DNA from: Candidatus Binatia bacterium | GTDB taxonomy: Bacteria > Desulfobacterota > Binatia > Bin18 | Reading direction: 5' to 3' | Length of the DNA stretch: 64,000 bases | Assembly (NCBI GenBank): GCA_963666315.2 | Contig: CAXXHG010000005.1 | Span: 36,287 to 100,286 of the forward strand | Part shown: positions 1 through 64,000 of the stretch, in pieces | How the letters are laid out: the number at the start of each line of letters is the position of its first letter | How positions within the stretch are numbered: position 1 is the first letter of the stretch | Notes under the pieces: generated by a model | What the model was told of the DNA's origin: nothing | The model's input: only the letters and a program-made list of their open reading frames with translations | Databases searched by the model: none | Made by a program: the position numbers and the translations under genes

Positions 1-323
1 CCCTTTTTGAGCGGGGCATATTTTTCTGCTATTTCAGCAAAGGTGTCGAACTGGTCAGGCGTGATACCGCCGAACGGCAGCTTGACCCGAATCATTTGTA
101 CGTCAGGCTGACGCTGGCCGTACACGCCCTGCAGCAAGCGGTAGCCCATAAATTCCTGCGGGCTGGCGTCGCCTTTCAGGAATCTCTGCGCTTCGTTATC
201 AAAATCGTTGAATTCGTGTTCAAGTATGGGGATGACGCGACCTGGGACATTTGAATGGAGTTCGGGATTATCCAGTGATCCCACCCGTCCATTGCCTTTA
301 TTCGCCGTTGTGGCTGATTCCAT
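1..323 (-). CDS. Nitrite/sulfite reductase, N-terminal part (runs off window)
   Basis: Manual translation MESATT...FMGYRLLQGVYGQRQPDVQMIRVKLPFGGITPDQFDTFAEIAEKYA matches the NIR/SIR ferredoxin-like half domain; RBS AGGAGG at 331-336 (minus). Confidence 0.85.
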   Translation of the reverse strand, partial: MESATTANKGNGRVGSLDNPELHSNVPGRVIPILEHEFNDFDNEAQRFLKGDASPQEFMGYRLLQGVYGQRQPDVQMIRVKLPFGGITPDQFDTFAEIAEKYAPLKK

Positions 324-372
324 GTCCAGACCTCCTGACACCCGACTAGTAAGGGTACGTATGATTAATAAC

Positions 373-505
373 GACTAAATCTATAGACATCACTATCTTA
401 CTATGTATTTATGGTCTTTTCTGAGGTAGTGTCAAGGGCTAATTCTTTGATATTGGCAAATGAGGGAGGATTGACGAGCAGGCATATTATCTACTAAATA
501 AGTAG
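373..505. promoter_or_regulatory. Divergent promoter region with candidate Rrf2 operator sites
   Basis: AT-rich; inverted repeat CTACT-AAATA-AGTAG at 491-505, related ACTAAATCTATAG at 374-386 and a reverse copy at ~401-413. Confidence 0.4.
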
Positions 506-511
506 TGATTT

Positions 512-976
512 ATGAAACTGTCGAAAAAAAGTGAATATGCGCTGAAGGCGCTGAGTTGTCTGGGGGCGCCTGGGGCACCTGAGGTGCTAGCGATCCAAGA
601 AATTGCTCGCCGCGAACACATTCCCAAGAAATTTTTGGAGCAAGTGCTTCTGGCACTCAAGCGGGCGGGTATTGTGCAGAGCACTCGGGGAAAAGCGGGC
701 GGGTATACTTTGTGTAGCGATCCGGAGACGATCACCCTACGCGAGGTGGTGTGGGCGGTAGACGGTCCACTTGCTCCTCTCCCTTGCGTGTCCGACACCA
801 ACCCGAGGAAGTGTGCCGACTGTGTGAGCTTCGAACACTGTTGGCTACGGGAGGTGATGTTAGAAGTGGGTGAGTCGATTGCCGCCGCCTTTGCTCAGGT
901 GAGTTTGGCCGAGGTGTGCAGGCGTGCGGAAGAAAGCCGACGGCGCGGATCGCACGTGGCTATGTATGACATCTAG
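512..976 (+). CDS. Rrf2 family transcriptional regulator, CymR-like
   Basis: wHTH with STRGKAGGY wing, Cys cluster and C-terminal MYDI; divergent from the sulfite reductase. Confidence 0.9.
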   Translation: MKLSKKSEYALKALSCLGAPGAPEVLAIQEIARREHIPKKFLEQVLLALKRAGIVQSTRGKAGGYTLCSDPETITLREVVWAVDGPLAPLPCVSDTNPRKCADCVSFEHCWLREVMLEVGESIAAAFAQVSLAEVCRRAEESRRRGSHVAMYDI

Positions 977-1116
977 TTTCGTTCTGCTGCCAAGAGAGCC
1001 AAGGGAGCTGTGCTTTTATGAAGAATCAAGCGGGGAAATAAGACTTGACGTAGACACTCAGCTTTTCTAAGGTCAGAACACACAAGCCGCGTATACGACC
1101 GGGAGAGGAGCCGTCG

Positions 1117-1740
1117 ATGAGCATCAAGAGAAAGTTGTTTGACTATCTGCCTTGACCGTTTGCTATGAGAACGAGGATCGTTCTCAAAGAAAAAGATCTG
1201 GACTTTGATCGCATCTTGGTGGATCTGCCGAGCAAAGAACAGAAAGAGCCCTGGTTCCTGGCCATTAATCCGTACGGTAAAGTGCCCGTGCTCGTCGAGG
1301 AGGGAGCCTGGATCTACGAGTCGGCCATTTGTAATGAGTATCTGGAAGACAAATATCCAACGCCGTCTTTGTCGCCGTCTGAGCCCAGTGCAAAGGCTGA
1401 GATGCGGTTGCTTATTGAAATGTGTAACAGCCGGTTCGTACCGCCCGTGATTCGTTTGCTCTACACCAGCCGTAAGCCCAACGCTGAACAAGATCCGGAG
1501 CGCATCGCGCAGAATAAAGACCAACTCAGCGAACTCTTCCCCCAGTTGGAGGAGCAACTCCAAGACCAGGACTACCTCATGGGGGAGTATAGCCTGGCGG
1601 ATTTGACGTTTACGCCGTTTCTCGGTTTGTGTGACAAGGTCAGTGTTGACTTGAGTCCCTTTCCAAAAGTTTCAGCCTGGGCCGAACGGCTCAAAAACCG
1701 GCCCAGCTATGAAGAGGTCAGGATTGGGCTGACGGGTTAG
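1117..1740 (+). CDS. Glutathione S-transferase family protein, probable selenoprotein (U13 in U-P-F-A)
   Basis: RBS GAGGAG at 1105-1110, ATG 1117, in-frame TGA 1153-1155, then in frame into ORF 1165..1740 with INPYGKVPVL, ESAICNEYLE and SLADL GST motifs. Confidence 0.85.
1166..1186 (+). promoter_or_regulatory. Bacterial SECIS-like hairpin
   Basis: Perfect stem TGAGAACGA-GGA-TCGTTCTCA starting 10 nt after the UGA, with G at the start of the apical loop. Confidence 0.75.
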
Positions 1741-1796
1741 CGACACGTTTTCATACTCGTATCTCCTCAATAATATGAGACCAGGACGAGACCAGT

Positions 1797-1828
1797 GGGG
1801 GCGGTTCATAAACCGCCCCTATTTTTTT
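1797..1828 (+). terminator. Rho-independent terminator after the GST
   Basis: GGGGCGGTT-CATA-AACCGCCCC followed by a T-tract. Confidence 0.8.
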
Positions 1829-1920
1829 GTGAGAATCTTTTCAAGCTGGACTAGATTTTCCCCGCTCCCTAGTTGATAGTAAGCCGTCGAGGCTCAGAAT
1901 ACATGAGGAAGCACGCAGGT

Positions 1921-3510
1921 ATGAGTATCGATAGGCGTTTTGTTGTCGTGCTCCTCTCCCTGGCTTTGCTCTTGGGCTCTTCACCCGCATTCGCCCAACC
2001 TGCGAAAGTCTTTGTCAACTCGGCCGTGCTGGCTATCGGCGACCGGCCGGTGCTACTTGATCTCAAAAGCCAGCGTATTGTCAGCCACGGCGAAAACTTT
2101 GAACCCGACCAGAGTCTGCGACCGGGGGCTGAACCGCGTAAGGTTTCCTCGTTTCGGTGTGTACTACTGCGTGACCTGGAGAACGGCCGGCTGCGCTATG
2201 AATGGGAGCGTGAGATCGAGTATCCCTTCCGTGAAACGTGGCGATACACTGAGGTGATAAGCGGCCTGGATGGCGTCGTGCTCGGACAGGATGGCTTCCA
2301 CAGTCCGGTCCGACGGGCGATGTCTGCTGCCCGTATTGCCGCACGCCAAAAAGAACTGCGTCGTTCGCCGGTGTCGGTGCTCATTCATGCCTTGAGTCGC
2401 TCGGGGTCCTTTTTGCGCTTGATGGATCAAACCATACACGGTCGTCGCCAGGTCGTGGTTTCGTTTGATGACAACGGCCAGCTCGTGCTGTTAGCCATTG
2501 ATGCCGAAACTCGACTGCTCACCAAAGTCGTGTTTATCGAAGATGACCCTCTACACGGGGATGTGCAGAATGAGGTGTTTTATGCCGGTTGGCGCCAGGT
2601 CGGAAAACTCAAGCTGCCGTTTGAACTGACGTATCGCGTCCACGGCCAGACCGTCATGGTCGAGCATATCGAGGTCATTCAGAATGACCTCGATCTCTTT
2701 GAGGTTGATTTCGTCATCCCGGAAGAGATTCCGCAGCCTGAGGAGTGGGACGGTGAGCGCGGGGAGCGAAGTTCGCACTGGGTACACCGGCAGGTGGCGC
2801 AGGGACGGAGCGTCGATGCACCCCAGACCAGGATTGTCCTCCAGCAACTCGTACCTGGTGTCATGCATATTACTGGAGGTAGCCTCCAGAGTCTCGCCAT
2901 TGAGATGGACGATCATCTGATCGTGGTAGAAGCGCCACTCGACGACGCACATTCTCTTGCCGTATTAGATGTCCTGGGACAGAGATTTCCGACCAAGCCG
3001 GTCCGGGTTGTGGTCAACACCCATTTTCATACTAGCCATGCTGGCGGGTTACGAACGTATGTCGCCGCTGATGCGGTGGTTGTCACCAGCGCGCTGAACG
3101 TTGAACTGTTCCAAGATGCCTTTCGCGCCCTGCATACCCAAGTCCCGGATACCTTACATCGCGACCCCAAAATCGCAATCATCGAGTCCGTTAGCGCTGA
3201 ACGTAAATTCCTCGTTGGGGCCAACCGAGTGGTAGTCGTCTATCCCATTGAGACCCCGCGTGTGGACGGCATGCTGGTCGTGCATCTCCCGGAGGAGCGA
3301 CTCCTTTATGTAGCGGACCTGTTTACGCCGGGTGCGGTCCGGCAGGTCTCGGCCTGGTGCCGCGAACTGCTCGACGCCATTGAGCGCTATGGCCTCGCGG
3401 TTGACATTATTGTCGGCAGTCAGGGGGGCGTGGGAACTCTTGATGAGTTGCGTCGCGTCGTCCACGGCGAAGACGTGCAAGAGAAGCTGGCAGTCGAGCA
3501 GATGCGTTAA
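1921..3510 (+). CDS. Secreted MBL-fold metallo-hydrolase-like protein (start uncertain: 1873/1903/1921)
   Basis: Signal peptide ending AFA-Q; C-terminal MBL fold with VVNTHFHTSHAGG and LLYVADLF. Confidence 0.75.
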   Translation: MSIDRRFVVVLLSLALLLGSSPAFAQPAKVFVNSAVLAIGDRPVLLDLKSQRIVSHGENFEPDQSLRPGAEPRKVSSFRCVLLRDLENGRLRYEWEREIEYPFRETWRYTEVISGLDGVVLGQDGFHSPVRRAMSAARIAARQKELRRSPVSVLIHALSRSGSFLRLMDQTIHGRRQVVVSFDDNGQLVLLAIDAETRLLTKVVFIEDDPLHGDVQNEVFYAGWRQVGKLKLPFELTYRVHGQTVMVEHIEVIQNDLDLFEVDFVIPEEIPQPEEWDGERGERSSHWVHRQVAQGRSVDAPQTRIVLQQLVPGVMHITGGSLQSLAIEMDDHLIVVEAPLDDAHSLAVLDVLGQRFPTKPVRVVVNTHFHTSHAGGLRTYVAADAVVVTSALNVELFQDAFRALHTQVPDTLHRDPKIAIIESVSAERKFLVGANRVVVVYPIETPRVDGMLVVHLPEERLLYVADLFTPGAVRQVSAWCRELLDAIERYGLAVDIIVGSQGGVGTLDELRRVVHGEDVQEKLAVEQMR

Positions 3511-3527
3511 AGAAGCGTTGAGCAAGC

Positions 3528-4052
3528 ATGCGAGTTGAGAAAAACTGCTCTACTGATGATGAATCTTGCGATGCATCTTGGATGCGTGCCGCCCTTGCCG
3601 AAGCTGAGCGGGCGGAAGCGGCCGATGAGGTGCCGGTCGGCGCGGTTGTGGTGAGCGGTGCACGTATCGTTGGCAGAGGACACAATGCTCCGCTCTCCTC
3701 AAATGATCCGACTGCTCATGCCGAAGTCCTGGCTTTACGCCAAGCGGCTGGTGAGATGCGGAATTACCGTTTAGTGGATACAACGCTTTACACGACTGTG
3801 GAACCGTGTCTGATGTGTATGGGCGCGATGCTACATGCTCGGGTGAAGCGATTGGTCTTTGGTTGCTTTGATCCCAAAGCTGGGGCAGCTGGATCCCTGT
3901 ACAATGTACCAATGGATACGCGCTTGAATCATCGCCCGGAAGTGACGAGTGGGATAGGTGCAGAAGACAGTCGGACGCTCTTACAACGCTTTTTCCGAAC
4001 CAAGCGCCAGCGTGAGCGTCATCTTTGCGCCCCTATAGGAAATCCCCTATAG
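3528..4052 (+). CDS. tadA: tRNA adenosine(34) deaminase
   Basis: EVPVGAV, DPTAHAE, EPCLMC and DPKAGAAGS motifs. Confidence 0.95.
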   Translation: MRVEKNCSTDDESCDASWMRAALAEAERAEAADEVPVGAVVVSGARIVGRGHNAPLSSNDPTAHAEVLALRQAAGEMRNYRLVDTTLYTTVEPCLMCMGAMLHARVKRLVFGCFDPKAGAAGSLYNVPMDTRLNHRPEVTSGIGAEDSRTLLQRFFRTKRQRERHLCAPIGNPL

Positions 4053-4066
4053 TAAGTGACAAGCCC

Positions 4067-4156
4067 GGAGAGGTGGCAGAGTCCGGTCGATCGCGCACGA
4101 CTCGAAATCGTGTATACTTTCGGGTATCGGGGGTTCGAATCCCCCCCTCTCCGCCA
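4067..4156 (+). tRNA. tRNA-Ser(CGA)
   Basis: GGAGAGG acceptor, CACGA-CT-CGA-AA-TCGTG anticodon arm, long variable arm, GGTTCGAATCC T arm, encoded CCA. Confidence 0.95.
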
Positions 4157-4249
4157 GGTGGTTTCCCCGGAAGCTGGGAACGTTACTCCGCTTCTGACAG
4201 TTGATACAAGACAAGAGCGACCGCATTACATAAGACAGGCGGACTTATT

Positions 4250-5535
4250 ATGGACATTGGACTTGGTATTGCACTCCTGGCAGGTTTTCTGTCTTTCGCC
4301 TCGCCGTGTGTCCTGCCTATCGTACCTGGTTATTTGACCTTTATTACTGGCATGAGCTTCGAAGAGCTGACCGAACGACAACGTCCGTCCCATGTGGTGA
4401 CGAGTGCGGTGATCAAAAGCCTGCCCTTTGTCTGCGGCTTTTCCCTCGTCTTTATTTCCCTGGGTGCCTCGGCTTCCGCGGTGAGTGTGCTGCTGCGGTC
4501 CAATCTTGGACTGCTCAAAGGTGTTGCCGGATTTGGGATCATGGTCCTCGGCTTCCACCTGGCGGGTCTGTTACCTATCCCCGCCTTGCTCCGTGAGCGG
4601 CGCTTCTCAAAGGAACCGACAGAAACCGGGCATGCTGCGTGCCTTTGTCGCTGGCGTCTTTTTTGCTTTTGGGTGGACGCCGTGTGTGGGCCCTATTTTG
4701 GCCGGTATTCTGGCGATTGCGGCCACTACCCAGACGCTAGGCCAGGGTGTTTCTGTTGTTGGCGGTCTATTCCGTGGGACTCGGCATCCCTTTTGTTTTG
4801 TCTGCGGCCTTTTTGAACAGTTTTCTGTCCCTGTTTAAAGGCATAAAAAGCCATTTGCGGCAAATGGAAGTCGCCGCAGGTATGTTACTCGTCTTGGTCG
4901 GCTTGCTGATTTTCACAGATAAAATGGGCTGGGTGTCGTCCCGGTTGACGTTTCTGAACCCAGAGGCGCTCTTAGTCAGTGATTTTCAGGAAACAGGCGT
5001 TCAGCCTGTTATTGCTGCAGAAGCGAGGCCGGTGAGCAGTACCTATGGCGACTACGATTTTACCCTCACCACAGTCGATGGTGACACCGTGAGCTTGTCT
5101 GACTATGAGGGGCAGGTCGTGCTGGTAAACTTTTGGGCCACTTGGTGCGGTCCGTGTGTGGTTGAAACACCGGCCTTGGTCCGCATGTATCATAAATACA
5201 AACGTCAAGGGTTTGCTGTCATAGGCGTCGCCCTGCAGAGTGAGGATGTCGGAGTGCAGGACTTTGTTCGTAAGTATAACATCCCGTATGCAATTGGACG
5301 AGATTCGTCCGACGAGATCGGCCTGCGCTATGGGGTGTTTGCCTTGCCGAGTAGCTTTTTGTTTTCTCTGGACGGAAAAGTGCAACGTGCGTTTACCGGC
5401 TACGTGGCTGAAAACGTACTGGACAACGAGCTCCAGAAGATATTAGGATCGACGTCTGCGCCTCAGACTACGCCTCAAATCGAAGCGATCTTATACCAGG
5501 GGGGCGTGTCAGAATCGAAAACTGCTAGCGAATGA
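4250..5535 (+). CDS. CcdA (cytochrome c biogenesis)-TlpA thioredoxin fusion, with two apparent frameshifts
   Basis: SFASPCVLP (frame 1), FGWTPCVGPIL (frame 2), YSVGLGIPF and NFWATWCGPC (frame 3); shifts near 4630 and 4750. Confidence 0.8.
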
Positions 5536-5689
5536 TGCCAGCGGATATGCCTGCTTCGGGGTGCCTTGGGCACGGCGCGTTCGCTAAGACTGAGGCCGGC
5601 CACACAGAGACTTCTCATACACGCTCTCGGCTGATTCAGGCCCGCCCGCGCTGTTTTTGCCTACGCTGCCGTGCTATCCCCAATGCGCA

Positions 5690-6124
5690 ATGGCTCGCGA
5701 CAATTTTTCAGCTCAAGGTGGTTTGCGGTATGCGGTTGCCTTCCTGGCAAGCGACTCGTGTACCGTTGAGCTGCGTGCAGGACAGTACGAATGGACGCTT
5801 GATGAACCCCGAGAACTTGGCGGGAATGGGGCTGCTCCTGATCCGATCACGGCTTTTTTGGGCAGTTTATGTGGCTGTTTACTCATGTCTCTTGAGATCA
5901 CAGCTAGTGCCCGAAAAGTGCCGCTTGACGATGTGTCTGTCTCAGCCAAGTCTAATATAAAAGGCTTCGTCAAGACGATAGACGTTGACCTGACTGTCCG
6001 GAGCGCTGCCCCTGAGGAGACCGTCCTGACACTGGTCGCCCGAGCGGAAAAGGGTTGTTACGTTCGGGGACTGCTGAAAGACAGTATTACCTATTCTCTG
6101 AACGTAACCGTCCTGCCAACGTGA
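5690..6124 (+). CDS. OsmC/Ohr family protein
   Basis: DEPRELGG..APDP, LGSLCGC and second Cys in AEKGCYV. Confidence 0.85.
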   Translation: MARDNFSAQGGLRYAVAFLASDSCTVELRAGQYEWTLDEPRELGGNGAAPDPITAFLGSLCGCLLMSLEITASARKVPLDDVSVSAKSNIKGFVKTIDVDLTVRSAAPEETVLTLVARAEKGCYVRGLLKDSITYSLNVTVLPT

Positions 6125-6125
6125 C

Positions 6126-6881
6126 GTGGTGAAAATTTCTCTCTCCTTTTTCTCATTACACACCCTCCTCAAATGGGGAGCGGGTTGTGGAATTGTGATT
6201 GTTTTGTTGCATAGCGTTGCCTCACAGGCACAGGCTGCTTGTGCAGAAGACCTTGAAGAAACCCGTCGGGCAGTGGCCTACGCCCTATACGGACTGCGCA
6301 CTACGAGGGAAGTGGTGCGCGCAGCTGAAGCACGGACCCATGGACGTGAGGCCGTATTACAAGAATTGCGTCTGCATCCTCCTGAAGACTATGACTCGAC
6401 GTTGGCGCGGCAGGTAGGGAAGCTCCGGCGCAGCATCGTTCGCCCCAAACGTGCCTTACTCGCGCAGTTAAGAGAGCAGCACGAAGACGCACGGCGTCAC
6501 TGGGAGCGCGGCATTCGACTGATTCACGCGCAGTTTCTTGAAGCTCAAGCGGCCTTTCAGGAACAGCTACTGACACCGGAGGCCTACTGCTACGCTCGAG
6601 AGTCGTATCTCCGAGCACTGTCCCTATATCGGAACGGGCTCGAACACTACCGAACCGGACTGGCCCTGTATGCCGATGGCCTCAACGCATACCGGGAACG
6701 CTTTGTCGTGCCGTGTCTGCAAGGCTATACAGACCCATATCAATGGCAGGTGTTGGTTGAGCGGCTTGAGCGGGAAGATTTCTTGCAAGAGTTCCTCAGT
6801 CCACTCACGACAAATGCTTTGCGTAACGCACCGCAGGACATCCCGCCGGACGTCAATAAGCTGGTGCGTAAGCGACCTTGA
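6126..6881 (+). CDS. Hypothetical secreted helical protein
   Basis: 251-aa ORF with signal-like N-terminus (AQA-A), directly after OsmC. Confidence 0.6.
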   Translation: MVKISLSFFSLHTLLKWGAGCGIVIVLLHSVASQAQAACAEDLEETRRAVAYALYGLRTTREVVRAAEARTHGREAVLQELRLHPPEDYDSTLARQVGKLRRSIVRPKRALLAQLREQHEDARRHWERGIRLIHAQFLEAQAAFQEQLLTPEAYCYARESYLRALSLYRNGLEHYRTGLALYADGLNAYRERFVVPCLQGYTDPYQWQVLVERLEREDFLQEFLSPLTTNALRNAPQDIPPDVNKLVRKRP

Positions 6882-6932
6882 AGATCGACACCACAACAAA
6901 GCGGTGGGGAAAAGGCTACCGGAGGGGAAAGT

Positions 6933-7274
6933 GTGAATCGACACAGTATACGAAAGCAGCACGCTTCCAAGCTTCCCAAAAAGCTAAAAGACTTGTTTTG
7001 GGACTATGACTTTGCGGCTTTACGCTGGGAACCCGATCGAGATCTCATCATAGCGCGAGTACTGACCTTGGGAAGCTGGGATGCTGTGACTTGGTTACGG
7101 TCTGCCGTGGAAGATTGTGCCTTGCGAGAGTGGATCCAGGCTCATCGTGGCGGTGGGATGAGCCCGCAGCGGCTTCGCTTTTGGGAGCTTATCCTAGGAC
7201 TGTCGCACCATCAGGTGAATGCGTGGCTGGCGGAGGAGGGGCGGCGAACTTGGGATCGAAGAAGACACGTCTGA
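6933..7274 (+). CDS. DUF6922-like antitoxin partner of AbiEii nucleotidyltransferase toxins
   Basis: LFWDYDF..L....DRDLIIARVL..G.WD.V.WL and 'LRFWELILGL' pattern. Confidence 0.75.
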   Translation: MNRHSIRKQHASKLPKKLKDLFWDYDFAALRWEPDRDLIIARVLTLGSWDAVTWLRSAVEDCALREWIQAHRGGGMSPQRLRFWELILGLSHHQVNAWLAEEGRRTWDRRRHV

Positions 7275-7294
7275 AATTCTATCCAGAGGGCTAA
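7271..7294 (+). pseudogene. 5' fragment of the AbiEii toxin gene (L/M-KFYPEG), cut by IS5
   Basis: CTG overlaps the antitoxin TGA; joins in frame with 49116 onward (GAAQNRVLRQLGPIMIDRHFYLGGGTA). Confidence 0.7.
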
Positions 7295-8157
7295 GAACCT
7301 GTTCAGGATCTTTTGAGCAGGAGGACGGTAAAAGCAAGCACGACCATTTGCAGACTGGTGTTCAAGTGCCTCTCGCAGTTCTTCCACAAGCGCCGGCATT
7401 TCTCCAGCCACGCGAAACTCCGCTCCACGACCCACCGTTTCGGGATAACCGTGAAGCGATGCAAGTCGCTCCGTTTGGCTACTTCGACCCTGGCCCCTAG
7501 CGCCGTCTGGACGGCCTGGGCAAACTGCTCGCCGCTATAGCCCCCATCCACCAGCAAGGTCTCAACCTGAGAGAGGGCAGACTCGTGGAGCGCAAAGGCT
7601 GCCAACGCCCCAGCTCGGTCCGTGACATTGGCGGTCGTCACATGGAGCGCATGCGGTAATCCCTGCGTATCTACGGCCAGATGCCGCTTGATCCCCGACA
7701 CTTTCTTGCCCGCGTCATACCCTTTGTGTTTCGCGGTATCCGTGTTCTTCACGCTCTGGGCATCTACGATACAAAAGCTCGTCTTCTCTTTCCGCCCAGC
7801 TTGTATGCGGGCCGCCCCGATGAATTTTTTTTAAGCAGTCCTCTAGCAGGCTGGCCCGCGACTCGACACGTTGCTCACTCCAGATGCGAAAATATTCATG
7901 GCAGGTCCGCCACTTCGGGAAATCCGCAGGGAGCATCCGCCACCGACACCCACTCCTCAACACATAGAGGACACCACAGAAGACATCGTACAAATCGACT
8001 CTCCGGGGTTTTGTCTTCTTGCGCGCCGACTCCAGGAGCGGCCGAATGCGCGCGAACTGCTCGCGCGTGATATCACTCGGGTACCTATGGCTCATGATCC
8101 CCCCTCCTCAACACGGACAGCGTAACAGATCCGTCAGGATTAATCTTGAACAGGTTC
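7295..8157 (-). mobile_element. IS5-family element, copy 1 (863 bp)
   Basis: TIRs GAACCTGTTCAGGAT / ATCTTGAACAGGTTC, flanked by TAA on both sides. Confidence 0.95.
7303..8095 (-). CDS. IS5-family transposase in two ORFs joined by a probable programmed frameshift at an A8 run
   Basis: YPSDIT..W/F and GCRWRMLP.DFP.W (ORF A); GYDAGKKVSGIKRH, DGGY and RWVVERSFAWL (ORF B); T8 at 7825-7832 is present in both copies. Confidence 0.9.
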
Positions 8158-8471
8158 TAAGGAGCGGATGAAGATTGTTAACCCATAAGGGGGGCGATGT
8201 CGCTGGAATATGCCTTGGGCTGGGGAAGAGTATCGCGAGAAGGGGTGTAGGTCGCTCAGAATTGGCGCACAGCGGCCTTTGTGCCAATTTCGTGTCTCTT
8301 TTTGGACGCCCAAGAGCTTTACGGGTCCTTCTGGAGCTTTTCAGAAAGCAGCGGGTCACATTTGCGAGGTTCTGTTTTTTTTCAAACATAAAAAAATGAA
8401 GGTAAAACGCCCCAATTGGGGCCAAAACTCTTGAAAAATAAGGCTGAAAACGCATCCACTAAGAGCTAAAA

Positions 8472-8768
8472 ATGCCTCGACTTTGCACCCTATGTCGCCA
8501 TCCAGAGCGAGAATCCATAGACAAATCTCTATTGGCTGAAGAGCCCCTGCGGACCGTGGCGGACCGCTATGGGGTCTCGAAAACAACCCTAATCAGGCAC
8601 AAACCCCACGGTACCAGAAGAGCAAAGGCGCCCCCCTCTATTGAAGAACTGCTCGATACGTGGCGTCGGGCAGATGAAGAAACGAAAAAGACGCTTTTCC
8701 GGGATGCAATCCGTCCCTGGCTAACTGGAAGAGGAACTCTCCCTATGGTGTGGCACGGGCGGTTGTGA
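8472..8768 (+). CDS. Small CxxCxH + HTH protein, phage/mobile-element type
   Basis: MPRLCTLCRHPERESID..L....LRTVADRYGVSKTTLIRHK.H. Confidence 0.65.
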   Translation: MPRLCTLCRHPERESIDKSLLAEEPLRTVADRYGVSKTTLIRHKPHGTRRAKAPPSIEELLDTWRRADEETKKTLFRDAIRPWLTGRGTLPMVWHGRL

Positions 8769-8861
8769 GAGAGCCACTCCCCCTCACAGACGTAGTGCTC
8801 CCCGCGGAGGGGATCCCCTTCCTGGTTAGGTTGCTTCCCTTCGCAGAGACGGTCTTTCTCC

Positions 8862-8907
8862 CCCTTATAGGGGTGTGACAATCATGATTGTCACACCCCT
8901 ATAAGGG
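8862..8907. repeat. Perfect 46-bp spacerless palindrome
   Basis: CCCTTATAGGGGTGTGACAATCA|TGATTGTCACACCCCTATAAGGG. Confidence 0.95.
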
Positions 8908-9310
8908 TACGTGAGTTGGCAGGAGCACGACTGTCTACTCACGCCTTGATGTTAGTCCTTCTCGTTGACGGCTATACTCAGATCTTCAAGAAGGATCTGC
9001 TCATAGTTTCTCCATATTTTTGTTCCATTCTTGCCCATTCGTTCCTAACGAGCGGAGTCTTTCCTTGCCTCTCCTATTCTGCGCGTATATACGCTAGCCT
9101 TACACTTGTGAGAACACCTTGGGCCGCAGAGCGCCGTTGTTTTCTGTGTCTGATAACCGCGTTTATGACAAATTGCACCGAAAAAGCAAAAGTCACTGGG
9201 TGGTTATTTCCCCCGTAAATCGAACTCCTACGCAGCCGTGACGCCGGCATGGCGGCGTCTATCTATTACGGTCATTCTTTTATACAATCCCGCATGGCAG
9301 GTTGGCGTGT

Positions 9311-12300
9311 ATGGATTTTCTGGAAGTTGTCAAGCAGGCGCGTGCCGCGCTACAGAGCGAGCGCCGGATTACCTACCGCGTGCTCAAACGGCAATTTGCG
9401 CTCGATGACGAGTCGTTGGAGGACCTGAAAGAGCAACTCATCGAGGCTGAAGAGCTCGCCATCGACAAAGACGGCAAAATGCTGGTCTGGGTCGGAGGCA
9501 GGGACCAACCGAATGACCAGCCGGCAGCCACCACGGCGAAGCCAGTTTCCCGCAAAGCGAAGTCTCCAAACCGAGAGGGCACTAAAGCTCGGAAATCGCC
9601 GGTCAGCAAACGCGGCAGCCGTTCGGCCAAACAGAGCACGCCGGCGAGTTACACTCCCCCTCACCTGGCCGAACGCATCCTGGCTGAACAATCAGCTATG
9701 GAAGCTCGCGGTGTGACTGACGGCGAGCGAAAAACGATTACCGCGGTCTTTTCCGACCTCAAAGGCTCGACAGCTTTGATTGAAGGGCTCGACCCAGAGG
9801 AAGCCCGAGCCATTATTGACCCAGCGCTCCAACTCATGATGGACGCTGTTCATCGCTATGACGGCTATGTGGCACAAGCCTTAGGCGACGGCATCTTCGC
9901 GTTGTTTGGTGCACCTATCGCGCATGAAGACCATCCCCAGCGAGCACTGTATGCAGCGCTGCGGATGCAGGAGGAGATGCGGCGCTATGGAGACACGCTT
10001 CGCGAGCAGGGCCGTCCCCCGCTCCTTATGCGTGTGGGAATGAATACGGGGGAAGTGGTGGTGCGCTCTATTCGTAAGGATGACCTGCATGCCGACTATG
10101 TGCCGGTCGGTCATTGCACGAACCTGGCGGCTCGCATGGAGCAACTTGCCGCGCCTGGTTCGATTCTGGTTAGCGAGCAGACGCATCGCCTGACGGAGGG
10201 CTACTTTGAGTTTAAGGCACTGGGGAAAACCCAAGTCAAAGGAGTTGAAGAGCCGCTCAATGTATACGAGGTGGTAGGAGCAGGCCCACTCAGAACTCGC
10301 CTGCAAGTGTCTGCTCGGCGTGGTCTTAGCCGGTTTGTGGGTCGCCATACTGAGATGGACCAAATGCAGCGGGTGTTGGAGCAAGCCAAGGCGGGCCATG
10401 GGCAGATTGTGGGGGTAATGGGTGAGCCTGGCGTTGGCAAATCCCAGCTCTTTTATGAGTTCAAGCTCACCTCACAGAGTGGTTGTTTGGTGCTCGAAGC
10501 ATTTGCGGTTTCTCACGGTAAGGCATCGCCGTATCTACCAGTTATCGAACTGCTCAAAAATTACTTTCAGATTCAGCCGCAAGATGATGAACGGCAGCGC
10601 CGGGAGAGAGTGATAGGAAAGGTCCTGGGCCTGGACCGCAGCCTCGAAGACACCTTGCCGTATCTGTTCTCACTACTCGGCATCAGTGACCCTCAATCCA
10701 GCCTGCAGCAAATGGACGCGCAGATTCGCCGGCGACGGACATTTGAGTCCCTGAAGAAACTGTTCCTGCGAGAGAGCCTCAACCAGCCCCTCATTCTCAT
10801 CTTTGAGGATCTGCACTGGATAGACACTGAGACGCAAGGGTTTCTCGATACGCTGAGTGAGAGTGTGGCCTCAGCGAAACTGCTGCTGGTGGTGAACTAC
10901 CGGCCCGAGTATCGGCACGAGTGGGGAGGGAAGACGTATTACACGCAGCTTCGTCTCGCTCCCCTGGGCAAAGACGAGGCAGAAGAGCTGCTCACCTTTC
11001 TGCTTGGAAACGATGCGAGTCTCAAGGCGTTGAAGCAGCTCATCCTCGAAAAGACTGAAGGGACACCGTTCTTTATGGAAGAGGTGGTGCAGACGTTAGC
11101 TGAGGAAGGCACGCTCAGAGGAGAACGGGGGAGCTATCGGCTCGAAGGAACTCCGACTGAGCTTCGCATCTCGCCGACCGTGCAAGGCGTGCTAGCCGCC
11201 CGCATTGACCGGCTAGCGCCAAAAGAGAAAGAGTTCTTACATCAGTTAGCGGTAATTGGACGAGAGTTTCCCTTAAGCCTGGTCCGGCACGTTGTCTCAC
11301 AGCCTGAAGAGGAGTTGTATCGGTTGTTAGCTTCACTACAGAGCAAAGAGTTTCTCTATGAACAGCCAGCATTCCCTGAGGTGGAATATATATTCAAGCA
11401 TGCTCTGACCCAGGAAGTCGCCTACGGCACAGTGCTCCAGGAGCGGCGCAAGACGCTGCATGGGCGGACCGCGCAAGCCATAGAGGAACTCTATAGCTCC
11501 AGCTTGGACGACCACTACAGTGAGTTGGCTCATCACTATAGTCGCGGTGGAAACGCTGAGAAGGCAGTAAAGTACCTCCAGCTGGCGGGGCAACAGGCGG
11601 TGCAGCGCTCAGCCAATGTGGAAGCGATTAGTCACTTCACAACGGCTCTCGATTTACTCCAGGTCCTACCAGACACCCCTGAGCGCAGCCAGCAAGAACT
11701 CATGTTGCAAGTGGCCTTGGGAGCGCCCCTAATGGCCACCAAGGGCTTTGCGGCCCCGGAAGTAGAGAACGTCTACCTGCGGGCACGGGAGCTATGTGAG
11801 CAGGTGGGGGAAACCCCTGAGCTCTTCCCGGTGCTGTACGGGCTGCTTGCGTTTTATTTTGCACGGGCTGAGCACAAGAGGGCGCACGAGCTGGGAGAGC
11901 AAATGCTGCGCTTGGCCCAAAGCAGGCAAGACCCCGCTCTGCTGATGGTGGCTCATTTGGTGATGGGGGCCATCTTGTTCTTTCTAGGAGAGCTAACCCC
12001 TGCCCGCACCCACCTGGAGCAAGGGAGTGCTCTTTACGACTCCCCGCAGCACCACTCTTTGGCTTTCATCTATGGGTCTGTTGACCCTGGGGTAGACTGT
12101 CTGTGCAATACGACCACGGCCTTGTGGCATCTTGGCTATCCGGAGCAGGCTCTGAAGAGAAACCACGAGGCCCTGAGCCTGGCCCAAGAACTGTCTCACC
12201 CCTCTAGTCTGGCTTATGCCCTGGACTCCGCTGCCTGGCTCCATCAGTCTCGCCGGGAGGGGCAAGCAGTCCAAGAACGGGCCGAGGCAGCCATTGCCCT

Positions 12301-12703
12301 CTCGACCGAGCAGGGATTTCCATACTGGTTGGCGTGGGGGACAATGCTGCAGGGCTGGGGGCTGGCTGAGCAAGGCCAGGTCGAAGAGGGGATTGCCCAG
12401 ATACGTGAGGGACTGGCTGCCTGGCAGGCCACGGGATCGGAGGCATGGTGGCCATATTTTCTTGCCCTGCTGGCAGAGATGCATGGAAAAGGGGGGCAGG
12501 CCGAGGAAGGGCTGAGGGCAGTGGAGGAGGCATTGGCTTTTGTAGAGAGAACCGAGGAGCGTGTCTATGAGGCGGAGCTGCACCGGCTGAAGGGAGAGCT
12601 AACGCTTCAGTGCAATGTTCAGAGTCCGGAGTCTCGGGCCAAAGAAGCCGAAGAATGTTTCCAGAAATCCATTGACATTGCTCCTCAGGTGCTCATCTGC
12701 TAA
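9311..12703 (+). CDS. Adenylate/guanylate cyclase + AAA ATPase + TPR protein, C-terminally truncated
   Basis: FSDLKGST, GDGIFALFGAP, NLAARME, GEPGVGKS and FEDLHWID; ends abruptly at KSIDIAPQVLIC. Confidence 0.9.
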   Translation: MDFLEVVKQARAALQSERRITYRVLKRQFALDDESLEDLKEQLIEAEELAIDKDGKMLVWVGGRDQPNDQPAATTAKPVSRKAKSPNREGTKARKSPVSKRGSRSAKQSTPASYTPPHLAERILAEQSAMEARGVTDGERKTITAVFSDLKGSTALIEGLDPEEARAIIDPALQLMMDAVHRYDGYVAQALGDGIFALFGAPIAHEDHPQRALYAALRMQEEMRRYGDTLREQGRPPLLMRVGMNTGEVVVRSIRKDDLHADYVPVGHCTNLAARMEQLAAPGSILVSEQTHRLTEGYFEFKALGKTQVKGVEEPLNVYEVVGAGPLRTRLQVSARRGLSRFVGRHTEMDQMQRVLEQAKAGHGQIVGVMGEPGVGKSQLFYEFKLTSQSGCLVLEAFAVSHGKASPYLPVIELLKNYFQIQPQDDERQRRERVIGKVLGLDRSLEDTLPYLFSLLGISDPQSSLQQMDAQIRRRRTFESLKKLFLRESLNQPLILIFEDLHWIDTETQGFLDTLSESVASAKLLLVVNYRPEYRHEWGGKTYYTQLRLAPLGKDEAEELLTFLLGNDASLKALKQLILEKTEGTPFFMEEVVQTLAEEGTLRGERGSYRLEGTPTELRISPTVQGVLAARIDRLAPKEKEFLHQLAVIGREFPLSLVRHVVSQPEEELYRLLASLQSKEFLYEQPAFPEVEYIFKHALTQEVAYGTVLQERRKTLHGRTAQAIEELYSSSLDDHYSELAHHYSRGGNAEKAVKYLQLAGQQAVQRSANVEAISHFTTALDLLQVLPDTPERSQQELMLQVALGAPLMATKGFAAPEVENVYLRARELCEQVGETPELFPVLYGLLAFYFARAEHKRAHELGEQMLRLAQSRQDPALLMVAHLVMGAILFFLGELTPARTHLEQGSALYDSPQHHSLAFIYGSVDPGVDCLCNTTTALWHLGYPEQALKRNHEALSLAQELSHPSSLAYALDSAAWLHQSRREGQAVQERAEAAIALSTEQGFPYWLAWGTMLQGWGLAEQGQVEEGIAQIREGLAAWQATGSEAWWPYFLALLAEMHGKGGQAEEGLRAVEEALAFVERTEERVYEAELHRLKGELTLQCNVQSPESRAKEAEECFQKSIDIAPQVLIC

Positions 12704-12710
12704 TACTTTG

Positions 12711-12810
12711 AGACGGTGAAGGGATACACCACATATGCTTCACCTCTACGGACCTTGATGACGTTATACCCGAGCTAAAACGGAAAGGAATTCCTGTGAC
12801 CAGTGACCCG
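12711..12810 (+). pseudogene. VOC / methylmalonyl-CoA epimerase-like fragment
   Basis: Translates DGEGIHHICFTSTDLDDVIPELKRKGIPV. Confidence 0.6.
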
Positions 12811-12925
12811 CCACTTTCGGCCCCGGACTAACTTTGACAACGAGGAGCGGATTCACTGACTGTCAGATCAAGTCTTGATTTTACATTTTAAATGCCGGGG
12901 CGTGAACCGCGGCCAAGGAGGATCC

Positions 12926-13690
12926 ATGATGGCTGGAGCACTAGAAGGCAAAGTGGGCCTGATAACTGGGGCAAGCTCGGGTATCGGCCGGGCCACGGCG
13001 TTGGTCTTTGCGAGGGAGGGAGCGAAGGTGGCGGTCGCGGACATCGCCAGGGAAGGCGGCGAGCAGACCGTCCGTATGATCGAGGACCTCGGGGGGGAGG
13101 CCATATTCGTCAGGGCCGACGTTACGAAGGCATCGGAGGTCCAGGCGATGGTGGACAAGACCGTCCAGATCTACGGTCGGCTGGACTGCGCCTACAACAA
13201 CGCCGGAGTCGCGGGCATTGGGGTGTCCACGCACGAGCATACCGAAGAGGATTGGGACCGGACCCTGGTAGTCAACCTGAAAGGTGTCTGGCTATGCATG
13301 AAGTCTGAGATTCCACAGATGCTCAATCAAGGCAGTGGAGCTATCGTCAACACCGCGTCGATGCTGGGGGTGATAGGCATGGCCGGGGTGTCGGCATACG
13401 TTGCCAGTAAGCACGGGGTGGTAGGGCTGACCAAGGCTGCCGCGCTGGAATACGCTCGCAAGGGGATCAGGATCAACGCACTATGCCCGGGAGTTATCCG
13501 AACACCCTTGACCGAGAAGGACTGGAAGGAATTCCCCGAGAAGGAGGCGCCGCTCCTCGAAGGGGAGCCCATCGGCCGGTTCGGGGAGCCGGAGGAGATG
13601 GCCGAAGTAGTGATGTGGCTGTGCTCTGATGCGGCCTCCTTCGTCACCGGCCATGCCATGCTGGCGGACGGCGGCTACGTGGCTCAGTAG
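12926..13690 (+). CDS. SDR oxidoreductase (glucose 1-dehydrogenase-like)
   Basis: TGASSGIG, NNAG, YVASK; RBS AGGAGG. Confidence 0.95.
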   Translation: MMAGALEGKVGLITGASSGIGRATALVFAREGAKVAVADIAREGGEQTVRMIEDLGGEAIFVRADVTKASEVQAMVDKTVQIYGRLDCAYNNAGVAGIGVSTHEHTEEDWDRTLVVNLKGVWLCMKSEIPQMLNQGSGAIVNTASMLGVIGMAGVSAYVASKHGVVGLTKAAALEYARKGIRINALCPGVIRTPLTEKDWKEFPEKEAPLLEGEPIGRFGEPEEMAEVVMWLCSDAASFVTGHAMLADGGYVAQ

Positions 13691-13842
13691 GGCCTCGTCC
13701 TACAGGCGACGTCGTTTGGTAACTGGCCGGGACCACCCGCAAGCGGCGGCCACCCGCGCAGGCGAATAGTAGTGGAATGCTGAAATACCCCTTTGACTCG
13801 GGCCCGACTCCCTCCTTGACACGTAAGGGGGAAGAATTCATA

Positions 13843-13896
13843 TCTGAGGGACACCCTCAGACTCCCGGCAAAGGGGCGTCGCCCCTCTGCACTTCC
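13843..13896. repeat. REP-like double hairpin
   Basis: TCTGAGGG-ACA-CCCTCAGA plus AGGGGCG-T-CGCCCCT. Confidence 0.6.
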
Positions 13897-13913
13897 ATTT
13901 CCTCATCACATTG

Positions 13914-14190
13914 CTAGATACGGAATCGGTGCCAGTCCCGCTCGAAGCGCTCCTTGGCTCGAAACCCCTGCGCACTGGGCGGTTGAAACCTAACTTCCGG
14001 CTTCCTGCTGGCGAGAAACTAGCCGCCGACCGTCGCTGCCTGCCTTCCGCTGTAGGAGATAAAGCAGTAGCCGACCCCGGAGGATTCGTTTGGCTGGGTG
14101 TCGTTGATGGCGGCGGCGAGGTTCCGTCCCACGGTGTCACCTTCAGAGGTGGCGAAGACGCCCGCCTTGGGTATTCCGCGTCCGTCGGCC
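13914..14190 (-). pseudogene. Sulfide:quinone oxidoreductase-like C-terminal fragment
   Basis: IPKAGVFA..EG..V..NLAA...GVGYCFI, internal TAG, ends KERFERDWHRFRI. Confidence 0.6.
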
Positions 14191-14610
14191 ATGGTGCGTC
14201 CTCCGGCCGCTAGAGCAGAGTCGGTGATCGCCTGGGCAAGCGCCTCCTGGTAGCCCCAGGAGGTAGGCTCAGGCATATCCTCGGGCACGCACACCAGCGC
14301 GGCCTTGGAGGAAGGGCGACCCCAGCAGCAGCTCCTTTGCATCGGCGAAGCCGGTCCGGTTGCGGATGTGGTCGAAGCTCCCGTTGGCGCTAAGGGTCGC
14401 GCTGGTAAGTATCACCGACTGCTTCTGGGTGAACAGGTTCTTATCGAGGAGCTCACCCACGTGCAACGGAGCGGAGTGCAAGCTTGTGTCCCCGCTTCCA
14501 CTCGTATGTGTCGTCCAGTAGATTCCGTCCTCCCTGGGATGAGGGATGAATTCTGCGAGCTGCCGGCGCAGGTCTGAATTGAACTCAAGGGCGCCTCCGA
14601 TCTCAAGCAT
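14190..14610 (-). pseudogene. DinG-family helicase internal fragment
   Basis: SAPLHVGELL..LF..KQSVILTSATLS..GSFDH...LLGSPF, then (frameshift) VPEDMPEP...AAGGRT. Confidence 0.75.
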
Positions 14611-15024
14611 CAGACCTTAGTGACGCTCTCGCGCCGGCGGCGGTTGAAGCGAGAGCGTTCGAGGAACTGTGGGAACAGCGCCCGACAGTTTTTGCGCACA
14701 AAACCATACCACGCCTTCTCCGAGTCCATGCCCAACAACTCCCCGAGCAGGGCAATGGTGATCACCTCGCTATCCGAGAGGGTGGGAGGACAACCATTAC
14801 GCTGCCCCCGCTCGCGAATCGAGGCGGGCACGGCCTGCTGGTAGAGATCATCGACCAGGGTGTAGACGATGGTAAAAAGCATGTCCAAAGTGAGCCCCGC
14901 TGTGCTATGCTCTCCTTGCTCCGGCATGGCGCGTCCTCCTTTGCAAAAGGTGGCAGTTTGCACCACTATTGTAGAGGAAGAGACCAGCAGGAGCACTATT
15001 TTTTGACGTCACCGGTTCACTAGT
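14610..15024 (-). mobile_element. IS982-family transposase 5' remnant
   Basis: LSDSEVITIAL...SEKAW..F...LFP...RSRFNRRRR, truncated; probable element end near 15005-15024. Confidence 0.75.
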
Positions 15025-15035
15025 ATAACGCCTAC

Positions 15036-15064
15036 TTGACATATTTAAATATTACTTTTATGTG
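15036..15064 (+). promoter_or_regulatory. Candidate sigma70 promoter with overlapping palindrome
   Basis: TTGACA at 15036, palindrome ATATTTAAATAT at 15041-15052, weak -10. Confidence 0.4.
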
Positions 15065-15168
15065 GAGCGATATTCTCTGTCCGGTTACTGTCGGAACCCC
15101 GGTAACTCAAACGTTTGTATTGTTCTGTCGAGGGTTCTTTAACCTTATCGATGAAAGGAGGACGTACC

Positions 15169-15933
15169 ATGGCCAAGTTTGAGGACTACGTAAACAAGTA
15201 CAAGCATGTCCGAATGGAGCGGCGTAACGGGATTCTGCAGATCTCGTTCCACACCAACGGCGGGACCCTCAAGTGGAGCGCCGCTCCCCACGCGGAGTTC
15301 GGCGCGTGCTTTAACGATATCGGCAGCGATCCCGAAAATAAGGTCATTATCATGACCGGGACCGGTGAGAAGTTTAACGCAGAGTTCGATGAGGGTGGCT
15401 TTGGAGATATTTCGCCGCGCTTGTGGGACGTACAGCAAGTGCACGCGAAACGCCTCTTGATGAACCTGTTGGACATCGAGGTGCCGATGATTGCCGCCGT
15501 GAATGGCCCGGCAATCGTTCATGCCGAATTGCCGGTGATGTGTGACATCGTCCTGGCGGCTGAGCACGCGATATTTCAAGATGTGGTGCACTTTCCCAAC
15601 GGCATTGTCCCGGGTGATGGGGTCCATGTGGTGTGGCCGTTGGTGTTGGGTATCAACCGGGGGCGCTATTTTCTGCTTACCGGCCAGAAGCTCTCAGCCC
15701 AAGAAGCGCTCAACTTGGGGGTGGTCAACGAGGTGTTGCCGCGCGAGCAACTGCTGCCCCGTGCGTGGGAGCTGGCGGAGCAGTTGGCCAAACAGCCCCC
15801 GCTCACGCTACGCTATTCTCGGGTAGTGCTCACCCAGCAGCTCAAGCGTCTCATGCTCGATAACCTCGGATACGGGTTGGCGCTGGAGGGGCTGGGAGCA
15901 AACGATTACTGGCTAACCGGCAAGACTAAATAA
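15169..15933 (+). CDS. Crotonase-family protein, 6-oxocamphor hydrolase (CamK)-like
   Basis: IAAVNGPA..HAE...CDIVLA and FQD..HFPNGIVPGDGVH motifs. Confidence 0.85.
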   Translation: MAKFEDYVNKYKHVRMERRNGILQISFHTNGGTLKWSAAPHAEFGACFNDIGSDPENKVIIMTGTGEKFNAEFDEGGFGDISPRLWDVQQVHAKRLLMNLLDIEVPMIAAVNGPAIVHAELPVMCDIVLAAEHAIFQDVVHFPNGIVPGDGVHVVWPLVLGINRGRYFLLTGQKLSAQEALNLGVVNEVLPREQLLPRAWELAEQLAKQPPLTLRYSRVVLTQQLKRLMLDNLGYGLALEGLGANDYWLTGKTK

Positions 15934-16323
15934 GGGTGAGAGACCTGGGGGGGCAAGAGAACTCCATGCTCTTGGCCCCCCCCTCGGCTTCTTCCTCACG
16001 CCCCAGCTCGGCGTTGTGCCGAGATACGCGCAAGATTAGGACATAGGCCCCACACGCGGCCTCCTTCGCGTTCGTTTAGGGGTAAACTCCTGTTTTATTG
16101 ATCTCCTGAGCGAGAGCCGCATGATACTTGAACACGGGTACCAATCAATATATAGACCTGGCCGGCACTCTCATGCGGGGCCTTGTGCCAATTGTTCTGT
16201 CTTCATATCCTGTCCTATAAGAAACGATCAAGAGGACCGTTTCTCTTGTCAGGGGAAGGGGAAAAGGAGTAGAGATGAGGAAGTACCGCACAACCGCCTT
16301 TTGTTTATCAAGCGAGGTGACCT

Positions 16324-16551
16324 ATGCGTAGGCAGATGCTGGCGCTAGTGCTGCTCTTATTGGTTTCCCCAGCAGGATGCGCAGTTCCCCAAGGCCAGAG
16401 TCCTGGCCTCTCCCGGGATGAGGATGCGGAGTCCCAGAGGACACGTGTGTACCACCGGCCCCGTTGGGGGATGGTGTATCCTCATAACATCGGCGGGTCG
16501 GGCGTCGTGGGTATAGGAGGAATCGGTGGCGTGGGTGGGGTTTGCCGCTAA
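16324..16551 (+). CDS. Small hypothetical lipoprotein
   Basis: RBS GAGGTGA, hydrophobic leader ending PAGC, Gly-rich tail. Confidence 0.4.
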   Translation: MRRQMLALVLLLLVSPAGCAVPQGQSPGLSRDEDAESQRTRVYHRPRWGMVYPHNIGGSGVVGIGGIGGVGGVCR

Positions 16552-16588
16552 AGTATACTAGAGAGAGCAAAGATCATAAGGGGAAACT

Positions 16589-17005
16589 ATGAGCAGCCCA
16601 TCGTCCCAATTGCGCCATATTTGGAGCCCCCTTACCATTGGCAGCACGGTGGAAGCCGGTTTGTGTGATCCCGAAAGCCCGCTGGCCTTCTTAACCCAGG
16701 GGGACAAGCTTCTACTATCCCCGAAGCAGCCTACCGCTACTGCAGATATGAGCCTGGCGTACATGTAGTTTTGACTGGAACCGGAAACCCGGAGTATTTA
16801 AAAGCCAACGTAGGGTCGATTTTAAAGCCTCCGCTAGTTGAGGCGGATTTAGAGCGGCTTAGGAAAATCTTTAGCCAAGTGGACTCGGTTTCCGGGAATT
16901 AGTGGATGATCTTAGGGTAAAGTGATGTCTACCCATGAAATTGAAACGGCTCGGTTACGATTACGCCCGTTTTCGCCGGACGATGTGGAAGACCTTCACC
17001 ATCTA
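16589..17005 (+). pseudogene. Fused scraps: flavin oxidoreductase N-terminus, aldo/keto reductase C-terminus, GNAT N-terminus
   Basis: MSSPSSQLRHIWSPLTIGS; IPEAAYRYCRYEPGVHVVLTGTGNPEYLKANV; MSTHEIETARLRLRPFSPDDVEDLH. Confidence 0.6.
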
Positions 17006-17096
17006 AAGCCAGGATGACGTTCGAGAAGCGAGTATGCATTCATAGCTCGGATCTGATATTCTACACTATCTCGCGAGAAACTTTAAGGAGGGAGTC

Positions 17097-18329
17097 ATGA
17101 GCGTAAAGCCAATTATTCAGCTCTATCCGGTTATCCCGGCGCCGGGAAAGGAACGTGAAACCCTGCGTCCCATCGGACGCAACAGCGAGCGCTACCAGCA
17201 GGTTATTCGCGACTGGGCCAAGCTGGCTCAGGCCGCCGACCAGCTGGGTTACTGGGGCTTTAGCACCATCGAGCACCACTTCCACTCTGAGGGCTACGAG
17301 GTCGGCCCCAATCCCGGTGTGCTGAACGCCTGGTGGGCCGGGCTGACGAAAAACCTGCGCATGGGAGCCCTGGGCTATGTCATGAGCACTCAGGACCCGG
17401 TGCGGGTGGCCGAGGAGTGCGCCGTTCTCGATCACATCCTGGAAGGACGCTTCTTTGCCGGGTTCGCCCGCGGCTACCAATCCCGCTGGGCTAACATTCT
17501 GGGCCAGCACTACGATTCCAAAGCCACACTCTCGGATGGTTCTGGCGATGATGAGCGGAACCGTGAGATTTTTGAAGAACAAATGGACATTGTTCTGAAG
17601 TGCTGGACCGAGGACGCAGTGTCGTACAACGGCAAGTTTTTCAAGATCCCCTATCCGTATGAGACCGGGGTTGAGGGCTATCCGGCCTATGAGCTGACGC
17701 GCAAAAGCGGCGCCCATGATGAAATCGGACCGAACAATGAGGTGCGCAAAGTCAGTGTGGTCCCTGCGCCCTATCAGAAACCTCACCCTCCGGTGTTTGT
17801 TGCCACCAGCGCCAGCAAGGACTCAGCCATCTACTGTGGGAAGAAGGGGTTTGTGCCCTGTTACTTTGCGCCGATTGACAAGGCGGTGGAACACGGCCAG
17901 GCCTACTGGGAAGCGGCGCAAGCGGCCGGGTATAACATCCGCTACGGCGAGGGACAGGCCCTGGTGCGCTGGATCCACATCAACAATTCGTGGGAGGAGT
18001 ACCGGCAGTCGATCGCCAAGAACGACGTGGATATTTATGTGGACTTTTACTCCAAATTTTTCCCCAAGGCCTTTGACATCAGCAAGATTATGGCCGATCC
18101 CATACAGGCGGTGATCGACTGTGGCTTATATGTAGGGGGTACTGTCGAGGACGTGCGCCAGCAGCTCCAGAGCCAGCTCGACCGTTTCCCGGTGGAGTAC
18201 CTGGTGTTGATCTGGCACTGGGCTCAGCAGCCAACCCAGGATGTGCTGCGGGAGATGGAGGGCTTCGCCAAAGACGTGCTGCCCAGGCTTGATAACACGG
18301 GCGCGAGGGTGCAGGTAGCTTCAGCATAG
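17097..18329 (+). CDS. LLM-class flavin-dependent oxidoreductase
   Basis: EHHFHSEG, DPVRVAEE.AVLDH..EGRF..GFARGYQ, PAPYQKPHPPVF. Confidence 0.92.
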   Translation: MSVKPIIQLYPVIPAPGKERETLRPIGRNSERYQQVIRDWAKLAQAADQLGYWGFSTIEHHFHSEGYEVGPNPGVLNAWWAGLTKNLRMGALGYVMSTQDPVRVAEECAVLDHILEGRFFAGFARGYQSRWANILGQHYDSKATLSDGSGDDERNREIFEEQMDIVLKCWTEDAVSYNGKFFKIPYPYETGVEGYPAYELTRKSGAHDEIGPNNEVRKVSVVPAPYQKPHPPVFVATSASKDSAIYCGKKGFVPCYFAPIDKAVEHGQAYWEAAQAAGYNIRYGEGQALVRWIHINNSWEEYRQSIAKNDVDIYVDFYSKFFPKAFDISKIMADPIQAVIDCGLYVGGTVEDVRQQLQSQLDRFPVEYLVLIWHWAQQPTQDVLREMEGFAKDVLPRLDNTGARVQVASA

Positions 18330-18454
18330 GCTTCGGATGAGGCTAGGCTGAACAAGTAGAGGTGATTGGAGGTCAAACGAGAAAGTGACCCAATAACTCT
18401 ATAGGGGAAGCAAAAAAACTATGGGCTGGGGAACTACAGCTCGCGTAGCATCCT

Positions 18455-18650
18455 TATTGGCGGCTCTGCTGCTTTAACGGCCGCGCGAGAGATGGATGAG
18501 GGGTTTATTAACGATATGGCGGAAGCAGCCTATAATGCAGTGGTACAACCGACTTCTGAGCTGCACGCCGATGGCGAGTATAAGCAAGAGATGGCTCGGG
18601 TGTTCACTCGCCGGGCCCTCAGCACGGCGTTCGCGCGGGCGTCCCCCGGG
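18455..18650 (+). pseudogene. CoxM/XdhB FAD-subunit C-terminal fragment
   Basis: AEAA...VQPTSELHADGEYKQEMARVFTRRAL..A..RA. Confidence 0.6.
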
Positions 18651-18883
18651 AGCTAAGACGTTAGAGCAAGGCCAGCCCACAGAGTTTTGCCTCTCTCTCA
18701 CCCCGCCCACGCCTCTGAGGTTACACTGCAACGGTGGGCCCCTGAGCGCGACCCCGGTCATTCGCCATACTCCCCAGGGCAGGACACTGGCGGTGATCTT
18801 TGTCTGTCGCGCACACTCTGGCAGGGGCGCGAGGCCCGAGGGGTGTACGAATTCTCCGAGTGGAGAAGAGAATAGGTTTTTTC

Positions 18884-19300
18884 CTACTTCCTATCCCCGA
18901 CGAGATCGAAGTGGACTTTGCGGGTCTTGAAGAGCCAGCGGTTCCCCTGTTTGACCAGTTGGTCTTCGTAGCGTCCGGCCAGACCATTGACCAGGACGCC
19001 TTCGCCCTTTGAGCGGAGGTGCAGAAGGTTGCTTTTTGCGGTCGCCTCATTACCGTTCACCTTAATAATCTCATTCATCACGTAGTGCTTCACCATCGGC
19101 AGGCCGTTGGTCAGGGGGATGGTCTTGAGGAAGGTGCGCAGAGCCTCTTTCCCTTTGTGCACGCCGTCCTCCCCGGCATCAAGAGTGCAATCCTCGGTGA
19201 ACAGGTCCACCCACTTGTCGAACTCTCCCCCATCGAAGTAATAACAGTAATTAGCGATGGTTTCACGGATGGCGTCTTTCTCTTCTAATACGGATGCCAC
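18884..19300 (-). CDS. NTF2/SnoaL-like protein
   Basis: AIRETIANYC..FD.......LFTED and GRYED.LVK....WLFK.R; GTG start after GGAGG. Confidence 0.88.
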   Translation of the reverse strand: MASVLEEKDAIRETIANYCYYFDGGEFDKWVDLFTEDCTLDAGEDGVHKGKEALRTFLKTIPLTNGLPMVKHYVMNEIIKVNGNEATAKSNLLHLRSKGEGVLVNGLAGRYEDQLVKQGNRWLFKTRKVHFDLVGDRK

Positions 19301-19597
19301 AGTCAACCTCCTTGGCGGCGTAAAATGTACGCGATGTTGTGACCCTTGCCCGAATTATCGTAACGCTAAAAATCGCCAGCGATGCTGTGAACCCTTTGCC
19401 GCCTGAGCACACAGTCAAGAACTTTGCACTGTTCAGTAAAAAAGTATTTACATTTTTGTGATAACAAGTATGTTGTTGAAAATCAAACGTTTTCCCTAAA
19501 AATCCCTGGTGGCTTGAGGTATCTGGACAGCAGGAAGGTTTGTGCTGTCCTAATACGACTTTGTTGACTAACGGATAAAGCGGTGTATCCTGCCTTC

Positions 19598-19755
19598 TGT
19601 GGGTACCCGGTGGGGCTTAGGCCAACAAGGACTGATGGAGTGTTCGATATGCTGTTCTGTCATCAAACCATCACCCCAATTGATCTACAAAACCTTGCAT
19701 GAAACTGTTACCTATGTGTCCGGTACATTTGTCACCCTTGACTCCGGTCCGCACA
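19598..19755 (+). mobile_element. IS481-family 3' remnant next to a REP-like sequence
   Basis: GYPVGLRPT..DGVFD..FCHQ.I..IDL*, followed by TGTTACCTATGTGTCCGGTACATTTGTCACCCTTGACTCCGGTCCGCACA end repeats. Confidence 0.65.
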
Positions 19756-19826
19756 CGGGGCGAGGGGAAGGATTTTCTCTCCTCTTTGAGAGGAGAGGGC
19801 TAGGGTGAGGAGTTGTTCTAGTAACG

Positions 19827-20801
19827 ATGATCGAAGTCGATAATGTAACCAAGCAATTTGGCCCTGTTCTCGCGGTCGATCGGGTCTCCTTTCATGTTGC
19901 CCGGGGTGAAGTTGTTGGCTTTCTCGGCCCTAATGGTGCCGGCAAGAGCACGGTCATGCGCATCCTTGCCTGCTTCTTTCCGCCTACCTCGGGGAAGGCC
20001 AGGGTAGGGGGGTATGACGTGACCTCCCACTCGCTCGAAGTCAGGCGGATGGTGGGGTATTTCCCTGAAAAGGCTTCTGTTTACTCGGACCTGTCGGTGC
20101 GAGCCTTTCTCGGTTTTGTGGCCGAGGCCAAGGATGTGCCGCGCAGGAGGCGGGCGCAAGAGGTAGGACGAGTAATAGATAGCTGTGGGCTGAAAGAGGT
20201 ACAGAACCGCATCATCGGCCAGCTCTCTAAAGGCTATCGCCAGCGGGTGGGTATTGCCCAGGCCCTTACCAGCGATCCGGAGGTCCTCATTCTCGATGAG
20301 CCTACCATTGGCCTCGACCCAGAGCAGGTGGTGGAAATTCGCAAGTTTATCCGCGACCTTGGCAAGGAGCGAACGGTGATCCTTTCCACCCATATCCTGC
20401 CCGAGGTGAGTACGGTCTGCGACCGTGTCATTGTGATCAACCGCGGCAGGATCCTCACTTCGGAGTCGCTCAAAGAGTTGCGTGCCCAGCTTCAGCGCAC
20501 CCGCCGGGTGCGGGTGGAGGTCGAGGGGCCGAGGGATCAGGCGGTGGAAGCGTTCTCCCGGCTGCCCGGGGTAGTGCGGGTAGAGGAGGATGGGCCGACT
20601 GAGGACCGTGAATTGCCGGCGGCCGGCGGCGGTCCTGTTAGCTTGGTTGTGGAATACGAGGGAGGAGATATCCACAATGAGGTGAGCCGCACGGTTCTGG
20701 AGCGAGGCTGGGGGCTGCTGGAGGTCCGCTCAGTGGAGCTGACCCTGGAGGACATCTACCTTAAGCTTATCCATGACTCCGGCAGAGCACGGGAGGAGTG
20801 A
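19827..20801 (+). CDS. ABC transporter ATP-binding protein (GldA-like)
   Basis: GPNGAGKS, LSKGYRQRVG, ILDEPTIGLDP. Confidence 0.93.
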   Translation: MIEVDNVTKQFGPVLAVDRVSFHVARGEVVGFLGPNGAGKSTVMRILACFFPPTSGKARVGGYDVTSHSLEVRRMVGYFPEKASVYSDLSVRAFLGFVAEAKDVPRRRRAQEVGRVIDSCGLKEVQNRIIGQLSKGYRQRVGIAQALTSDPEVLILDEPTIGLDPEQVVEIRKFIRDLGKERTVILSTHILPEVSTVCDRVIVINRGRILTSESLKELRAQLQRTRRVRVEVEGPRDQAVEAFSRLPGVVRVEEDGPTEDRELPAAGGGPVSLVVEYEGGDIHNEVSRTVLERGWGLLEVRSVELTLEDIYLKLIHDSGRAREE

Positions 20802-20810
20802 GGTCTCATC

Positions 20811-21554
20811 ATGAAAGTGTGGTGTGTTTTCAAAAAAGAACTCCGCCTTTACTTCGGCTTGTTTATTGCCTATTCCCTGGCCGCCTCTTTTCTTGTCCTC
20901 TCCGGCTACTTCTTTTACACCGATATGATCTTTTATGACCTTTTTGGCACCTTCATGGATATCACCTCCTCACTCTGGCAGTATTACTTCCTCGACCTAC
21001 GCTTCGTTGCCATGCTCATCATCCCGCTGCTCACCATGCGGCTGTTCGCCGAGGAGAAAAAGTTAGGGACCATCGAGCTTTTATGGACCTACCCCCTCAA
21101 GGACCTGCACATTATCCTGGGGAAGTTTCTCGCCTGCGTTTTTATCTTTGAGCTCATGGTGGCCTGTACGCTGGTTTACCTGGTAATGTTTGCCTCCGTG
21201 TACACATTTGACTGGGGCCCACCGCTGGCCGGATATCTGGGAGTGGCTCTCCTGGGAGCGACGTTCATTGCCTGCGGCACCTTTATTTCCTCACTCACCG
21301 AAAACCAGGCGGTAAGCGCCATGTCTACCTATGGCTTGCTGGTTTTTTTCTGGTTCCTCACCTGGAACGAAGAGGCGCTGGGGCCGCAGCTCATTGGAAT
21401 CGTGAGCCGCCTCTCTCTCTATGACCGCTTCGAGGACTTTGCCAAAGGAGTCATCAACACCAAGGATATCGGCTTTTTTGTGCTGGTAACGCTGTTGTTT
21501 CTCTATCTTACTCTGCGGTCGCTTGAGTCGCGCAAGTGGAGGGGCATGCGATGA
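20811..21554 (+). CDS. ABC-2 permease (GldF-like)
   Basis: PLLTMRLFAEEKKLGTIELL.T.P, GKF, SSLTENQ. Confidence 0.9.
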   Translation: MKVWCVFKKELRLYFGLFIAYSLAASFLVLSGYFFYTDMIFYDLFGTFMDITSSLWQYYFLDLRFVAMLIIPLLTMRLFAEEKKLGTIELLWTYPLKDLHIILGKFLACVFIFELMVACTLVYLVMFASVYTFDWGPPLAGYLGVALLGATFIACGTFISSLTENQAVSAMSTYGLLVFFWFLTWNEEALGPQLIGIVSRLSLYDRFEDFAKGVINTKDIGFFVLVTLLFLYLTLRSLESRKWRGMR

Positions 21555-22924
21555 TGTGGTTTGGCCGCGAGTCGGTCAGACGGTCCCTCCTTCTTGGGGT
21601 GGAGGTGGCGCTCATCTTTGCGATCGTCGTCTCGCTGGAGGTCCTCTCGGCGCGCGGGAATCTGCGCTTTGACCTTACCCCCACCAAAAGGTATAGCCTC
21701 TCTCCGATCACCCAGAAGGCACTCAGGGCCCTTACCCAGGAGGTGGAGATTACGGCCTTTTATCGCCGGGGGAAGCGGTCGCAGTATGATGAACTCCTGG
21801 GTCTCATGGCCCAGGAGACTCCGTTCCTGAGCTATCGGCTGTTTGATCTCGATAGAACTCCGGGACTGGCGCAGCAGTATGGGGTCTACGCCTATGGATC
21901 CGCGATAGTGCAGGCCAAGGGAGGCCGCCGGATCACGATTCTGGTTACTGATGAGAAGAGGGTGCTCAGCGCCATCCTGCGTATCAGCCAGTCGATAAAA
22001 ACCGTCTATTTCCTTTCTGGACATGGGGAAAGAGACCCCACCGATATGGGGGAGCGGGTGGGCTATGGGGTAGTGAGAAAAGTGCTGGAGACAGAGAACT
22101 ACAGAGTTCGTTCCTTTCTTCTGCACCAGACAGGCAGGGTTCCACAGGATGCTGACCTGGTGGTGGTGAGCGGTCCCAAGGAAGAGCTGTCTGCAGCCGA
22201 GCTTGAGGCTCTCTCTGCCTACTTCTCTGCCGGCGGGAACGCGCTTTTTATGATTGATCCCTACACTGTGCCGGGGCTATGCCAGTATCTGGCCCGGTTT
22301 GGCTTTATTTTGGATGAGGGGGTCGTGGTGGATACCCGGACCCACCTCGCCGGCGGGGATCCGTTGATGCCGGCCATCCCCACCTTTGCCGCAGAGGTTT
22401 TTCCCCGCAAACTCCAGGACTTGCCCATGATGCCGGTAGTGCGGCCGGTGCGTGTGCAGGATGGCAGGGCGCAGGCATTTGCCTTCTCAGGCCCGGAGAG
22501 CTGGGCGCAGAAGAGCCGGGAGCGGATAGAAAGGGGCGACCTGACATATCGCGCCGGGGAAGATCAGCGTGGCCCGGTGCCCGTTGCTGCAGTAGCCACG
22601 GTTGGCCGCACGGCCGATGAGGAGAGACGGGGAAAGATTGTGGTCTATGGTGATTCAGACTTTGTTGATAACGTCTACTGCCGTATTCCAGGCAACGTGG
22701 ATCTCTTTATGAACACGGTGGGGTGGCTTTTGAGGAGAGAAGAGCTGGTCTCGACCGGCCGGTCGGTGAATGTGCCAGTCTCAGGAGGAGCAACCCTGGC
22801 TCAGAGTCTTTACCTCTCTCAGGTCCAGGCACGGATGTTCTTCTGGACCATGGTCGTCCTGGAGCCCAGCCTTATTTTCTTGGTGGGGATGGTTGTGTTC
22901 TTTCGTCGGAGAAGAAAAAGATGA
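21551..22924 (+). CDS. GldG-family ABC auxiliary protein
   Basis: RFDLT..K.YSLS, VYFLSGHGE, VVYGDSDF, N.DLF.N.V.WL. Confidence 0.9.
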   Translation: MMWFGRESVRRSLLLGVEVALIFAIVVSLEVLSARGNLRFDLTPTKRYSLSPITQKALRALTQEVEITAFYRRGKRSQYDELLGLMAQETPFLSYRLFDLDRTPGLAQQYGVYAYGSAIVQAKGGRRITILVTDEKRVLSAILRISQSIKTVYFLSGHGERDPTDMGERVGYGVVRKVLETENYRVRSFLLHQTGRVPQDADLVVVSGPKEELSAAELEALSAYFSAGGNALFMIDPYTVPGLCQYLARFGFILDEGVVVDTRTHLAGGDPLMPAIPTFAAEVFPRKLQDLPMMPVVRPVRVQDGRAQAFAFSGPESWAQKSRERIERGDLTYRAGEDQRGPVPVAAVATVGRTADEERRGKIVVYGDSDFVDNVYCRIPGNVDLFMNTVGWLLRREELVSTGRSVNVPVSGGATLAQSLYLSQVQARMFFWTMVVLEPSLIFLVGMVVFFRRRRKR

Positions 22925-23463
22925 GTCTCTCGGCTGAAGGGCGCCGCGTCGCCCTGTTGATGGTGGTAGCATTGGCGCTGGGGGGCTACACCTATCTCAC
23001 TGCTCCAGAGAAAAAAGCGGCTGGCGGACCAGAGGAAGGTCCCGCCTCGCGCCGGGTCATAGAGTTTAACCCCCAGCGAGTGACGAAGGTGGAGATCTCC
23101 CACGAAGGAGAGAGCCTCATCTGCCGGCGCACCGCAGAGGGGTGGAAAGTAGAGCCCGGCATGAAAGCGCTGCGTGCCGGAGCGGTGGAGGATTTCCTCC
23201 AGAGCATTGGGGAGCTCGTGGAGATAGGAGAGATGGGGGAAGGGATGGAGAGACTCTCCGAGTATGGGCTTGATCACCCAACCTCACACATCTTACTCCA
23301 GATCGAAGGGGACGGCACACGCACCATTGTGCTGGGCAGCCATAACCCGGTGCAGACGAGTGTTTACGCCCGGGTCGGCAACTCCCCACGGGTGGTGCTG
23401 ATTGGGTCGGTGATCCTCTGGGACATGCGCAAGCTGTTTCTCACAGCTGGCACCAGGGGCTAA
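22921..23463 (+). CDS. DUF4340-like protein
   Basis: N-terminal TM, LSEYGLDHP, LG..NPVQTSVYARV; overlaps the GldG stop. Confidence 0.75.
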   Translation: MSLSAEGRRVALLMVVALALGGYTYLTAPEKKAAGGPEEGPASRRVIEFNPQRVTKVEISHEGESLICRRTAEGWKVEPGMKALRAGAVEDFLQSIGELVEIGEMGEGMERLSEYGLDHPTSHILLQIEGDGTRTIVLGSHNPVQTSVYARVGNSPRVVLIGSVILWDMRKLFLTAGTRG

Positions 23464-23627
23464 GATTGAGCCAGGGCCTGCCTCGCCTCTCCGCTAGCCG
23501 TTTTGGGCTCTCGAAGGCAGTCGGCACGGGGCCGTTGGCGCAATTCTTGACTTCTCAACGGCCATGCCTCGGAACTTCTTAATCATCTTGGGTTTACCTC
23601 TGAGTAGGTTGACCCTAGGCGGTGGGC

Positions 23628-24551
23628 TTACTCTCCACCCCGCTCCAACGGGGAAATCACGCCGAGTTGTTGCAGAAAGCCCAGGTCGTCACGACTCGTC
23701 CAGAGTTCCACAATCTTGCCCTCGGCAAGGCGGTAGATGTATATCCCCGTCAACGTGACGCGCTTGCCGGTCGGGGCGATGCCCATGAACGCCCCTTGAT
23801 GGGTGCCCACCGTTGTCCAGCGGGTCACCACCTTATCGCCTGTGACAATCTGGTCTTCAATGGTGATGTGCATATCAGGAAAGGCCGTCCGAAACCCTGG
23901 CACCGCTCGCTTGAGAGCCTCACGTCCACGCACATCCCCGGCGGGCTCGTGGAACACGAAGTCGGACGCAAACAACTCGTCCACGACGGCGAGGTTGCCC
24001 TGGTTGATGCCCTCTTCAAACCACCGACGGATGATGGCCGTGTGCTCTTCCGCGCTCCGCTTTGGGGCTGCCGTCTGTTCCCCAATCAAATGCACGTCAC
24101 CATAGACGCGATTCCTTTTCACCTTGCCTCGCTCATCAAATTCAAGGAAAAAAACGATGGGCAGCTTCACAAATGTACCAGCCTCTTTGTGCGTTCCCTG
24201 CGCGACGCCCTCCCACACAGCACGCCTACCTTGAATCGTCCTGCTGTGTTCGATGTGTGTCCAAGCAGCCCGAAAGTTCTCAAATCCTGCGAAAAACTTT
24301 TGTAACGCTTCTCTCCCTCTTTGAGTCCCTGACGCGCCAAATGGATGGTATTGCACACCGTCTTTAGCGAATAAATGGGCGACAGCGACCGGATCATTAC
24401 GCGGTGGCATATTGGCATTGAGAATCCCAAGCCACTTGGTGGGCATGGCGTCAGTAGTCTGTGCACGGACCGTTGTGGGCGTAACAACAGCCATGAGGCA
24501 TGCGCAGGCACCAATCAAGGTTATGATTGCCAGATAACGCGTACATTTCAT
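23628..24551 (-). CDS. Secreted tandem NTF2/SnoaL ester-cyclase-like protein
   Basis: Signal peptide; domain 1 HLFAKDG..; domain 2 FRTAFPDM..GDKVVTRW...GTHQGAFMGIAPTGK. Confidence 0.85.
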   Translation of the reverse strand: MKCTRYLAIITLIGACACLMAVVTPTTVRAQTTDAMPTKWLGILNANMPPRNDPVAVAHLFAKDGVQYHPFGASGTQRGREALQKFFAGFENFRAAWTHIEHSRTIQGRRAVWEGVAQGTHKEAGTFVKLPIVFFLEFDERGKVKRNRVYGDVHLIGEQTAAPKRSAEEHTAIIRRWFEEGINQGNLAVVDELFASDFVFHEPAGDVRGREALKRAVPGFRTAFPDMHITIEDQIVTGDKVVTRWTTVGTHQGAFMGIAPTGKRVTLTGIYIYRLAEGKIVELWTSRDDLGFLQQLGVISPLERGGE

Positions 24552-24665
24552 AGTTACCTCCTCGGAACGGTCTACAACTTTTGCACCCCGCACGCCAGCT
24601 TGCAGTGCACTGCCCCGTCTGAGGGGATTGACAACATATCAGTCTTTATCTTATTGTACAGCATA

Positions 24666-24702
24666 TTGACTTAATAGACTTAAAAATATATCTAGTAGAT
24701 AT
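24666..24702 (+). promoter_or_regulatory. Candidate promoter/operator of the 24.9-30 kb operon
   Basis: TTGACT at 24666; inverted repeat ATATCTA-G-TAGATAT (24688-24702) over the -10 region. Confidence 0.45.
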
Positions 24703-24938
24703 CCAGTGAGTCTCATAATTATACTGTAAAGAAGGTGGGGGTGGGAGTTTTAGGAGTATGTTCTTAAAGTACCTGGTGGCCTGAGAGTAGGTGGACGAAA
24801 GGAAGCTCTCGTGTTGTTCTCAGGACATGCAGCAGCACTTTAAGATGTTTGTTTCCCGGGTCCCCATGAGAGTATTCACGTAAAAAAACTAATTTGACAG
24901 TCCACTTAGGAACGACAAGAGGGTAAGGGGGAAAAATT

Positions 24939-26756
24939 TTGCGTGCAACAGTACTTAGGGGAATTATAATCTGCCTTGCTCTGGGAGGTCTGCTGTTTGG
25001 ATCACAGACCTGGGCGGCGGAAACCGCCCAGGTCAAGTCCATTATGGGGAAAGTGAAAGATACCCAGGGCAATCCCGTCTTTGGCGCGATGGTTACTCTA
25101 GAAGGCAAGGCCCTCCTGGCCGATGCGATAACAGTGTTCACCGATCGGACCGGTACATACCGGTTTCCTGAACTGGGCAAAAATGTCTCTATAGATCAGA
25201 TCGAGATAAGAAGCCGAAAGGTGGGGTTTAAGACTGAGTCGACGAACATAGGCTCAGCCTCTGCTGATGGCCTGGCCGAGGTGGATTTCCTCATGGCGAC
25301 GATTGATAATGTGGCTGAGCAAGTTCCGGCTTCTGCCTGGTTAGATCCCGCACCAACTACGCCCCGGATTGCAACGGGCCTGTCCATGGTTTCCAAACTG
25401 TGTTATTCTAATTGTCATCAGCTTCCGATTGTTGCATACCGCCCGCAAGTTCAGCGGTTCATCGAGAACGTAGGCCGCCTAGCTGTGCCGGAACGTGAGC
25501 AGGCCTGGATAGAACACCTAGCGCGGCATCGTGCGCTGCATGCTAAAGTGGGTACTAGGACGAGATGGGTGAATGTAGATCCTAAGAACCGTGAGGATCG
25601 AGAATTTCTGGAATTCCATCATATGGCTCCAGGCGAGGACGAGACACTCATGGCTTGGTTCCTTGCAAAGTACCTGCCTAAGAACTTCAAGAAGTTTAGT
25701 GTTTCTGATTTTAAGGAAGGCGACGCTCCGATCGGCGTTAAGGGTACGGTCATTAAAGAATATCAGTTGGAGCCCACGAGTGATGGGTGGTATCGTGAGG
25801 TGGCAGTTGCGAGAGGGTCTCCGTACGTCTGGGGTATAGACCTAGGTGGGGATAGGCTTGTGCGGCTGAACCCAGAGGACGGCTCCCACAAATGGCTGAA
25901 GATTCCTGGCGAGGGGCCGTTCGGCCCGCATACGATCACCCCGGATGCTGCGGGCAACCTGTGGATTAGCTTGGAGGAGATAAACGGACTTGGGGTATTT
26001 GACCCTCGCACGGAGAAGTGGACGAAGATTTTCCGAGATGCCCTAGAAAAAGGGGCCATATCTCATGATTTCGCTACCGATTGGCGTGGCAATATAGCAT
26101 TTGACCTAAAGGGCCGCTTATGGCTAACCATTGTAAATCGCAGCAGGCTTGCAGCCGTGAACTCGAAGACTGGTGAAACTAAGGAGTATGACCTGCCGTT
26201 TCGGAAGGGCCATAGGGGGGTTGCGATAACCTACGGCGCGGTTATGACATCCGACAAGAAACATGTATGGTTCACCCAGTGGGGGGACGATGTGCTCGGG
26301 TCATTTAATACAGAGACCCTAACGGTCGACACTATGATTCCTTTTCCAAACGGCACTGCCCCTCGGCGTATGTCCATTGACGACAACGACGTGGTTTGGG
26401 TAGCTCTGTGCGGTGCTGGTCAAATTTTGGCGTATGATACGAAGACTGGGACGCAGAAGATCTACGACCTGCCAGACAGGAGTGGCTCGACCTATAACCT
26501 GACGTGGGATCCTAAGAGGCGCGTCGTATGGGTGGGTACCACTAATAGTGATAAGATTTACCGGTTTGACCCAAAGGCTGAGAAGTTTACGCAATACCTT
26601 CTGCCACATCGTGGTGCCCTCTTACGTGTCCTACCAATTGACGAAAGCGGTGATATATGGACTACATACACAACCATGCCGGGAATGGGGCCGACAATGA
26701 TCGCGGTGCTGCATCCTGGTGAACCGGATGAACTGGATGAAGAAGGCATGAAATGA
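24939..26756 (+). CDS. Secreted carboxypeptidase-regulatory-like domain + heme-motif + Vgb-lyase-like beta-propeller protein
   Basis: G.VKD..GNPV.GA.VT; SAWL; CYSNCHQL; repeated GPH...DAAGNLW / PRRM.ID..D.VW blades. Confidence 0.8.
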   Translation: MRATVLRGIIICLALGGLLFGSQTWAAETAQVKSIMGKVKDTQGNPVFGAMVTLEGKALLADAITVFTDRTGTYRFPELGKNVSIDQIEIRSRKVGFKTESTNIGSASADGLAEVDFLMATIDNVAEQVPASAWLDPAPTTPRIATGLSMVSKLCYSNCHQLPIVAYRPQVQRFIENVGRLAVPEREQAWIEHLARHRALHAKVGTRTRWVNVDPKNREDREFLEFHHMAPGEDETLMAWFLAKYLPKNFKKFSVSDFKEGDAPIGVKGTVIKEYQLEPTSDGWYREVAVARGSPYVWGIDLGGDRLVRLNPEDGSHKWLKIPGEGPFGPHTITPDAAGNLWISLEEINGLGVFDPRTEKWTKIFRDALEKGAISHDFATDWRGNIAFDLKGRLWLTIVNRSRLAAVNSKTGETKEYDLPFRKGHRGVAITYGAVMTSDKKHVWFTQWGDDVLGSFNTETLTVDTMIPFPNGTAPRRMSIDDNDVVWVALCGAGQILAYDTKTGTQKIYDLPDRSGSTYNLTWDPKRRVVWVGTTNSDKIYRFDPKAEKFTQYLLPHRGALLRVLPIDESGDIWTTYTTMPGMGPTMIAVLHPGEPDELDEEGMK

Positions 26757-26878
26757 GCCTCGATTTCGTAGGGGGGTTGTCGTCGGTGGGGTAATGTGAG
26801 ATTGTCAAGTTAGCGAGTCGGTTTGGAGACGCCACTGTCCGTCGGTGTCTCTTAGCAGAGAAAGGAAGGAAGGAGCTT

Positions 26879-28441
26879 ATGCGTAGAGGAGAAAAAAGGT
26901 GGTATGTGTTGGTAGGACTTGTGGGGTGGCTTGTCGTGAGCTTCCTCACCGTGCGACCTGTCGCTGGTGGTATGTACCTTGACGAAGGGAACACACTGTT
27001 TTTTACCTCGGTATTCACCAACCAGTATCGGCTGCGCACGCAAAATCCGCTGAGCTTCAACGCGAAAGTAGGCGACTGGACCATGATGCAGCACCGCACC
27101 CTCGTGGATCCTCAGCTCATGGCTAATGTGCTGCCATGGATTCGGAACCAGCGCTGGGGCGCCAATCTTATAGAAGGTCTTAATATAGAATCGGCGCGGT
27201 TCTTTTTCAATTACCGCCTCGAATACGAAGGTGCGTACGATTACGGGCCGAAAGTGTACCGGGACGACGTGCCTCCCTCACTGCAGAAAACTACCCGCCA
27301 GCAGATTTTCGAGGCGTGGGGGGATGTGCGGATCTTCGGCGCGCTCAACCTACGGGTGGGCCGGCAGAACCTCTCCTGGGGACAGACCAATGGCTTTCGC
27401 TTGCTCGACCAGATCAACCCGCTTGATAACTCATTTGGCGGATTTCTCCTTAGCCTTGATGAGCGGCGTAGGCCGCTCAACATGGTCCGCGCAACGCTAT
27501 CGCTACCGACTTTCCCCGACTGGGGGATCTACGACCTGGCCGTACAGGGTTTCATTGCGCCCGATAGTCGTCTCCCCGTCGCAGGAGCGGCTCCGCCCAC
27601 GCCGTGGGGGACGGGTGGCGCACCACAGCCGGCGGAGTCGATTCCGACCCTGATCTCGAGTATAGGGGAGTTCGGTGCTCCTACCGACACAGTGCTCCAG
27701 CGTCCGGACAAATCCTTGGAAGACAGCCGTGCAGGGGTGCGGCTGTTGATGACTAGGAACGATGCGTCCTTTTCCCTGGCGTACCTCTCGACATATTCGG
27801 ATGCTCCCACAGTGTCTTACGAATTCGCCCCCAATGGAGTAGATCCGGTCATAAAACTCCGCTTCCCGAATGTCCAGATCCTTGGTATGACCGGCTCGAT
27901 GCCCATCCCTGGCACGTATGCCGTCCTCCGCGGCGAAGTGGCCGGCTTTTTTGGCGAGCCCTTCTTCATCGAAGAGCAAAATTTCGCCGCAGGAAAGAGG
28001 TACCCCAAACGGGACGTGATCCGGGGAGTGATTGGCCTTGATCACGCCCATTGGATACGGTTCCTGAATCCCAACAATACCATCAATTTCGGTTTTCAGC
28101 AGTTTTACTCTAACATTCAGGGGAACATGGATGGGATCAAAGCGCCGATTCAAGAGATACCCGGGCGCTTCCTTGATGTAGATAGAGAGAGCTTTTTGAC
28201 TACCTTCCACTTCCTTACCGTCTATTCGGCCGCATACTTCAAAAACCTTTTCCAGGTACAGCCCATCGTCGCCTTCTTTTACGACTGGGAAGGAGCGTGG
28301 CTCTTCCAGCCTAATATAATCCTTATCCGCGATCCCTTCCGCTTTCAGATGCAGTACACCCGTATCTGGGGACGCTTTGCCGGTATTGGTACTCTGAAGG
28401 ATAAGGACAATCTAATGTTTAGCTTTAGCTATCTAATGTAG
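26879..28441 (+). CDS. DUF1302-like outer-membrane beta-barrel
   Basis: Signal peptide, LRVGRQNLSWG.T.GFRLLD.INPLD, terminal DKDNLMFSFSYLM. Confidence 0.8.
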   Translation: MRRGEKRWYVLVGLVGWLVVSFLTVRPVAGGMYLDEGNTLFFTSVFTNQYRLRTQNPLSFNAKVGDWTMMQHRTLVDPQLMANVLPWIRNQRWGANLIEGLNIESARFFFNYRLEYEGAYDYGPKVYRDDVPPSLQKTTRQQIFEAWGDVRIFGALNLRVGRQNLSWGQTNGFRLLDQINPLDNSFGGFLLSLDERRRPLNMVRATLSLPTFPDWGIYDLAVQGFIAPDSRLPVAGAAPPTPWGTGGAPQPAESIPTLISSIGEFGAPTDTVLQRPDKSLEDSRAGVRLLMTRNDASFSLAYLSTYSDAPTVSYEFAPNGVDPVIKLRFPNVQILGMTGSMPIPGTYAVLRGEVAGFFGEPFFIEEQNFAAGKRYPKRDVIRGVIGLDHAHWIRFLNPNNTINFGFQQFYSNIQGNMDGIKAPIQEIPGRFLDVDRESFLTTFHFLTVYSAAYFKNLFQVQPIVAFFYDWEGAWLFQPNIILIRDPFRFQMQYTRIWGRFAGIGTLKDKDNLMFSFSYLM

Positions 28442-28459
28442 AAAAGAAAGGAAGGTTTT

Positions 28460-29928
28460 ATGGCGACAGGTATGTTGCGTTGTCTGAGTGGGGCGTTGCT
28501 GGTTCCGGTCTCCTGCTGGGTTGGGTGAGCAGCGCACAGGGAGCGGATATTCCGACTCCGCCGGAGTTGACGGAAAAGTATGGACTGAGCGTGGGCATGA
28601 ATATTACCGCGGAGAGCGCCAATCTGATCAAAGACCTGGTGCCTGGGCTGGCGTACGAGCGGACCACGAGGGGAGAATACTCCTTTACGATCGGAGAGTT
28701 CGATCCACCCGATCTGCTGCTTCGTCCCGAGAATCATTGGGACGAGGAGTTCGTGCAGGCAATCAAGCAGAACGCCGGAAAGTTTGACGTGGATGCGGAT
28801 GGTGGCATCATAGCTAGAAGCACCGGGAAGCGACCCTGGCCGATGCCCATGGGTCAACCTTTTCCTAACATAGATCTCACAGAAGACCCCGCGAAGGTGG
28901 GGGCGAAAATAATGTGGAACGCTAAGGCGATGCAAGGATCATGCGGCGAGGAAGAGCAGTACGGCGCCCTGCAAGCTTCCATGCCTCTGAAGGGCGCGTT
29001 TGATCGCTGGCTTACAGTCCGGGTTCTTCGGCAGCGCATCGATTTTCACCGCCCCCCCGTCCCTAGGATCAAGCGGCCGCTCATATTTCAGGAAATCTTC
29101 TTTCTCACTGGGCCGGCTGACTCCTTTGGCGTCGCGACCCTCAGCTGGCGCTGGCAGGACCCCAAAAAGTGGGACAGCGTGTGGATCTACGCCCCCGCGA
29201 ACCGGCGGGTATTCCGGGCGACGTCCGCGAACCGTTCTGATTCGGTGCTGGGTACCGAGTTCACGCCAGACGACGGCACCCCATTATATAGTGGCAAGGT
29301 CGAGATGATGAAATGGAAATATATAGGAAAACAAGATGGCCTGCTACCCGTTTGGCGCTTATGGGGTCAGGCGCCTGATGACTATGTGGCAAATCTTACG
29401 TCCTACGGGGAACCTTCTTTACGCTATCCCCACGTGCCCAGTGCGTTCCAGCGGCCGGACAAAGATTTTAAATCTGGCTACCAGGAAGACCCGCAGGTGC
29501 ACGCAGGGTGGTGGAACACGGGTGTCCTGTGGGTGCCTGTGCGAATGCTCGTTGTAGAGGCCATCCCGAAGGATCCCTACTACGCCTACGGCAGAGAGAT
29601 CCTCTGGTTTGAAGAGGGTTCGAACACTCCAACCTGGAAGACGGTTTTCAACCGCTCCGGGGAGCAATGGCGCCAGATGATCCATCTGTTCGATTATCTA
29701 CACTTCGATACTGGGGATAAGATAACTACGTGCTTCGACGGTAATGCCGGATTTTTTGCCGATGAGATTGTCAACCGAGGGACGACGTCCATAGGCAGCG
29801 GCGATCAAATGCTAGGAAAACCGCACGGCAGCAAAAATCGCCGAGTCGGAACGGCGCACTTCAACTTTGGGCGCCCCGGCTTTGATCAAAACTTTCGTGT
29901 TGGGAGATTTCTGGAATATGGGAAATAG
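28460..29928 (+). CDS. DUF1329-like periplasmic protein (apparent frameshift in the signal peptide)
   Basis: G.PFP.ID, KIMWN, W.Y.PA.RRV.R....RSD...G..F..DD, PKDPYYAYG; ATG 28460 is out of frame with the main ORF. Confidence 0.82.
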
Positions 29929-30029
29929 GCGTTCTTCTGCGCAGAAAGCGGCCAACGGGCATTCAAGTCAGCGGGGTCGAAGTTGAAGGAAGGAAAGAAA
30001 CATCTCTGCGGCGGGGATCCGCCCCGCCG

Positions 30030-30167
30030 TCATCTACCTGGCAAGTTGTCAAACGCCCCGGCTCTCTGCGCCTCGCGAATTTTCTCTTCGACGATCCTGT
30101 GAAAGTAAGACAGCGACACCTTGTCCTCCCCTGGCTGGTCTCTCGGGCAGACCCGTTCCGTCACCAT
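30030..30167 (-). pseudogene. DUF1992 (DnaJ-related) N-terminal fragment
   Basis: RIVEEKIREAQRAGAFDNLPGR*. Confidence 0.6.
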
Positions 30168-30249
30168 AGAGGAGGGGAGATTTTCCCGTCAACAAGGGTT
30201 GCTCCCACCTCCCTTTACGGGTTATGAAGTGCCGGAAAGGCGGAGAAAT

Positions 30250-31164
30250 ATGGTGAGGATCGAGTTCGGGGCGGTGCTGTCATCGTCAACGGGTATCCCG
30301 GAGTTTGCCAGGGAAGCGGAAGAGCTGGGGTTCGATTATCTGGCCTGTGGGGAGCATGTGATGTTCCACAGGCCGATTCCTAACAGCTTGATCGCCCTCT
30401 CGGTGGCAGCGGGAGCCACAGAAAAAATTAAGCTGCTCAGCTCGGTTATGCTCTTACCCCTCTACCAGCCCACGCTCGTCGCTAAGATGTCGTCCAGCCT
30501 GGACGTCGCTTCCGGGGGCAGGTTTAACCTGGGGGTTGGCACCGGCGGAGAGTTCCCTAAAGAGTTTGAGGCCTGCGGGGTGCCGGTGAAAGAGCGGGGA
30601 GCCAGAGCAAACGAGGCACTCCAAGTTATTAAAAGGCTCTGGACGGAGAAAGACGTTTCTTTTAACGGTAGATTCACCAAGTTCTCTGGCGTGACCCTGG
30701 AGCCTTCCCCGGTGCAAAAACCCCATCCACCGATATGGGTCGCAGGACGAAAAGAGCCGGCCATGAAGCGTGCAGCGCTTTACGCCGATGGCTGGATCCC
30801 TTACATGTACACGCCGGAGCAGCTCAAGGAGAGCATCACCACCATCAATCGTTTCGCCAGAGAGCACGGCCGGGACCTGAGCCATTTTCGTCCCGGTCTT
30901 TACATTTTTAGTGCCATCTACAGAAGCAGAGACGAGGCCAGGCAGGTGGCGGTTGAGCGTCTAAGTCAGAACTTTGCGCAGGACCTCTCCCGCCTTGTCG
31001 ATCGCTATGCCCTGTTTGGCACGCCGGAGGATTGTCAAAAGCGGCTCCAGGAGTACATTGATGCCGGCGCGCAGATGATCCTCTTCCCCTTCGCCTGCCG
31101 ACAAGAAGATATACAAGAGAACGTTCGTTTGTTGGCGAAAGAAATCATTCCAGCGTTTCGCTAG
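30250..31164 (+). CDS. LLM-class flavin-dependent oxidoreductase
   Basis: GEHV, LDVASGGRFNLGVG.GGE, PVQKPHPPIWVAG, ADGWIP. Confidence 0.92.
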   Translation: MVRIEFGAVLSSSTGIPEFAREAEELGFDYLACGEHVMFHRPIPNSLIALSVAAGATEKIKLLSSVMLLPLYQPTLVAKMSSSLDVASGGRFNLGVGTGGEFPKEFEACGVPVKERGARANEALQVIKRLWTEKDVSFNGRFTKFSGVTLEPSPVQKPHPPIWVAGRKEPAMKRAALYADGWIPYMYTPEQLKESITTINRFAREHGRDLSHFRPGLYIFSAIYRSRDEARQVAVERLSQNFAQDLSRLVDRYALFGTPEDCQKRLQEYIDAGAQMILFPFACRQEDIQENVRLLAKEIIPAFR

Positions 31165-31391
31165 AAACGATATGACGGATTATGTATAAAGGTCCAAGGA
31201 TCGCTGAAATATCTACACGCACCAGAAGGCAATGCTAAACGGGAAGTAGGGGGGAGGAGAGAGTAAGGTAGGGGTGGGAGTTTGGATAAAGGGTTGCAAG
31301 GTTGCTCGATCACTGTGATGACACACTTGCAGGCGGATCTGTCAGCTCTTACGACCCAAGACGAGAGGAAAGCAGAAAGGAGGTACGGCTT

Positions 31392-32372
31392 ATGGAGCTT
31401 CCCAAAGAGAAGCTGCTTCAGATGGACCGCACCATGCAGACGATCCGCCAGTTTGAGGAGCGTGTGCGGGACATATTCCGGACCGGGCAGATCCCCGGTT
31501 TTCTCCATGTCTCGATTGGCGAGGAGGCAGTAGCCACCGGGGTGTGTGCTGCCCTCACGGACAAGGACTACATCACTAGCACCCACCGGGGCCATGGCCA
31601 CCTGCTCGCTAAAGGCGGCAAACTCAAGCCCATGACGGCCGAGATCTTTGGCAAGAGAACCGGCTACTGCAAGGGCAAGGGAGGGTCCATGCACATTGCC
31701 GACCTTAGCCTGGGCATCCTCGGCGCCAACGGCATCGTTGGGGGCGGTATCCCCATTGCCACCGGAGCAGCCCTGGCGGCGCAGCTGCGGGGAAGCAGGG
31801 AGGTGGCGGCGTGCTTTTTTGGTGATGGAGCTGCTAACGAAGGAACCTTTCACGAGTCCCTTAACCTGGCCGCCATCTGGAAGCTGCCAGTAGTCTATGT
31901 GTGCGAGAATAACTCCTTTGCCGAATTTACCCTCACGCGGGATGTTACCTCGGTGAAAGACATCGCCGATCGGGCCCGAGGGCACGACATGCCTGGAGTC
32001 GTGGTCAATGGCAACGACGTGGTTGAGGTCTATGAGACCACGCTCCAGGCGGTGGAGCGGGCAAAAAGAGGGGAGGGGCCTACGCTTATAGAAGCCAAGA
32101 CCTACAGGTGGGAGGGCCACGTGGTGGGAGAAGAGGCGTTTCTTGGCAAATGGGGGTATCGCTCACAGGAAGAGATCGAGGAGTGGAAGCGGCGCTGCCC
32201 AATTGCCACGTTTGAGAAGCGCTTTACCGAGGCGGGGATCTTCACCCAGGCGGAGCTCGACGCAGTCAAGGCTGAGGTCAAACGCGAGATGGACGAGGCT
32301 GTGGCTTTTGCCCGGGAAAGCCCGCTCCCTAAACCCGAAGAGGCACTGGAAGATATATTTATTAACCCTTAG
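31392..32372 (+). CDS. TPP-dependent dehydrogenase E1 alpha (AcoA/PdhA-like)
   Basis: STHRGHGH, GKGGSMH, GDGAANEG...ENN, TYRWEGH. Confidence 0.95.
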   Translation: MELPKEKLLQMDRTMQTIRQFEERVRDIFRTGQIPGFLHVSIGEEAVATGVCAALTDKDYITSTHRGHGHLLAKGGKLKPMTAEIFGKRTGYCKGKGGSMHIADLSLGILGANGIVGGGIPIATGAALAAQLRGSREVAACFFGDGAANEGTFHESLNLAAIWKLPVVYVCENNSFAEFTLTRDVTSVKDIADRARGHDMPGVVVNGNDVVEVYETTLQAVERAKRGEGPTLIEAKTYRWEGHVVGEEAFLGKWGYRSQEEIEEWKRRCPIATFEKRFTEAGIFTQAELDAVKAEVKREMDEAVAFARESPLPKPEEALEDIFINP

Positions 32373-32385
32373 AGGAGGGGGAAAT

Positions 32386-33354
32386 ATGCGCAAGATCACT
32401 TTTGCCCAGGCGATCAACGAGGCTTTGCGGGAGGAGATGCGCAGGGATCCCGCTACCTTCATTATGGGAGAGGACGTAGAGGTTGGAGTCTTTGGTGCCA
32501 CGACAGGCCTGGTGGATGAATTTGGTCCAACTCGGGTGCGCAATACCCCCATCTCCGAGGCGGGTTTTGTCGGCGCCGGGGTGGGAGCGGCAATGGCCGG
32601 GGCGAGGCCGCTGGTGGAGATCCAGATTGCCAGCTTCACCTACTGCTGTTGGGATCAGCTCTGCAACCAAGCGGCCAAGCTTCACTACATGACTGGCGGG
32701 CAGGCCAAGATGCCCATTACTTTCCGGACACTCTATGGGGCGCTTGGCTCTGCCGCGGCCCAGCACTCAGTGACGGTCTACGCCCAGCTTATGAGTGTGC
32801 CGGGGCTAAAGGTGGTGGTGCCCTCTGGCCCCTACGACATGAAGGGGCTGCTGAAGTCTGCCATTCGGGATGACGACCCGGTGATTGTGTTTGAGTACGG
32901 CAGGTTTGGCCAGCTAAAAGAGGCAGTGCCAGAAGAGGAGTACCTTGTACCCCTGGGCAGAGGAGCGGTCAAGAAGGAGGGGAAGGATACCACCGTGGTG
33001 GCCATTGGGATTATGATACAAAAGGCCCTGGCTGCGGCTGAAGCACTGGAGAAGGAGGGCATCTCGGTTGAGGTGGTGGACCCCCGTACCCTGATCCCCC
33101 TCGATGAGGAGACAATCCTCAAGTCGGTGCAGAAGACCGGCCGGGTGGTGATAGTGGATGAGGGACATCGGCGCGGCGGCGCGGCGGCAGACCTCGCCGC
33201 TATGATTGCCGACAAAGGATTTGACTATCTTGACGGGCCGATAAAGAGGGTCACTGCGCTTGATGCCCCCATGCCCTTCAGTCCCCCGATGGAGAATTTT
33301 GTGCTCCCGGATGAGGCAAAGATCCAGGCGGCGGTGAAGGAGCTGGTAGGGTGA
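32386..33354 (+). CDS. TPP-dependent dehydrogenase E1 beta (AcoB/PdhB-like)
   Basis: GEDV, NTPISEAG, NQAAK, AAQHS, VDPRTLIPLD. Confidence 0.95.
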   Translation: MRKITFAQAINEALREEMRRDPATFIMGEDVEVGVFGATTGLVDEFGPTRVRNTPISEAGFVGAGVGAAMAGARPLVEIQIASFTYCCWDQLCNQAAKLHYMTGGQAKMPITFRTLYGALGSAAAQHSVTVYAQLMSVPGLKVVVPSGPYDMKGLLKSAIRDDDPVIVFEYGRFGQLKEAVPEEEYLVPLGRGAVKKEGKDTTVVAIGIMIQKALAAAEALEKEGISVEVVDPRTLIPLDEETILKSVQKTGRVVIVDEGHRRGGAAADLAAMIADKGFDYLDGPIKRVTALDAPMPFSPPMENFVLPDEAKIQAAVKELVG

Positions 33355-33415
33355 CAGGCTTCAGGATTCCTGACTTCCCGACCCTCTGACTGTCTGTCTG
33401 CTTAGGGAGAATGCT

Positions 33416-34837
33416 GTGGCCGTAGAGGTTGTCGCGCCTAGTGAACTAGTTATTATAAATAGAACTTTGTTGTCTTGCCTGGAAACATCGAGAGCCCTTT
33501 TTCTTTCCCTGCTCTTTTTCATGTTTTTGGGGAGCGGGGGAGTAGCGGTTTCTTCAGCCCTAGCTCAAAAAGAACTGGCGCGTCTCCCGGTCAACCTGCA
33601 TGGGGTTTCCTTCCTCAAAAAGGAAGGATGGGTAGTAGGCCGCCTGGGGAAAATTTTCCATACCACCGATGGAGGAGAGAGTTGGGAAGAACAGAAGAGC
33701 GGAACCGACCTCCTGCTCACTGCGGTGGATTTTGTCGATCGCACGCATGGCTGGGTAGTTGGAGAGCGGGGAGTCATCCTCCATTCTGAAGACGGGGGAG
33801 CGACCTGGAAACAGCAGCAGAGTAGTGTTCCCTCTGTTCACCGAGGCACGAGTTACGGGGCGCCAACGCCTAAAGAGATTGAGCCGGCCAGAGCGATTGG
33901 CGGCCCACACTCTGAGTCCTTCCCGTCCCTTAACACTGAAAGCTCGATCGTCACGCAAGGAGCCCCATTGATGGCAGGCACCGAGGCGACGATGACCGCG
34001 GCCTATCCACTCTTTGACGTCGAGTTCATCGGCCGGGAGAGGGGCTGGGCGGTCGGGCACTGGGGCACTATCTTCTTCACCGAAGACGGAGGCAGGCATT
34101 GGGTTGAGCGATCGCTGTCGCTCGATCTCGAGGAACGACGAGGGCCCGTCGAGCCTGCGGCGCTGCACGATGTGATTGATCCCGAGATTGGAGAGGCGGT
34201 GGCGAAGGCAGGGCAACTCCTCACAAAAGAGCTGATCGCGGAGATTGCTCGGCGTGGTATCAGTGGCGTGCGGATCCGTGAAGACGTGGTGCTGAACACG
34301 GTCTTTTTTCTCGACCAGGCGCACGGCTGGATCGGTGGAGAGGGCGGGCTGGTACTCCGTACGGAAGACGGAGGGAAGACCTGGGAGAGGGGGATTCTTC
34401 CCTACCTTCCCTTCCGGGAGGATGAAGAAGCGTCGGAGATAGAGATGAGTCCGGCAGAGCTAGCGAAGTATGGTGTTATAACTCCCCCGCCCAGTGTGTA
34501 CGACCTTTGCTTTGTTTCTCCGCTCCAGGGCTGGGCGGTCGGTCAGGATGGGGCCATTGCCTATACCCGGGATGGGGGGCGCCAGTGGGAGTTTCAGCTG
34601 AGCGGTGCTCGGGAGGCCCTCTATAGTATTGGTGTTATGAAGGACAGAGGATGGATTGTGGGAGATAAGGGCACGGTACTGGTCTCTACGGATAGCGGAA
34701 TGCAGTGGGAGAGGATGAACCTGGGTTTGGAGTACCGCTTCTTCTGGCTAAGACGGCTGGCGGTGGTCTCCGGGAACCACGCTTTTCTGGTCGGTGCCGA
34801 TGGGCTCGTCCTCATCAGCAACACCTTACCGGAGTAG
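33416..34837 (+). CDS. YCF48/BNR-repeat beta-propeller protein with insertions
   Basis: Repeated GWxVG..G.I..T.DGG..W blades. Confidence 0.88.
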   Translation: MAVEVVAPSELVIINRTLLSCLETSRALFLSLLFFMFLGSGGVAVSSALAQKELARLPVNLHGVSFLKKEGWVVGRLGKIFHTTDGGESWEEQKSGTDLLLTAVDFVDRTHGWVVGERGVILHSEDGGATWKQQQSSVPSVHRGTSYGAPTPKEIEPARAIGGPHSESFPSLNTESSIVTQGAPLMAGTEATMTAAYPLFDVEFIGRERGWAVGHWGTIFFTEDGGRHWVERSLSLDLEERRGPVEPAALHDVIDPEIGEAVAKAGQLLTKELIAEIARRGISGVRIREDVVLNTVFFLDQAHGWIGGEGGLVLRTEDGGKTWERGILPYLPFREDEEASEIEMSPAELAKYGVITPPPSVYDLCFVSPLQGWAVGQDGAIAYTRDGGRQWEFQLSGAREALYSIGVMKDRGWIVGDKGTVLVSTDSGMQWERMNLGLEYRFFWLRRLAVVSGNHAFLVGADGLVLISNTLPE

Positions 34838-34896
34838 GGTTCCTAGGTACAAAATTCGTAACTACTCCGCTCTCTGAGACACTACTGAGACACTAT

Positions 34897-37296
34897 ATGT
34901 GGGCAAAACTGAATCGCCGGTACCTGACGCAACAATACCTCTACTTTCTCCTCCGTCACCGGTCTAGTGTGTGCGTGTTCATTCTGCTTGGCTCTCTGGT
35001 GTTTGGGTATTGGGCCCTTCAAACCCGCGTCCATACGGACTTTTTCGATCTCTATCCCCCGTCTCACCCCTATATTCAGCTCTATCAAGAGTATCGTCAT
35101 ATGTTTGGTACGGCCAACGTGCTGCAGATCGTGCTGGAGGTGAAGGAAGGCGATATCTATACGACCGACACGATAAAGAAAATCGATGGTCTCACCCGGG
35201 CCGTCATGGACACTAGAGGGGTCAACCCTTGGCAGGTGACCTCACTGACGCACCCCAGTGTCAAAAACGTTGTGGTCACCACGAATGGCGTCTCTAGCTT
35301 GCCTCTGGTCATGAATTTGCCGGAGTCGGAGGGGGAGCTGGAATCCCTTCGCGAGAAGGTCTATACAGCCACCGGCGTGCGAGGGGTGCACGTCTCACTG
35401 GACAACAAGGCAGCCTTGATCACGGCGGGCCTGTGGGAAGAGGGGACAGACTTTGATTACCTCTGGGAACGGATCAATAAGATTGTGGAGACCTACCAAG
35501 ACAACAACACCCGGCTCTATGTCAGCGGCTATCCCATGCTCTATACTTGGGTGCACTACTATTATCCGGCCATCCTTATGGTCATTGGGCTGACCACCGT
35601 TGTCATCTGCCTGCTACTGTGGTTTTACTTCCGCACCCTTATTGGCGTGCTCGTGCCCCTCTTTTCCGGCCTGTTGAGCGCGCTGTGGGCCATAGGCTTT
35701 GCCGGCATTGCTGGCTTTGATCTTGACCCGTTGGTGATGGTGGTGTTTGTGCTGATCACCGCTCGGGCGCTCTCGCACTCGGTACAGTCCATGGAGCGCT
35801 ATCATGAGGAATATGCCCGCTTGCAGAACAAAGATGAGGCCATTGTCTCCTCCTACCTGAGCCTTTTTGATCCGGCATCGGTGTCGATTGCCACGGACGC
35901 TCTAGCCATTCTGACGCTAGCGGTGGCTCGTATTCCCGTAATTCAAGGCATTGCCTATGTAGCGAGTTTTTGGATTGTCACCATTACGGTGAGTGTGATC
36001 ACCCTGCACCCGGTGCTGCTTAGCTTTATTCCCCCGCCCCGCCATAATCCCAAGGCAGGCATCCGGTTCTCGGATCGCTTTTATGCGGCCATATGCCACT
36101 CCTTGGTATGGCTGAGCCAGGGCCCTCGGCGCTACATTGGCCTGGCTACGCTGGGACTGCTGTTCGTACTGGGGATATACTACGCCCAGCAGTTGCAGGT
36201 CAGCATGGTTTCGATCGAGGAGGCCCTCATGTACCCGGACCATCCGTACAGTGTTGCCTCCCGGAAAATAAACGAGAATTTCTTAGGAGCCAGCCAAATG
36301 CTGGTGGTGGTGGAGGGGAAGGAGGAGGGGGCGGTCAAAAATGAGGACGTTTTGCGGGCCATGGAGCAGTTCCAGTGGCATATGGAGCAAGAGGGAGGAT
36401 CCACCGGCTCCACCAGTGCTACTTCACTCCTTAAACGGGTGTATCGCATTTTCCACGAGGACGACCCGAATTGGGAGATTCTCCCCATGAGCCGGGCGGA
36501 CGTTGGACGCGTGTTTTTCCTTGTCGTTAACCAGATCACGTCCGAGGATATAGGGCGGCTCTTTAGCCATGACTACCGGGATGCCATTGTGAACCTCTAT
36601 TACCAGGACTATTCCAACGTGATGATCAAACACGCCTTGTCTTCGGCAAAGGATTTTATTGCTGCTAATCCCCAGGATGCAGTCACCTTTCGTCTGGCGG
36701 GCGGCCTGATTGGCGTTCTGGCGGCAATGAATGAGGAGATAGAACGTTCCTACCAGATTAATCTCACCCTGATCCTCACGGCCATCTTCATCCTCAGCTA
36801 TTCGATTTACCGCTCAGTGCTTGGCGCGCTCATTGTCATGCTGCCCCCGCTCGTTGCCCAGCCGGTCATCGAAGCTATCATGTACCTCAATGGCATCGAC
36901 TTAAACATTAACTCTCTGCCCGTGGCAGCAGTGGGGATCGGGATTGGTATTGATTATGGCTATTATGTGCTGAGTCGTATTACGGAGGAGTATGGGAAGT
37001 GCCACGATTTTGACCAGTCTAACCGAACGGCGCTGCTAACAACCGGACGGGCCATTATCTTTACCGGGACCACGCTGGTCGTAAGTGTGGTTCTCTGGAT
37101 CTTCTTCCCCATGAAGTTTCAGTCGGAAATGGCCCTGCTGCTGAGCCTGATTTTGTTTTTTCACTTTGTGGGCGCGTTGATTTTCATCCCTATGGCAGTG
37201 TCGTTCCTCAAGCCGCGTTTTATAATTATTATGGGGGAACGGATCGCCCAGGAGACCGCGGCGAGAGAAGCGACTCTGCAGCCTACTGGCGCTTGA
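34897..37296 (+). CDS. MMPL/RND-family transporter
   Basis: Two periplasmic+TM halves; ARALSHSVQ..ERY and GIGIGIDYGYY motifs. Confidence 0.9.
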   Translation: MWAKLNRRYLTQQYLYFLLRHRSSVCVFILLGSLVFGYWALQTRVHTDFFDLYPPSHPYIQLYQEYRHMFGTANVLQIVLEVKEGDIYTTDTIKKIDGLTRAVMDTRGVNPWQVTSLTHPSVKNVVVTTNGVSSLPLVMNLPESEGELESLREKVYTATGVRGVHVSLDNKAALITAGLWEEGTDFDYLWERINKIVETYQDNNTRLYVSGYPMLYTWVHYYYPAILMVIGLTTVVICLLLWFYFRTLIGVLVPLFSGLLSALWAIGFAGIAGFDLDPLVMVVFVLITARALSHSVQSMERYHEEYARLQNKDEAIVSSYLSLFDPASVSIATDALAILTLAVARIPVIQGIAYVASFWIVTITVSVITLHPVLLSFIPPPRHNPKAGIRFSDRFYAAICHSLVWLSQGPRRYIGLATLGLLFVLGIYYAQQLQVSMVSIEEALMYPDHPYSVASRKINENFLGASQMLVVVEGKEEGAVKNEDVLRAMEQFQWHMEQEGGSTGSTSATSLLKRVYRIFHEDDPNWEILPMSRADVGRVFFLVVNQITSEDIGRLFSHDYRDAIVNLYYQDYSNVMIKHALSSAKDFIAANPQDAVTFRLAGGLIGVLAAMNEEIERSYQINLTLILTAIFILSYSIYRSVLGALIVMLPPLVAQPVIEAIMYLNGIDLNINSLPVAAVGIGIGIDYGYYVLSRITEEYGKCHDFDQSNRTALLTTGRAIIFTGTTLVVSVVLWIFFPMKFQSEMALLLSLILFFHFVGALIFIPMAVSFLKPRFIIIMGERIAQETAAREATLQPTGA

Positions 37297-37392
37297 GGCT
37301 AGTCGTCCACCACGGTGGGTTTGATCGTTGTTCTTCTTATCCCCAACCCGCCTCCGCTGGCTGATTGTTGCCTTGATCTTGTGTAGAAGGCG

Positions 37393-37911
37393 TTGAGACA
37401 GATAACAGCCATCATTCTTCTGGTGTCGGTCTTCTGGTCCGCCACGGCTTTTGCTCAGGTTCCTCGGCTCGAACCTCCCCCACTCGTGCGCTTTACCGGC
37501 GCGCTTCTTCCCCTGGAAGAGAAGAACCGTAGCTCTCTCAACACACTCATCGTCTCCATCAAGGGAAAAAAATGGATCTTCAGCATTGCAAAAGTAGAGA
37601 AGCTAACGGGCGGTAGTTTCGACGGCTGGCGGCTCCTTCGGGATATCTTTCCTCCTGAGGTGCGCTTTTTAGGACCCGAAGAGCTCCTCTCTCTTCTGCA
37701 GGAGCCAGAGATTATGGGTAAGCTCCTCACCCTCGAAGGTCACCTCTACATTGGGAGCAGGATGTTCTTTGTCAGGATCGTGGAGGAGGCCGCAAAAAAC
37801 TTAAGCGGCCAAGGCCTGAAGGGGTTCTCTAAGCTATCCATGGCAGTCTCTCTGTCAAAAAGTTATTTAACCTATAGCAAGGTCCAGAACATTTTTGAAA
37901 TAGGCTCTTAA
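37393..37911 (+). CDS. Hypothetical secreted protein
   Basis: Signal peptide ending AFA-Q; co-oriented within the cluster. Confidence 0.6.
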   Translation: MRQITAIILLVSVFWSATAFAQVPRLEPPPLVRFTGALLPLEEKNRSSLNTLIVSIKGKKWIFSIAKVEKLTGGSFDGWRLLRDIFPPEVRFLGPEELLSLLQEPEIMGKLLTLEGHLYIGSRMFFVRIVEEAAKNLSGQGLKGFSKLSMAVSLSKSYLTYSKVQNIFEIGS

Positions 37912-37937
37912 GGTTTTTTGTCAAGGAGGAATCTGAA

Positions 37938-39110
37938 ATGCGGAACTCTCCCGCTATCGCTGCGGTGACTGAGATGAATCCCGGTCGTTACCCGCACTAT
38001 GACGACATGGAAATGTACAGGCAGGTCCTCGTTCAGTTCATCTCTGAATGGGGAATAAACCCCAAAGATATTAATGGCCTTCTAGCCTGCCCGGCAGGAA
38101 TGGTGCTGGGTGGGAGTGCAGAGATCTTTACCCACGAAAAGCTCTACGACGAACTGGGTCTCCGCCCTGTTTTCTCTGACACCATGAACGGCGGTGGAGC
38201 AACTCACGGCTTGATGGTTCAACGAGCTACTTTAGCCATTGAGGCGGGAAGGGCTGATGCGGTGCTCTGTATTGGCGCGGGAAAGTTCCCCAAAGTGAGG
38301 GCTGGTGGCGCAGAAGCCATGGCTAAAATGGTCAGCCATTCGGAGTTCGAGTTTATTTATGGAACCTTTATCCCGGCCCTCTACGCCCTCACGGCGACCC
38401 GCCATATGGCCGAGTACGGCACCACGCAGGAGCAGCTTGCCCACGTGGCCGTTTCCGCACGCCGGTGGGCACTCAAGCATCCGAAGGCTTTGATGCGCGG
38501 CAAGGGTGGGATCACGGTCCGTGACGTTCTGGCCTCTCGTATGATTGCCTGGCCGTTTCACATGCTGGACTGCTCGGTACCGTGCGAGGGTGGAGCTGTC
38601 CTCCTCGTAACCTCCGGTGAGGTCGCCAAACGGATCAACCCGCAGCCCGTGTACGTTCTGGGTATGGGGGAGTATCACACCCACGGCTACATCAGCCAGG
38701 CTCCCAATTTTGCTACCATGGGGGCCAAGCAGTCCGGGGAGCAGGCTTTTAGCATGGCCGGTCTAAGCCCTAAAGACATGAACGTGGCCGAGATCTACGA
38801 TGCCTTTACCATCAATCCCCTCATGTGCCTGGAGGATCTGGGCTTCTGCGAGAAGGGCCAGGGCGGGCCTTTCATCATCGAGGGTCATACCGAGCCTGGT
38901 GGCGATTTACCCATGAACACCTACGGCGGGCTCCTGTCCTTTGGCCACGCCGGTGATAGCGCCGGGATGTCTATGATCGTTGAAGGCAGTCTTCAGGTCA
39001 TGGGCCGGGCCGGTGACCGGCAGGTCGAGCACGCCAAGCTGGCCCTGGTGCATTCCTACGGCGGCATGATGTGTGAGCACAGTACCCTTATCTTAGGGAG
39101 GCAGTCATGA
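37938..39110 (+). CDS. Thiolase-like protein (SCP2/Ltp2 type)
   Basis: EIYDAFT, EDLGFC.KG.GG, NT.GGLLS.GH; no classical catalytic Cys (NGGGAT). Confidence 0.9.
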   Translation: MRNSPAIAAVTEMNPGRYPHYDDMEMYRQVLVQFISEWGINPKDINGLLACPAGMVLGGSAEIFTHEKLYDELGLRPVFSDTMNGGGATHGLMVQRATLAIEAGRADAVLCIGAGKFPKVRAGGAEAMAKMVSHSEFEFIYGTFIPALYALTATRHMAEYGTTQEQLAHVAVSARRWALKHPKALMRGKGGITVRDVLASRMIAWPFHMLDCSVPCEGGAVLLVTSGEVAKRINPQPVYVLGMGEYHTHGYISQAPNFATMGAKQSGEQAFSMAGLSPKDMNVAEIYDAFTINPLMCLEDLGFCEKGQGGPFIIEGHTEPGGDLPMNTYGGLLSFGHAGDSAGMSMIVEGSLQVMGRAGDRQVEHAKLALVHSYGGMMCEHSTLILGRQS

Positions 39111-39508
39111 ACAATAAGCCTGTACCCGAGGTGTCCTTGAGTACCAAACCCTACTGGGATGCAGCCCAGGAGGGTAAGCTTAAGATCCAACGTTGCAGTT
39201 CATGCGCAGCGTACGTTTTTTACCCGCGACCCTGGTGCCCTGCTTGTTTATCTCTTAAGTTGGAGTGGACAGAAGTGAGCGGTCGCGGGGAAGTGATAAC
39301 CTACACCATTATGTACCAGCCGTCCTTCGAGGCCTATGCCTCGTCTGTCCCCTATATTTTAGCCGTCATTCACCTGGCGGAGGGACCGCAAATGATGGCG
39401 AATGTGTTGAACTGTCCACTGGACGCTGTGCGGGTGGGCTTGCCCGTTAAGGTCACCTTTGAAGAGCGGCAGAGCGGTTTCAAGGTACCCCAGTTTGAGC
39501 CAGCTTAA
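39107..39508 (+). CDS. DUF35 Zn-ribbon/OB-fold protein
   Basis: QRC..C...YPR..CP.C, SGRG.V.TYT, L.EGP; overlaps the thiolase stop (ATGA). Confidence 0.92.
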   Translation: MNNKPVPEVSLSTKPYWDAAQEGKLKIQRCSSCAAYVFYPRPWCPACLSLKLEWTEVSGRGEVITYTIMYQPSFEAYASSVPYILAVIHLAEGPQMMANVLNCPLDAVRVGLPVKVTFEERQSGFKVPQFEPA

Positions 39509-39627
39509 GAAGATATCCCGGCAAGTCCCGCATCACCACGATATGTTGGGGTTTTCACGGAAGTTATCAAAAAACCAAACTTTCTGTTTGTGGTTTCTGT
39601 TCCACTTGAAGGAGGAAGGAGAAAGAT

Positions 39628-40845
39628 ATGTCAGAGCTCAAGCACGTCCTAGATGGCTATAAGATCCTCGACTTTACCCAGGTCCTGGCCGGGCCCACCA
39701 TCACCCGGCTGATGGCCGAGATGGGCGCGGAGATCATTAAGGTGGAGCTTTCTCCAAAGGGAGATTTCTCGCGCGGGCTGCCGTTCCTTAAAGACGGCCG
39801 CAGCGCCTATTTCATCCAGCAAAACCGGGGCAAGAAGAGTCTCTGCATTGACGCCAAAAACCCCAAGGGCCTAGAAATCCTTAAGGCCCTGGTGGAAAAG
39901 GTGGACGTTTTGGTCGAGAACTTCGCGCCGGGCACAATCAAGCGCCTGGGTCTTGAATACCATACGGTCAGAGAGATCAATCCCCGCTTGGTGATGTGCT
40001 CGGTTTCGGCCTTCGGCCAGACCGGGCCCCTGGCGGACCGACCCGGCTATGACTACATTGCCCAGGCCTACGCCGGGGTGACCTATATGACCGGTGAGCC
40101 GGACGGTTCGCCTTACTTCCCCGCGACGGCCCAGGGGGATGTAGGCGCCGGGGTCCATGCGTTGGCAGCAATCGCCTGTGCGCTGCTCTATCGCGAGCGC
40201 ACCGGCAAGGGACAGTACTTGGACATCTCTCTGCTGGACGCTTACTTTCCTTGTCACGACTTCAATGTGCAGATTTACAGTGCCAGCAAAGGGGCGATTA
40301 AGCCCAAACGGTCTGGCACGCAGCACTATGCCGCATGTCCCGTTGGTCTCTTTAAGGGCAAAGAGATTTACCTCTTTATCATTGCCCTGGACCACCAGTG
40401 GCCGTTCCTTTGCCGGGCGATGGGCCGGCCGGAGCTGGCTGAGGACCCGCGCTTTGCTAATAACGCCAAACGGGTGGAGAACATGGCGGAGGTGATAAAG
40501 GTGATTGAGGAGTGGCTGGCTTCCACGCCAAGCGATGACGAAGCCATGCGGGTTCTGGAGGAAGCGCGAGTTCCGGCGGCGCCCGTTTTGTCGATCGAGC
40601 AGGCGGTGAACCATCCCCATCTCCGCCACCGGCGCACGGTGCGCCGGATCACGGACCGGGCTTTTGGTGAGTTCGACATTCCGGGCATGCCGCTTAAATT
40701 CTCGGAGTTTCCCGAAGAGCTACCCCTGGAGGCGCCGTTTCTCGGTGAGCATAACGAAGAAGTCCTCTGCAAGTATCTATCGTACACCTCTGAGCAGGTC
40801 AGGCTGCTAGAGGGCGAGGGGATACTGTCCTTTAACCCTAAATAG
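39628..40845 (+). CDS. CaiB/BaiF family III CoA-transferase
   Basis: LDFTQVLAGP, NRGKKS, ENFAPG, PGYD..AQ, P.LGEHN. Confidence 0.93.
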   Translation: MSELKHVLDGYKILDFTQVLAGPTITRLMAEMGAEIIKVELSPKGDFSRGLPFLKDGRSAYFIQQNRGKKSLCIDAKNPKGLEILKALVEKVDVLVENFAPGTIKRLGLEYHTVREINPRLVMCSVSAFGQTGPLADRPGYDYIAQAYAGVTYMTGEPDGSPYFPATAQGDVGAGVHALAAIACALLYRERTGKGQYLDISLLDAYFPCHDFNVQIYSASKGAIKPKRSGTQHYAACPVGLFKGKEIYLFIIALDHQWPFLCRAMGRPELAEDPRFANNAKRVENMAEVIKVIEEWLASTPSDDEAMRVLEEARVPAAPVLSIEQAVNHPHLRHRRTVRRITDRAFGEFDIPGMPLKFSEFPEELPLEAPFLGEHNEEVLCKYLSYTSEQVRLLEGEGILSFNPK

Positions 40846-40858
40846 AAACGGAGGTGAC

Positions 40859-41500
40859 GTGATGCTAGACATCCTCGGTGGAACCTACGAGTGGCAGAAT
40901 TGGGGGTGGAATGCTCTCACTATTGGGTCACTCGGCACCATCGTCTTCACCTTTGTTCAAGGGTGGGGACTTTGGAAACAGAAACAGGCAATCTGGAACG
41001 CGGAGTCGGGAGAATCTGTCTCCGTCAGTTGGTTTTCTTACTTCACCTTCTTCTTCATAGCATTCCTGTTCTACGGTATTCACATTGCGAGCGTGGCAGT
41101 CATTATGAACGGACTACTTGCGATTCTCCACGTTCCTATACTCGTAGGTTTGTGGAGGTTCAAGGGGTTCACTCGCTACGAGAAGATACAACTCGTTCCC
41201 TTTGCGGGAATGGTGCCAGCAATGGCACTTCTCCCATGGAAGGATGAGTTGTTTCTTATCTTCTCGTTCGGAACACTCTACTCGCTTGGAACCCAGCCGT
41301 GGGAACTCTGGAAGACGAAGAAGACGGGCGTGGTGGAAATACGGCTTGTCGGTGTCTACTTCCTCGCAACCTTTTTCTGGGTTATCTACTCATTCGCCGT
41401 CGGAGAATGGGTTTTGCGAATCACCACACCAACGTCACTCATTCTTCTCGGCTTGACTTCGGTGCTCTGGTTTAAGTATCGGGGCAATAAGCGGGACTAG
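40859..41500 (+). CDS. PQ-loop/SWEET-like ~7-TM membrane protein
   Basis: Two repeats (Q..AIW...SGESVS; TQPWELWKTKKTGVV) with 6-7 hydrophobic segments. Confidence 0.6.
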   Translation: MMLDILGGTYEWQNWGWNALTIGSLGTIVFTFVQGWGLWKQKQAIWNAESGESVSVSWFSYFTFFFIAFLFYGIHIASVAVIMNGLLAILHVPILVGLWRFKGFTRYEKIQLVPFAGMVPAMALLPWKDELFLIFSFGTLYSLGTQPWELWKTKKTGVVEIRLVGVYFLATFFWVIYSFAVGEWVLRITTPTSLILLGLTSVLWFKYRGNKRD

Positions 41501-41618
41501 TGTAAGCTAGACCCGCTTTCTTTTTTTATTCAACTACCACAACATTCCGCAATAAATTATGCCAGTTATTCTGGTTTTTTTATCGGTGTGCGTATTGCGA
41601 GGGGGGGCCGACCACCCC

Positions 41619-41716
41619 TTAGCCCCTTCTCTTGCGAAGAGCTTGGCCGTGGCCTCGCCAATGCCCGATGCTTCGCCTGTGATCAATGCGACTTTGCCAT
41701 CGAGTCTGCCTGGCGT
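41619..41716 (-). pseudogene. SDR N-terminal fragment
   Basis: [31 protein letters not shown]; ACG at the start position; truncated. Confidence 0.7.
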
Positions 41717-41735
41717 GTGTGTCCCCCCTCCCCTG

Positions 41736-42485
41736 TCACTGCGCCGTGAACCCACCGTCAATGACCAGCTCCGCCCCGGTAACGAACGACGACTCGTCTG
41801 ACGCCAGGTAGAGCACGCCGTAGGCGACGTCTTCCGTTGTGCCGGCGCGTCTGAGCGGCACGTCATTGAAAACCCTCTGCCACACCTCGCGGTCGATGTC
41901 CGCGGTCATCGGCGTGTCGATCAGGCCGGGGTGGACAGCGTTCACGCGGATGCTCTCCTTGGCGTACTGTATGGCCGCCGTCTTGGTCATGATTCGCACC
42001 GCGCCCTTGCTCGCGTGGTAGGCGATCTGCGAGCCGGTGCCGATCAGCGCGGCTGCCGAACAGATGTTGATAATCGAGCCGCCGCCGGCCTTGCGCAAGG
42101 CCGGCACCACGGCCTTCATGCCCAGCCATACACCGGTCTGATTCACCGCGATCACCCGCTCCCACACTGCCCGGGTGATATCCTCGACCCCCTCCATCTG
42201 CAAGATACCGGCGTTGTTCACCAGGATATCGAGCTTACCGTAGCTGCTCACCGCCGTGTCTACAGCTCGCTGCCAATCCTCTTCTTTGGTCACATCGAGT
42301 CTGACGAACGTCGCCTCCCCGCCCTGGGCACGAATCTCTTCGGCCGTACGCAGCCCTTCGGCCTCCAACACATCCACCAGGACTACCTTCGCTCCCTCCT
42401 GGGCGAACAGCTTGCCCTCAGCCGCGCCCTGACCGCGGGCACCGCCGGAGATAAGCGCGACCTTGCCTCTCAGTCTGTCTGTCAT
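41736..42485 (-). CDS. SDR oxidoreductase (3alpha,20beta-HSD/cyclopentanol dehydrogenase-like)
   Basis: [26 protein letters not shown]. Confidence 0.93.
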
Positions 42486-42615
42486 ATTCCCTCCTTTTTC
42501 AGTGAGCCCTCAGCCCTTACAGGACCGATTCCGTTGATGCTGGCCCAGCTGGAGCTGATAATTGATAGTTCCAATTACTGTCCCCTACTCAGGGGTGAAA
42601 ACATGATAGAACATC

Positions 42616-42814
42616 ACCCCGTCGACACCACCCCTACGAAATCGAGGCCCATTTCATGCCTTCTTCATCCAGTTCATCCGGTTCACCAGGATGCAGCCTC
42701 ACGATCATTGTCGGCCCCAGTCCCGGCATGGTTGTATATGTAGTCCATAGATCACCGCTTTCGAGATCAATTGGTAGGACACGTAAGAGGGCACCACGAC
42801 GTGGCAGAAGGTAT
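42616..42814 (-). repeat. Inverted near-identical copy of 26594-26793 (3' end of the Vgb-like gene)
   Basis: Shares CCGGATGAACTGGATGAAGAAGGCATGAAATG and flanks, with scattered substitutions and a 3-nt indel. Confidence 0.9.
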
Positions 42815-42941
42815 GGACATACGCCGAGGGGCAGTCCCTACTTGCCCCTTCTAATTCGGGGACTATATTCCCTTTTCTTCCTGAAAGTCAAGGCTTTGCT
42901 TTTACTTACAACTTGCCCTTGGAGGGAACCTGTGATAGCGT

Positions 42942-43101
42942 CAGGGCGCCTGTTAGAATGTCGCAATACTGCGGGGTGAACCCCGTCAGGACTTATGAGG
43001 AAGTCCTGTCCTAATCCGCCTGATGCCTTGACCCTTACGTCAAGGCATCAGGCAGCTTGGCGGTGAAAAGGTGCCCTGTGAGGCGAAACAATCTAGCCAA
43101 G
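42942..43101 (+). ncRNA. Candidate orphan structured RNA
   Basis: Hairpins at 42972-42985, 42987-43008 and 43018-43053; closing stems 42942-42951/43069-43078 or 43056-43061/43096-43101. Confidence 0.45.
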
Positions 43102-43104
43102 ATG

Positions 43105-43308
43105 GGGTATTTCCCAACAAAAGGGGAAGAAGTTTCATAGAAATTTGGGAAAGCCCTGCGTAAATAGGCACTTCCGGCGATTTTGTGTCCCGCTTTTTCG
43201 CCCGAAAAGCACCCAAAAAATGGGAGTGCGATTTTTCTCTAAGCTCCGATAATTCCAGTACTTTTCCAAAAAGTATGAAACTTTACGTACCTTTGTTGGG
43301 AAATACCC
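43105..43308. mobile_element. MITE / internally deleted IS (204 bp)
   Basis: ~35-bp TIRs GGGTATTTCCCAACAAA...AAGTTTCATA / TATGAAACTT...TTTGTTGGGAAATACCC. Confidence 0.8.
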
Positions 43309-43599
43309 GATATCTTGTCCCGTTAGGATTTTCACGTTCGATATTGAAAAATCATCACCTTTTCAACCAACGAGACAAAAGAGCCTTTTTGTCCCGTTCA
43401 TATATTATCAAAAATTTATTGTTAAAAGCTAACTTACCTTCACTTAAGTCACTTATAAAACCATCGAACAAGACATAATTTTACTTACACCCTTCCACCC
43501 ACCCACCCCCCCCCTCACCATCCGCTTTGAGCGTGGGGAGAGCCAAAATTGAGCGCTTCTGCGCGTCCTGGACGTATGAGTTGATTTGCCCCTACCTAG

Positions 43600-43717
43600 A
43601 AACCGAACTGGCACCATTGGGCACCGAGTGGAGTCATGAACTGGCGGATTGCATCGAAGACGACTTTGAACTGCGAGTCGTATTTCTTCTCCATCGCACT
43701 CAGTTTGCGTGCAAGTA
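43600..43717 (-). pseudogene. ORF6N-domain protein C-terminal fragment
   Basis: LARKLSAMEKKYDSQFKVVFDAIRQFMTP. Confidence 0.65.
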
Positions 43718-43845
43718 CTGTAACTAAACTGTAACTAAAAAGTAGGGATAAGTAGGGATACTGAGAGATAATCAGAGAAATTTTACCTGGAAAAACTATA
43801 GTATTTATCTCTACTTATCTCTTAGTATCTGTTCTTATCTCATCC
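43718..43845. repeat. Phased arm/RDF-type repeats of an att site
   Basis: CTGTAACTAAA x2; AGTAGGGATA x2 plus variants; TATCT x4 at 10-bp period in inverted orientation. Confidence 0.7.
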
Positions 43846-43852
43846 CTTATAG

Positions 43853-43895
43853 GGGATTATGAGACCCTCGCTCTAGCCACCTGAGCTACGCCGCC
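43853..43895 (-). pseudogene. 5' half of tRNA-Met(CAT), att core remnant
   Basis: GGCGGCGTAGCTCAGGTGGCTAGAGCGAGGGTCTCATAATCCC; no T arm follows. Confidence 0.85.
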
Positions 43896-43907
43896 ACACA
43901 AGTGAAA

Positions 43908-44204
43908 TCAATGACTTAGAGACGATTGCAACTCGGGTAATACAGCACGGGTAGCTAAAGTGGTAGCTGTTTGAGCCGTGAAAGCCGCTTCTAGCTTCTG
44001 AGCTGCCTCCTGAAGATCTCCATCGGCTACGATGTGGTACCGATCAAAGATCGCTCGGGTTTTATGCCCAGCTATCGCCATTGCTACCCTTTCGGGAATC
44101 CCTGCCCGTACCATATTCCTGATAGCAGTCCGTCGAAAGTCGTGCGGGATCCTACCAGGTATTCCCGCTTCCCTACAAGCCCTGTGCCACGCCTTGTAGA
44201 ATGA
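43908..44204 (-). pseudogene. Tyrosine integrase C-terminal fragment
   Basis: W.RAC..AG...RIPHDFRRTA.RN.VRAG....AM...GHKT...FDRY. Confidence 0.9.
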
Positions 44205-44258
44205 ATGGATACGTTGACCGCTTCTGTGGAAGACCCAAGGACACTCTGGGAGAGTTTT

Positions 44259-44669
44259 ATGCCTCGATATTTATTGTCAGTGTTCGCTTTGGTCTCCTAT
44301 CTGGCTTGCCCCCAGGCCGCTTGGGCAAAAGCGAAAGTGGTCGTCCTCTTGGATGGGTTTACATGTGACGGGAATATCTCTTTCGAGTCTATCAGAGTGG
44401 ACCGGTACGACCGGATAGCGGTTCTTGGACACTCAACAGGTGTTTTCACCGCCAAATATCGTTTTTCGAATGTCCCCACGACTTGGCTTAATACTTCAAC
44501 TCCAAGATTGTCAGGTGCTTGTAAGGTTGATGTAAACGGAGTCACTCAATGCAGCCGCAACGCTATGACTGGTCCGCAGAACACGGCTACTGGGGGTCCA
44601 ATTGAACAAACCGTCAGAAAGTTTCATAGCTTTTCGCAAAAGTGCTGGAATTCTCAGCAGTTAGGATAA
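44259..44669 (+). CDS. Hypothetical secreted Cys-containing protein
   Basis: Signal peptide ending AWA; four Cys in the mature part. Confidence 0.55.
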   Translation: MPRYLLSVFALVSYLACPQAAWAKAKVVVLLDGFTCDGNISFESIRVDRYDRIAVLGHSTGVFTAKYRFSNVPTTWLNTSTPRLSGACKVDVNGVTQCSRNAMTGPQNTATGGPIEQTVRKFHSFSQKCWNSQQLG

Positions 44670-44809
44670 AATAGCGTTCGCATTTTTTGCGGTCATTTTG
44701 GGGATAAAAATTGCGAACTCAAAATTGCCAGAAGTGCCTATTCATACAGGGCTTTCTCAAAATCCTGTGAAACTTTTACCCCGTTTGTTCGTTTCGACCC
44801 GTTGATGGG

Positions 44810-45314
44810 CAACCCGTAGAGGGGATGCTGCTCACCAATCTCACGATAGAAACCTTTGAGCAGGCGTATGAAAAAGTCCAGTGGTACTGTCTCAGGTGGC
44901 GAATCGAAATGTATCACAAGGTGCTCAAATCCGGCTTCCACATTGAGCACTGCCGCCTTGGCGAGGCCCAGCGCCTCATCCGGTATGTGACGGTCATGAG
45001 TATCATCGCCTGGCGCTTAGTCATGCTCACGCTTCTTGCCCGGACTTCCCCAGAGGCCCCCTGCACCACACTGCTGACAGAAAATGCCTGGAAGGTGCTC
45101 TACTACACGGTCAAGAGAACAACGGCTCTCCCTCCACAAACACCCTCGCTACGTGAGGCGGTCATCTGGATCGCGCGGCTCGGCGGATTCCTGGCAAGAA
45201 AACATGATGGGCAGCCAGGAACGATCCCGCTGTGGAGGGGGTGGAAACGACTGACCGACTTAACCCAAGGCTGGCTCTTGGCAGCCGGGGGGGAGACTTG
45301 TGGGTAATAGAAAG
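44810..45314 (+). mobile_element. IS4-family (IS50/Tn5-like) 3' remnant
   Basis: WY..RWRIE.YHKVLKSG, IARLGGFLARK.DG.PG...LWRGW; end TGTGGGTAATAGAAAG. Confidence 0.88.
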
Positions 45315-45359
45315 GTGGTGTGGGAGGAGGGAAGTCGCAAGGCTTCCCCCTATCCCGAT
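45315..45359 (+). other. Group II intron 3' end remnant (3' part of domain V and domain VI)
   Basis: GTGGTGTGGGAGGAGGGAAGTCGCAAGGCTTCCCCCTATCCCGAT. Confidence 0.7.
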
Positions 45360-45571
45360 TTAGAGCTTAAGTGATGGATCTTTCCGAAACGGATTGCCAA
45401 GATCTTTTTCCTCTCAGCTTTCAAGACTACTGGCTCAACCTTTCCGATTTCACGGAACGGACCCGCCCAATTTCAGTGAAGGGACAATGTATCCGACGAA
45501 AGTAGCCGAGAACATCCCCGTCCACGGTTTGCGGCAGATTCGAAAGGCGTCTGAAATGGCTAGGTCCAAAC

Positions 45572-46801
45572 TTATTCGATATCACCTGGATATCCTGAGA
45601 AGCACTGTGTCCAAGCGCGAAAGCTGCCGTTTTCAGCCAGTCCGATACCTGTGGATTGATACTCGGGTCTGAGTATATTGGCACGATGCGAAGGAGACTG
45701 CATCCATAGGGCGACAGTCTGGTCAATACTGGTGAGACTCTTGCTGCCACAAACGATATTCTCGCCGTGGACCACTCCACCCAGTTTTCCATGCACACAG
45801 ATTTTGTTATCGGCATTGTTTTCCGAGACGGCCTGAGCCCTGGATATGCATTCACCAAGAAGATACAAAGGGTTTAGTCCATTGTTCAAACGAATTTCGT
45901 TGATCACTTTGTACATCTCACAAGCCAGGCTAGACAAATTTCCGCATGTTTTTGGCGGCGGGGGTGGTGGATTCGTATAACTGAACTGAAACTCAAGGCT
46001 ATCGAGTATACTATTCTTGCCGCCATAGGCCACCACACTAAGCCAATGAGTTCCCTCTGTGAAGGCCAGAGGTTTCCTGGATGAAAGCGCAAATGGCGCG
46101 GCTCTGCTGGTGGACTTCTTTTTGCCGTCAATAATAAATTGTAACTTCTTCACTCGGGAGCCAGGGGCTAAATTGGCCTGTATATTAATCTGATCCGTGC
46201 CCAGCTCCGCTGTATTAACTTCCATACCCGATGTCAGTTCCCCCAATGACCCACCGCTTTGGGCGTCTATTAACTCAAGTGAGTCAATTTGAGCCTGGTA
46301 ATTCGCCCTAGGTGGATCGATGGGATTTATAACTTCAAGGTTAAGAGTAACTTGGCCCACTATAATAAGATTGGTCGCACCGAAATCGGTGTTGATTTCT
46401 AAAGCCCGAATCAGCAGAGAATAAGTGCCTGCTTCCTTAATTTTCCAAGCTCTTTTGTGCAGGGTATAGGGCGCTAGTTTATCCTCCTTTTTCTTTCCAT
46501 TTAAAACGAAGCGCATAATATGGATTTTTGTCGCATCTGCCTTCATACTAGCCTGTATGTTGAGTCGACTGGCGCCCAGTGCTTGCATGTCAATGATCGT
46601 ATCGCCTTCATACAGTTGCATAAGTTCTTCACCTGAATCGGCATCGATGAGCATGATTTTCTCAAACGTATCGGAAGGCGGAACGGCGCCTTGGGAAACA
46701 TCCAGCCCTATGATGAGCCAGACACAGACCAAAAGCACTTGGTGGATTTTTAAAGAAAATAAACGTGAATAATTTTGTCGAACCCTTACCCGATTAAACA
46801 T
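45572..46801 (-). CDS. Secreted CAP/SCP-domain protein with two repeated N-terminal beta domains
   Basis: LIDA.SG..L..L..G....NIQA x2, Pro linker, INEIR...GL.PL, GENI, WMQSPSHRANIL. Confidence 0.85.
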   Translation of the reverse strand: MFNRVRVRQNYSRLFSLKIHQVLLVCVWLIIGLDVSQGAVPPSDTFEKIMLIDADSGEELMQLYEGDTIIDMQALGASRLNIQASMKADATKIHIMRFVLNGKKKEDKLAPYTLHKRAWKIKEAGTYSLLIRALEINTDFGATNLIIVGQVTLNLEVINPIDPPRANYQAQIDSLELIDAQSGGSLGELTSGMEVNTAELGTDQINIQANLAPGSRVKKLQFIIDGKKKSTSRAAPFALSSRKPLAFTEGTHWLSVVAYGGKNSILDSLEFQFSYTNPPPPPPKTCGNLSSLACEMYKVINEIRLNNGLNPLYLLGECISRAQAVSENNADNKICVHGKLGGVVHGENIVCGSKSLTSIDQTVALWMQSPSHRANILRPEYQSTGIGLAENGSFRAWTQCFSGYPGDIE

Positions 46802-46874
46802 ACCCCTACCTTTCTTTTAAACTATTCATCCAAGCCCTCATCCTATATTGATGGATATAACCGTGGCCAGATCT

Positions 46875-46890
46875 GGCAAATACCATGCCA
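46875..46890 (-). promoter_or_regulatory. Candidate sigma54 promoter of the CAP gene
   Basis: TGGCAT-GGTAT-TTGC on the minus strand, ~75 bp upstream of the ATG. Confidence 0.6.
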
Positions 46891-47646
46891 GTACGTTTCC
46901 CTTCATAAGCGAATGTTTATCGCCGAGCGCCGCCAGGACTGACATTATTTGTCATCCAATCGAGACCGTTTTGACCCTCTTTGGCCAACATTCTTAGCCG
47001 AGGAAGGAGACTGAGGCTTGGCACCACTTTTACCCGGCTAATCAGTAAAGACGTCATATGGGACGTTGCTTCCTAATATTGGGTCAAATCGAACAAACGG
47101 GGGAAAAGTTTAATATTCCTTTCTGTCTTGCCGTCTGTGATCAGCCTCTCCCACCGGCCCCGAGCGGTGCGGCCGCGTTGCGCAGCCCGGTAGACCGCCG
47201 AGGGACGCACCCCCAGCAGGGCGGCGACGGCGCTGCCTGTGTACCCGCAAATCTCCAGGGCAAGGTAAGCAAGGCCCTCACGGGCACGCGCTGCACGGGT
47301 ACGCCGACGATGCGAATGACACCTATAGGCCCAATAGAAGGGTTGCTGAAATGAGCCGCCAAATTTTCTGAGTCTATGCCGGTATGCGGTGAGGAAAATT
47401 GCCTTGTCTCGTTTACTGGTGATGGTGTCAAAAAGGGCGAGGGCCTCGTCTTGGCCAGAGCGTTAGAGAGGGCTATCAATGCTGATGTATCTGCAAGTAG
47501 TGAGAGCCTTAGAGTCGCCCTTGAAGAGCAAAAGGTCGTGCAGCAAATAAATGAGGCAAATCAAAAGCGTTAAGCAGCTCGCGCTTAAAAATTCTAATAG
47601 GCAAATTAGGTACCAAGTGGTAAACGAGCGGACTGGGGGCTCAGGG

Positions 47647-48249
47647 CTATTTGATTTTGATCACCCCGGCCAACCTCTCAGGGAAGACGAAGCTGACGCA
47701 ACCGTCAGGCCCTCCTCCAGCTACGCACGGAAGGAGGAATTCGCCCACGCCATCTGTATGGACTTGGCCCGTTGCTCCCTCGTAGGCCCCGGTTCCTCCT
47801 GTAATCTTCCCTCTGCTGGTGAACGTGTCGAGTAGGCAAAACTCTGCCACAAAATCGAGCCCTTCCGCCCCGCATTTGGTCTGTATGTTATTACGTCGCG
47901 CAATGCTCACGCAATCGTCAGTCCCAGAGCAGAAGATGTCAGTGGATTTGCCATCACAGTCCCCGTTGTCACAGACGCAGCTATCGAAGGGCGCCTCAAA
48001 GTCCAAACAGGTCGGAAAGTTGGTGTGAACTACATGCCCATCACTCTGGGGATTAGATATGAACGGATGAAGGCCAGGCGCTTGGCCCCCATCAACACCA
48101 ATCAGTTGTCCAACTTTCTCCTCGCCACCGACGGTAAAAATATACTCGACAACGCATGGCGATACGGTTGCGTCGAAGCACTCTCCGTCGCCTACGCCAT
48201 CGACAGTGAGCGCTGGAGAGCCAGCATGGACGGAGGGGGTCAGGGCTAA
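47647..48249 (-). pseudogene. Cys-rich secreted protein, N-terminus removed by IS5
   Basis: Starts mid-signal peptide (LALTPSVHA-G); ITGGTGAYEGATG motif. Confidence 0.6.
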
Positions 48250-49112
48250 GAACCTGTTCAGGATCTTTTGAGCAGGAGGACGGTAAAAGCAAGCACGACC
48301 ATTTGCAGACTGGTGTTCAAGTGCCTCTCGCAGTTCTTCCACAAGCGCCGGCATTTCTCCAGCCACGCGAAACTCCGCTCCACGACCCACCGTTTCGGGA
48401 TAACCGTGAAGCGATGCAAGTCGCTCCGTTTGGCTACTTCGACCCTGGCCCCTAGCGCCGTCTGGACGGCCTGGGCAAACTGCTCGCCGCTATAGCCCCC
48501 ATCCACCAGCAAGGTCTCAACCTGAGAGAGGGCAGACTCGTGGAGCGCAAAGGCTGCCAACGCCCCAGCTCGGTCCGTGACATTGGCGGTCGTCACATGG
48601 AGCGCATGCGGTAATCCCTGCGTATCTACGGCCAGATGCCGCTTGATCCCCGACACTTTCTTGCCCGCGTCATACCCTTTGTGTTTCGCGGTATCCGTGT
48701 TCTTCACGCTCTGGGCATCTACGATACAAAAGCTCGTCTTCTCTTTCCGCCCAGCTTGTATGCGGGCCGCCCCGATGAATTTTTTTTAAGCAGTCCTCTA
48801 GCAGGCTGGCCCGCGACTCGACACGTTGCTCACTCCAGATGCGAAAATATTCATGGCAGGTCCGCCACTTCGGGAAATCCGCAGGGAGCATCCGCCACCG
48901 ACACCCACTCCTCAACACATAGAGGACACCACAGAAGACATCGTACAAATCGACTCTCCGGGGTTTTGTCTTCTTGCGCGCCGACTCCAGGAGCGGCCGA
49001 ATGCGCGCGAACTGCTCGCGCGTGATATCACTCGGGTACCTATGGCTCATGATCCCCCCTCCTCAACACGGACAGCGTAACAGATCCGTCAGGATTAATC
49101 TTGAACAGGTTC
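48250..49112 (-). mobile_element. IS5-family element, copy 2 (transposase 48258..49050)
   Basis: Same TIRs, TAA flanks and ORF translations as copy 1. Confidence 0.95.
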
Positions 49113-49115
49113 TAA

Positions 49116-49724
49116 GGCGCTGCGCAGAATAGGGTTCTGCGGCAGCTTGGACCCATCATGATAGACCGACACTTTTACTTAGGTGGCGGGACGGCGATTG
49201 CTCTCTATTTTGGCCACCGCCGTTCAGTAGACTTTGACTGGTTTACTGGAGACAGGATGGCTGATCCTTTGCGCTTAGCACAGGACATCCGAGATGAAGG
49301 AATTCGTCTTGTATTGGATCAAATGGAGCGGGGTACGCTGTACGGGACAATATCTCGGGTGCGCGTCAGCTTCCTGGAGTACCGCTACGCATTGCTGAAA
49401 GAGCCAAATCGCTGGTCGGAGTTTGGAAGTCTTCTTGCCTCATTAGACGACTTGGTGTGTATGAAACTTTCGGCTATTGCCCAACGGGGGTCTAAAAAAG
49501 ATTTTATCGACATTTATATACTAGCCCAAAGGTATTCCTCACTTTCTGAGATGCTTCGTCTGTACCAGCAAAAATACTCCATTCAGGACATCGGCCACCT
49601 GCTGTACAGTCTCGTATACTTTGATGACGCGGATCGGGAGCGGATGCCTATAATGCTTTGGGATACTGACTGGCGATCTATCAAGAAAGCCCTTCTGAGC
49701 TGGGTACAACAGATAGCGGGGTAG
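49116..49724 (+). pseudogene. AbiEii/AbiGii nucleotidyltransferase toxin, 3' part
   Basis: FYLGGGTAIAL.FGHRRSVDFDWF, MKL.AI.QRG.KKDFIDIY, SLVYFDDAD. Confidence 0.88.
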
Positions 49725-49737
49725 AACGTGGAGAATC

Positions 49738-50301
49738 ATGATGAGCGTGACTGCCGTTACCCTTTACTTAGTCCGCCACGGCCAATCCAGCGCTGGCTTC
49801 GATCAAGCCTATGATCCTGGGCTTGATTCAGTCGGGCTCGTACAAGCTGAAGTCATTGCCAAAGAACTCGAATCGATAGGTCCATTGCCCGTCGTCAGTA
49901 GCCCCCTCCGACGGACGCGAGAGACCGCTGCGGCGTTCGAAAAACGCTGGAATGTGCAAGCCACGGTTGAGCCGGCTGTTGCGGAGATACCCTCGCCGAC
50001 CGAAGACCTTCAGGCTCGCGCGGCCTGGCTGAGACGAGCCATGCAGGGCTATTGGGCGGATCTCCCCCCCGCTTACCAACACTGGCGGGATCAGGTGATT
50101 GTTGCGCTGCTAGCAACGAAAAAAACAACAATCGTGGCAACGCATTTTATTGCGATTAATGCCGCTGTCGGTTTTGCCACACAGGATGATAGGCTCGTCT
50201 GCTTTGAACCCGACAACTGCTCCTGCACGCGCATGGAAGTGGAGGATGGCACGCTCCGCCTTGTCGAACTGGGTCGTCGGAGAGAGACACGCGTTCTCTG
50301 A
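49738..50301 (+). CDS. Histidine phosphatase family protein
   Basis: LVRHG, SSPLRRTRETA, THF..IN. Confidence 0.9.
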   Translation: MMSVTAVTLYLVRHGQSSAGFDQAYDPGLDSVGLVQAEVIAKELESIGPLPVVSSPLRRTRETAAAFEKRWNVQATVEPAVAEIPSPTEDLQARAAWLRRAMQGYWADLPPAYQHWRDQVIVALLATKKTTIVATHFIAINAAVGFATQDDRLVCFEPDNCSCTRMEVEDGTLRLVELGRRRETRVL

Positions 50302-50432
50302 CGGGAGACGCGCGTTCTCTGCGTGGGTAGAATTACGGTCTTGCGTTGTGCCTGCGGGAGTGTTTGAAAAGGGGCACAATTCTTGAGAGCCTCCGGTGCG
50401 AGTATTTTGTGCGAGGACCTGGGAGAGACAGT

Positions 50433-51524
50433 ATGACACCATCCGAATCCGACATGATGATGACGCCGCGCACGTCTTTGACTATGGAGACTGCGCCAGT
50501 CCTTGACCAACATCGTTTCGACGAGGCTGCACTTGAACGCTATATGGAGCAGTACGTTGAAGGCTTTACTCCTGCACTGAGGGTCGGCCAGGTCCGGGGC
50601 GGGATGTCGAATCCGACTTTTGTGTTGACCGATGGTGCAGGCAAACGCTACGTCCTGCGCAAAAAGCCGCCGGGCAAACTCCTCCCGTCGGCACATGCTG
50701 TGGACCGTGAGTTCCGCGTGATCTCTGCCTTGTGGGAGACTGAGGTACCGGTCGCAAAACCCTACGTTCTTTGCCAGGACCCAAGCATCATGGGCGTGGA
50801 TTTCTATATTATGGATTTCGTTGATGGCCGAGTCTTTCGCGGCTATGAGTTGCCCGAGTTGGAACCGGCACAGCGGCGTGCCATTTATGCGGCCATGGTG
50901 GACCTGATGGCAAAACTCCATCAGGTGGATTTCCGGGCTGTGGGCTTGGAAAATTATGGGAAGGTCGGGGGCTATATGGAGCGCCAAGTACGGCGCTGGT
51001 CTAAACAGTACGAAGCCAGCAAAACCGACGAACTACCCGCTATGGACAATCTGATGGCCTGGCTGCCTGAGCATCTGCCCGCTCACCATGACACGACCAT
51101 TGCGCACGGAGATTTTCGTCTGGAAAACATGATTTTCCATCACACTGAGCCTCGGGTATTGGCGGTGGTGGACTGGGAGCTGAGCACCCTGGGCGCTCCA
51201 TTATCCGATCTGGCCTATAACTGTCTGCCGTACTACGTGCCGGACGATATGCGCGGCGATCTGGCGGGGATAGACTACGCTCAGTATGGCATCCCCTCTG
51301 AAGAGGACTATGTCGCGCAGTACTGTAAGAAGACGGGCCGGGAAGATATTCCGGAATGGAAATTCTACGTCGTCTTTTCCCTCTTTCGACTGGCTGCCAT
51401 TGTGCAAGGTGTGTATAAACGCGGCCTCGAAGGCAACGCCAGCTCACCTGAAGCCATCACGCGGGGCGAGAAGTGCAAACAACTGTGTGTTGCCGGGTGG
51501 GATCTTGTTGCGCAGGGGATGTAA
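50433..51524 (+). CDS. APH-type phosphotransferase (ACAD10/11 N-terminal-like)
   Basis: GGMSNPT, LRKKPPG.LLPSAHAVDRE, HGDFRLEN, DWELSTLG. Confidence 0.92.
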   Translation: MTPSESDMMMTPRTSLTMETAPVLDQHRFDEAALERYMEQYVEGFTPALRVGQVRGGMSNPTFVLTDGAGKRYVLRKKPPGKLLPSAHAVDREFRVISALWETEVPVAKPYVLCQDPSIMGVDFYIMDFVDGRVFRGYELPELEPAQRRAIYAAMVDLMAKLHQVDFRAVGLENYGKVGGYMERQVRRWSKQYEASKTDELPAMDNLMAWLPEHLPAHHDTTIAHGDFRLENMIFHHTEPRVLAVVDWELSTLGAPLSDLAYNCLPYYVPDDMRGDLAGIDYAQYGIPSEEDYVAQYCKKTGREDIPEWKFYVVFSLFRLAAIVQGVYKRGLEGNASSPEAITRGEKCKQLCVAGWDLVAQGM

Positions 51525-51537
51525 ACGACTGTCGCAT

Positions 51538-52971
51538 TCATTTCAGCCGAGAAACGGTGACCACTGGAGGCGAGAGAAAAAAGGCGGCGGCTGACTGAAT
51601 ATCTTCCGAGTCGGTTGTATTCAGGTGTACGCCAAAGATAGACATTCGGTAGGTCCCGGCATCTAGTCGGGACAACTTGGAGAAATGAAAGCCAAACGCA
51701 GGCTGTCCGCCGACAGGCTGCGTTTTATTCTCAAAATAGACGCGCTGATCAAGTTGCCGGAGCTTTCCTTCAAGGCGGGTGATGAGTAGCAGCGTTTTCC
51801 CGGTCGGCAGGAGTAGCGCCGCCCAACGTGCGGGCTGTTGAGTCAACGCTCTCTGGGTTTGAGTCCTGCGGCCGTTTCCAGGTTGGTTGGAAGCGCTGCT
51901 CGCGAGCAATACATGCGCTGCGCTGAAATTGAGGAAATCGAAATAGACGCTCAGCTCTCCGTCGGCCAATACAAAGCGAGGCGGGATCTTGAGTTTGACT
52001 AACGCCGTGCCCTCAACGCAGTCAGGATAAAAAATGAGATCAATGCGGCCGGTGGCCCGGAGTCCAAAAGGCAAGGGAAACCAATACCGTGCCGTGCGGA
52101 TGATGCGTACCGGCCCCTGTCGATAGCCGTACAGGCGTGACTGCAGGTCTTGATCTGTTCGGCGAACTCTGAGTAGTCCACTCAGGAAACGAATCTCGCC
52201 TGCAATGCGACTACCGGTAATCGTGGCTGGACCGAAGTCGACAAGAGCGCTGACAAAGGCCAGATGCGCGGGCAAGGGAGCGCCAAACTCAAGAGTATAA
52301 CGTTCGGTACAGACGCGGTCCTGATCGGGCATGTAACGAACACGGGGTGGAGCGTCTGAGCGAGCAAGGGGTCCCCCAAGCCCGATATACACAAAGCCGA
52401 ATGGGCTAGTCGGAGGACCACGACGGATCTCGTGCCACACGCTGGGTGCCTGAGGGAATGTATCAATGGCTGTCTGGCCCCCGAGGTCTCGGCTGAGGAA
52501 AATGAGGACATCGTTTGCGTCAAAGATATCGGGCTTATTATCGCGACTGGGACGTGGCCCGGCAGTGATGACCCAGCGGCCCCGCCGGTCACGCTCGTCA
52601 ATTTGAAAAGGGATCGGGGTGAGGGTGTTAGAACGGCAGGCAAAGACCTGAATTGCTGCGAGTGGTTGTCCGTGTAGAAAGGGAATCTCTCTGCCCTCAA
52701 GGAGGATAGCTCCAGGCAAAGAGCGTGGGATACTTGAGCCCAGGCTGCTCGCCGCTGTGACAACTCTCGGGAGGACGGTGAGGACAAACAGCATGCCCAT
52801 TATGCTCATCCTGCTCACTTGGCATAGGCGAAGAAGAGGACGAATAGTTCCCTGGTTGAGAGCGTGCCGCATGGGGGTGAGGCTAGTCTTTAAACTGGAC
52901 GGTTTCCCTGAGTAGCGCTGTCCCCAGGCGCGGTAACAGCGCCCCTCCAATATTCTTTGCATTCTCTGCAT
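51538..52971 (-). CDS. Hypothetical secreted protein (true start probably downstream of the ORF start)
   Basis: Long ORF, PIPFQIDERD motif, co-oriented after the YdbL-like gene. Confidence 0.6.
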   Translation of the reverse strand: MQRMQRILEGRCYRAWGQRYSGKPSSLKTSLTPMRHALNQGTIRPLLRLCQVSRMSIMGMLFVLTVLPRVVTAASSLGSSIPRSLPGAILLEGREIPFLHGQPLAAIQVFACRSNTLTPIPFQIDERDRRGRWVITAGPRPSRDNKPDIFDANDVLIFLSRDLGGQTAIDTFPQAPSVWHEIRRGPPTSPFGFVYIGLGGPLARSDAPPRVRYMPDQDRVCTERYTLEFGAPLPAHLAFVSALVDFGPATITGSRIAGEIRFLSGLLRVRRTDQDLQSRLYGYRQGPVRIIRTARYWFPLPFGLRATGRIDLIFYPDCVEGTALVKLKIPPRFVLADGELSVYFDFLNFSAAHVLLASSASNQPGNGRRTQTQRALTQQPARWAALLLPTGKTLLLITRLEGKLRQLDQRVYFENKTQPVGGQPAFGFHFSKLSRLDAGTYRMSIFGVHLNTTDSEDIQSAAAFFLSPPVVTVSRLK

Positions 52972-52993
52972 TCTCTAATCGTGCAGAAAGACT

Positions 52994-53650
52994 TTATTCC
53001 TTTTGCTGCCAGGCTTGGTCGGTTTTCTGATACCACCAACCCGGTTGCGCATTCGCGATCCAGCGCCGAGCGAATGTTGATCGGATGCCGGCCTCCCATT
53101 CCGGGTGTTTATTCGCTTTGGCGATCTCGTGATACAGGGCGTTTCGGTCTGTGTTTTCATCGCTGACCAGTTTTTTGACGCGGTTACGGTCTTTCAGTGG
53201 AAGGAGCTTGGCATCGCGAATCGAGACGAGAGCGGTTGCCGTCGGTCCAACCGCTCCACTTGTGTAATAGGGCGCCAGTTGCGCATGCCGGGCTTTCATA
53301 GAGGCTGTGAGTGTATTAATTGCTGGAGTCGAAACGGTGAGATCGGCTTGGGCATAGGCTGGAGTCACAAGGAAGAGGTGTGACAGGGCCTGGCTGCCGA
53401 CTTGGCTGATCCCTCGGCTAACGACCCGGCTGACTGTATTATTCGTAAATGCGGATTGTGACTGTTCCTCGCCTGAGGACGTTTGCGGAGGTCTTTGTGC
53501 CGGGCGTTGGGGCACATCCCATACTTCACGGATGATCCGATCAGCCGCCTTCTCTACCGCTGCGGCAGGGAAATAGACGTTAATCGTCACGCATGCGCCT
53601 ATGCTGCAGACTGGTATGAGTGCGAGGGCTCGTGTCCGCTTGCTCGTCAT
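52994..53650 (-). CDS. YdbL (DUF1318)-family lipoprotein with YnbE-like N-terminus
   Basis: GACVTINVYFPAAA.EKAAD; EN.DR.ALY.EIA; A.PGWWYQ...W..K. Confidence 0.8.
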   Translation of the reverse strand: MTSKRTRALALIPVCSIGACVTINVYFPAAAVEKAADRIIREVWDVPQRPAQRPPQTSSGEEQSQSAFTNNTVSRVVSRGISQVGSQALSHLFLVTPAYAQADLTVSTPAINTLTASMKARHAQLAPYYTSGAVGPTATALVSIRDAKLLPLKDRNRVKKLVSDENTDRNALYHEIAKANKHPEWEAGIRSTFARRWIANAQPGWWYQKTDQAWQQKE

Positions 53651-53663
53651 GTTTTCTCCTTTT

Positions 53664-55868
53664 TTAACGAATTTCCGGCGTACCACTGATGAGTGCAAGT
53701 TGTAAGCGTGCTAAGAGCTCAGCCCACGCAACACGACGCACCCGGCCAATCACATTGATACGCGGCGGAAGACCGCCCCCTTTGACGATATAGTATCCGT
53801 CGTCCACTGACTCAACGCCGTCCATTTCACACACATTCCGCTCAAGGCGACAACTGAGCCCGAGTCGCGTATATGAAAAATCGTCGAAGAAACGCAATAC
53901 ACTGCGGGACAGCACTCCGCTGATCCCGCCTAAACTCGCCAGATTATCGACGGCCTTTCGACTGATTCGGTGTGACGCATCATCTTCTTTTGGGGTCGCA
54001 AAACTTGCCTCAAAGGAAACCGGCTGCCAGTCTTGCAACGAAAGTTGACGAACTTGCCCGCTCAGTCTGCCTTGGACCCGGCCAAAAGCAAAGGTCTCCG
54101 TTAGCTTTTCCAAGTCGAGTTCGCTCACCTCAATATTCGCGTATAACAGCGGAATACGGCTCAACGGCTGTTCCAGCCGAAGATCTCGTATGGAGATAGC
54201 CCCATCAAAGACGCGTATGTTGATATCGCCGTCAACCTGAACGATCCCCGCACGATACGTCACGCGGGGCGTGGCCCCGGATAGCGTACCCGACAGCGCT
54301 GGCCAACCTACGGCTTGACTAAAAGCTCGTAAGGAAAGCTGTCTGAGGCTGCCTTTAAATTGCCATCCCATTTCCGGGCTACCCAGTGACTCAAGATGAA
54401 AGTGGCCGATCTGTACGGTACCATCGAGAACCGGCACGCTCGTCGGTGTGAGCAGCGCAAGGCGGCGTCCTTGAGCAGATACTGTGAGCGTACTTTCCTC
54501 AAAGGGAATTTGGTAAATCTGTCCACCTTGCCAGGTGAGCCGTGAGGTATGAGCCGGTTCGTGAGGGCTGGTCCAGACCAGTGTTCCGTTCAGCCCTTCA
54601 AGGGCATAGCGGTCTTGCTGGTCACGCAGGCTTACTTGCTCCAGTGCGATCTCAGCCGATGCATGCTCCTCGCCCTGATTCTCGCGTTGATAGGCGAGTG
54701 TCAAGCTGAGCTGCCCGGCTGTGTCCAGCGTGTCGAGTTTTGTTCCAATCAGAAAGGGCTGGAGATAGGTTTGGTATACGCTGTCGAGTGCGGTTTTGTT
54801 GAGGTGCAGAGTGGCACTGTGCAGTGGTAGCTGGGCTGGATTTTCGAGTAGTACAAAAAAGTCTTGCGGCGGCTGCCAGACTGACAGGGCCTGAAGGTCT
54901 GGGTGGATATGGCCTGTCAGCTTCAGAACTCCTGGGTGAGTAAAGGCGAATTTCGATATGTGCAGATTCGGCGGATTCGACTGCCAGCTTATCTCATTCA
55001 CAAGGGTGACGGGTTGCTGTGAGACCTCAAAAAAAACGGGATCAATATAGATTTGTCCCTGTCGCAAGGCGATATGTGTACGTATTTTTAAACCGGCCTG
55101 CAAACCAACCTGCAAGCTGACGGGTGATGTCTGTGTTTGCGTTACCTGGATCGAAAAGTGGGCTCTCAGTTGCTCACCTGCGTAGACGCCTTGCGCATCG
55201 CTAAAGGTGAGATCGAAAAGATCTCCATTCAGGGCAGCCTGTATGAGTCGTCCTTCATGTCCGGACATGCGCAGGCGGGCGTTTAGAGTGCCCCAACTCT
55301 CAAAATTGGTGAAATTCACGAGCCAGCCGAATTGGTCTTTGAACGTTTGTATAAGTTGCCCTGTGAGCTGGCCAATCTCAAGCTGTGTCGCGGTGAGGGT
55401 AAGTTGCCACTGTCCCTGGTCTAACCGGCCTTCTACTGCAATGCGCCCAGCCGCCAGAGGAAGCTGGGGAAGCGAGAAGCGCAGACGTCCGAGATGATGC
55501 TCATAGGTAAAGGAGAATGGTGTTGGTTGTTGGTCGAATAGGGGCAAACCGAGTTGTAGGCTGCCACGGGAACAGCCGAGCTCTTTACTGGAAAAAACAA
55601 CGTGCGAGCAGGCGACTGCAAGATTTGTCAAACGACCTAGTGGTGCTGGCAGTGTCAGGTGCGCAATAGTGAGCTGCAGACCTGCTGCGCTGGCTGACAG
55701 CAGTGCAAGTTCAAGCTGCAAGTTTTTAATTGACCAGCCTTCTCCAACAACGCTGTCCAGCTGGAGCTGGACCACACGACTGGCACCAGCCGAGCCGGGG
55801 ATCTGCACGGCCAATACGAAGACGAAGACGATGACCAACCCCTGGCGGGTACGATCCCATACGGACAT
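53664..55868 (-). CDS. YdbH/AsmA-like intermembrane beta-groove protein
   Basis: Long amphipathic beta repeats; ISRKAVDNL.S.GG and IVKGGGLP.RINVIG; upstream of YdbL. Confidence 0.7.
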   Translation of the reverse strand: MSVWDRTRQGLVIVFVFVLAVQIPGSAGASRVVQLQLDSVVGEGWSIKNLQLELALLSASAAGLQLTIAHLTLPAPLGRLTNLAVACSHVVFSSKELGCSRGSLQLGLPLFDQQPTPFSFTYEHHLGRLRFSLPQLPLAAGRIAVEGRLDQGQWQLTLTATQLEIGQLTGQLIQTFKDQFGWLVNFTNFESWGTLNARLRMSGHEGRLIQAALNGDLFDLTFSDAQGVYAGEQLRAHFSIQVTQTQTSPVSLQVGLQAGLKIRTHIALRQGQIYIDPVFFEVSQQPVTLVNEISWQSNPPNLHISKFAFTHPGVLKLTGHIHPDLQALSVWQPPQDFFVLLENPAQLPLHSATLHLNKTALDSVYQTYLQPFLIGTKLDTLDTAGQLSLTLAYQRENQGEEHASAEIALEQVSLRDQQDRYALEGLNGTLVWTSPHEPAHTSRLTWQGGQIYQIPFEESTLTVSAQGRRLALLTPTSVPVLDGTVQIGHFHLESLGSPEMGWQFKGSLRQLSLRAFSQAVGWPALSGTLSGATPRVTYRAGIVQVDGDINIRVFDGAISIRDLRLEQPLSRIPLLYANIEVSELDLEKLTETFAFGRVQGRLSGQVRQLSLQDWQPVSFEASFATPKEDDASHRISRKAVDNLASLGGISGVLSRSVLRFFDDFSYTRLGLSCRLERNVCEMDGVESVDDGYYIVKGGGLPPRINVIGRVRRVAWAELLARLQLALISGTPEIR

Positions 55869-56140
55869 GCGGAGCAGTGTAGCATGTCTTTTGGGTCTTT
55901 TTGCTGCTGATGGTAGAGCTGCCCGATTGCAGACATATAGTCAGGCAGCGTATGGTGCGAGAATGTAAGGAGTTTTTGCAGCGGTGGGCACGCCTGCCCG
56001 TTTTGGCTGTTCTGCATGGGAAACGGCCTTGTCTTTGTTCGCCCTGACTAGCCAAAAAACACTGATTTTTCAGAGAAGTAGCGGTTGTTGCGACGCTACC
56101 CTCAGCTTGGCCTTTCCTTTGCAATGTTCGTCCTGCACCG

Positions 56141-56620
56141 GTGCGTGCCTTGCTCGGCGAGGTAATCCGAGGGCTCGGGTATGGATTTCTGGCTTCCCTC
56201 ATTGCAGCTTTATATATTTTCTCGTTTCCGAAAGTCTTGACCAGCCTATTGGGGGTCGTCGTCTTTGGCGCCGTTCACCAAGCTGACTACGCGCACGCCT
56301 GTCCTGCTGAGACGGAGTTGGTGGTTGAGCAGATCCCCAACGGGGGACATTTTTATTACTGCGAGCGCGTTGAATCTGACGGCAATCGGATCAAGCACGG
56401 GCTATGGGTATACTGGGGTAAATTCGGCGTCAAACTGCGTCAAGGGCAGTTTGAGAATGGGAAAAAGATGGGCTTCTGGTACGCCTGGAAAGGAGTGGAT
56501 CGCGAAAATTACCGGGTTGACGAATACCGAGACGACGAACTCCTTCTTATCCGGCAGTATCATTTGGGCAAACGGGTGCGTGTATTCACTCTCCACAAGG
56601 GAAGACTGCTTGTGCTTTGA
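56141..56620 (+). CDS. MORN-variant/YwqK-like exported protein
   Basis: KHGLW..W...G.K...GQFENGKK.G.W repeat. Confidence 0.5.
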   Translation: MRALLGEVIRGLGYGFLASLIAALYIFSFPKVLTSLLGVVVFGAVHQADYAHACPAETELVVEQIPNGGHFYYCERVESDGNRIKHGLWVYWGKFGVKLRQGQFENGKKMGFWYAWKGVDRENYRVDEYRDDELLLIRQYHLGKRVRVFTLHKGRLLVL

Positions 56621-56726
56621 CGGGCAAGAGGGCGGTCTGTCCTGCTTGCCTGCCATAGAGATTTGAAAATTCGAATACAGATTTGCGAAAATGCAGGGAC
56701 AGTGCTGAACTGCCCCTGCGAGTAGA

Positions 56727-58202
56727 TTACTTTCCGCTTGCCAGTTTCCACTCCCCGTCAATTTCCGCAGCGACGGCACTGATGGCATTCCGGAGTGTTG
56801 TGATCATTTCATCGATCTGCTTTTTGGTAATAATCAGGGGAGGGCACAGGGCTATATTATTCGCCCCTGCTACACGGGTGATCAGGCCGTTGTCGAGCGC
56901 TTCTTCCCACACCCTCTGCGCGAGGCGCAGGTTGGCGGGAAACATTTCTTTGGTCGTTTTATCTTTGACCAACTCGATCGCGGCGAGCAGACCCTTACTG
57001 CGCGTATCACCGACAATCGGCAGGTCGTGCAAGGACGCTAATTTCTTTTCAAGATAGCGACCTTGTTCTCGTGCTTTTTGGACTAACTTCTCGCGTTCGA
57101 TAATCTCGAGATTCGCCAGCCCAGCAGCGCAGACGGTTGGATGGCCGGTATAGGTATAGCCATGCCAAAAGACATAGTCGTCGCCGGTGTCTAAAAAGGT
57201 CTGGAATATTTCTTCCTTAAAAAGCATCAGCCCGAGCGGCAAATAGCCACTGGTCACACCTTTGGCCGACACCAAGATATCCGGAGTCACACCAGCGCCG
57301 GTAGAGGCGAACATTGCACCCGTGCGACCAAAACCCGTAATCACCTCATCGCACACCATCAGAATATTATGGCGCGAACAAATTTCACGGATCTTCGGCA
57401 GCCATTCTTTTGGCGGCACAATCACGCCGCCCACGCCTTGAATCGGCTCAGTCACAAACGCGCCTATAGTGTCTGCCCCTTCGCGTTTGATCATCCGCTC
57501 GAGTTCCTGCGCACAGTCTATTTTGCAACTCGGATAGGTCTTGCCGAGCTCACACCGATAGCAATACGGACGCGCCATATGCAGCACGCCGGGTAGACCG
57601 GGTGAGACCTGGTCATTAAACAACGCAATCCCGTCCAAAGCCGCGGCTCCGCTTGAGGTGCCGTGATACGCCTCGTTGAGGGTGATGAACTTGGTCTTCT
57701 TGGGCTTGCCTTTGGCTTTCCAGTACGCACGTACCAGGCGGATCATGCTTTCGTTGGCCTCAGAGCCGCCTGAGGTGAAGACCACACGCGTGAGGCCCTT
57801 GGGCGCAATCTTGGTGAGCTTAGTTGCAAGCTGTACCGTAGGCACGCCCGTCGGGCCAATCAGGGTTGGGGCGAAGGCGAGTTGGTTCATCTGGGCAGTG
57901 ACCGCACGGTTGATTTCCTTGCGCCCGTGTCCGACGTGGACGTTCCACAAGGAAGATAGCCCGTCGAGATACTTTCGGCCCTCCGTGTCCCACAAATAGA
58001 TGCCCTGGCCTTTGACAAAAATAGGTATGCCTTTGTCTTGCTGCAGGTACAGCGGAACAAATCCATGCACGAGATGATCCGCGTCCTGTTTGTGCAAGGC
58101 TTTTGCCTGACGCGAGTCGAGGCCAGGTCGTGCAGTCTTACTCCGCGGACGTAGCGGGCGTAATGGAACGATTTTTGCCCGGGCTTTCGTTTTCTGTGCC
58201 AT
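56727..58202 (-). CDS. Class III aminotransferase
   Basis: GGSEANE, YHG, EPIQG.GG, DEVITGFGRTG, SAKG.TSGY.P, HGYTY.GHP. Confidence 0.95.
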   Translation of the reverse strand: MAQKTKARAKIVPLRPLRPRSKTARPGLDSRQAKALHKQDADHLVHGFVPLYLQQDKGIPIFVKGQGIYLWDTEGRKYLDGLSSLWNVHVGHGRKEINRAVTAQMNQLAFAPTLIGPTGVPTVQLATKLTKIAPKGLTRVVFTSGGSEANESMIRLVRAYWKAKGKPKKTKFITLNEAYHGTSSGAAALDGIALFNDQVSPGLPGVLHMARPYCYRCELGKTYPSCKIDCAQELERMIKREGADTIGAFVTEPIQGVGGVIVPPKEWLPKIREICSRHNILMVCDEVITGFGRTGAMFASTGAGVTPDILVSAKGVTSGYLPLGLMLFKEEIFQTFLDTGDDYVFWHGYTYTGHPTVCAAGLANLEIIEREKLVQKAREQGRYLEKKLASLHDLPIVGDTRSKGLLAAIELVKDKTTKEMFPANLRLAQRVWEEALDNGLITRVAGANNIALCPPLIITKKQIDEMITTLRNAISAVAAEIDGEWKLASGK

Positions 58203-58370
58203 GCGCGTACCTCTCCGTGCTGTGCGTGAACGGTTCCTTCTATGGAGTTTCTTCTTGGCCGTTCCCTGTTGCGGCGTAGGGTGAACAGGATCATATACGA
58301 GTCACACAAAAAATCCCAGGCTAACGCGGGCGGAACGGAATGCAAAAGATGGTGGGTATAAGGAGGAGTC

Positions 58371-59378
58371 ATGCAAACCAAACGAATGGGGCGAACGGGC
58401 TTACACGTTTCTGAGATCTGCCTGGGCACGATGACGTTTGGTCGCCAATGTGATGAGGCCCAGAGCTTTGCGATTATGGATGCTGCGGTTGAGGGCGGCA
58501 TCGATTTCTTCGATACCGCAGACGTCTATCCCGCCGGCGGCGGAGTTGAGACAGCCGGACGAACGGAAGAGATTGTCGGCAAATGGTTGAAAGGCCGACG
58601 TGAGAACATCGTCCTGGCCACAAAATGCTGGGGTGCGATGGGGGATCGGCCCAACGACCGGGGATTGTCACGTAAGCATATTTTCTCGGCGGTTGAAGCT
58701 AGCTTGCAGCGCTTACAGACTGACTACATTGACCTCTACCAAGTCCATGCCCCGGACCCGAAAACGCCGATAGAAGAAACCTTGGGCGCGCTGGATGACC
58801 TCGTGCATCAAGGGAAGGTGCGCTATATTGGTTGTTCAAACTTCCAAGCCTGGCGTCTGGCCTTAGCGCTGTGGCAAAGCGACACGCTCGGGCTTGCGCG
58901 CTTCGATTGTGTCCAGCCCCGCTATAATATGTTGTTCCGCGAAATCGAGCACGAGCTGTTCCCGCTGTGTCGCGCGCAAGACATCGGTATGATCCCGTAT
59001 AACCCGCTGGCTGGTGGCTTTCTAACAGGCAAGCATAAAGCGAAAGCAGAACCGGCAGCGGAAACACGTTTTGCCCTTGATGGTCGGGCGGGAGAGATCT
59101 ATCGTCAGCGCTATTGGCAAACGGCGCAATTTGCCGCAGTCGAGCAGCTCAAAGAATTTTTCGCCGCACGCGATAAGCCGCTTACTCAAGTCGCCATCGC
59201 CTGGGTGCTTGCCCGGCCCGAAGTCACCGCACCTCTTGTGGGCGCGACATCGCCTGAACAGCTCAAACAATCACTCCCCGCCGTGGACCTGACCCTCGAC
59301 GCAGAAGAAATGGACGTTTGTAATGATGTCTGGTTCTCTCTGCCACGCTCACGGGATAGAGCGGTGGCGTTGCGCTGA
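58371..59378 (+). CDS. Aldo/keto reductase
   Basis: LGTMTFG, DTADVY, ATK, DLYQ.H, GKVRYIG.SN. Confidence 0.95.
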   Translation: MQTKRMGRTGLHVSEICLGTMTFGRQCDEAQSFAIMDAAVEGGIDFFDTADVYPAGGGVETAGRTEEIVGKWLKGRRENIVLATKCWGAMGDRPNDRGLSRKHIFSAVEASLQRLQTDYIDLYQVHAPDPKTPIEETLGALDDLVHQGKVRYIGCSNFQAWRLALALWQSDTLGLARFDCVQPRYNMLFREIEHELFPLCRAQDIGMIPYNPLAGGFLTGKHKAKAEPAAETRFALDGRAGEIYRQRYWQTAQFAAVEQLKEFFAARDKPLTQVAIAWVLARPEVTAPLVGATSPEQLKQSLPAVDLTLDAEEMDVCNDVWFSLPRSRDRAVALR

Positions 59379-59548
59379 GATTGGAAGTGTTGAAAATCCT
59401 CGCATACTCTTTCGCATTTCACTCCACCAAGGTCTGATCCGTTCTTCGTGGCATAAGGTCCGTCCATTCCATAGCATCTTTTTCTGTTGACCTTTTTTTG
59501 TGCCATGGTGTGACATCTGAGACTTTGGTTATTTGATGTCTTGCTCTT

Positions 59549-59660
59549 TCTCCTCCCCCCTTTACCAAAGGGGAGCCGGGGTGGATTTTCCTTTTCGCGA
59601 GCCGCAGCCTACAGGCAAGCAAGGGTAGCCTGGATGGAACGAAGTGAAATCCGGGAGACC
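59549..59660. repeat. REP-like palindromes upstream of vapBC
   Basis: CCCTTT-ACC-AAAGGG hairpin and GTAGCCTGGAT...ATCCGGG. Confidence 0.5.
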
Positions 59661-59766
59661 GGGCACCGTATCTCCCCCTCCCTCTCCGAACTCACTGAGA
59701 AACTGCTTGATTCGTGCTAGTAAGCAGCCTAGTCTGTGTAGTGACGTAGCTACATAAAAGAGGCGA

Positions 59767-60051
59767 ATGATGAAATCCGTCGGTCTCCGAGAAATTAATC
59801 AGGCTTTTTCTCGCTATATGAAAATCGTCAAGTCTGGGGAAGACGTGCTCATCACTGAGCGTGGACGTCCGATAGCCGTGATTAAACCCCTTACTTCTGA
59901 AACGGATATGGACGCGAAAATCCGTGATTTGGAAGCGGAGGGTCTCTTGTCTCCTCCGCAGAAAAAGGGACAGCCCAAAAACCGTCCGCCTATTTCCCTC
60001 TCAGGGCAAGGCATGACCCAAACCGTTTCTGATATGCGCGCCGAGCGATAA
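59767..60051 (+). CDS. Phd/YefM-family antitoxin
   Basis: VGLRE....FS.....VK.GE.V.IT.RGRPIA.I.P. Confidence 0.9.
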   Translation: MMKSVGLREINQAFSRYMKIVKSGEDVLITERGRPIAVIKPLTSETDMDAKIRDLEAEGLLSPPQKKGQPKNRPPISLSGQGMTQTVSDMRAER

Positions 60052-60057
60052 TCTTTC

Positions 60058-60498
60058 ATGAAGCACTGGGCGTATTTTGACACCAGTGTCATTGTTAAAC
60101 TGTATGCGGAAGAGGCCGGTACCCAAGAGGCCAAGGCCTTGGTTCGGAAATACCGTCTTCTCTCTTCCGTTCTGCTCCCCCTTGAGGTCACCTCTGCCTT
60201 TGCCCGACGGAAGGATGCGGGTGAGCTATCTCCAGGAGATTTTTCAACAGCCTTGGGACATTTTCAGGAAGACCGGCAATTCTTTGAATGGGTCGAGCTG
60301 ACTCAGGCTGTTCGATAGCGGGTGGAGTCGCTCTTACAAGTCCGGACCATACGGATGTTAGATGCCATCCACATCGCTTCGGCTCTCGTCTTCAAAGAGA
60401 GTGCTGAAATTGCTGCGTTGCCCTTTATCACCGGGGATCGGCGACAATTGCTGGCCGCGCAGGCATTCGGGTTAGAAACAACTTGGGTGGGCAAGTAG
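60058..60498 (+). pseudogene. vapC: VapC PIN toxin with in-frame TAG at 60316-60318
   Basis: YFDTS..VKLY..E before the stop; LDAIHIASA and ITGDRRQ after it, in the same frame. Confidence 0.85.
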
Positions 60499-60597
60499 CC
60501 GGACGCCTCTGTCTGCGTCTTATCTCGGTTTCTTCAATAGTGATCGAGGTAATTTTTACGGTGATAGAGGAGCGGATACGAGAGAGGGGACGCGGGA

Positions 60598-60773
60598 CAA
60601 ATCCCCTCTAACCCCGTTTGATAAAGGGCGGGATTGGAAGGGGCCTTTGGGCAAGGGAGAGAGTGAGTCAGGCTGACGACCTGCCCATTTGCAAAACAGT
60701 CATCTGATCTCTGTCTGTAGTTGAAGCAGATCGTCCGGCGTACCGGGCAGTTGGTGCATGGGATGCACCCTAC
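60598..60773. repeat. REP-like palindromes downstream of vapBC
   Basis: CCCGTTT-GAT-AAAGGG imperfect hairpin; GGTGCAT-GGG-ATGCACC-CTAC (GTAG type, reverse). Confidence 0.5.
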
Positions 60774-60785
60774 AGAGCGATAGTT

Positions 60786-63014
60786 TTACATCGCGTCAAT
60801 AATTGCGTTAAAAGTAGCGCTGGGACGCATCTCTTTTGTTGCCTTGACTGGATCGGGCATGTAGTAACCGCCAAGATCAACAGGCTTGCCTTGCGCGGCG
60901 AGCATTTCTCGCGTGATTTTGGCTTCATTCTCTTCGAGTGTTTTGGCGACTCCGGCAAAACGAGCCTGCATAGCTGTATCTTTATTCTGTGCAGCCAGCG
61001 CCTGTGCCCAATACAGGGCGAGATAAAAGGTGCTGCCTCTGTTATCGATCTCGTTTACCTTACGCGAAGGAGACTTTGCATTTTCAAAGTATTTGCTGAC
61101 TGCCTGGTCCAGCGTCTCGGCTAAAATCGCTGCTTTTTCGTTCTTCGTATTTCCGGCAATCATTTCCAGCGAGGGAACGAGGGCACAGTACTCACCCAGG
61201 GAGTCCCAGCGCAGGTGGCCCTCTTTTAGGAACTGTTGCACATGCTTGGGAGCGGAGCCTCCGGCGCCTGTCTCGAACAGTCCGCCACCTTTCATCAACG
61301 GGACGATCGACAGCATCCGCGCGCTGGTGCCCAGTTCGAGAATCGGGAATAAATCAGTTAAGTAGTCCCGTAAAACATTGCCTGTCACGGCAATCGTATC
61401 TTCCCCCCGACGGATCCGTTCCAGAGAAAACCGCATCCCTTCCTGCGGATTCATGATGCGAATATCGAGACCAGTCGTGTCATGCTCCGGCAAATACCGG
61501 TTGACCTTTTTGATGATTTCTGTGTCGTGCCCTCTGCGCTCGTCCAGCCAGAAAATAGCCGGTGATCCGGACGCTTTTGCTCGTGTAACAGCAAGGCGGA
61601 TCCAGTCTCGGATAGGGGCATCCTTGGCCTGGCTCATTCTGAAGATGTCGCCAACTTCTACGGACTGCTCAAGGAGCGTGGAACTGGCAGTATCAACGAC
61701 GCGAATTGTGCCGTTAGTGGGTGCCTCGAAGGTCTTGTCATGCGAGCCGTACTCTTCCGCTTTCTGTGCCATCAGGCCGACGTTGGAGACGCTGCCCATG
61801 GTCGAAGGATAAAATTGGCCGTTCTTTTTCGCGTCTTCAAGAATTTCTTTATATATGGTCGCATAACACCGATCGGGCACCATGGCGATTGTATCTTGTA
61901 GCTGGTCTTCCATATTCCACATCCGCCCGCCGTCACGCACAACGTTGGGCATAGACGCATCGACGATGATATTATTGGGGACGTGCAGGTTGGTGATGCC
62001 CTTTCTTGAGTCGACCACCGCGAGCGCAGGACGATTTTTATACACCGCAGCAATGTCCGCTTCGATCTCGACTTTTTTATCGGCGGGCAACCGGTCGAGT
62101 TTGGCAAGCACATCAGCCAGGCCGTTGTTGACATTCGCCCCGATCTCTTTGAGGGACTCGGCGTGCTTGTCGAGCGCCTCTTGGAAGTACACGGACACGC
62201 AGTGGCCGAACATTATGGGGTCAGAAACTTTCATCATGGTCGCTTTGAGGTGCAAAGACAGCAACACCCCGTCGTTCTCTGCTGCGTCGATCTGCTCAGC
62301 ATAGAATTTGCGCAACGCAGTGACATTCATGACGGACGTATCGATCACTTCGCCTTCGAGAAGAGACAGCTTGTCTTTCAGGATAGTGATAGTGCCATCC
62401 CCAGCAACAAATTCAATTTTGACGTCACAAGGCTTTTGTATGGTAGTGGATTTCTCGCTTTCGAAGAAATCACCGTAGTCCATGTGGACGACACGTGCTT
62501 TCGAGCCCGTCTCCGGCCAGTCCCGCATCATTTTGTGAGGATTCTTTTGAGCAAACTTCTTGACTGAGGCGGCGGCTCTGCGATCCGAGTTGCCTTCCCG
62601 TAGGACAGGATTGACTGCGGAACCAAGCACGACGAAAAATCTTTTTTGTAGCGCTTGCTCCGCATCGTCTTTGGGCTCTTCAGGATAGTCGGGAATATCG
62701 TAGCCCTTCTCTTGAAGCTCTTTGAGGGCGTCTTTCAGCTGGGGAATGGTTGCACTAATATTCGGTAGTTTGACGATATTCGCCCCTGGTGTTTGTGTCA
62801 TGTTTCCCAGTTGCGTCAGACAATCAGAGATTTTTTGCTCCTCGGTCAGGTTGTCGGGGAAGTTTGCGATGATTCTGCCTGCAAGAGAAATATCGCTTAT
62901 TTCAACCTCGATACCGGAACCTTTTGTATAGGCCTCAACGATAGGGAGTAATACAAATGTTGCCAATGCGGGGGCTTCGTCAATCTTTGTCCACGTAATT
63001 TTCGATGTAGTCAT
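60786..63014 (-). CDS. icd: Monomeric NADP-dependent isocitrate dehydrogenase
   Basis: [49 protein letters not shown]. Confidence 0.97.
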
Positions 63015-63203
63015 GTTCTCATGTTACCTCTCGTATGTATACGTATTCCAAAGCGTAAAACTATACCAAATCTCAGGTCTATCGGAAGGGTGGTCTGCAA
63101 AAACAGGCTGAATTAGGACAAAACTTGCCGGCAGGCGCATTGCAAAGTATGGATGAAGATAGTAGACAATGAGGGCTATTCAGCCCGTAGGAGTAGGACT
63201 CGC

Positions 63204-64000
63204 ATGAAATGGACACTCAGTCTTTGGTCTTTGGTGTTTGTGTTGAGCCTCTCCTCAGCTTGCAAGGAAGCAGTTGAGGAGGTGCCGCTTAGCACGAATA
63301 TTGTTGCTATCACTGATAAATTTTACGATGTAGAGGCATTTTCGGCAGACAAGGCGCTCGTGGTCGGTTATGCCGGGAAAATTATTCTCACCACTGACGG
63401 TGGGCAAAGCTGGCAGGCCAAAGACAGCGGCACGGATGCCGCCCTCTATAGCATTGCCTTCCCCGATGAACATAACGGTTGGATCAGCGGTCAGGATGGC
63501 ATCCTCCTCCATTCCAAGGACGGAGGCGAAACCTGGCAGAAGCAGGATAGCCAGATCGGTTATCCGATATTTGCCCTGTCTTTCATAGATGCAACCCGTG
63601 GTTGGGCTGCGGCCGATCGTGCGACGTATCTCAAAACGACAAATGGCGGAGAGACCTGGGAGTCGGGCTATATCCAGGCTTCTCTTGAAGGGGTGGGGGC
63701 GGACGCGACCTTAGCTCTGGCTGATCCCGTCTTTTATGATATCCAGTTTCTTGACGCCAACACCGGCTGGATTGTTGGTGAGTTCGGTAAGATCTACCAT
63801 ACCACCGATGGCGGCCAGAACTGGGCTGAGCAGCAAAATAGCTTGCTTGGGCAGGCCGGATTTACCGATGCGCTCAACCTGCCTACTCTTTTCGGTGTTG
63901 CCTTTACGGATGCGAGACACGGGGTTGCCGTTGGCCTCGAAGGAAAAATTGTTACAACAACAGACGGTGGTCAGCAGTGGAATTTTGTCGGTCAAGGTGA
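63204..64000 (+). CDS. YCF48/BNR-repeat lipoprotein (partial; apparent 1-nt deletion near 63380)
   Basis: Lipobox LSSAC; TTDGGQSW, SKDGGETW, TTNGGETW, TTDGGQNW blades. Confidence 0.85.
   Translation, partial: MKWTLSLWSLVFVLSLSSACKEAVEEVPLSTNIVAITDKFYDVEAFSADKALVVGYAGKIILTTDGGQSWQAKDSGTDAALYSIAFPDEHNGWISGQDGILLHSKDGGETWQKQDSQIGYPIFALSFIDATRGWAAADRATYLKTTNGGETWESGYIQASLEGVGADATLALADPVFYDIQFLDANTGWIVGEFGKIYHTTDGGQNWAEQQNSLLGQAGFTDALNLPTLFGVAFTDARHGVAVGLEGKIVTTTDGGQQWNFVGQG

Follow-up and report, generated by a model that had tools for sequence, protein, structure and literature searches.

GST-like selenoproteins have been described as a purely predicted bacterial family, reported from Sargasso Sea sequences (Zhang, Fomenko and Gladyshev, 2005) and included again in the GOS analysis of 2008 and in reviews of 2022 and 2026. 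The published tables give 4 sequences, 12 sequences and family rows with PF13409 for the GST-like selenoprotein, and the 2026 review, where it treats such prokaryotic selenoproteins, regards nearly all of them as known from bioinformatics only, with functions that are largely uncharacterised. The gene analysed here lies in a 64,000-nt stretch of DNA from a Candidatus Binatia bacterium (the window) and carries an in-frame TGA at the codon for the catalytic residue of a glutathione transferase. On the comparative sequence evidence set out below, the UGA very probably encodes selenocysteine (Sec), with the hairpin downstream of it acting as the SECIS element, and the gene can be considered a new and well-supported member of the published GST-like selenoprotein family, as that family is known from tabulated descriptions. 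Because a Sec-GST family was already in print, the novelty of the gene is lower than a preliminary description of this DNA had implied.

Reading frame and translation start

The coding region and its start signals are located as follows:

1101..1110, + strand, Shine-Dalgarno-like sequence GGGAGAGGAG, 6 nt before ATG1117
1117..1740, + strand, candidate GST-like selenoprotein coding sequence, 207 aa with Sec at residue 13, stop codon TAG at 1738-1740
1153..1155, + strand, in-frame TGA, the proposed Sec codon (residue 13), in the catalytic Cys column
1165..1167, + strand, Met17 ATG, the start used by standard ORF callers, whose U and G take part in stem pairs one and two of the hairpin

The ATG at 1117-1119 opens a frame of 207 codons in which a single in-frame TGA (1153-1155) is the sole non-standard step. 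Translation of this frame yields MSIKRKLFDYLP, the TGA and PFAMRTRIVL, and continues into the GST ORF; ATG1117 is the earliest start codon of the read-through frame. The ribosome binding site, ATG1117, TGA and PFAMRTRIVL frame named in the preliminary description are all present in the DNA, and its claim that standard annotation misses the gene is also borne out, in that the standard ORF call covers 1165..1740 only (191 aa) and the same length of 191 aa is shared by 87 of the 94 clusters closest in the databases, which cover 91-92% of the query. The Met17 start at 1165 is probably false. In a comparison set of 42 sequences, consisting of the window and 41 related loci from different species-level genomes (mostly Candidatus Binatia MAGs), 40 have one of the motifs GGAG, GAGG or AGGA at a distance of 4-16 nt ahead of the upstream ATG, and none (0/42) has one ahead of the Met17 ATG. 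At the other loci, the upstream ATG is positioned 9-12 codons ahead of the TGA.

The evidence on start sites bears directly on the possibility that the TGA is a true stop, terminating a 12-residue leader peptide, with the GST translated from ATG1165 (191 aa), perhaps by termination-reinitiation, and the hairpin serving regulation or mRNA stability. ATG1165 is situated just 9 nt past the TGA and is conserved in 42/42 sequences, and it is the 191-aa form that the databases carry. Such a product, however, would be without strand beta-1 and the catalytic residue, and its start codon lies inside the stem and has no Shine-Dalgarno motif ahead of it in any of the 42 sequences, whereas the codons upstream of the TGA encode a GST beta-1 strand with synonymous changes, matching KLYDY of full-length homologs. 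A Cys form that occurs naturally within the clade (L028/P0012, see below) moreover reads straight through, translating uninterrupted as 204 aa. A true stop is highly unlikely on these grounds. With the start at ATG1117 and the UGA read as Sec, at least 87 clusters in the databases hold a truncated 191-aa form of this protein that has lost its first strand and its catalytic residue, and inference of function or structure from these entries would be wrong at the active site.

The TGA column and the encoded protein

Codon 13 is TGA in 41 of the 42 sequences and TGC in the remaining one (L028), and 41 distinct sequences are present among the 42 99-nt stretches surrounding it. The protein sequence is conserved on both sides of the codon. 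Across the eight codons before the TGA, RKLFDYL(P/A), which forms strand beta-1, is kept through synonymous changes (five Arg and six Leu codons are in use, for example), indicating purifying selection on the protein, and this conservation ends upstream of the upstream ATG; downstream of the TGA, PFAMRTRIVL is likewise kept through synonymous changes. An alignment of homologs, which had been proposed as a check, showed that Cys pairs with TGA at this column, and none of the refuting conditions that were examined told against the Sec reading. Within the clade, Cys occupies the TGA column in L028 (TGC) and in P0012 (68% identity); Cys is likewise present there in other full-length homologs, and among distant homolog loci a Cys codon (TGC or TGT) is found there in 36 of 37, the other having Ser (AGC). 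L028, the only Cys form of the comparison set, is nested in the Sec clade (SH-aLRT support of 93 for the subclade and 100 for the clade). Sec-GST is apparently near-fixed in this one Binatia-centred clade, as judged from the 41/42 TGA codons.

TGA and TGC are one base apart, and a pseudogene or an assembly or sequencing error, with a codon that is really TGC or TGT, would account for the interrupted frame. This reading is effectively refuted by the recurrence of the same TGA in another 40 species-level genomes, each assembled independently, which also settles the doubt about a read error that had been raised earlier. The diversity of the 99-nt stretches is a further argument against it, as is the lack of any additional stop in the 38 loci with frames of 203-204 codons (in L037 and L038 the frame ends early, by 8 and 12 codons). 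A variant genetic code in which TGA specifies Trp or Gly has next to no probability either; the open frame itself, and nothing more, speaks for it. TGA terminates 26 of the 64 long ORFs in the window and 14 of its 38 Pfam-supported ORFs, the latter count leading us to treat TGA as an ordinary stop here, table 11 yields long intact ORFs, and the homologous column contains Cys, neither Trp nor Gly.

The encoded protein has the thioredoxin-like N-domain and the helical C-domain of the cytosolic GST superfamily, as detected by Pfam, AF2 and Foldseek. The Pfam models above cutoff are GST_N_2, GST_N_3, GST_N, GST_C and two further GST_C models, of which the best is PF13409, and the GST_N models align from residue 6-7, spanning the TGA. 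In the AF2 model (mean pLDDT 86.6, pTM 0.82), beta-1 comprises residues 5-9 and alpha-1 residues 14-25, and Foldseek matches to GSTs have TM values of 0.72-0.86. The residues corresponding to the glutathione site of GSTs are retained: V56-P57, which contains the VP motif's cis-Pro, and S69 of the E-S motif preceding alpha-3 do not vary in 20 aligned sequences, distant homologs among them, and E68 of the same motif shows no variation inside the Sec clade. Cys72 and Cys103 are also invariant and are specific to the clade.

The downstream hairpin and decoding of the UGA

A stem-loop follows the TGA within the coding region:

1166..1186, + strand, SECIS-like hairpin, arms 1166-1174 and 1178-1186, loop GGA at 1175-1177

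The perfect 9-bp stem with a GGA loop, beginning 10 nt past the TGA, is found as the preliminary description had reported it; the spacing from the UGA to the loop is 19 nt, and the hairpin is the predicted minimum-energy structure (-12.5 kcal/mol). Its interpretation as SECIS-like, put forward in the same place, agrees both with the published model and with the covariation of the stem. Under the bSECIS model quoted in PMC13188914, the loop measures 3-9 nt and opens with two G residues, the stem has 4-16 bp, the UGA is 16-37 nt away and the MFE is <= -7.5; the hairpin conforms on each count, having a GGA loop of 3 nt, a stem of 9 bp, a spacing of 19 nt and an MFE of -12.5 kcal/mol. Across the comparison set, the GG opening the loop is invariant (42/42 sequences) and pairing is kept in 97.5% of 243 cells, as against 33-49% in slid registers; the observed pairing or covariation was matched by 0/500 shuffles. 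Compensatory changes are seen at pair 21:27 (GC in 20 rows, AU in 7, unpaired in 0) and at pair 18:30 (AU in 14, GU in 6, GC in 5, other in 2), the number of independent compensatory events being small because most AU rows fall in one subclade. Normalised codon entropy is 0.40 for the hairpin codons and 0.73 for the other 117 informative codons, and the gene-wide minimum of synonymous variability in a 7-codon sliding window coincides with the hairpin; Arg20 is encoded by AGG in 40/40 rows.

In the Cys form L028, the fold is the weakest (-5.0 vs a mean of -12.15) and contains an A.C mismatch. In the same register, the distant Cys/Ser homologs form only 3-7 of the nine pairs, and two distant homologs (L047 and L066) have an 8-bp hairpin displaced by 4 nt. 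Mean MFE is -12.15 in the Sec forms and -10.44 kcal/mol in the distant Cys homologs, with overlapping ranges, for which reason folding energy was rejected as a means of telling Sec from Cys forms; the register-specific pair count is informative instead. Taken as a single sequence, the fold is unexceptional (z = -1.61; 18/200 shuffles fold at least as well), and perfect 9-bp hairpins give 18 register matches at ~10 distinct sites in the window (mean 2.35 in 20 shuffles). The significance of the hairpin and TGA accordingly derives from the relatives, through the 41/42 TGA codons and the compensatory changes, and not from single-sequence statistics. A search of the whole window with Rfam at gathering thresholds detected tRNA alone and no SECIS family; to our knowledge, bacterial SECIS elements are poorly covered by sequence families.

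In the mechanism proposed for this gene, translation would be initiated from ATG1117, which a strong Shine-Dalgarno site precedes, and the hairpin at 1166-1186 would serve as the bacterial SECIS for UGA1153, recruiting SelB with Sec-tRNA(Sec). Sec would be inserted in place of termination and the ribosome would continue to TAG1738, giving a 207-residue cytosolic-type glutathione transferase in which the catalytic residue, 13, is selenocysteine. This residue would be located after beta-1, at the N-terminus of alpha-1, in the motif UPFA, the equivalent of omega-class CPFA. As in Cys-type GSTs, the selenolate may attack a glutathionylated or disulfide substrate, forming a Se-S mixed bond with glutathione that a second glutathione could resolve, and the outcome would be thiol-transferase, deglutathionylase or reductase activity and not conjugation. 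For thiol-transferase chemistry specifically, the balance of probability is about even.

With regard to the selenium machinery, Pfam searches identified no SelA, SelB or SelD among the 63 ORFs of the 64-kb window, and ARAGORN identified no tRNA-Sec (selC) in the window or in 43 close loci, tRNA-Ser(CGA) being the only tRNA. A literature search returned nothing linking Binatia or Binatota to selenocysteine, selenoproteins or selenium, and GST is absent from the text of the deep-Sep paper (PMC12013277). The absence of Sec machinery from the window and from the sequence flanking the 43 close loci, and of such a link in the literature searched, lends a small probability to recoding of the UGA to a residue other than Sec in a lineage possibly devoid of selenium metabolism, either by hairpin-promoted insertion of Cys via a tRNA(Sec)-like tRNA or by near-cognate Trp/Cys read-through. 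Cys tRNAs resembling tRNA(Sec) do exist. The hairpin, however, fits the SelB-type bSECIS model exactly, down to the invariant GG of the loop, the use of a UGA and a hairpin for Cys has no obvious gain over TGC, which L028 has reached in one substitution, and GST-like selenoproteins have already been predicted in other bacteria. There is only a slight chance that Binatia keep a SECIS-shaped hairpin and UGA without canonical selenium machinery, decoding the UGA non-canonically as Cys or another residue. Likelier than such machinery-free recoding is a candidate class in which Sec-GST is essentially fixed and is accompanied by invariant Cys72 and Cys103 and by Rrf2 and metallo-beta-lactamase-fold neighbours.

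These neighbours, and a possible terminator, are arranged around the gene as follows:

512..976, + strand, gene for an Rrf2-family transcriptional regulator (Pfam Rrf2, E = 8.8e-35), immediately upstream
1794..1833, + strand, intrinsic-terminator-like hairpin of 13 pairs with a T-run, 54 nt past the stop codon
1873..3510, + strand, gene for a 545-aa protein with a metallo-beta-lactamase-fold domain (Pfam Lactamase_B, E = 2.2e-6), immediately downstream

Of the 43 close loci, 24 carry the Rrf2 gene upstream and 39 carry the metallo-beta-lactamase-fold gene downstream; among the 37 distant loci, none has Rrf2 in this position. The conserved neighbourhood comprises a nitrite/sulfite-reductase-like gene, Rrf2, Sec-GST, the metallo-beta-lactamase-fold protein and a cytidine/tRNA-adenosine-type deaminase (tadA). 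If Sec is indeed the residue encoded, the essentially fixed Sec-GST and its conserved neighbours would point to a dedicated selenium-dependent thiol pathway, and the implication would be that uncultured Binatia use selenocysteine, a point on which the literature search found nothing in print. The clade would also represent a clean test case, combining a compact conserved SECIS, a natural Sec-to-Cys revertant (L028/P0012) and a conserved gene neighbourhood.

Elsewhere in the window, a crude scan of ORFs running through TGA gave no second selenoprotein gene. The region 6126-7274, a single frame with a TGA at 6879-6881, was rejected as a selenoprotein gene and is regarded as two genes because a GGAGGGG sequence and a GTG start come after the TGA. 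A TGA-interrupted gene at 19827/20811 was rejected in favour of adjacent ABC-transporter genes, and AhpC/TSA-like and OsmC-like genes were rejected as selenoproteins since their domains are uninterrupted.

Comparison with described systems

Omega-class GSTs possess an N-terminal extension of ~19-20 residues before beta-1, and in GSTO1 the catalytic Cys32 supports thiol-transferase, deglutathionylase and reductase activities. The assignment of UPFA to the catalytic CPxx position, made in the preliminary description, is in accord with the alignment to CPFA of human omega-class GSTO1 (PDB 1eem / 6pnm), in which CPFA-x-RTR-x-VLK corresponds residue for residue to UPFA-M-RTR-I-VLK (E = 2.3e-20). 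The two proteins share the same fold, with Cys in GSTO1 where the present protein has the proposed Sec. GSTO1 bears a long N-terminal extension, such that the alignment starts at chain residue 25-30, whereas only 4 residues precede beta-1 here, the strand starting at residue 5 of the AF2 model, and the omega-class extension is absent. The present protein is bacterial, and its sequence similarity to GSTO1 is distant.

Among solved structures, the best sequence matches are to SspA-like GST homologs (PDB 6v91, 4qq7 and 4hoj; E = 1e-26), which contain a CPFS motif at the TGA column and of which 4qq7 was solved with bound glutathione. Identity as SspA was rejected, the NCBIfam SspA equivalog scoring 64.9 bits vs a cutoff of 314. 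None of the NCBIfam equivalogs reaches its cutoff, and nothing was found that points to an RNA polymerase-binding role for the present protein.

The hairpin resembles the E. coli fdhF-type SECIS in being a coding-region stem-loop just 3' of the UGA whose small apical loop begins with G and whose spacing is similar. It differs from the fdhF element in that the sequences are unrelated and the 9-bp stem has no bulged U, and SelB binding is putative here.

As they appear in the published tables, the GST-like selenoproteins have in common with the present protein a COG0625 / PF13409 domain, one Sec and the absence of a CxxU-type second motif, and they too were found via Cys/TGA pairing together with a SECIS-like hairpin. 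Marine metagenomes are the source of the published members, whereas the present clade consists mostly of Candidatus Binatia MAGs, and the likeness between the two is one of tabulated descriptions.

Reading frame and phylogenetic distribution of the in-frame TGA

When the TGA at 1153-1155 is counted as a residue, the glutathione S-transferase (GST) gene reads from ATG 1117 as a single 207-aa frame with one non-standard step, and a standard ORF listing yields only 1165..1740 (191 aa), as expected from the preliminary description, in which the ORF track began after the TGA. The ribosome binding site, start codon, TGA and following PFAMRTRIVL that it placed in the GST frame are all present in the window, and the perfect 9-bp stem with a GGA loop that it noted 10 nt past the UGA is reproduced by RNA folding of 1150-1215.

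Features of the predicted Sec-GST gene
1101-1110, + strand, Shine-Dalgarno-like sequence GGGAGAGGAG, upstream of ATG 1117
1117..1740, + strand, coding sequence, ATG 1117 to stop codon TAG 1738-1740
1153-1155, + strand, in-frame TGA (residue 13) after the twelve codons MSIKRKLFDYLP, then PFAMRTRIVL in the frame of the GST ORF
1166-1186, + strand, hairpin with 9-bp stem (1166-1174/1178-1186) and GGA loop

Related DNA came from one genome-contig scan that confirmed 388 loci, of which the best 80 were analysed, comprising close loci (L001-L043, 60-98% identity) and distant loci (L044-L080, 41-46%), the majority titled Candidatus Binatia and some Deltaproteobacteria, Thermodesulfobacteriota or Methylomirabilota. 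The N-terminal analysis omitted L041 and L042, which begin within the gene. In the window and the other 41 close loci, codon 13 is TGA in 41 of 42 sequences and TGC in one (L028), and the 99-nt stretches around it comprise 41 different sequences. Selection acts on the protein on both sides of this codon; the eight codons 5′ of it encode RKLFDYL(P/A) in every sequence while using five Arg and six Leu codons and both codons for Phe, Asp, Tyr and Lys. Amino-acid conservation disappears 5′ of the upstream ATG, which lies 12 codons from the TGA in 25 sequences, 10 in four and nine in 13. A GGAG/GAGG/AGGA motif is found 4-16 nt before this ATG in 40 of the 42, the remaining two carrying AAGGGGG, and ahead of the ATG of Met17 (1165) in none of the 42. 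TGA also serves as an ordinary and frequent stop in the window, closing 26 of the 64 long ORFs and, of the 38 that Pfam supports, 14.

Pairing of Cys with TGA at this column, which the preliminary description had offered as a check, is evident from L028, from the Cys of the full-length database protein P0012 (68% identity; MRKLFDYLACPFAMRT), and from the distant loci, where 36 of 37 have TGC or TGT and one has AGC. The L028 protein is 96% identical to P0012, and the two are therefore regarded as a single Cys lineage. When the Sec/Cys column is masked, a maximum-likelihood tree of 40 clade and eight outgroup rows (quick search, SH-aLRT support only) gives the Sec clade a support of 100 and places L028 within an 11-row subclade (support 93) alongside 10 TGA rows. 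At least two changes of the Sec/Cys label are required, consistent with one gain of Sec and one reversion to Cys. Nine loci of the clade (L002, L003, L023, L024, L028, L033, L034, L036 and L043), most with the gene order of Binatia MAGs, are titled 'uncultured Enterobacteriaceae' or 'Klebsiella pneumoniae', titles that look like placeholders or mislabels.

A search of 5.8 billion proteins gave 510 of 650 candidates at E ≤ 0.001, with 120 listed. Among the 94 best matches (P0002-P0095, 64-98% identity), the length is exactly 191 aa in 87, 192 in five, 193 in one and 204 in one (P0012); the 191-193-aa entries span 91-92% of the query, as would fit a start at Met17. All six Sec-clade members of one protein alignment, and the consensus of a second, likewise begin there. 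Full-length homologs further removed (37-47% identity) show CPF[C/G] or SP[N/F] at the TGA column. Among 1.84 billion 50%-identity representatives the clade is a single 191-aa entry (P0054) plus fragments, the next relatives having at most 48% identity. It is strongly supported that the selenoprotein gene is real and has been shortened by annotation. Representatives of three other GST clusters (P0130, P0184 and P0209; 185-186 aa, 33-40% identity) open with MR[IL].L.EK, equivalent to residue 19-20, so that strand beta-1 and the catalytic column are missing there too; these may be further TGA-interrupted GST clades.

The hairpin as a SECIS candidate

Taken singly, the fold of the hairpin is unexceptional (z = -1.61; 18 of 200 shuffles at least as stable), and perfect 9-bp hairpins give 18 register hits at about 10 distinct sites in the window (shuffle mean 2.35, n = 20). 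Its significance must therefore rest on relatives. In an alignment of 43 columns counted from the TGA (42 rows, 27 distinct), 97.5% of the 243 cells of the 9-pair helix are paired, the observed pairing or covariation score is matched by none of 500 column shuffles, and shifting the 3′ arm 1-3 columns out of register lowers pairing to 33-49%. Pair 21:27 is never unpaired: 20 distinct rows have GC and seven AU, through a change from ACG/ATC to ACA/ATT that is silent in both arms. At pair 18:30, 14 rows have AU, six GU and five GC, and two are unpaired. The rows are related and the AU rows of pair 21:27 come mostly from one subclade; within it L009 has GC, and outside it L028 has AU, which suggests that about three events underlie these changes.

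Codon usage supports RNA-level constraint on the hairpin codons. In the 40 rows with 195 codons or more (L038, with 191, and L043, with 130 at a contig end, were excluded), the seven hairpin codons have a mean normalised codon entropy of 0.40 and the remaining 117 informative codons one of 0.73, and the gene-wide minimum of a 7-codon sliding window lies on the hairpin. All 40 rows have AGG for Arg20, the source of the loop GG, and 38 have CTC for Leu23, while Arg5, 5′ of the TGA, uses five different codons.

The covarying hairpin has SECIS geometry, each of its values lying within the bacterial model as given in a figure legend (PMC13188914, Fig. 2).

Hairpin 1166-1186 and the bacterial SECIS model
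Apical loop: model 3-9 nt; hairpin 3 nt
Upper stem: model 4-16 bp; hairpin 9 bp
First two loop positions: model G required; hairpin GG
UGA-to-loop spacing: model 16-37 nt; hairpin 19 nt
Minimum free energy: model ≤ -7.5 kcal/mol; hairpin -12.5 kcal/mol

In distant homologs the same register forms 3-7 of the nine pairs, and 8 or 9 in none. Within the clade, folding is weakest (-5.0 kcal/mol) in the Cys-form L028, whose pair 18:30 is an A.C mismatch. Folding energy over the equivalent 40 nt was rejected as a Sec/Cys discriminator, the distant loci averaging -10.44 (-15.3 to -5.6) versus -12.15 for 40 TGA-bearing loci. Two Cys-form distant homologs, L047 (titled Dadabacteria) and L066 (titled Ignavibacteriales), contain an 8-bp stem capped by a 3-nt loop (UCG and GUU) 17-36 nt past the Cys codon, 4 nt off the Sec-clade register; it may reflect chance, a coding constraint's by-product or a relic.

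A Sec-encoding UGA served by a SECIS is considered highly probable. SelB with Sec-tRNA(Sec) would bind the hairpin and decode UGA1153, inserting Sec as residue 13 (U13).

Genomic context

The gene looks monocistronic. A simple scan of the 977-1116 spacer finds no sigma-70-like site, and the neighbours occur in order as follows.

3-341, - strand, divergent nitrite/sulfite-reductase-like gene (19/43 close loci)
512-976, + strand, Rrf2 regulator (24/43)
1117..1740, + strand, Sec-GST
1794-1833, + strand, terminator-like hairpin, 13 pairs and a T-run
1873-3510, + strand, 545-aa metallo-beta-lactamase-fold protein (39/43)
3528-4052, cytidine/tRNA-adenosine-type deaminase, here called tadA (37/43)
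4067-4156, tRNA-Ser(CGA)
4747-5535, AhpC/TSA (peroxiredoxin-like) gene
5657-6124, OsmC-like gene

Each of the four conserved neighbours is missing from every one of the 37 distant loci. No SelA, SelB or SelD domain protein is detected by Pfam among the 63 window ORFs, and no tRNA-Sec in the 64-kb window, where Rfam matches are to tRNA-Ser only, or in the 43 close loci, which have just the syntenic tRNA-Ser(CGA). A crude look at the window ORFs reveals no other selenoprotein gene. The AhpC/TSA and OsmC-like families, a few kb downstream, have Sec forms in published tables (PMC1088965; PMC2398784); the window copies are Cys forms, since their domains are uninterrupted. The frame 6126-7274 (+), with TGA 6879-6881 separating a 251-aa ORF without a Pfam match from a DUF6922 ORF, was rejected as a selenoprotein and read as two ordinary genes because a GGAGGGG motif and GTG start follow the TGA.

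Two DDE transposase ORFs of IS type and equal length (7303-7752 and 48258-48707, both -; Pfam 92.3 bits each), overlapped by identical 129-aa ORFs (7681-8070 and 48636-49025, both +), are probably a repeated insertion sequence, and Tn5-type transposase remnants lie at 44825-45307.

Protein fold, predicted chemistry and known GST-like selenoproteins

The read-through product (P0001) has a GST fold, matching three N-terminal and three C-terminal GST Pfam models, the former reaching back 5′ of the TGA to residue 6-7. The AlphaFold2 model (20-sequence alignment; mean pLDDT 86.6, pTM 0.82) retrieves GSTs exclusively from the PDB with Foldseek (phi class, Ure2p, SspA-like and others; TM 0.72-0.86), and has beta-1 at residues 5-9 and alpha-1 at 14-25, which places residue 13, the catalytic position, at the N-terminus of alpha-1. 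The best sequence matches of known structure are the SspA-like GST homologs 6v91 and 4qq7 (E ~1e-26), together with maize GST III, RegF and human GSTO1 (E = 2.3e-20); residue 13 falls on the Cys of CPFS in SspA-like chains, and UPFAmRTRiVLKeK aligns with CPFAeRTRlVLKaK of GSTO1. V56, P57 and S69, which we take to be glutathione-binding residues from the GST structural literature, are unchanged even in distant homologs. C72 (codon 1330-1332) and C103 (1423-1425) are invariant in 40 of 40 full-length Sec-clade rows, position 72 being Ile in distant Cys homologs; their participation in, for instance, selenenylsulfide resolution is speculative.

All NCBIfam equivalogs score below their cutoffs, maiA (84 bits versus 171) and SspA (64.9 versus 314) coming out highest, and identity as SspA was rejected on the latter score. 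The active site resembles that of omega-class GSTs such as GSTO1, but the N-terminal extension of that class is missing, and the protein is therefore not assigned to it. The U13 selenolate would act as does the Cys of omega-type GSTs: in the course of thiol transfer, deglutathionylation or reduction it would bond to glutathione through Se-S, to be regenerated by a second glutathione molecule; thiol-transferase-type chemistry in this specific form is given roughly even chances.

GST-like selenoproteins are a predicted family already published, and a Sec-GST would be unsurprising to selenoprotein specialists. Four sequences are tabulated as glutathione S-transferase (COG0625) in the Sargasso Sea paper (PMC1088965, Table 1) and 12 as GST-like in the GOS analysis (PMC2398784), the family was not detected in Olavius symbionts (PMC1976440), and review tables file it under PF13409 or COG0625 and assign it a single Sec without a redox motif (PMC9312934; PMC13188914). 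Nearly all such families are known from bioinformatics alone, according to a 2026 review (PMC13188914). The clade implies Sec use in Binatia, of which no report was found in the literature searched, and with a compact SECIS, a naturally occurring reversion to Cys and conserved neighbours it offers a way to test a selenoprotein family that has never been characterised. Judged by the table entries on GST domain and Sec content, the Binatia Sec-GST fits the predicted GST-like family as an additional member and possibly forms a distinct clade.

Follow-up and report, generated by a model that had tools for sequence, protein, structure and literature searches.

Passenger DNA carried between two copies of an insertion sequence (IS) is familiar from the composite transposons Tn10, Tn5 and Tn9, and from IS-mediated cointegrates and the translocatable units of IS26 type. 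Within the IS5 family, the subgroups that duplicate a TNA target are, we assume, those of the IS427 or IS1031 type. AbiE (AbiEi/AbiEii), which we take to be a type IV toxin-antitoxin (TA) pair, presumably acts as an abortive-infection system. The window analysed here, a stretch of 64,000 nucleotides from a Candidatus Binatia genome (the source genome, G000), carries a unit that can be compared with each of these. As in Tn10, Tn5, Tn9 and the IS26-type units, a direct, identical IS pair brackets passenger genes, and as in composite transposons generally, a short repeat, probably a target duplication, flanks the whole unit and removal of the unit restores a host gene. Unlike Tn10, Tn5 and Tn9, the passenger is a 40-kb set of catabolic and transport genes that includes no resistance marker; unlike known composite transposons, the unit is known from one site, and we infer its mobility as a unit. 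There is good support for an IS-mediated insertion of the unit as a whole, whether by composite transposition or by cointegration. Our best explanation, held with moderate confidence, is a real insertion of this kind into an AbiEii-family toxin gene, the allele most likely having been inactivated beforehand by a TAA codon.

Comparison of sequences within the window identifies two IS copies in direct orientation that are 100% identical across 876 bp (7287-8162 = 48242-49117). An earlier reading made from the sequence only had described two apparently identical 863-bp copies in direct repeat, which is confirmed, with the identity extending beyond the IS ends. The copies and the triplets beside them are as follows:

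7292-7294: outer left TAA, a copy of the target duplication, giving a stop at the conserved Leu position of the toxin frame
7295-8157, minus strand: IS copy 1, 863 bp, IS5 family, with transposase frames 8095-7715 and 7752-7303
8158-8160: inner TAA adjoining IS copy 1, read from the sequence
48247-48249: inner TAA adjoining IS copy 2, read from the sequence
48250-49112, minus strand: IS copy 2, 863 bp, identical to copy 1
49113-49115: outer right TAA, the right-hand copy of the target duplication

All four flanks thus read TAA, and the bases common to both copies beyond it are AGGGC at the left and GG at the right. The terminal inverted repeat, as read from the sequence, is 15 bp long with 14 of 15 bases matching; the ends are GAACCTGTTCA... 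and its complement, and recur in eight related IS records. The two transposase frames meet at a run of eight A, and in two related IS records the annotated CDS coordinates imply an equal one-base offset between frames. In Pfam searches the minus-strand ORFs correspond to DUF4096 and DDE_Tnp_1 (PF01609, E 4.5e-26; PF13340, E 9e-24), and in NCBIfam each frame matches NF033580, IS5 family transposase (E 1.7e-39 and 2e-29; profile positions 1-85 and 106-258). An IS5-type DDE transposase, terminal inverted repeats and a short 3-bp TNA target duplication place the element in the IS5 family. It is like the TNA-duplicating subgroups in its length of about 860 bp, its GAACCTGTTCA-type ends, its two-frame transposase and its C(TNA)G target with 3-bp duplication. 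It is unlike known IS5 records in that no close relative was found among 101 related genomes, genome contigs and plasmids. The IS is present in two of the 101 genomes searched, namely G000 and G020, where the relative is 77% identical. The plasmid search returned no match above 80% identity, the nearest records being IS5-family copies on plasmids of Aromatoleum, Xanthomonas, Ralstonia, Tistrella and Pandoraea (66-68% DNA identity), and two pattern scans of genome contigs gave no exact match to the IS left end. A third copy in G000 lies at the start of contig C3; the far flank expected for it, queried from G020, is missing from the G000 assembly.

The outer ends of the IS pair lie within the second gene of a TA pair:

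6933-7274, plus strand: DUF6922 gene, the presumed antitoxin partner, 113 aa (Pfam PF21956, E 2.9e-11)
7223-7291, plus strand: 5' fragment of the AbiEii toxin gene, 23 codons from GTG 7223, overlapping the end of the DUF6922 gene
49116-49724, plus strand: 3' part of the AbiEii toxin gene, 202 codons plus stop

A gene caller would start the 3' part at ATG 49158, giving 188 aa. This ORF (49158-49724) matches AbiEii PF08843 (E 6.5e-13, 49.6 bits versus a cut-off of 22.5), and the intact member of its cluster, P0122, scores 54.3 bits for the same family. Joining 7223-7294 to 49116-49724 by script, that is, removing the unit and one TAA, gives 226 codons plus stop; the product aligns with the intact 226-aa homologue P0122 without gaps, with 16 substitutions plus the start codon, and the two proteins cluster together at 90% identity. 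The joined frame also aligns with 17 full-length homologues; their N-termini, like that of P0122, match the 5' fragment without gaps, and toxin homologues are 64-76% identical to the 3' part. Chance is not a plausible source of repeat and frame, since the repeat is exact over 876 bp and the join restores a conserved frame exactly.

The insertion codon is number 24 from GTG 7223, or 15 and 8 from the alternative starts TTG 7250 and CTG 7271, respectively. Its column holds Leu in 16 of 17 full-length homologues and Ile in the other; P0122 has Leu, the intact locus L014 has TTA, and the joined frame has TAA. The preceding codon is Gly in the window versus Val in P0122, and both differences make the eight bases beside the IS match the left flank of the other IS copy. 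The sequence-only reading had anticipated much of this: the restored frame with its TAA junction triplet was correct, the Leu (TTA) that it expected there is what L014 has, its position of the insertion in codon 8 holds when counted from CTG 7271, and its placement of the toxin directly behind a DUF6922-like partner agrees with the two Pfam matches and with five of five other metagenome loci tested, where the ORF immediately before the toxin homologue is DUF6922.

Like AbiE, the pair has as its downstream gene a PF08843 nucleotidyltransferase with a glycine-rich motif near the N-terminus, and this gene overlaps the end of a small upstream partner gene. Unlike AbiE, the partner is DUF6922 and not an AbiEi-type regulator, and the toxin is split, bears a stop and is known here from sequence alone. 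Pfam searches found no AbiEi-type antitoxin upstream; the upstream gene matches DUF6922 alone, as it does at all five related loci. DUF6922 is not mentioned in the literature searched.

The two closest relatives, G009 and G020, align to window position 6904 and resume at 49767, with the flanks about 150 bp apart (flank identity 93-97% in G009 and 81-91% in G020):

6905-49766: stretch missing from the closest relatives, comprising the TA cassette, both IS copies and the cargo, and replacing about 153 bp of intergenic DNA

The search for an empty site in relatives, which had been suggested earlier, therefore finds genomes that lack the island, but these lack the TA pair too, and the toxin has no matching homologue in 27 genomes of the same genus. 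On this comparison the TA pair is as foreign to the locus as the island itself; the TA cassette is accessory DNA inserted between a 251-aa ORF and the gene of a histidine phosphatase.

The cargo was annotated with Pfam, NCBIfam and PHROGs, and its main coordinates are:

8161-48246: cargo, 40.1 kb
43908-44114: weak integrase remnant, cargo right end
44825-45307: IS4 transposase remnant, cargo right end

It encodes a cyclase-AAA-TPR regulator, SDRs, an enoyl-CoA hydratase, two luciferase-like monooxygenases, SnoaL proteins, an ABC-2 transporter with its auxiliary protein, a DUF1302/DUF1329/BNR/MMPL cluster, E1 dehydrogenase alpha and beta subunits, a family III CoA-transferase, a thiolase-like gene with a ChsH2-type OB-fold gene and, at the right end, a CAP-domain protein. 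The tetranucleotide comparison of cargo with flanks, also suggested earlier, sets the cargo apart, with seven of its eight 5-kb segments at or above the 95th percentile of 972 genome segments and the flanks between the 3rd and 88th. No syntenic copy was found in the closest relatives, and no second copy in G000. An integrated plasmid was considered and is unsupported: Pfam, NCBIfam and PHROGs detect no gene for replication, partition or transfer in the cargo, the last two also finding none at its ends. A plasmid search with the left end (8163-9300) gave no match. A hypothetical circle junction of the cargo ends creates no through-reading gene of a known family. At the right end, a homologue search with the ORF-like stretch 47839-48246 found none, so the stop of this stretch at the IS junction carries no weight. 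Scans for tRNAs and Rfam families found a single feature, a tRNA-Ser outside the island.

The layout of the unit, the rejoined toxin frame, the lack of the unit in relatives and its unusual composition are observations; the mode of movement and the order of events we infer as follows. With a TNA-duplicating IS5-family element as the vehicle, some 40 kb of foreign DNA with catabolic and transport genes would have entered one triplet of the toxin gene as a block, parting the first 23 codons of that gene from the remaining 202 in an allele that most likely already read TAA. The unit may have arrived as a composite transposon using the outer IS ends, or a circular molecule with a single IS copy may have fused with the chromosome. 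As in a composite transposon, the passenger DNA lies between two copies of the same IS, and the outer TAA...TAA surrounds the unit; unlike in known composite transposons, the inner flanks are TAA too, and because all four flanks read alike, both routes would leave the same sequence and the duplication does not separate them. The empty site is represented at the protein level, by the gapless alignment with P0122. The identity of the IS copies points to a recent event, and the unit could plausibly be lost again if the 863-bp direct repeats recombine. Whenever it is removed precisely, TAA stays behind in the toxin frame.

The stop codon at the insertion triplet bears on whether the toxin was still intact when the unit arrived. 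In seven of eight related IS copies the flanking TNA triplets match, and between them cover all four middle bases (TAA, TTA, TGA and TCA), so the flanking triplet would be derived from the target, and by the ordinary mechanism the target would already have read TAA. The toxin was thus probably a nonsense allele, changed from Leu to stop and inactive before insertion. The additional flank bases shared by the two copies largely fit a C(TNA)GG-type target preference, since C precedes the triplet in seven of the eight related copies and GG follows it in five. For the third copy, the empty site in G020 reads CTTAG on the C3 strand, which is CTAAG in the orientation of the IS and equals the copy's triplet. 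The suggestion in the sequence-only reading that the middle base may travel with the IS finds no support here. The recent acquisition proposed there stands as regards an IS-bounded foreign block with identical IS copies; its claim that the island disarmed the toxin does not, as the target was probably already TAA. The related IS in G020, with TAG at one end and TTA at the other, tells nothing about the triplet and was disregarded. Nothing on the origin of the triplet was found in the literature searched on IS427, IS1031 and target duplication. That a nonsense mutation should occupy exactly the codon later struck by the IS is an unexplained coincidence, and counts against our best explanation.

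An alternative, in line with the sequence-only reading, is that the toxin was intact, with Leu (TTA), until insertion, and that the TAA, perhaps with further flank bases, was brought by the IS or made alike afterwards, either by an integration that keeps the donor's three flanking bases or by gene conversion between IS copies reaching into the flanks. We regard this as unlikely. Consistent with it are the Leu of P0122 and of nearly all homologues, the TTA of L014, the location of both the Val to Gly and the Leu to stop changes within the eight bases identical to the other copy's left flank, the rarity of the full 10-mer around the window site (9 of 3374 CTAAG sites in the genome), and the one related IS copy in eight with TAA on one side and TTA on the other. 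However, donor carry-over should often give mismatched triplets, which the seven matched pairs do not show, much of the shared flank is accounted for by the target preference, the third copy's triplet equals its G020 empty site, and homology outside the IS, at 5 and 2 bases, is too short for ordinary gene conversion. As for a mechanism, piggyBac keeps its TTAA on integration. There is a very slim chance that TNA-duplicating IS5 elements integrate in a similar way, with three donor bases kept at each end and ligated opposite the target triplet; the middle base would then come from the donor copy, and a Leu codon (TTA) in an undamaged toxin gene would have become TAA at either side of the unit.

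A different objection is that the assembly joins two things: a simple IS insertion in the toxin, and a cargo belonging to a separate molecule or another organism with the same IS, the loop being walked once. All four junction sequences are expected under either arrangement, the cargo is a tetranucleotide outlier and the contig at the third IS copy is broken. A second recorded assembly has the identical 188-aa toxin on a contig of 213,511 bp, and the longest contig on record for the identical antitoxin is 100,286 bp, so the two genes appear to be on different contigs there. On the side of a real insertion, Logan unitigs, built from raw reads, reproduce the repeat boundaries exactly (7287-8162 in X20; 7291-8161 in X22 and X23), with a depth of 6.1 for the X20 repeat unitig versus 2-3 for cargo pieces, and one X19 unitig crosses the IS-cargo junction 8162/8163. 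Among the 32 pieces listed of about 2,900, none crosses 7294/7295, 48249/48250 or 49112/49113 and none spans a whole IS copy with both flanks; the linkage of left flank to IS to cargo, and of cargo to IS to right flank, is therefore given by the assembly. Strain depth is about 2-3 in the four read runs examined, with several bins without cover, and runs of this depth are neutral on linkage and on the empty site. Against an artefact, the lack of replication, partition and transfer genes makes a free replicon unlikely, and many other exact repeats, 1-2 kb in length, are resolved within contigs, as in a long-read assembly, so that the same reads would also span an 863-bp IS. The left-flank and cargo pieces of X19, both 100% identical to the window at similar low depths of 2.4 and 2, add a weak argument in the same direction. 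We consider an artefact improbable.

Lastly, that the cargo is native and was bracketed by chance through two independent IS insertions can be practically dismissed: each IS copy does have TAA on both its own sides, cargo and flanks are similar in GC content, and the congeners G006, G017 and G021 carry a homologous ABC-to-MMPL cluster (69-80% identity), but that cluster lies about 235 kb from this locus, the flanks abut in the closest relatives, and a native cargo is contradicted by the restored toxin frame, the outer flanks being two halves of one gene that rejoin with no codon gained or lost.

As mobile-DNA events go, such an insertion of a complete unit is ordinary. It offers a clean, datable case in which a marine-sediment bacterium gains 40 kb of catabolic and transport genes of lipid or aromatic type via a low-copy IS, and the landing inside an accessory TA cassette gives an exact before-and-after frame. 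It also documents that one AbiEii clade regularly has DUF6922 as its upstream partner. Only the stop codon at the insertion triplet is out of the ordinary: should the stop prove absent from the target, the case would bear on how TNA-duplicating IS5 elements integrate, and otherwise it is routine genome plasticity.

The 40-kb gene block bounded by two IS copies is a recent, IS-mediated gain of foreign DNA and a real event, and its landing site is one codon of an accessory cassette encoding a DUF6922 protein and an AbiEii toxin. The cassette, the IS copies and one cargo gene are as follows.

6933-7274: ORF of the DUF6922 protein
7295-8157: IS copy 1, element proper, 863 bp, ORFs on the minus strand
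9302-12703: cargo gene, cyclase-AAA-TPR regulator
48250-49112: IS copy 2, element proper, 863 bp, ORFs on the minus strand
49158-49724: ORF of the AbiEii nucleotidyltransferase (toxin)
Contig C3, 1-596 (locus L012): third, identical IS copy, at the contig edge, with flank ...AAACCTAA

The two identical 863-bp copies in direct repeat noted in the sequence-only reading are confirmed, and a repeat search with base-by-base extension takes the identity to 876 bp (7287-8162 and 48242-49117). The left end of the element is GAACCTGTTCA and the right end is the complement of GAACCTGTTCA, with 14 of 15 bases matching. Both copies are flanked by TAA on either side, beyond which they have in common AGGGC on the left and GG on the right. 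The minus-strand DUF4096 and DDE_Tnp_1 ORFs both match NCBIfam NF033580 (IS5 family transposase), at profile positions 1-85 and 106-258, and the two frames meet in a run of eight A. This two-frame arrangement seems characteristic of the family and not a sign of decay, as two related IS records, whose annotated CDSs span 793 and 796 bases, imply the same one-base offset. The IS is present in two of 101 genomes searched, namely the source genome (47 contigs, 4.99 Mb), which also carries two diverged remnants (one in contig C14, one in C7), and the congener G020, with a 77%-identical copy. The G020 site orthologous to the third copy is empty and reads CTTAG on the C3 strand; the DNA on its far side has no match in the source assembly, and the missing far flank could be a deletion, a rearrangement or absent sequence beside the copy.

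The toxin frame can be extended upstream and stays open to 49116, giving 202 residues that have 1,671 matches at E ≤ 1e-10 in a large protein collection. We aligned 19 of the best 120 of these, comprising 17 full-length proteins (210-217 aa) and two 188-aa forms. The full-length homologues start 8-15 residues ahead of the window's toxin fragment, and their N-termini match, gap-free, the translation of 7250-7291 in the frame proposed earlier; the junction column holds Leu in 16 of them and Ile in one. P0122, an intact homologue of 226 aa encoded on a 1,680-bp contig, is a member of the 90%-identity cluster of the window toxin. When 7223-7294 is joined by script to 49116-49724, the resulting 226 codons and stop align with P0122 position for position, with 16 differences besides the start codon, among them two neighbours, codon 23 (Gly for Val) and codon 24 (stop for Leu). 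The intact metagenome locus L014 (62% identity) encodes this Leu as TTA, and its toxin gene begins before the DUF6922 gene has ended; all five distinct loci tested have a DUF6922 ORF immediately upstream of the toxin homologue. The frame, junction and partner of the sequence-only reading are thus correct. In a sister toxin cluster (that of P0006, 74-76% identity), four of seven members are 188 aa long and begin at the same internal Met as window position 49158, one is called at 174 aa and two at 217 aa; the short calls reflect either recurrent N-terminal disruption in the clade or a true start often missed by gene callers.

Read directly from the sequence, precise removal of the unit always leaves TAA at the junction, never TTA. 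The stop seen there earlier stands; the suggestion that its middle base travels with the IS agrees less well with the ends of eight full-length relatives of the IS, read from plasmid records. The flanking triplet is a target duplication with a free middle base, because seven of the eight copies have matched triplets with a varying middle base (TTA four times; TAA, TGA and TCA once each). The eighth, L043 in an Undibacterium plasmid record (NZ_AP018440.1), has TAA on the left and TTA on the right, differing in the middle base alone; that record has two places for its IS, and recombination between copies could explain the unlike triplets. The triplet is preceded by C in seven of eight copies and followed by G in seven and GG in five, a target preference of roughly C|TNA|GG. 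The middle base in the flank of the third copy is that of the empty G020 site.

If the IS inserted by the ordinary mechanism, the site in the toxin gene probably already read TAA before insertion, the toxin being by then a nonsense allele. Disarming of the toxin by the island, as claimed earlier, is accordingly not shown: what precise removal leaves is TAA, in a toxin that was probably dead beforehand. This reading leaves as an unexplained coincidence that the stop lies in the very codon hit by the IS, and the neighbouring Val-to-Gly difference likewise brings the flank into match with that of the other IS copy. The 10-mer common to both insertion sites occurs at nine of the 3,374 CTAAG sites in the genome, and target preference explains much of this sharing. 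That the TAA came from donor bases carried over with the IS, or from local homogenisation, is unlikely, and the specific piggyBac-like version of carry-over, in which the IS keeps three donor bases at each end and the middle base is inherited from the donor copy, is very improbable.

The toxin query matched seven of 61 genomes, including the source genome, and had no match in 27 genomes of the same genus. Both the left (3500-7290) and right (49116-53700) flanks are found in congeners. For G009 and G020, the two closest, alignment ends at 6904 and restarts at 49767, the flanks being separated by about 150 bp of intergenic sequence that is unrelated, and in the other congeners listed the flank genes are also neighbours, judged by coordinates. 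It follows that everything from 6905 to 49766, the TA cassette as well as the island, is an insertion relative to the genus. In these relatives the flanks adjoin without the island, and the TA pair is absent there too. Compared with G009 and G020, the cassette stands in place of about 153 bp of intergenic sequence and the opening codons of a histidine-phosphatase gene, and its edges (6905-6932 and 49725-49766) are without a recognisable mobile boundary.

The closest relatives have no syntenic counterpart of the cargo. An ABC-to-MMPL cluster homologous to that of the cargo occurs in three congeners that are more distant (G006, G017 and G021), with 69-80% identity and at a distance of about 235 kb from the locus, and a genome of another family (G037) gives scattered matches at 73-88%. 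GC content is nearly equal in cargo and flanks, except for 47-51% at 43-47 kb. The proposed tetranucleotide comparison shows the cargo to be atypical: ranked by distance from the genome mean among 972 windows of 5 kb, seven of eight cargo windows reach the 95th percentile or higher and the remaining one stands at the 88th, with the six flank windows spread from the 3rd to the 88th. The acquisition of a catabolic and transport island proposed earlier is supported by the restored frame, the absence in relatives and the tetranucleotide outliers.

Besides the regulator, which has at least five paralogues in the source genome (contigs C41, C43 and C3; 72-76% DNA identity), the cargo encodes SDRs, an enoyl-CoA hydratase, two luciferase-like monooxygenases, SnoaL proteins, an ABC-2 transporter with an auxiliary protein, a DUF1302/DUF1329/BNR/MMPL set, E1 dehydrogenase subunits, a thiolase-like and DUF35-type pair and a family III CoA-transferase. 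Mobile-element debris lies at its right end, and no replication, partition or transfer genes were detected in it. A 145-nt inverted repeat pair in the cargo (26642-26786 and 42619-42763, 93% complementary), with just these two copies genome-wide, has one arm upstream of the DUF1302 gene (start 26879) and the other upstream of a minus-strand SDR gene (start 42485), and may be a shared regulatory region.

Logan unitigs of four sequencing runs were compared with window 5000-24999, where strain depth is about 2-3. In X20 the IS unitig spans exactly 7287-8162, at depth 6.1 versus 2-3 for cargo pieces; for X22 and X23 the unitig covers 7291-8161, as would be expected if the third copy were also present; and in X19 one unitig (7287-8193) crosses the IS-cargo junction. 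The raw data thus confirm the bases next to the junctions, among them AGGGCTAA, which appears at two different left junctions. Among the pieces listed for these runs, at this depth, none spans an IS plus both flanks, so the pairing of flanks comes from the assembly. Many exact repeats of 1-2 kb sit inside long contigs of this assembly, which suggests that the reads behind it were long enough to span 863 bp. An assembly loop artefact is improbable. In cluster records, the identical 188-aa toxin occurs in another assembly on a 213,511-bp contig, and the longest contig recorded for the identical antitoxin is the present one of 100,286 bp; these records fit a break at an IS there and are uninformative on the cargo. 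A GC-rich segment of about 70 nt (13825-13893), single-copy in the source genome, shows a summed depth of 2,000-3,100 with numerous loose ends in each of the four runs; it is probably a short element common among other organisms in those samples.

The 40-kb IS-bounded gain is a further case of an already known kind of event. Excision by recombination between the two IS copies, as suggested earlier, is plausible and, if it happens, would leave one IS and the stop behind.
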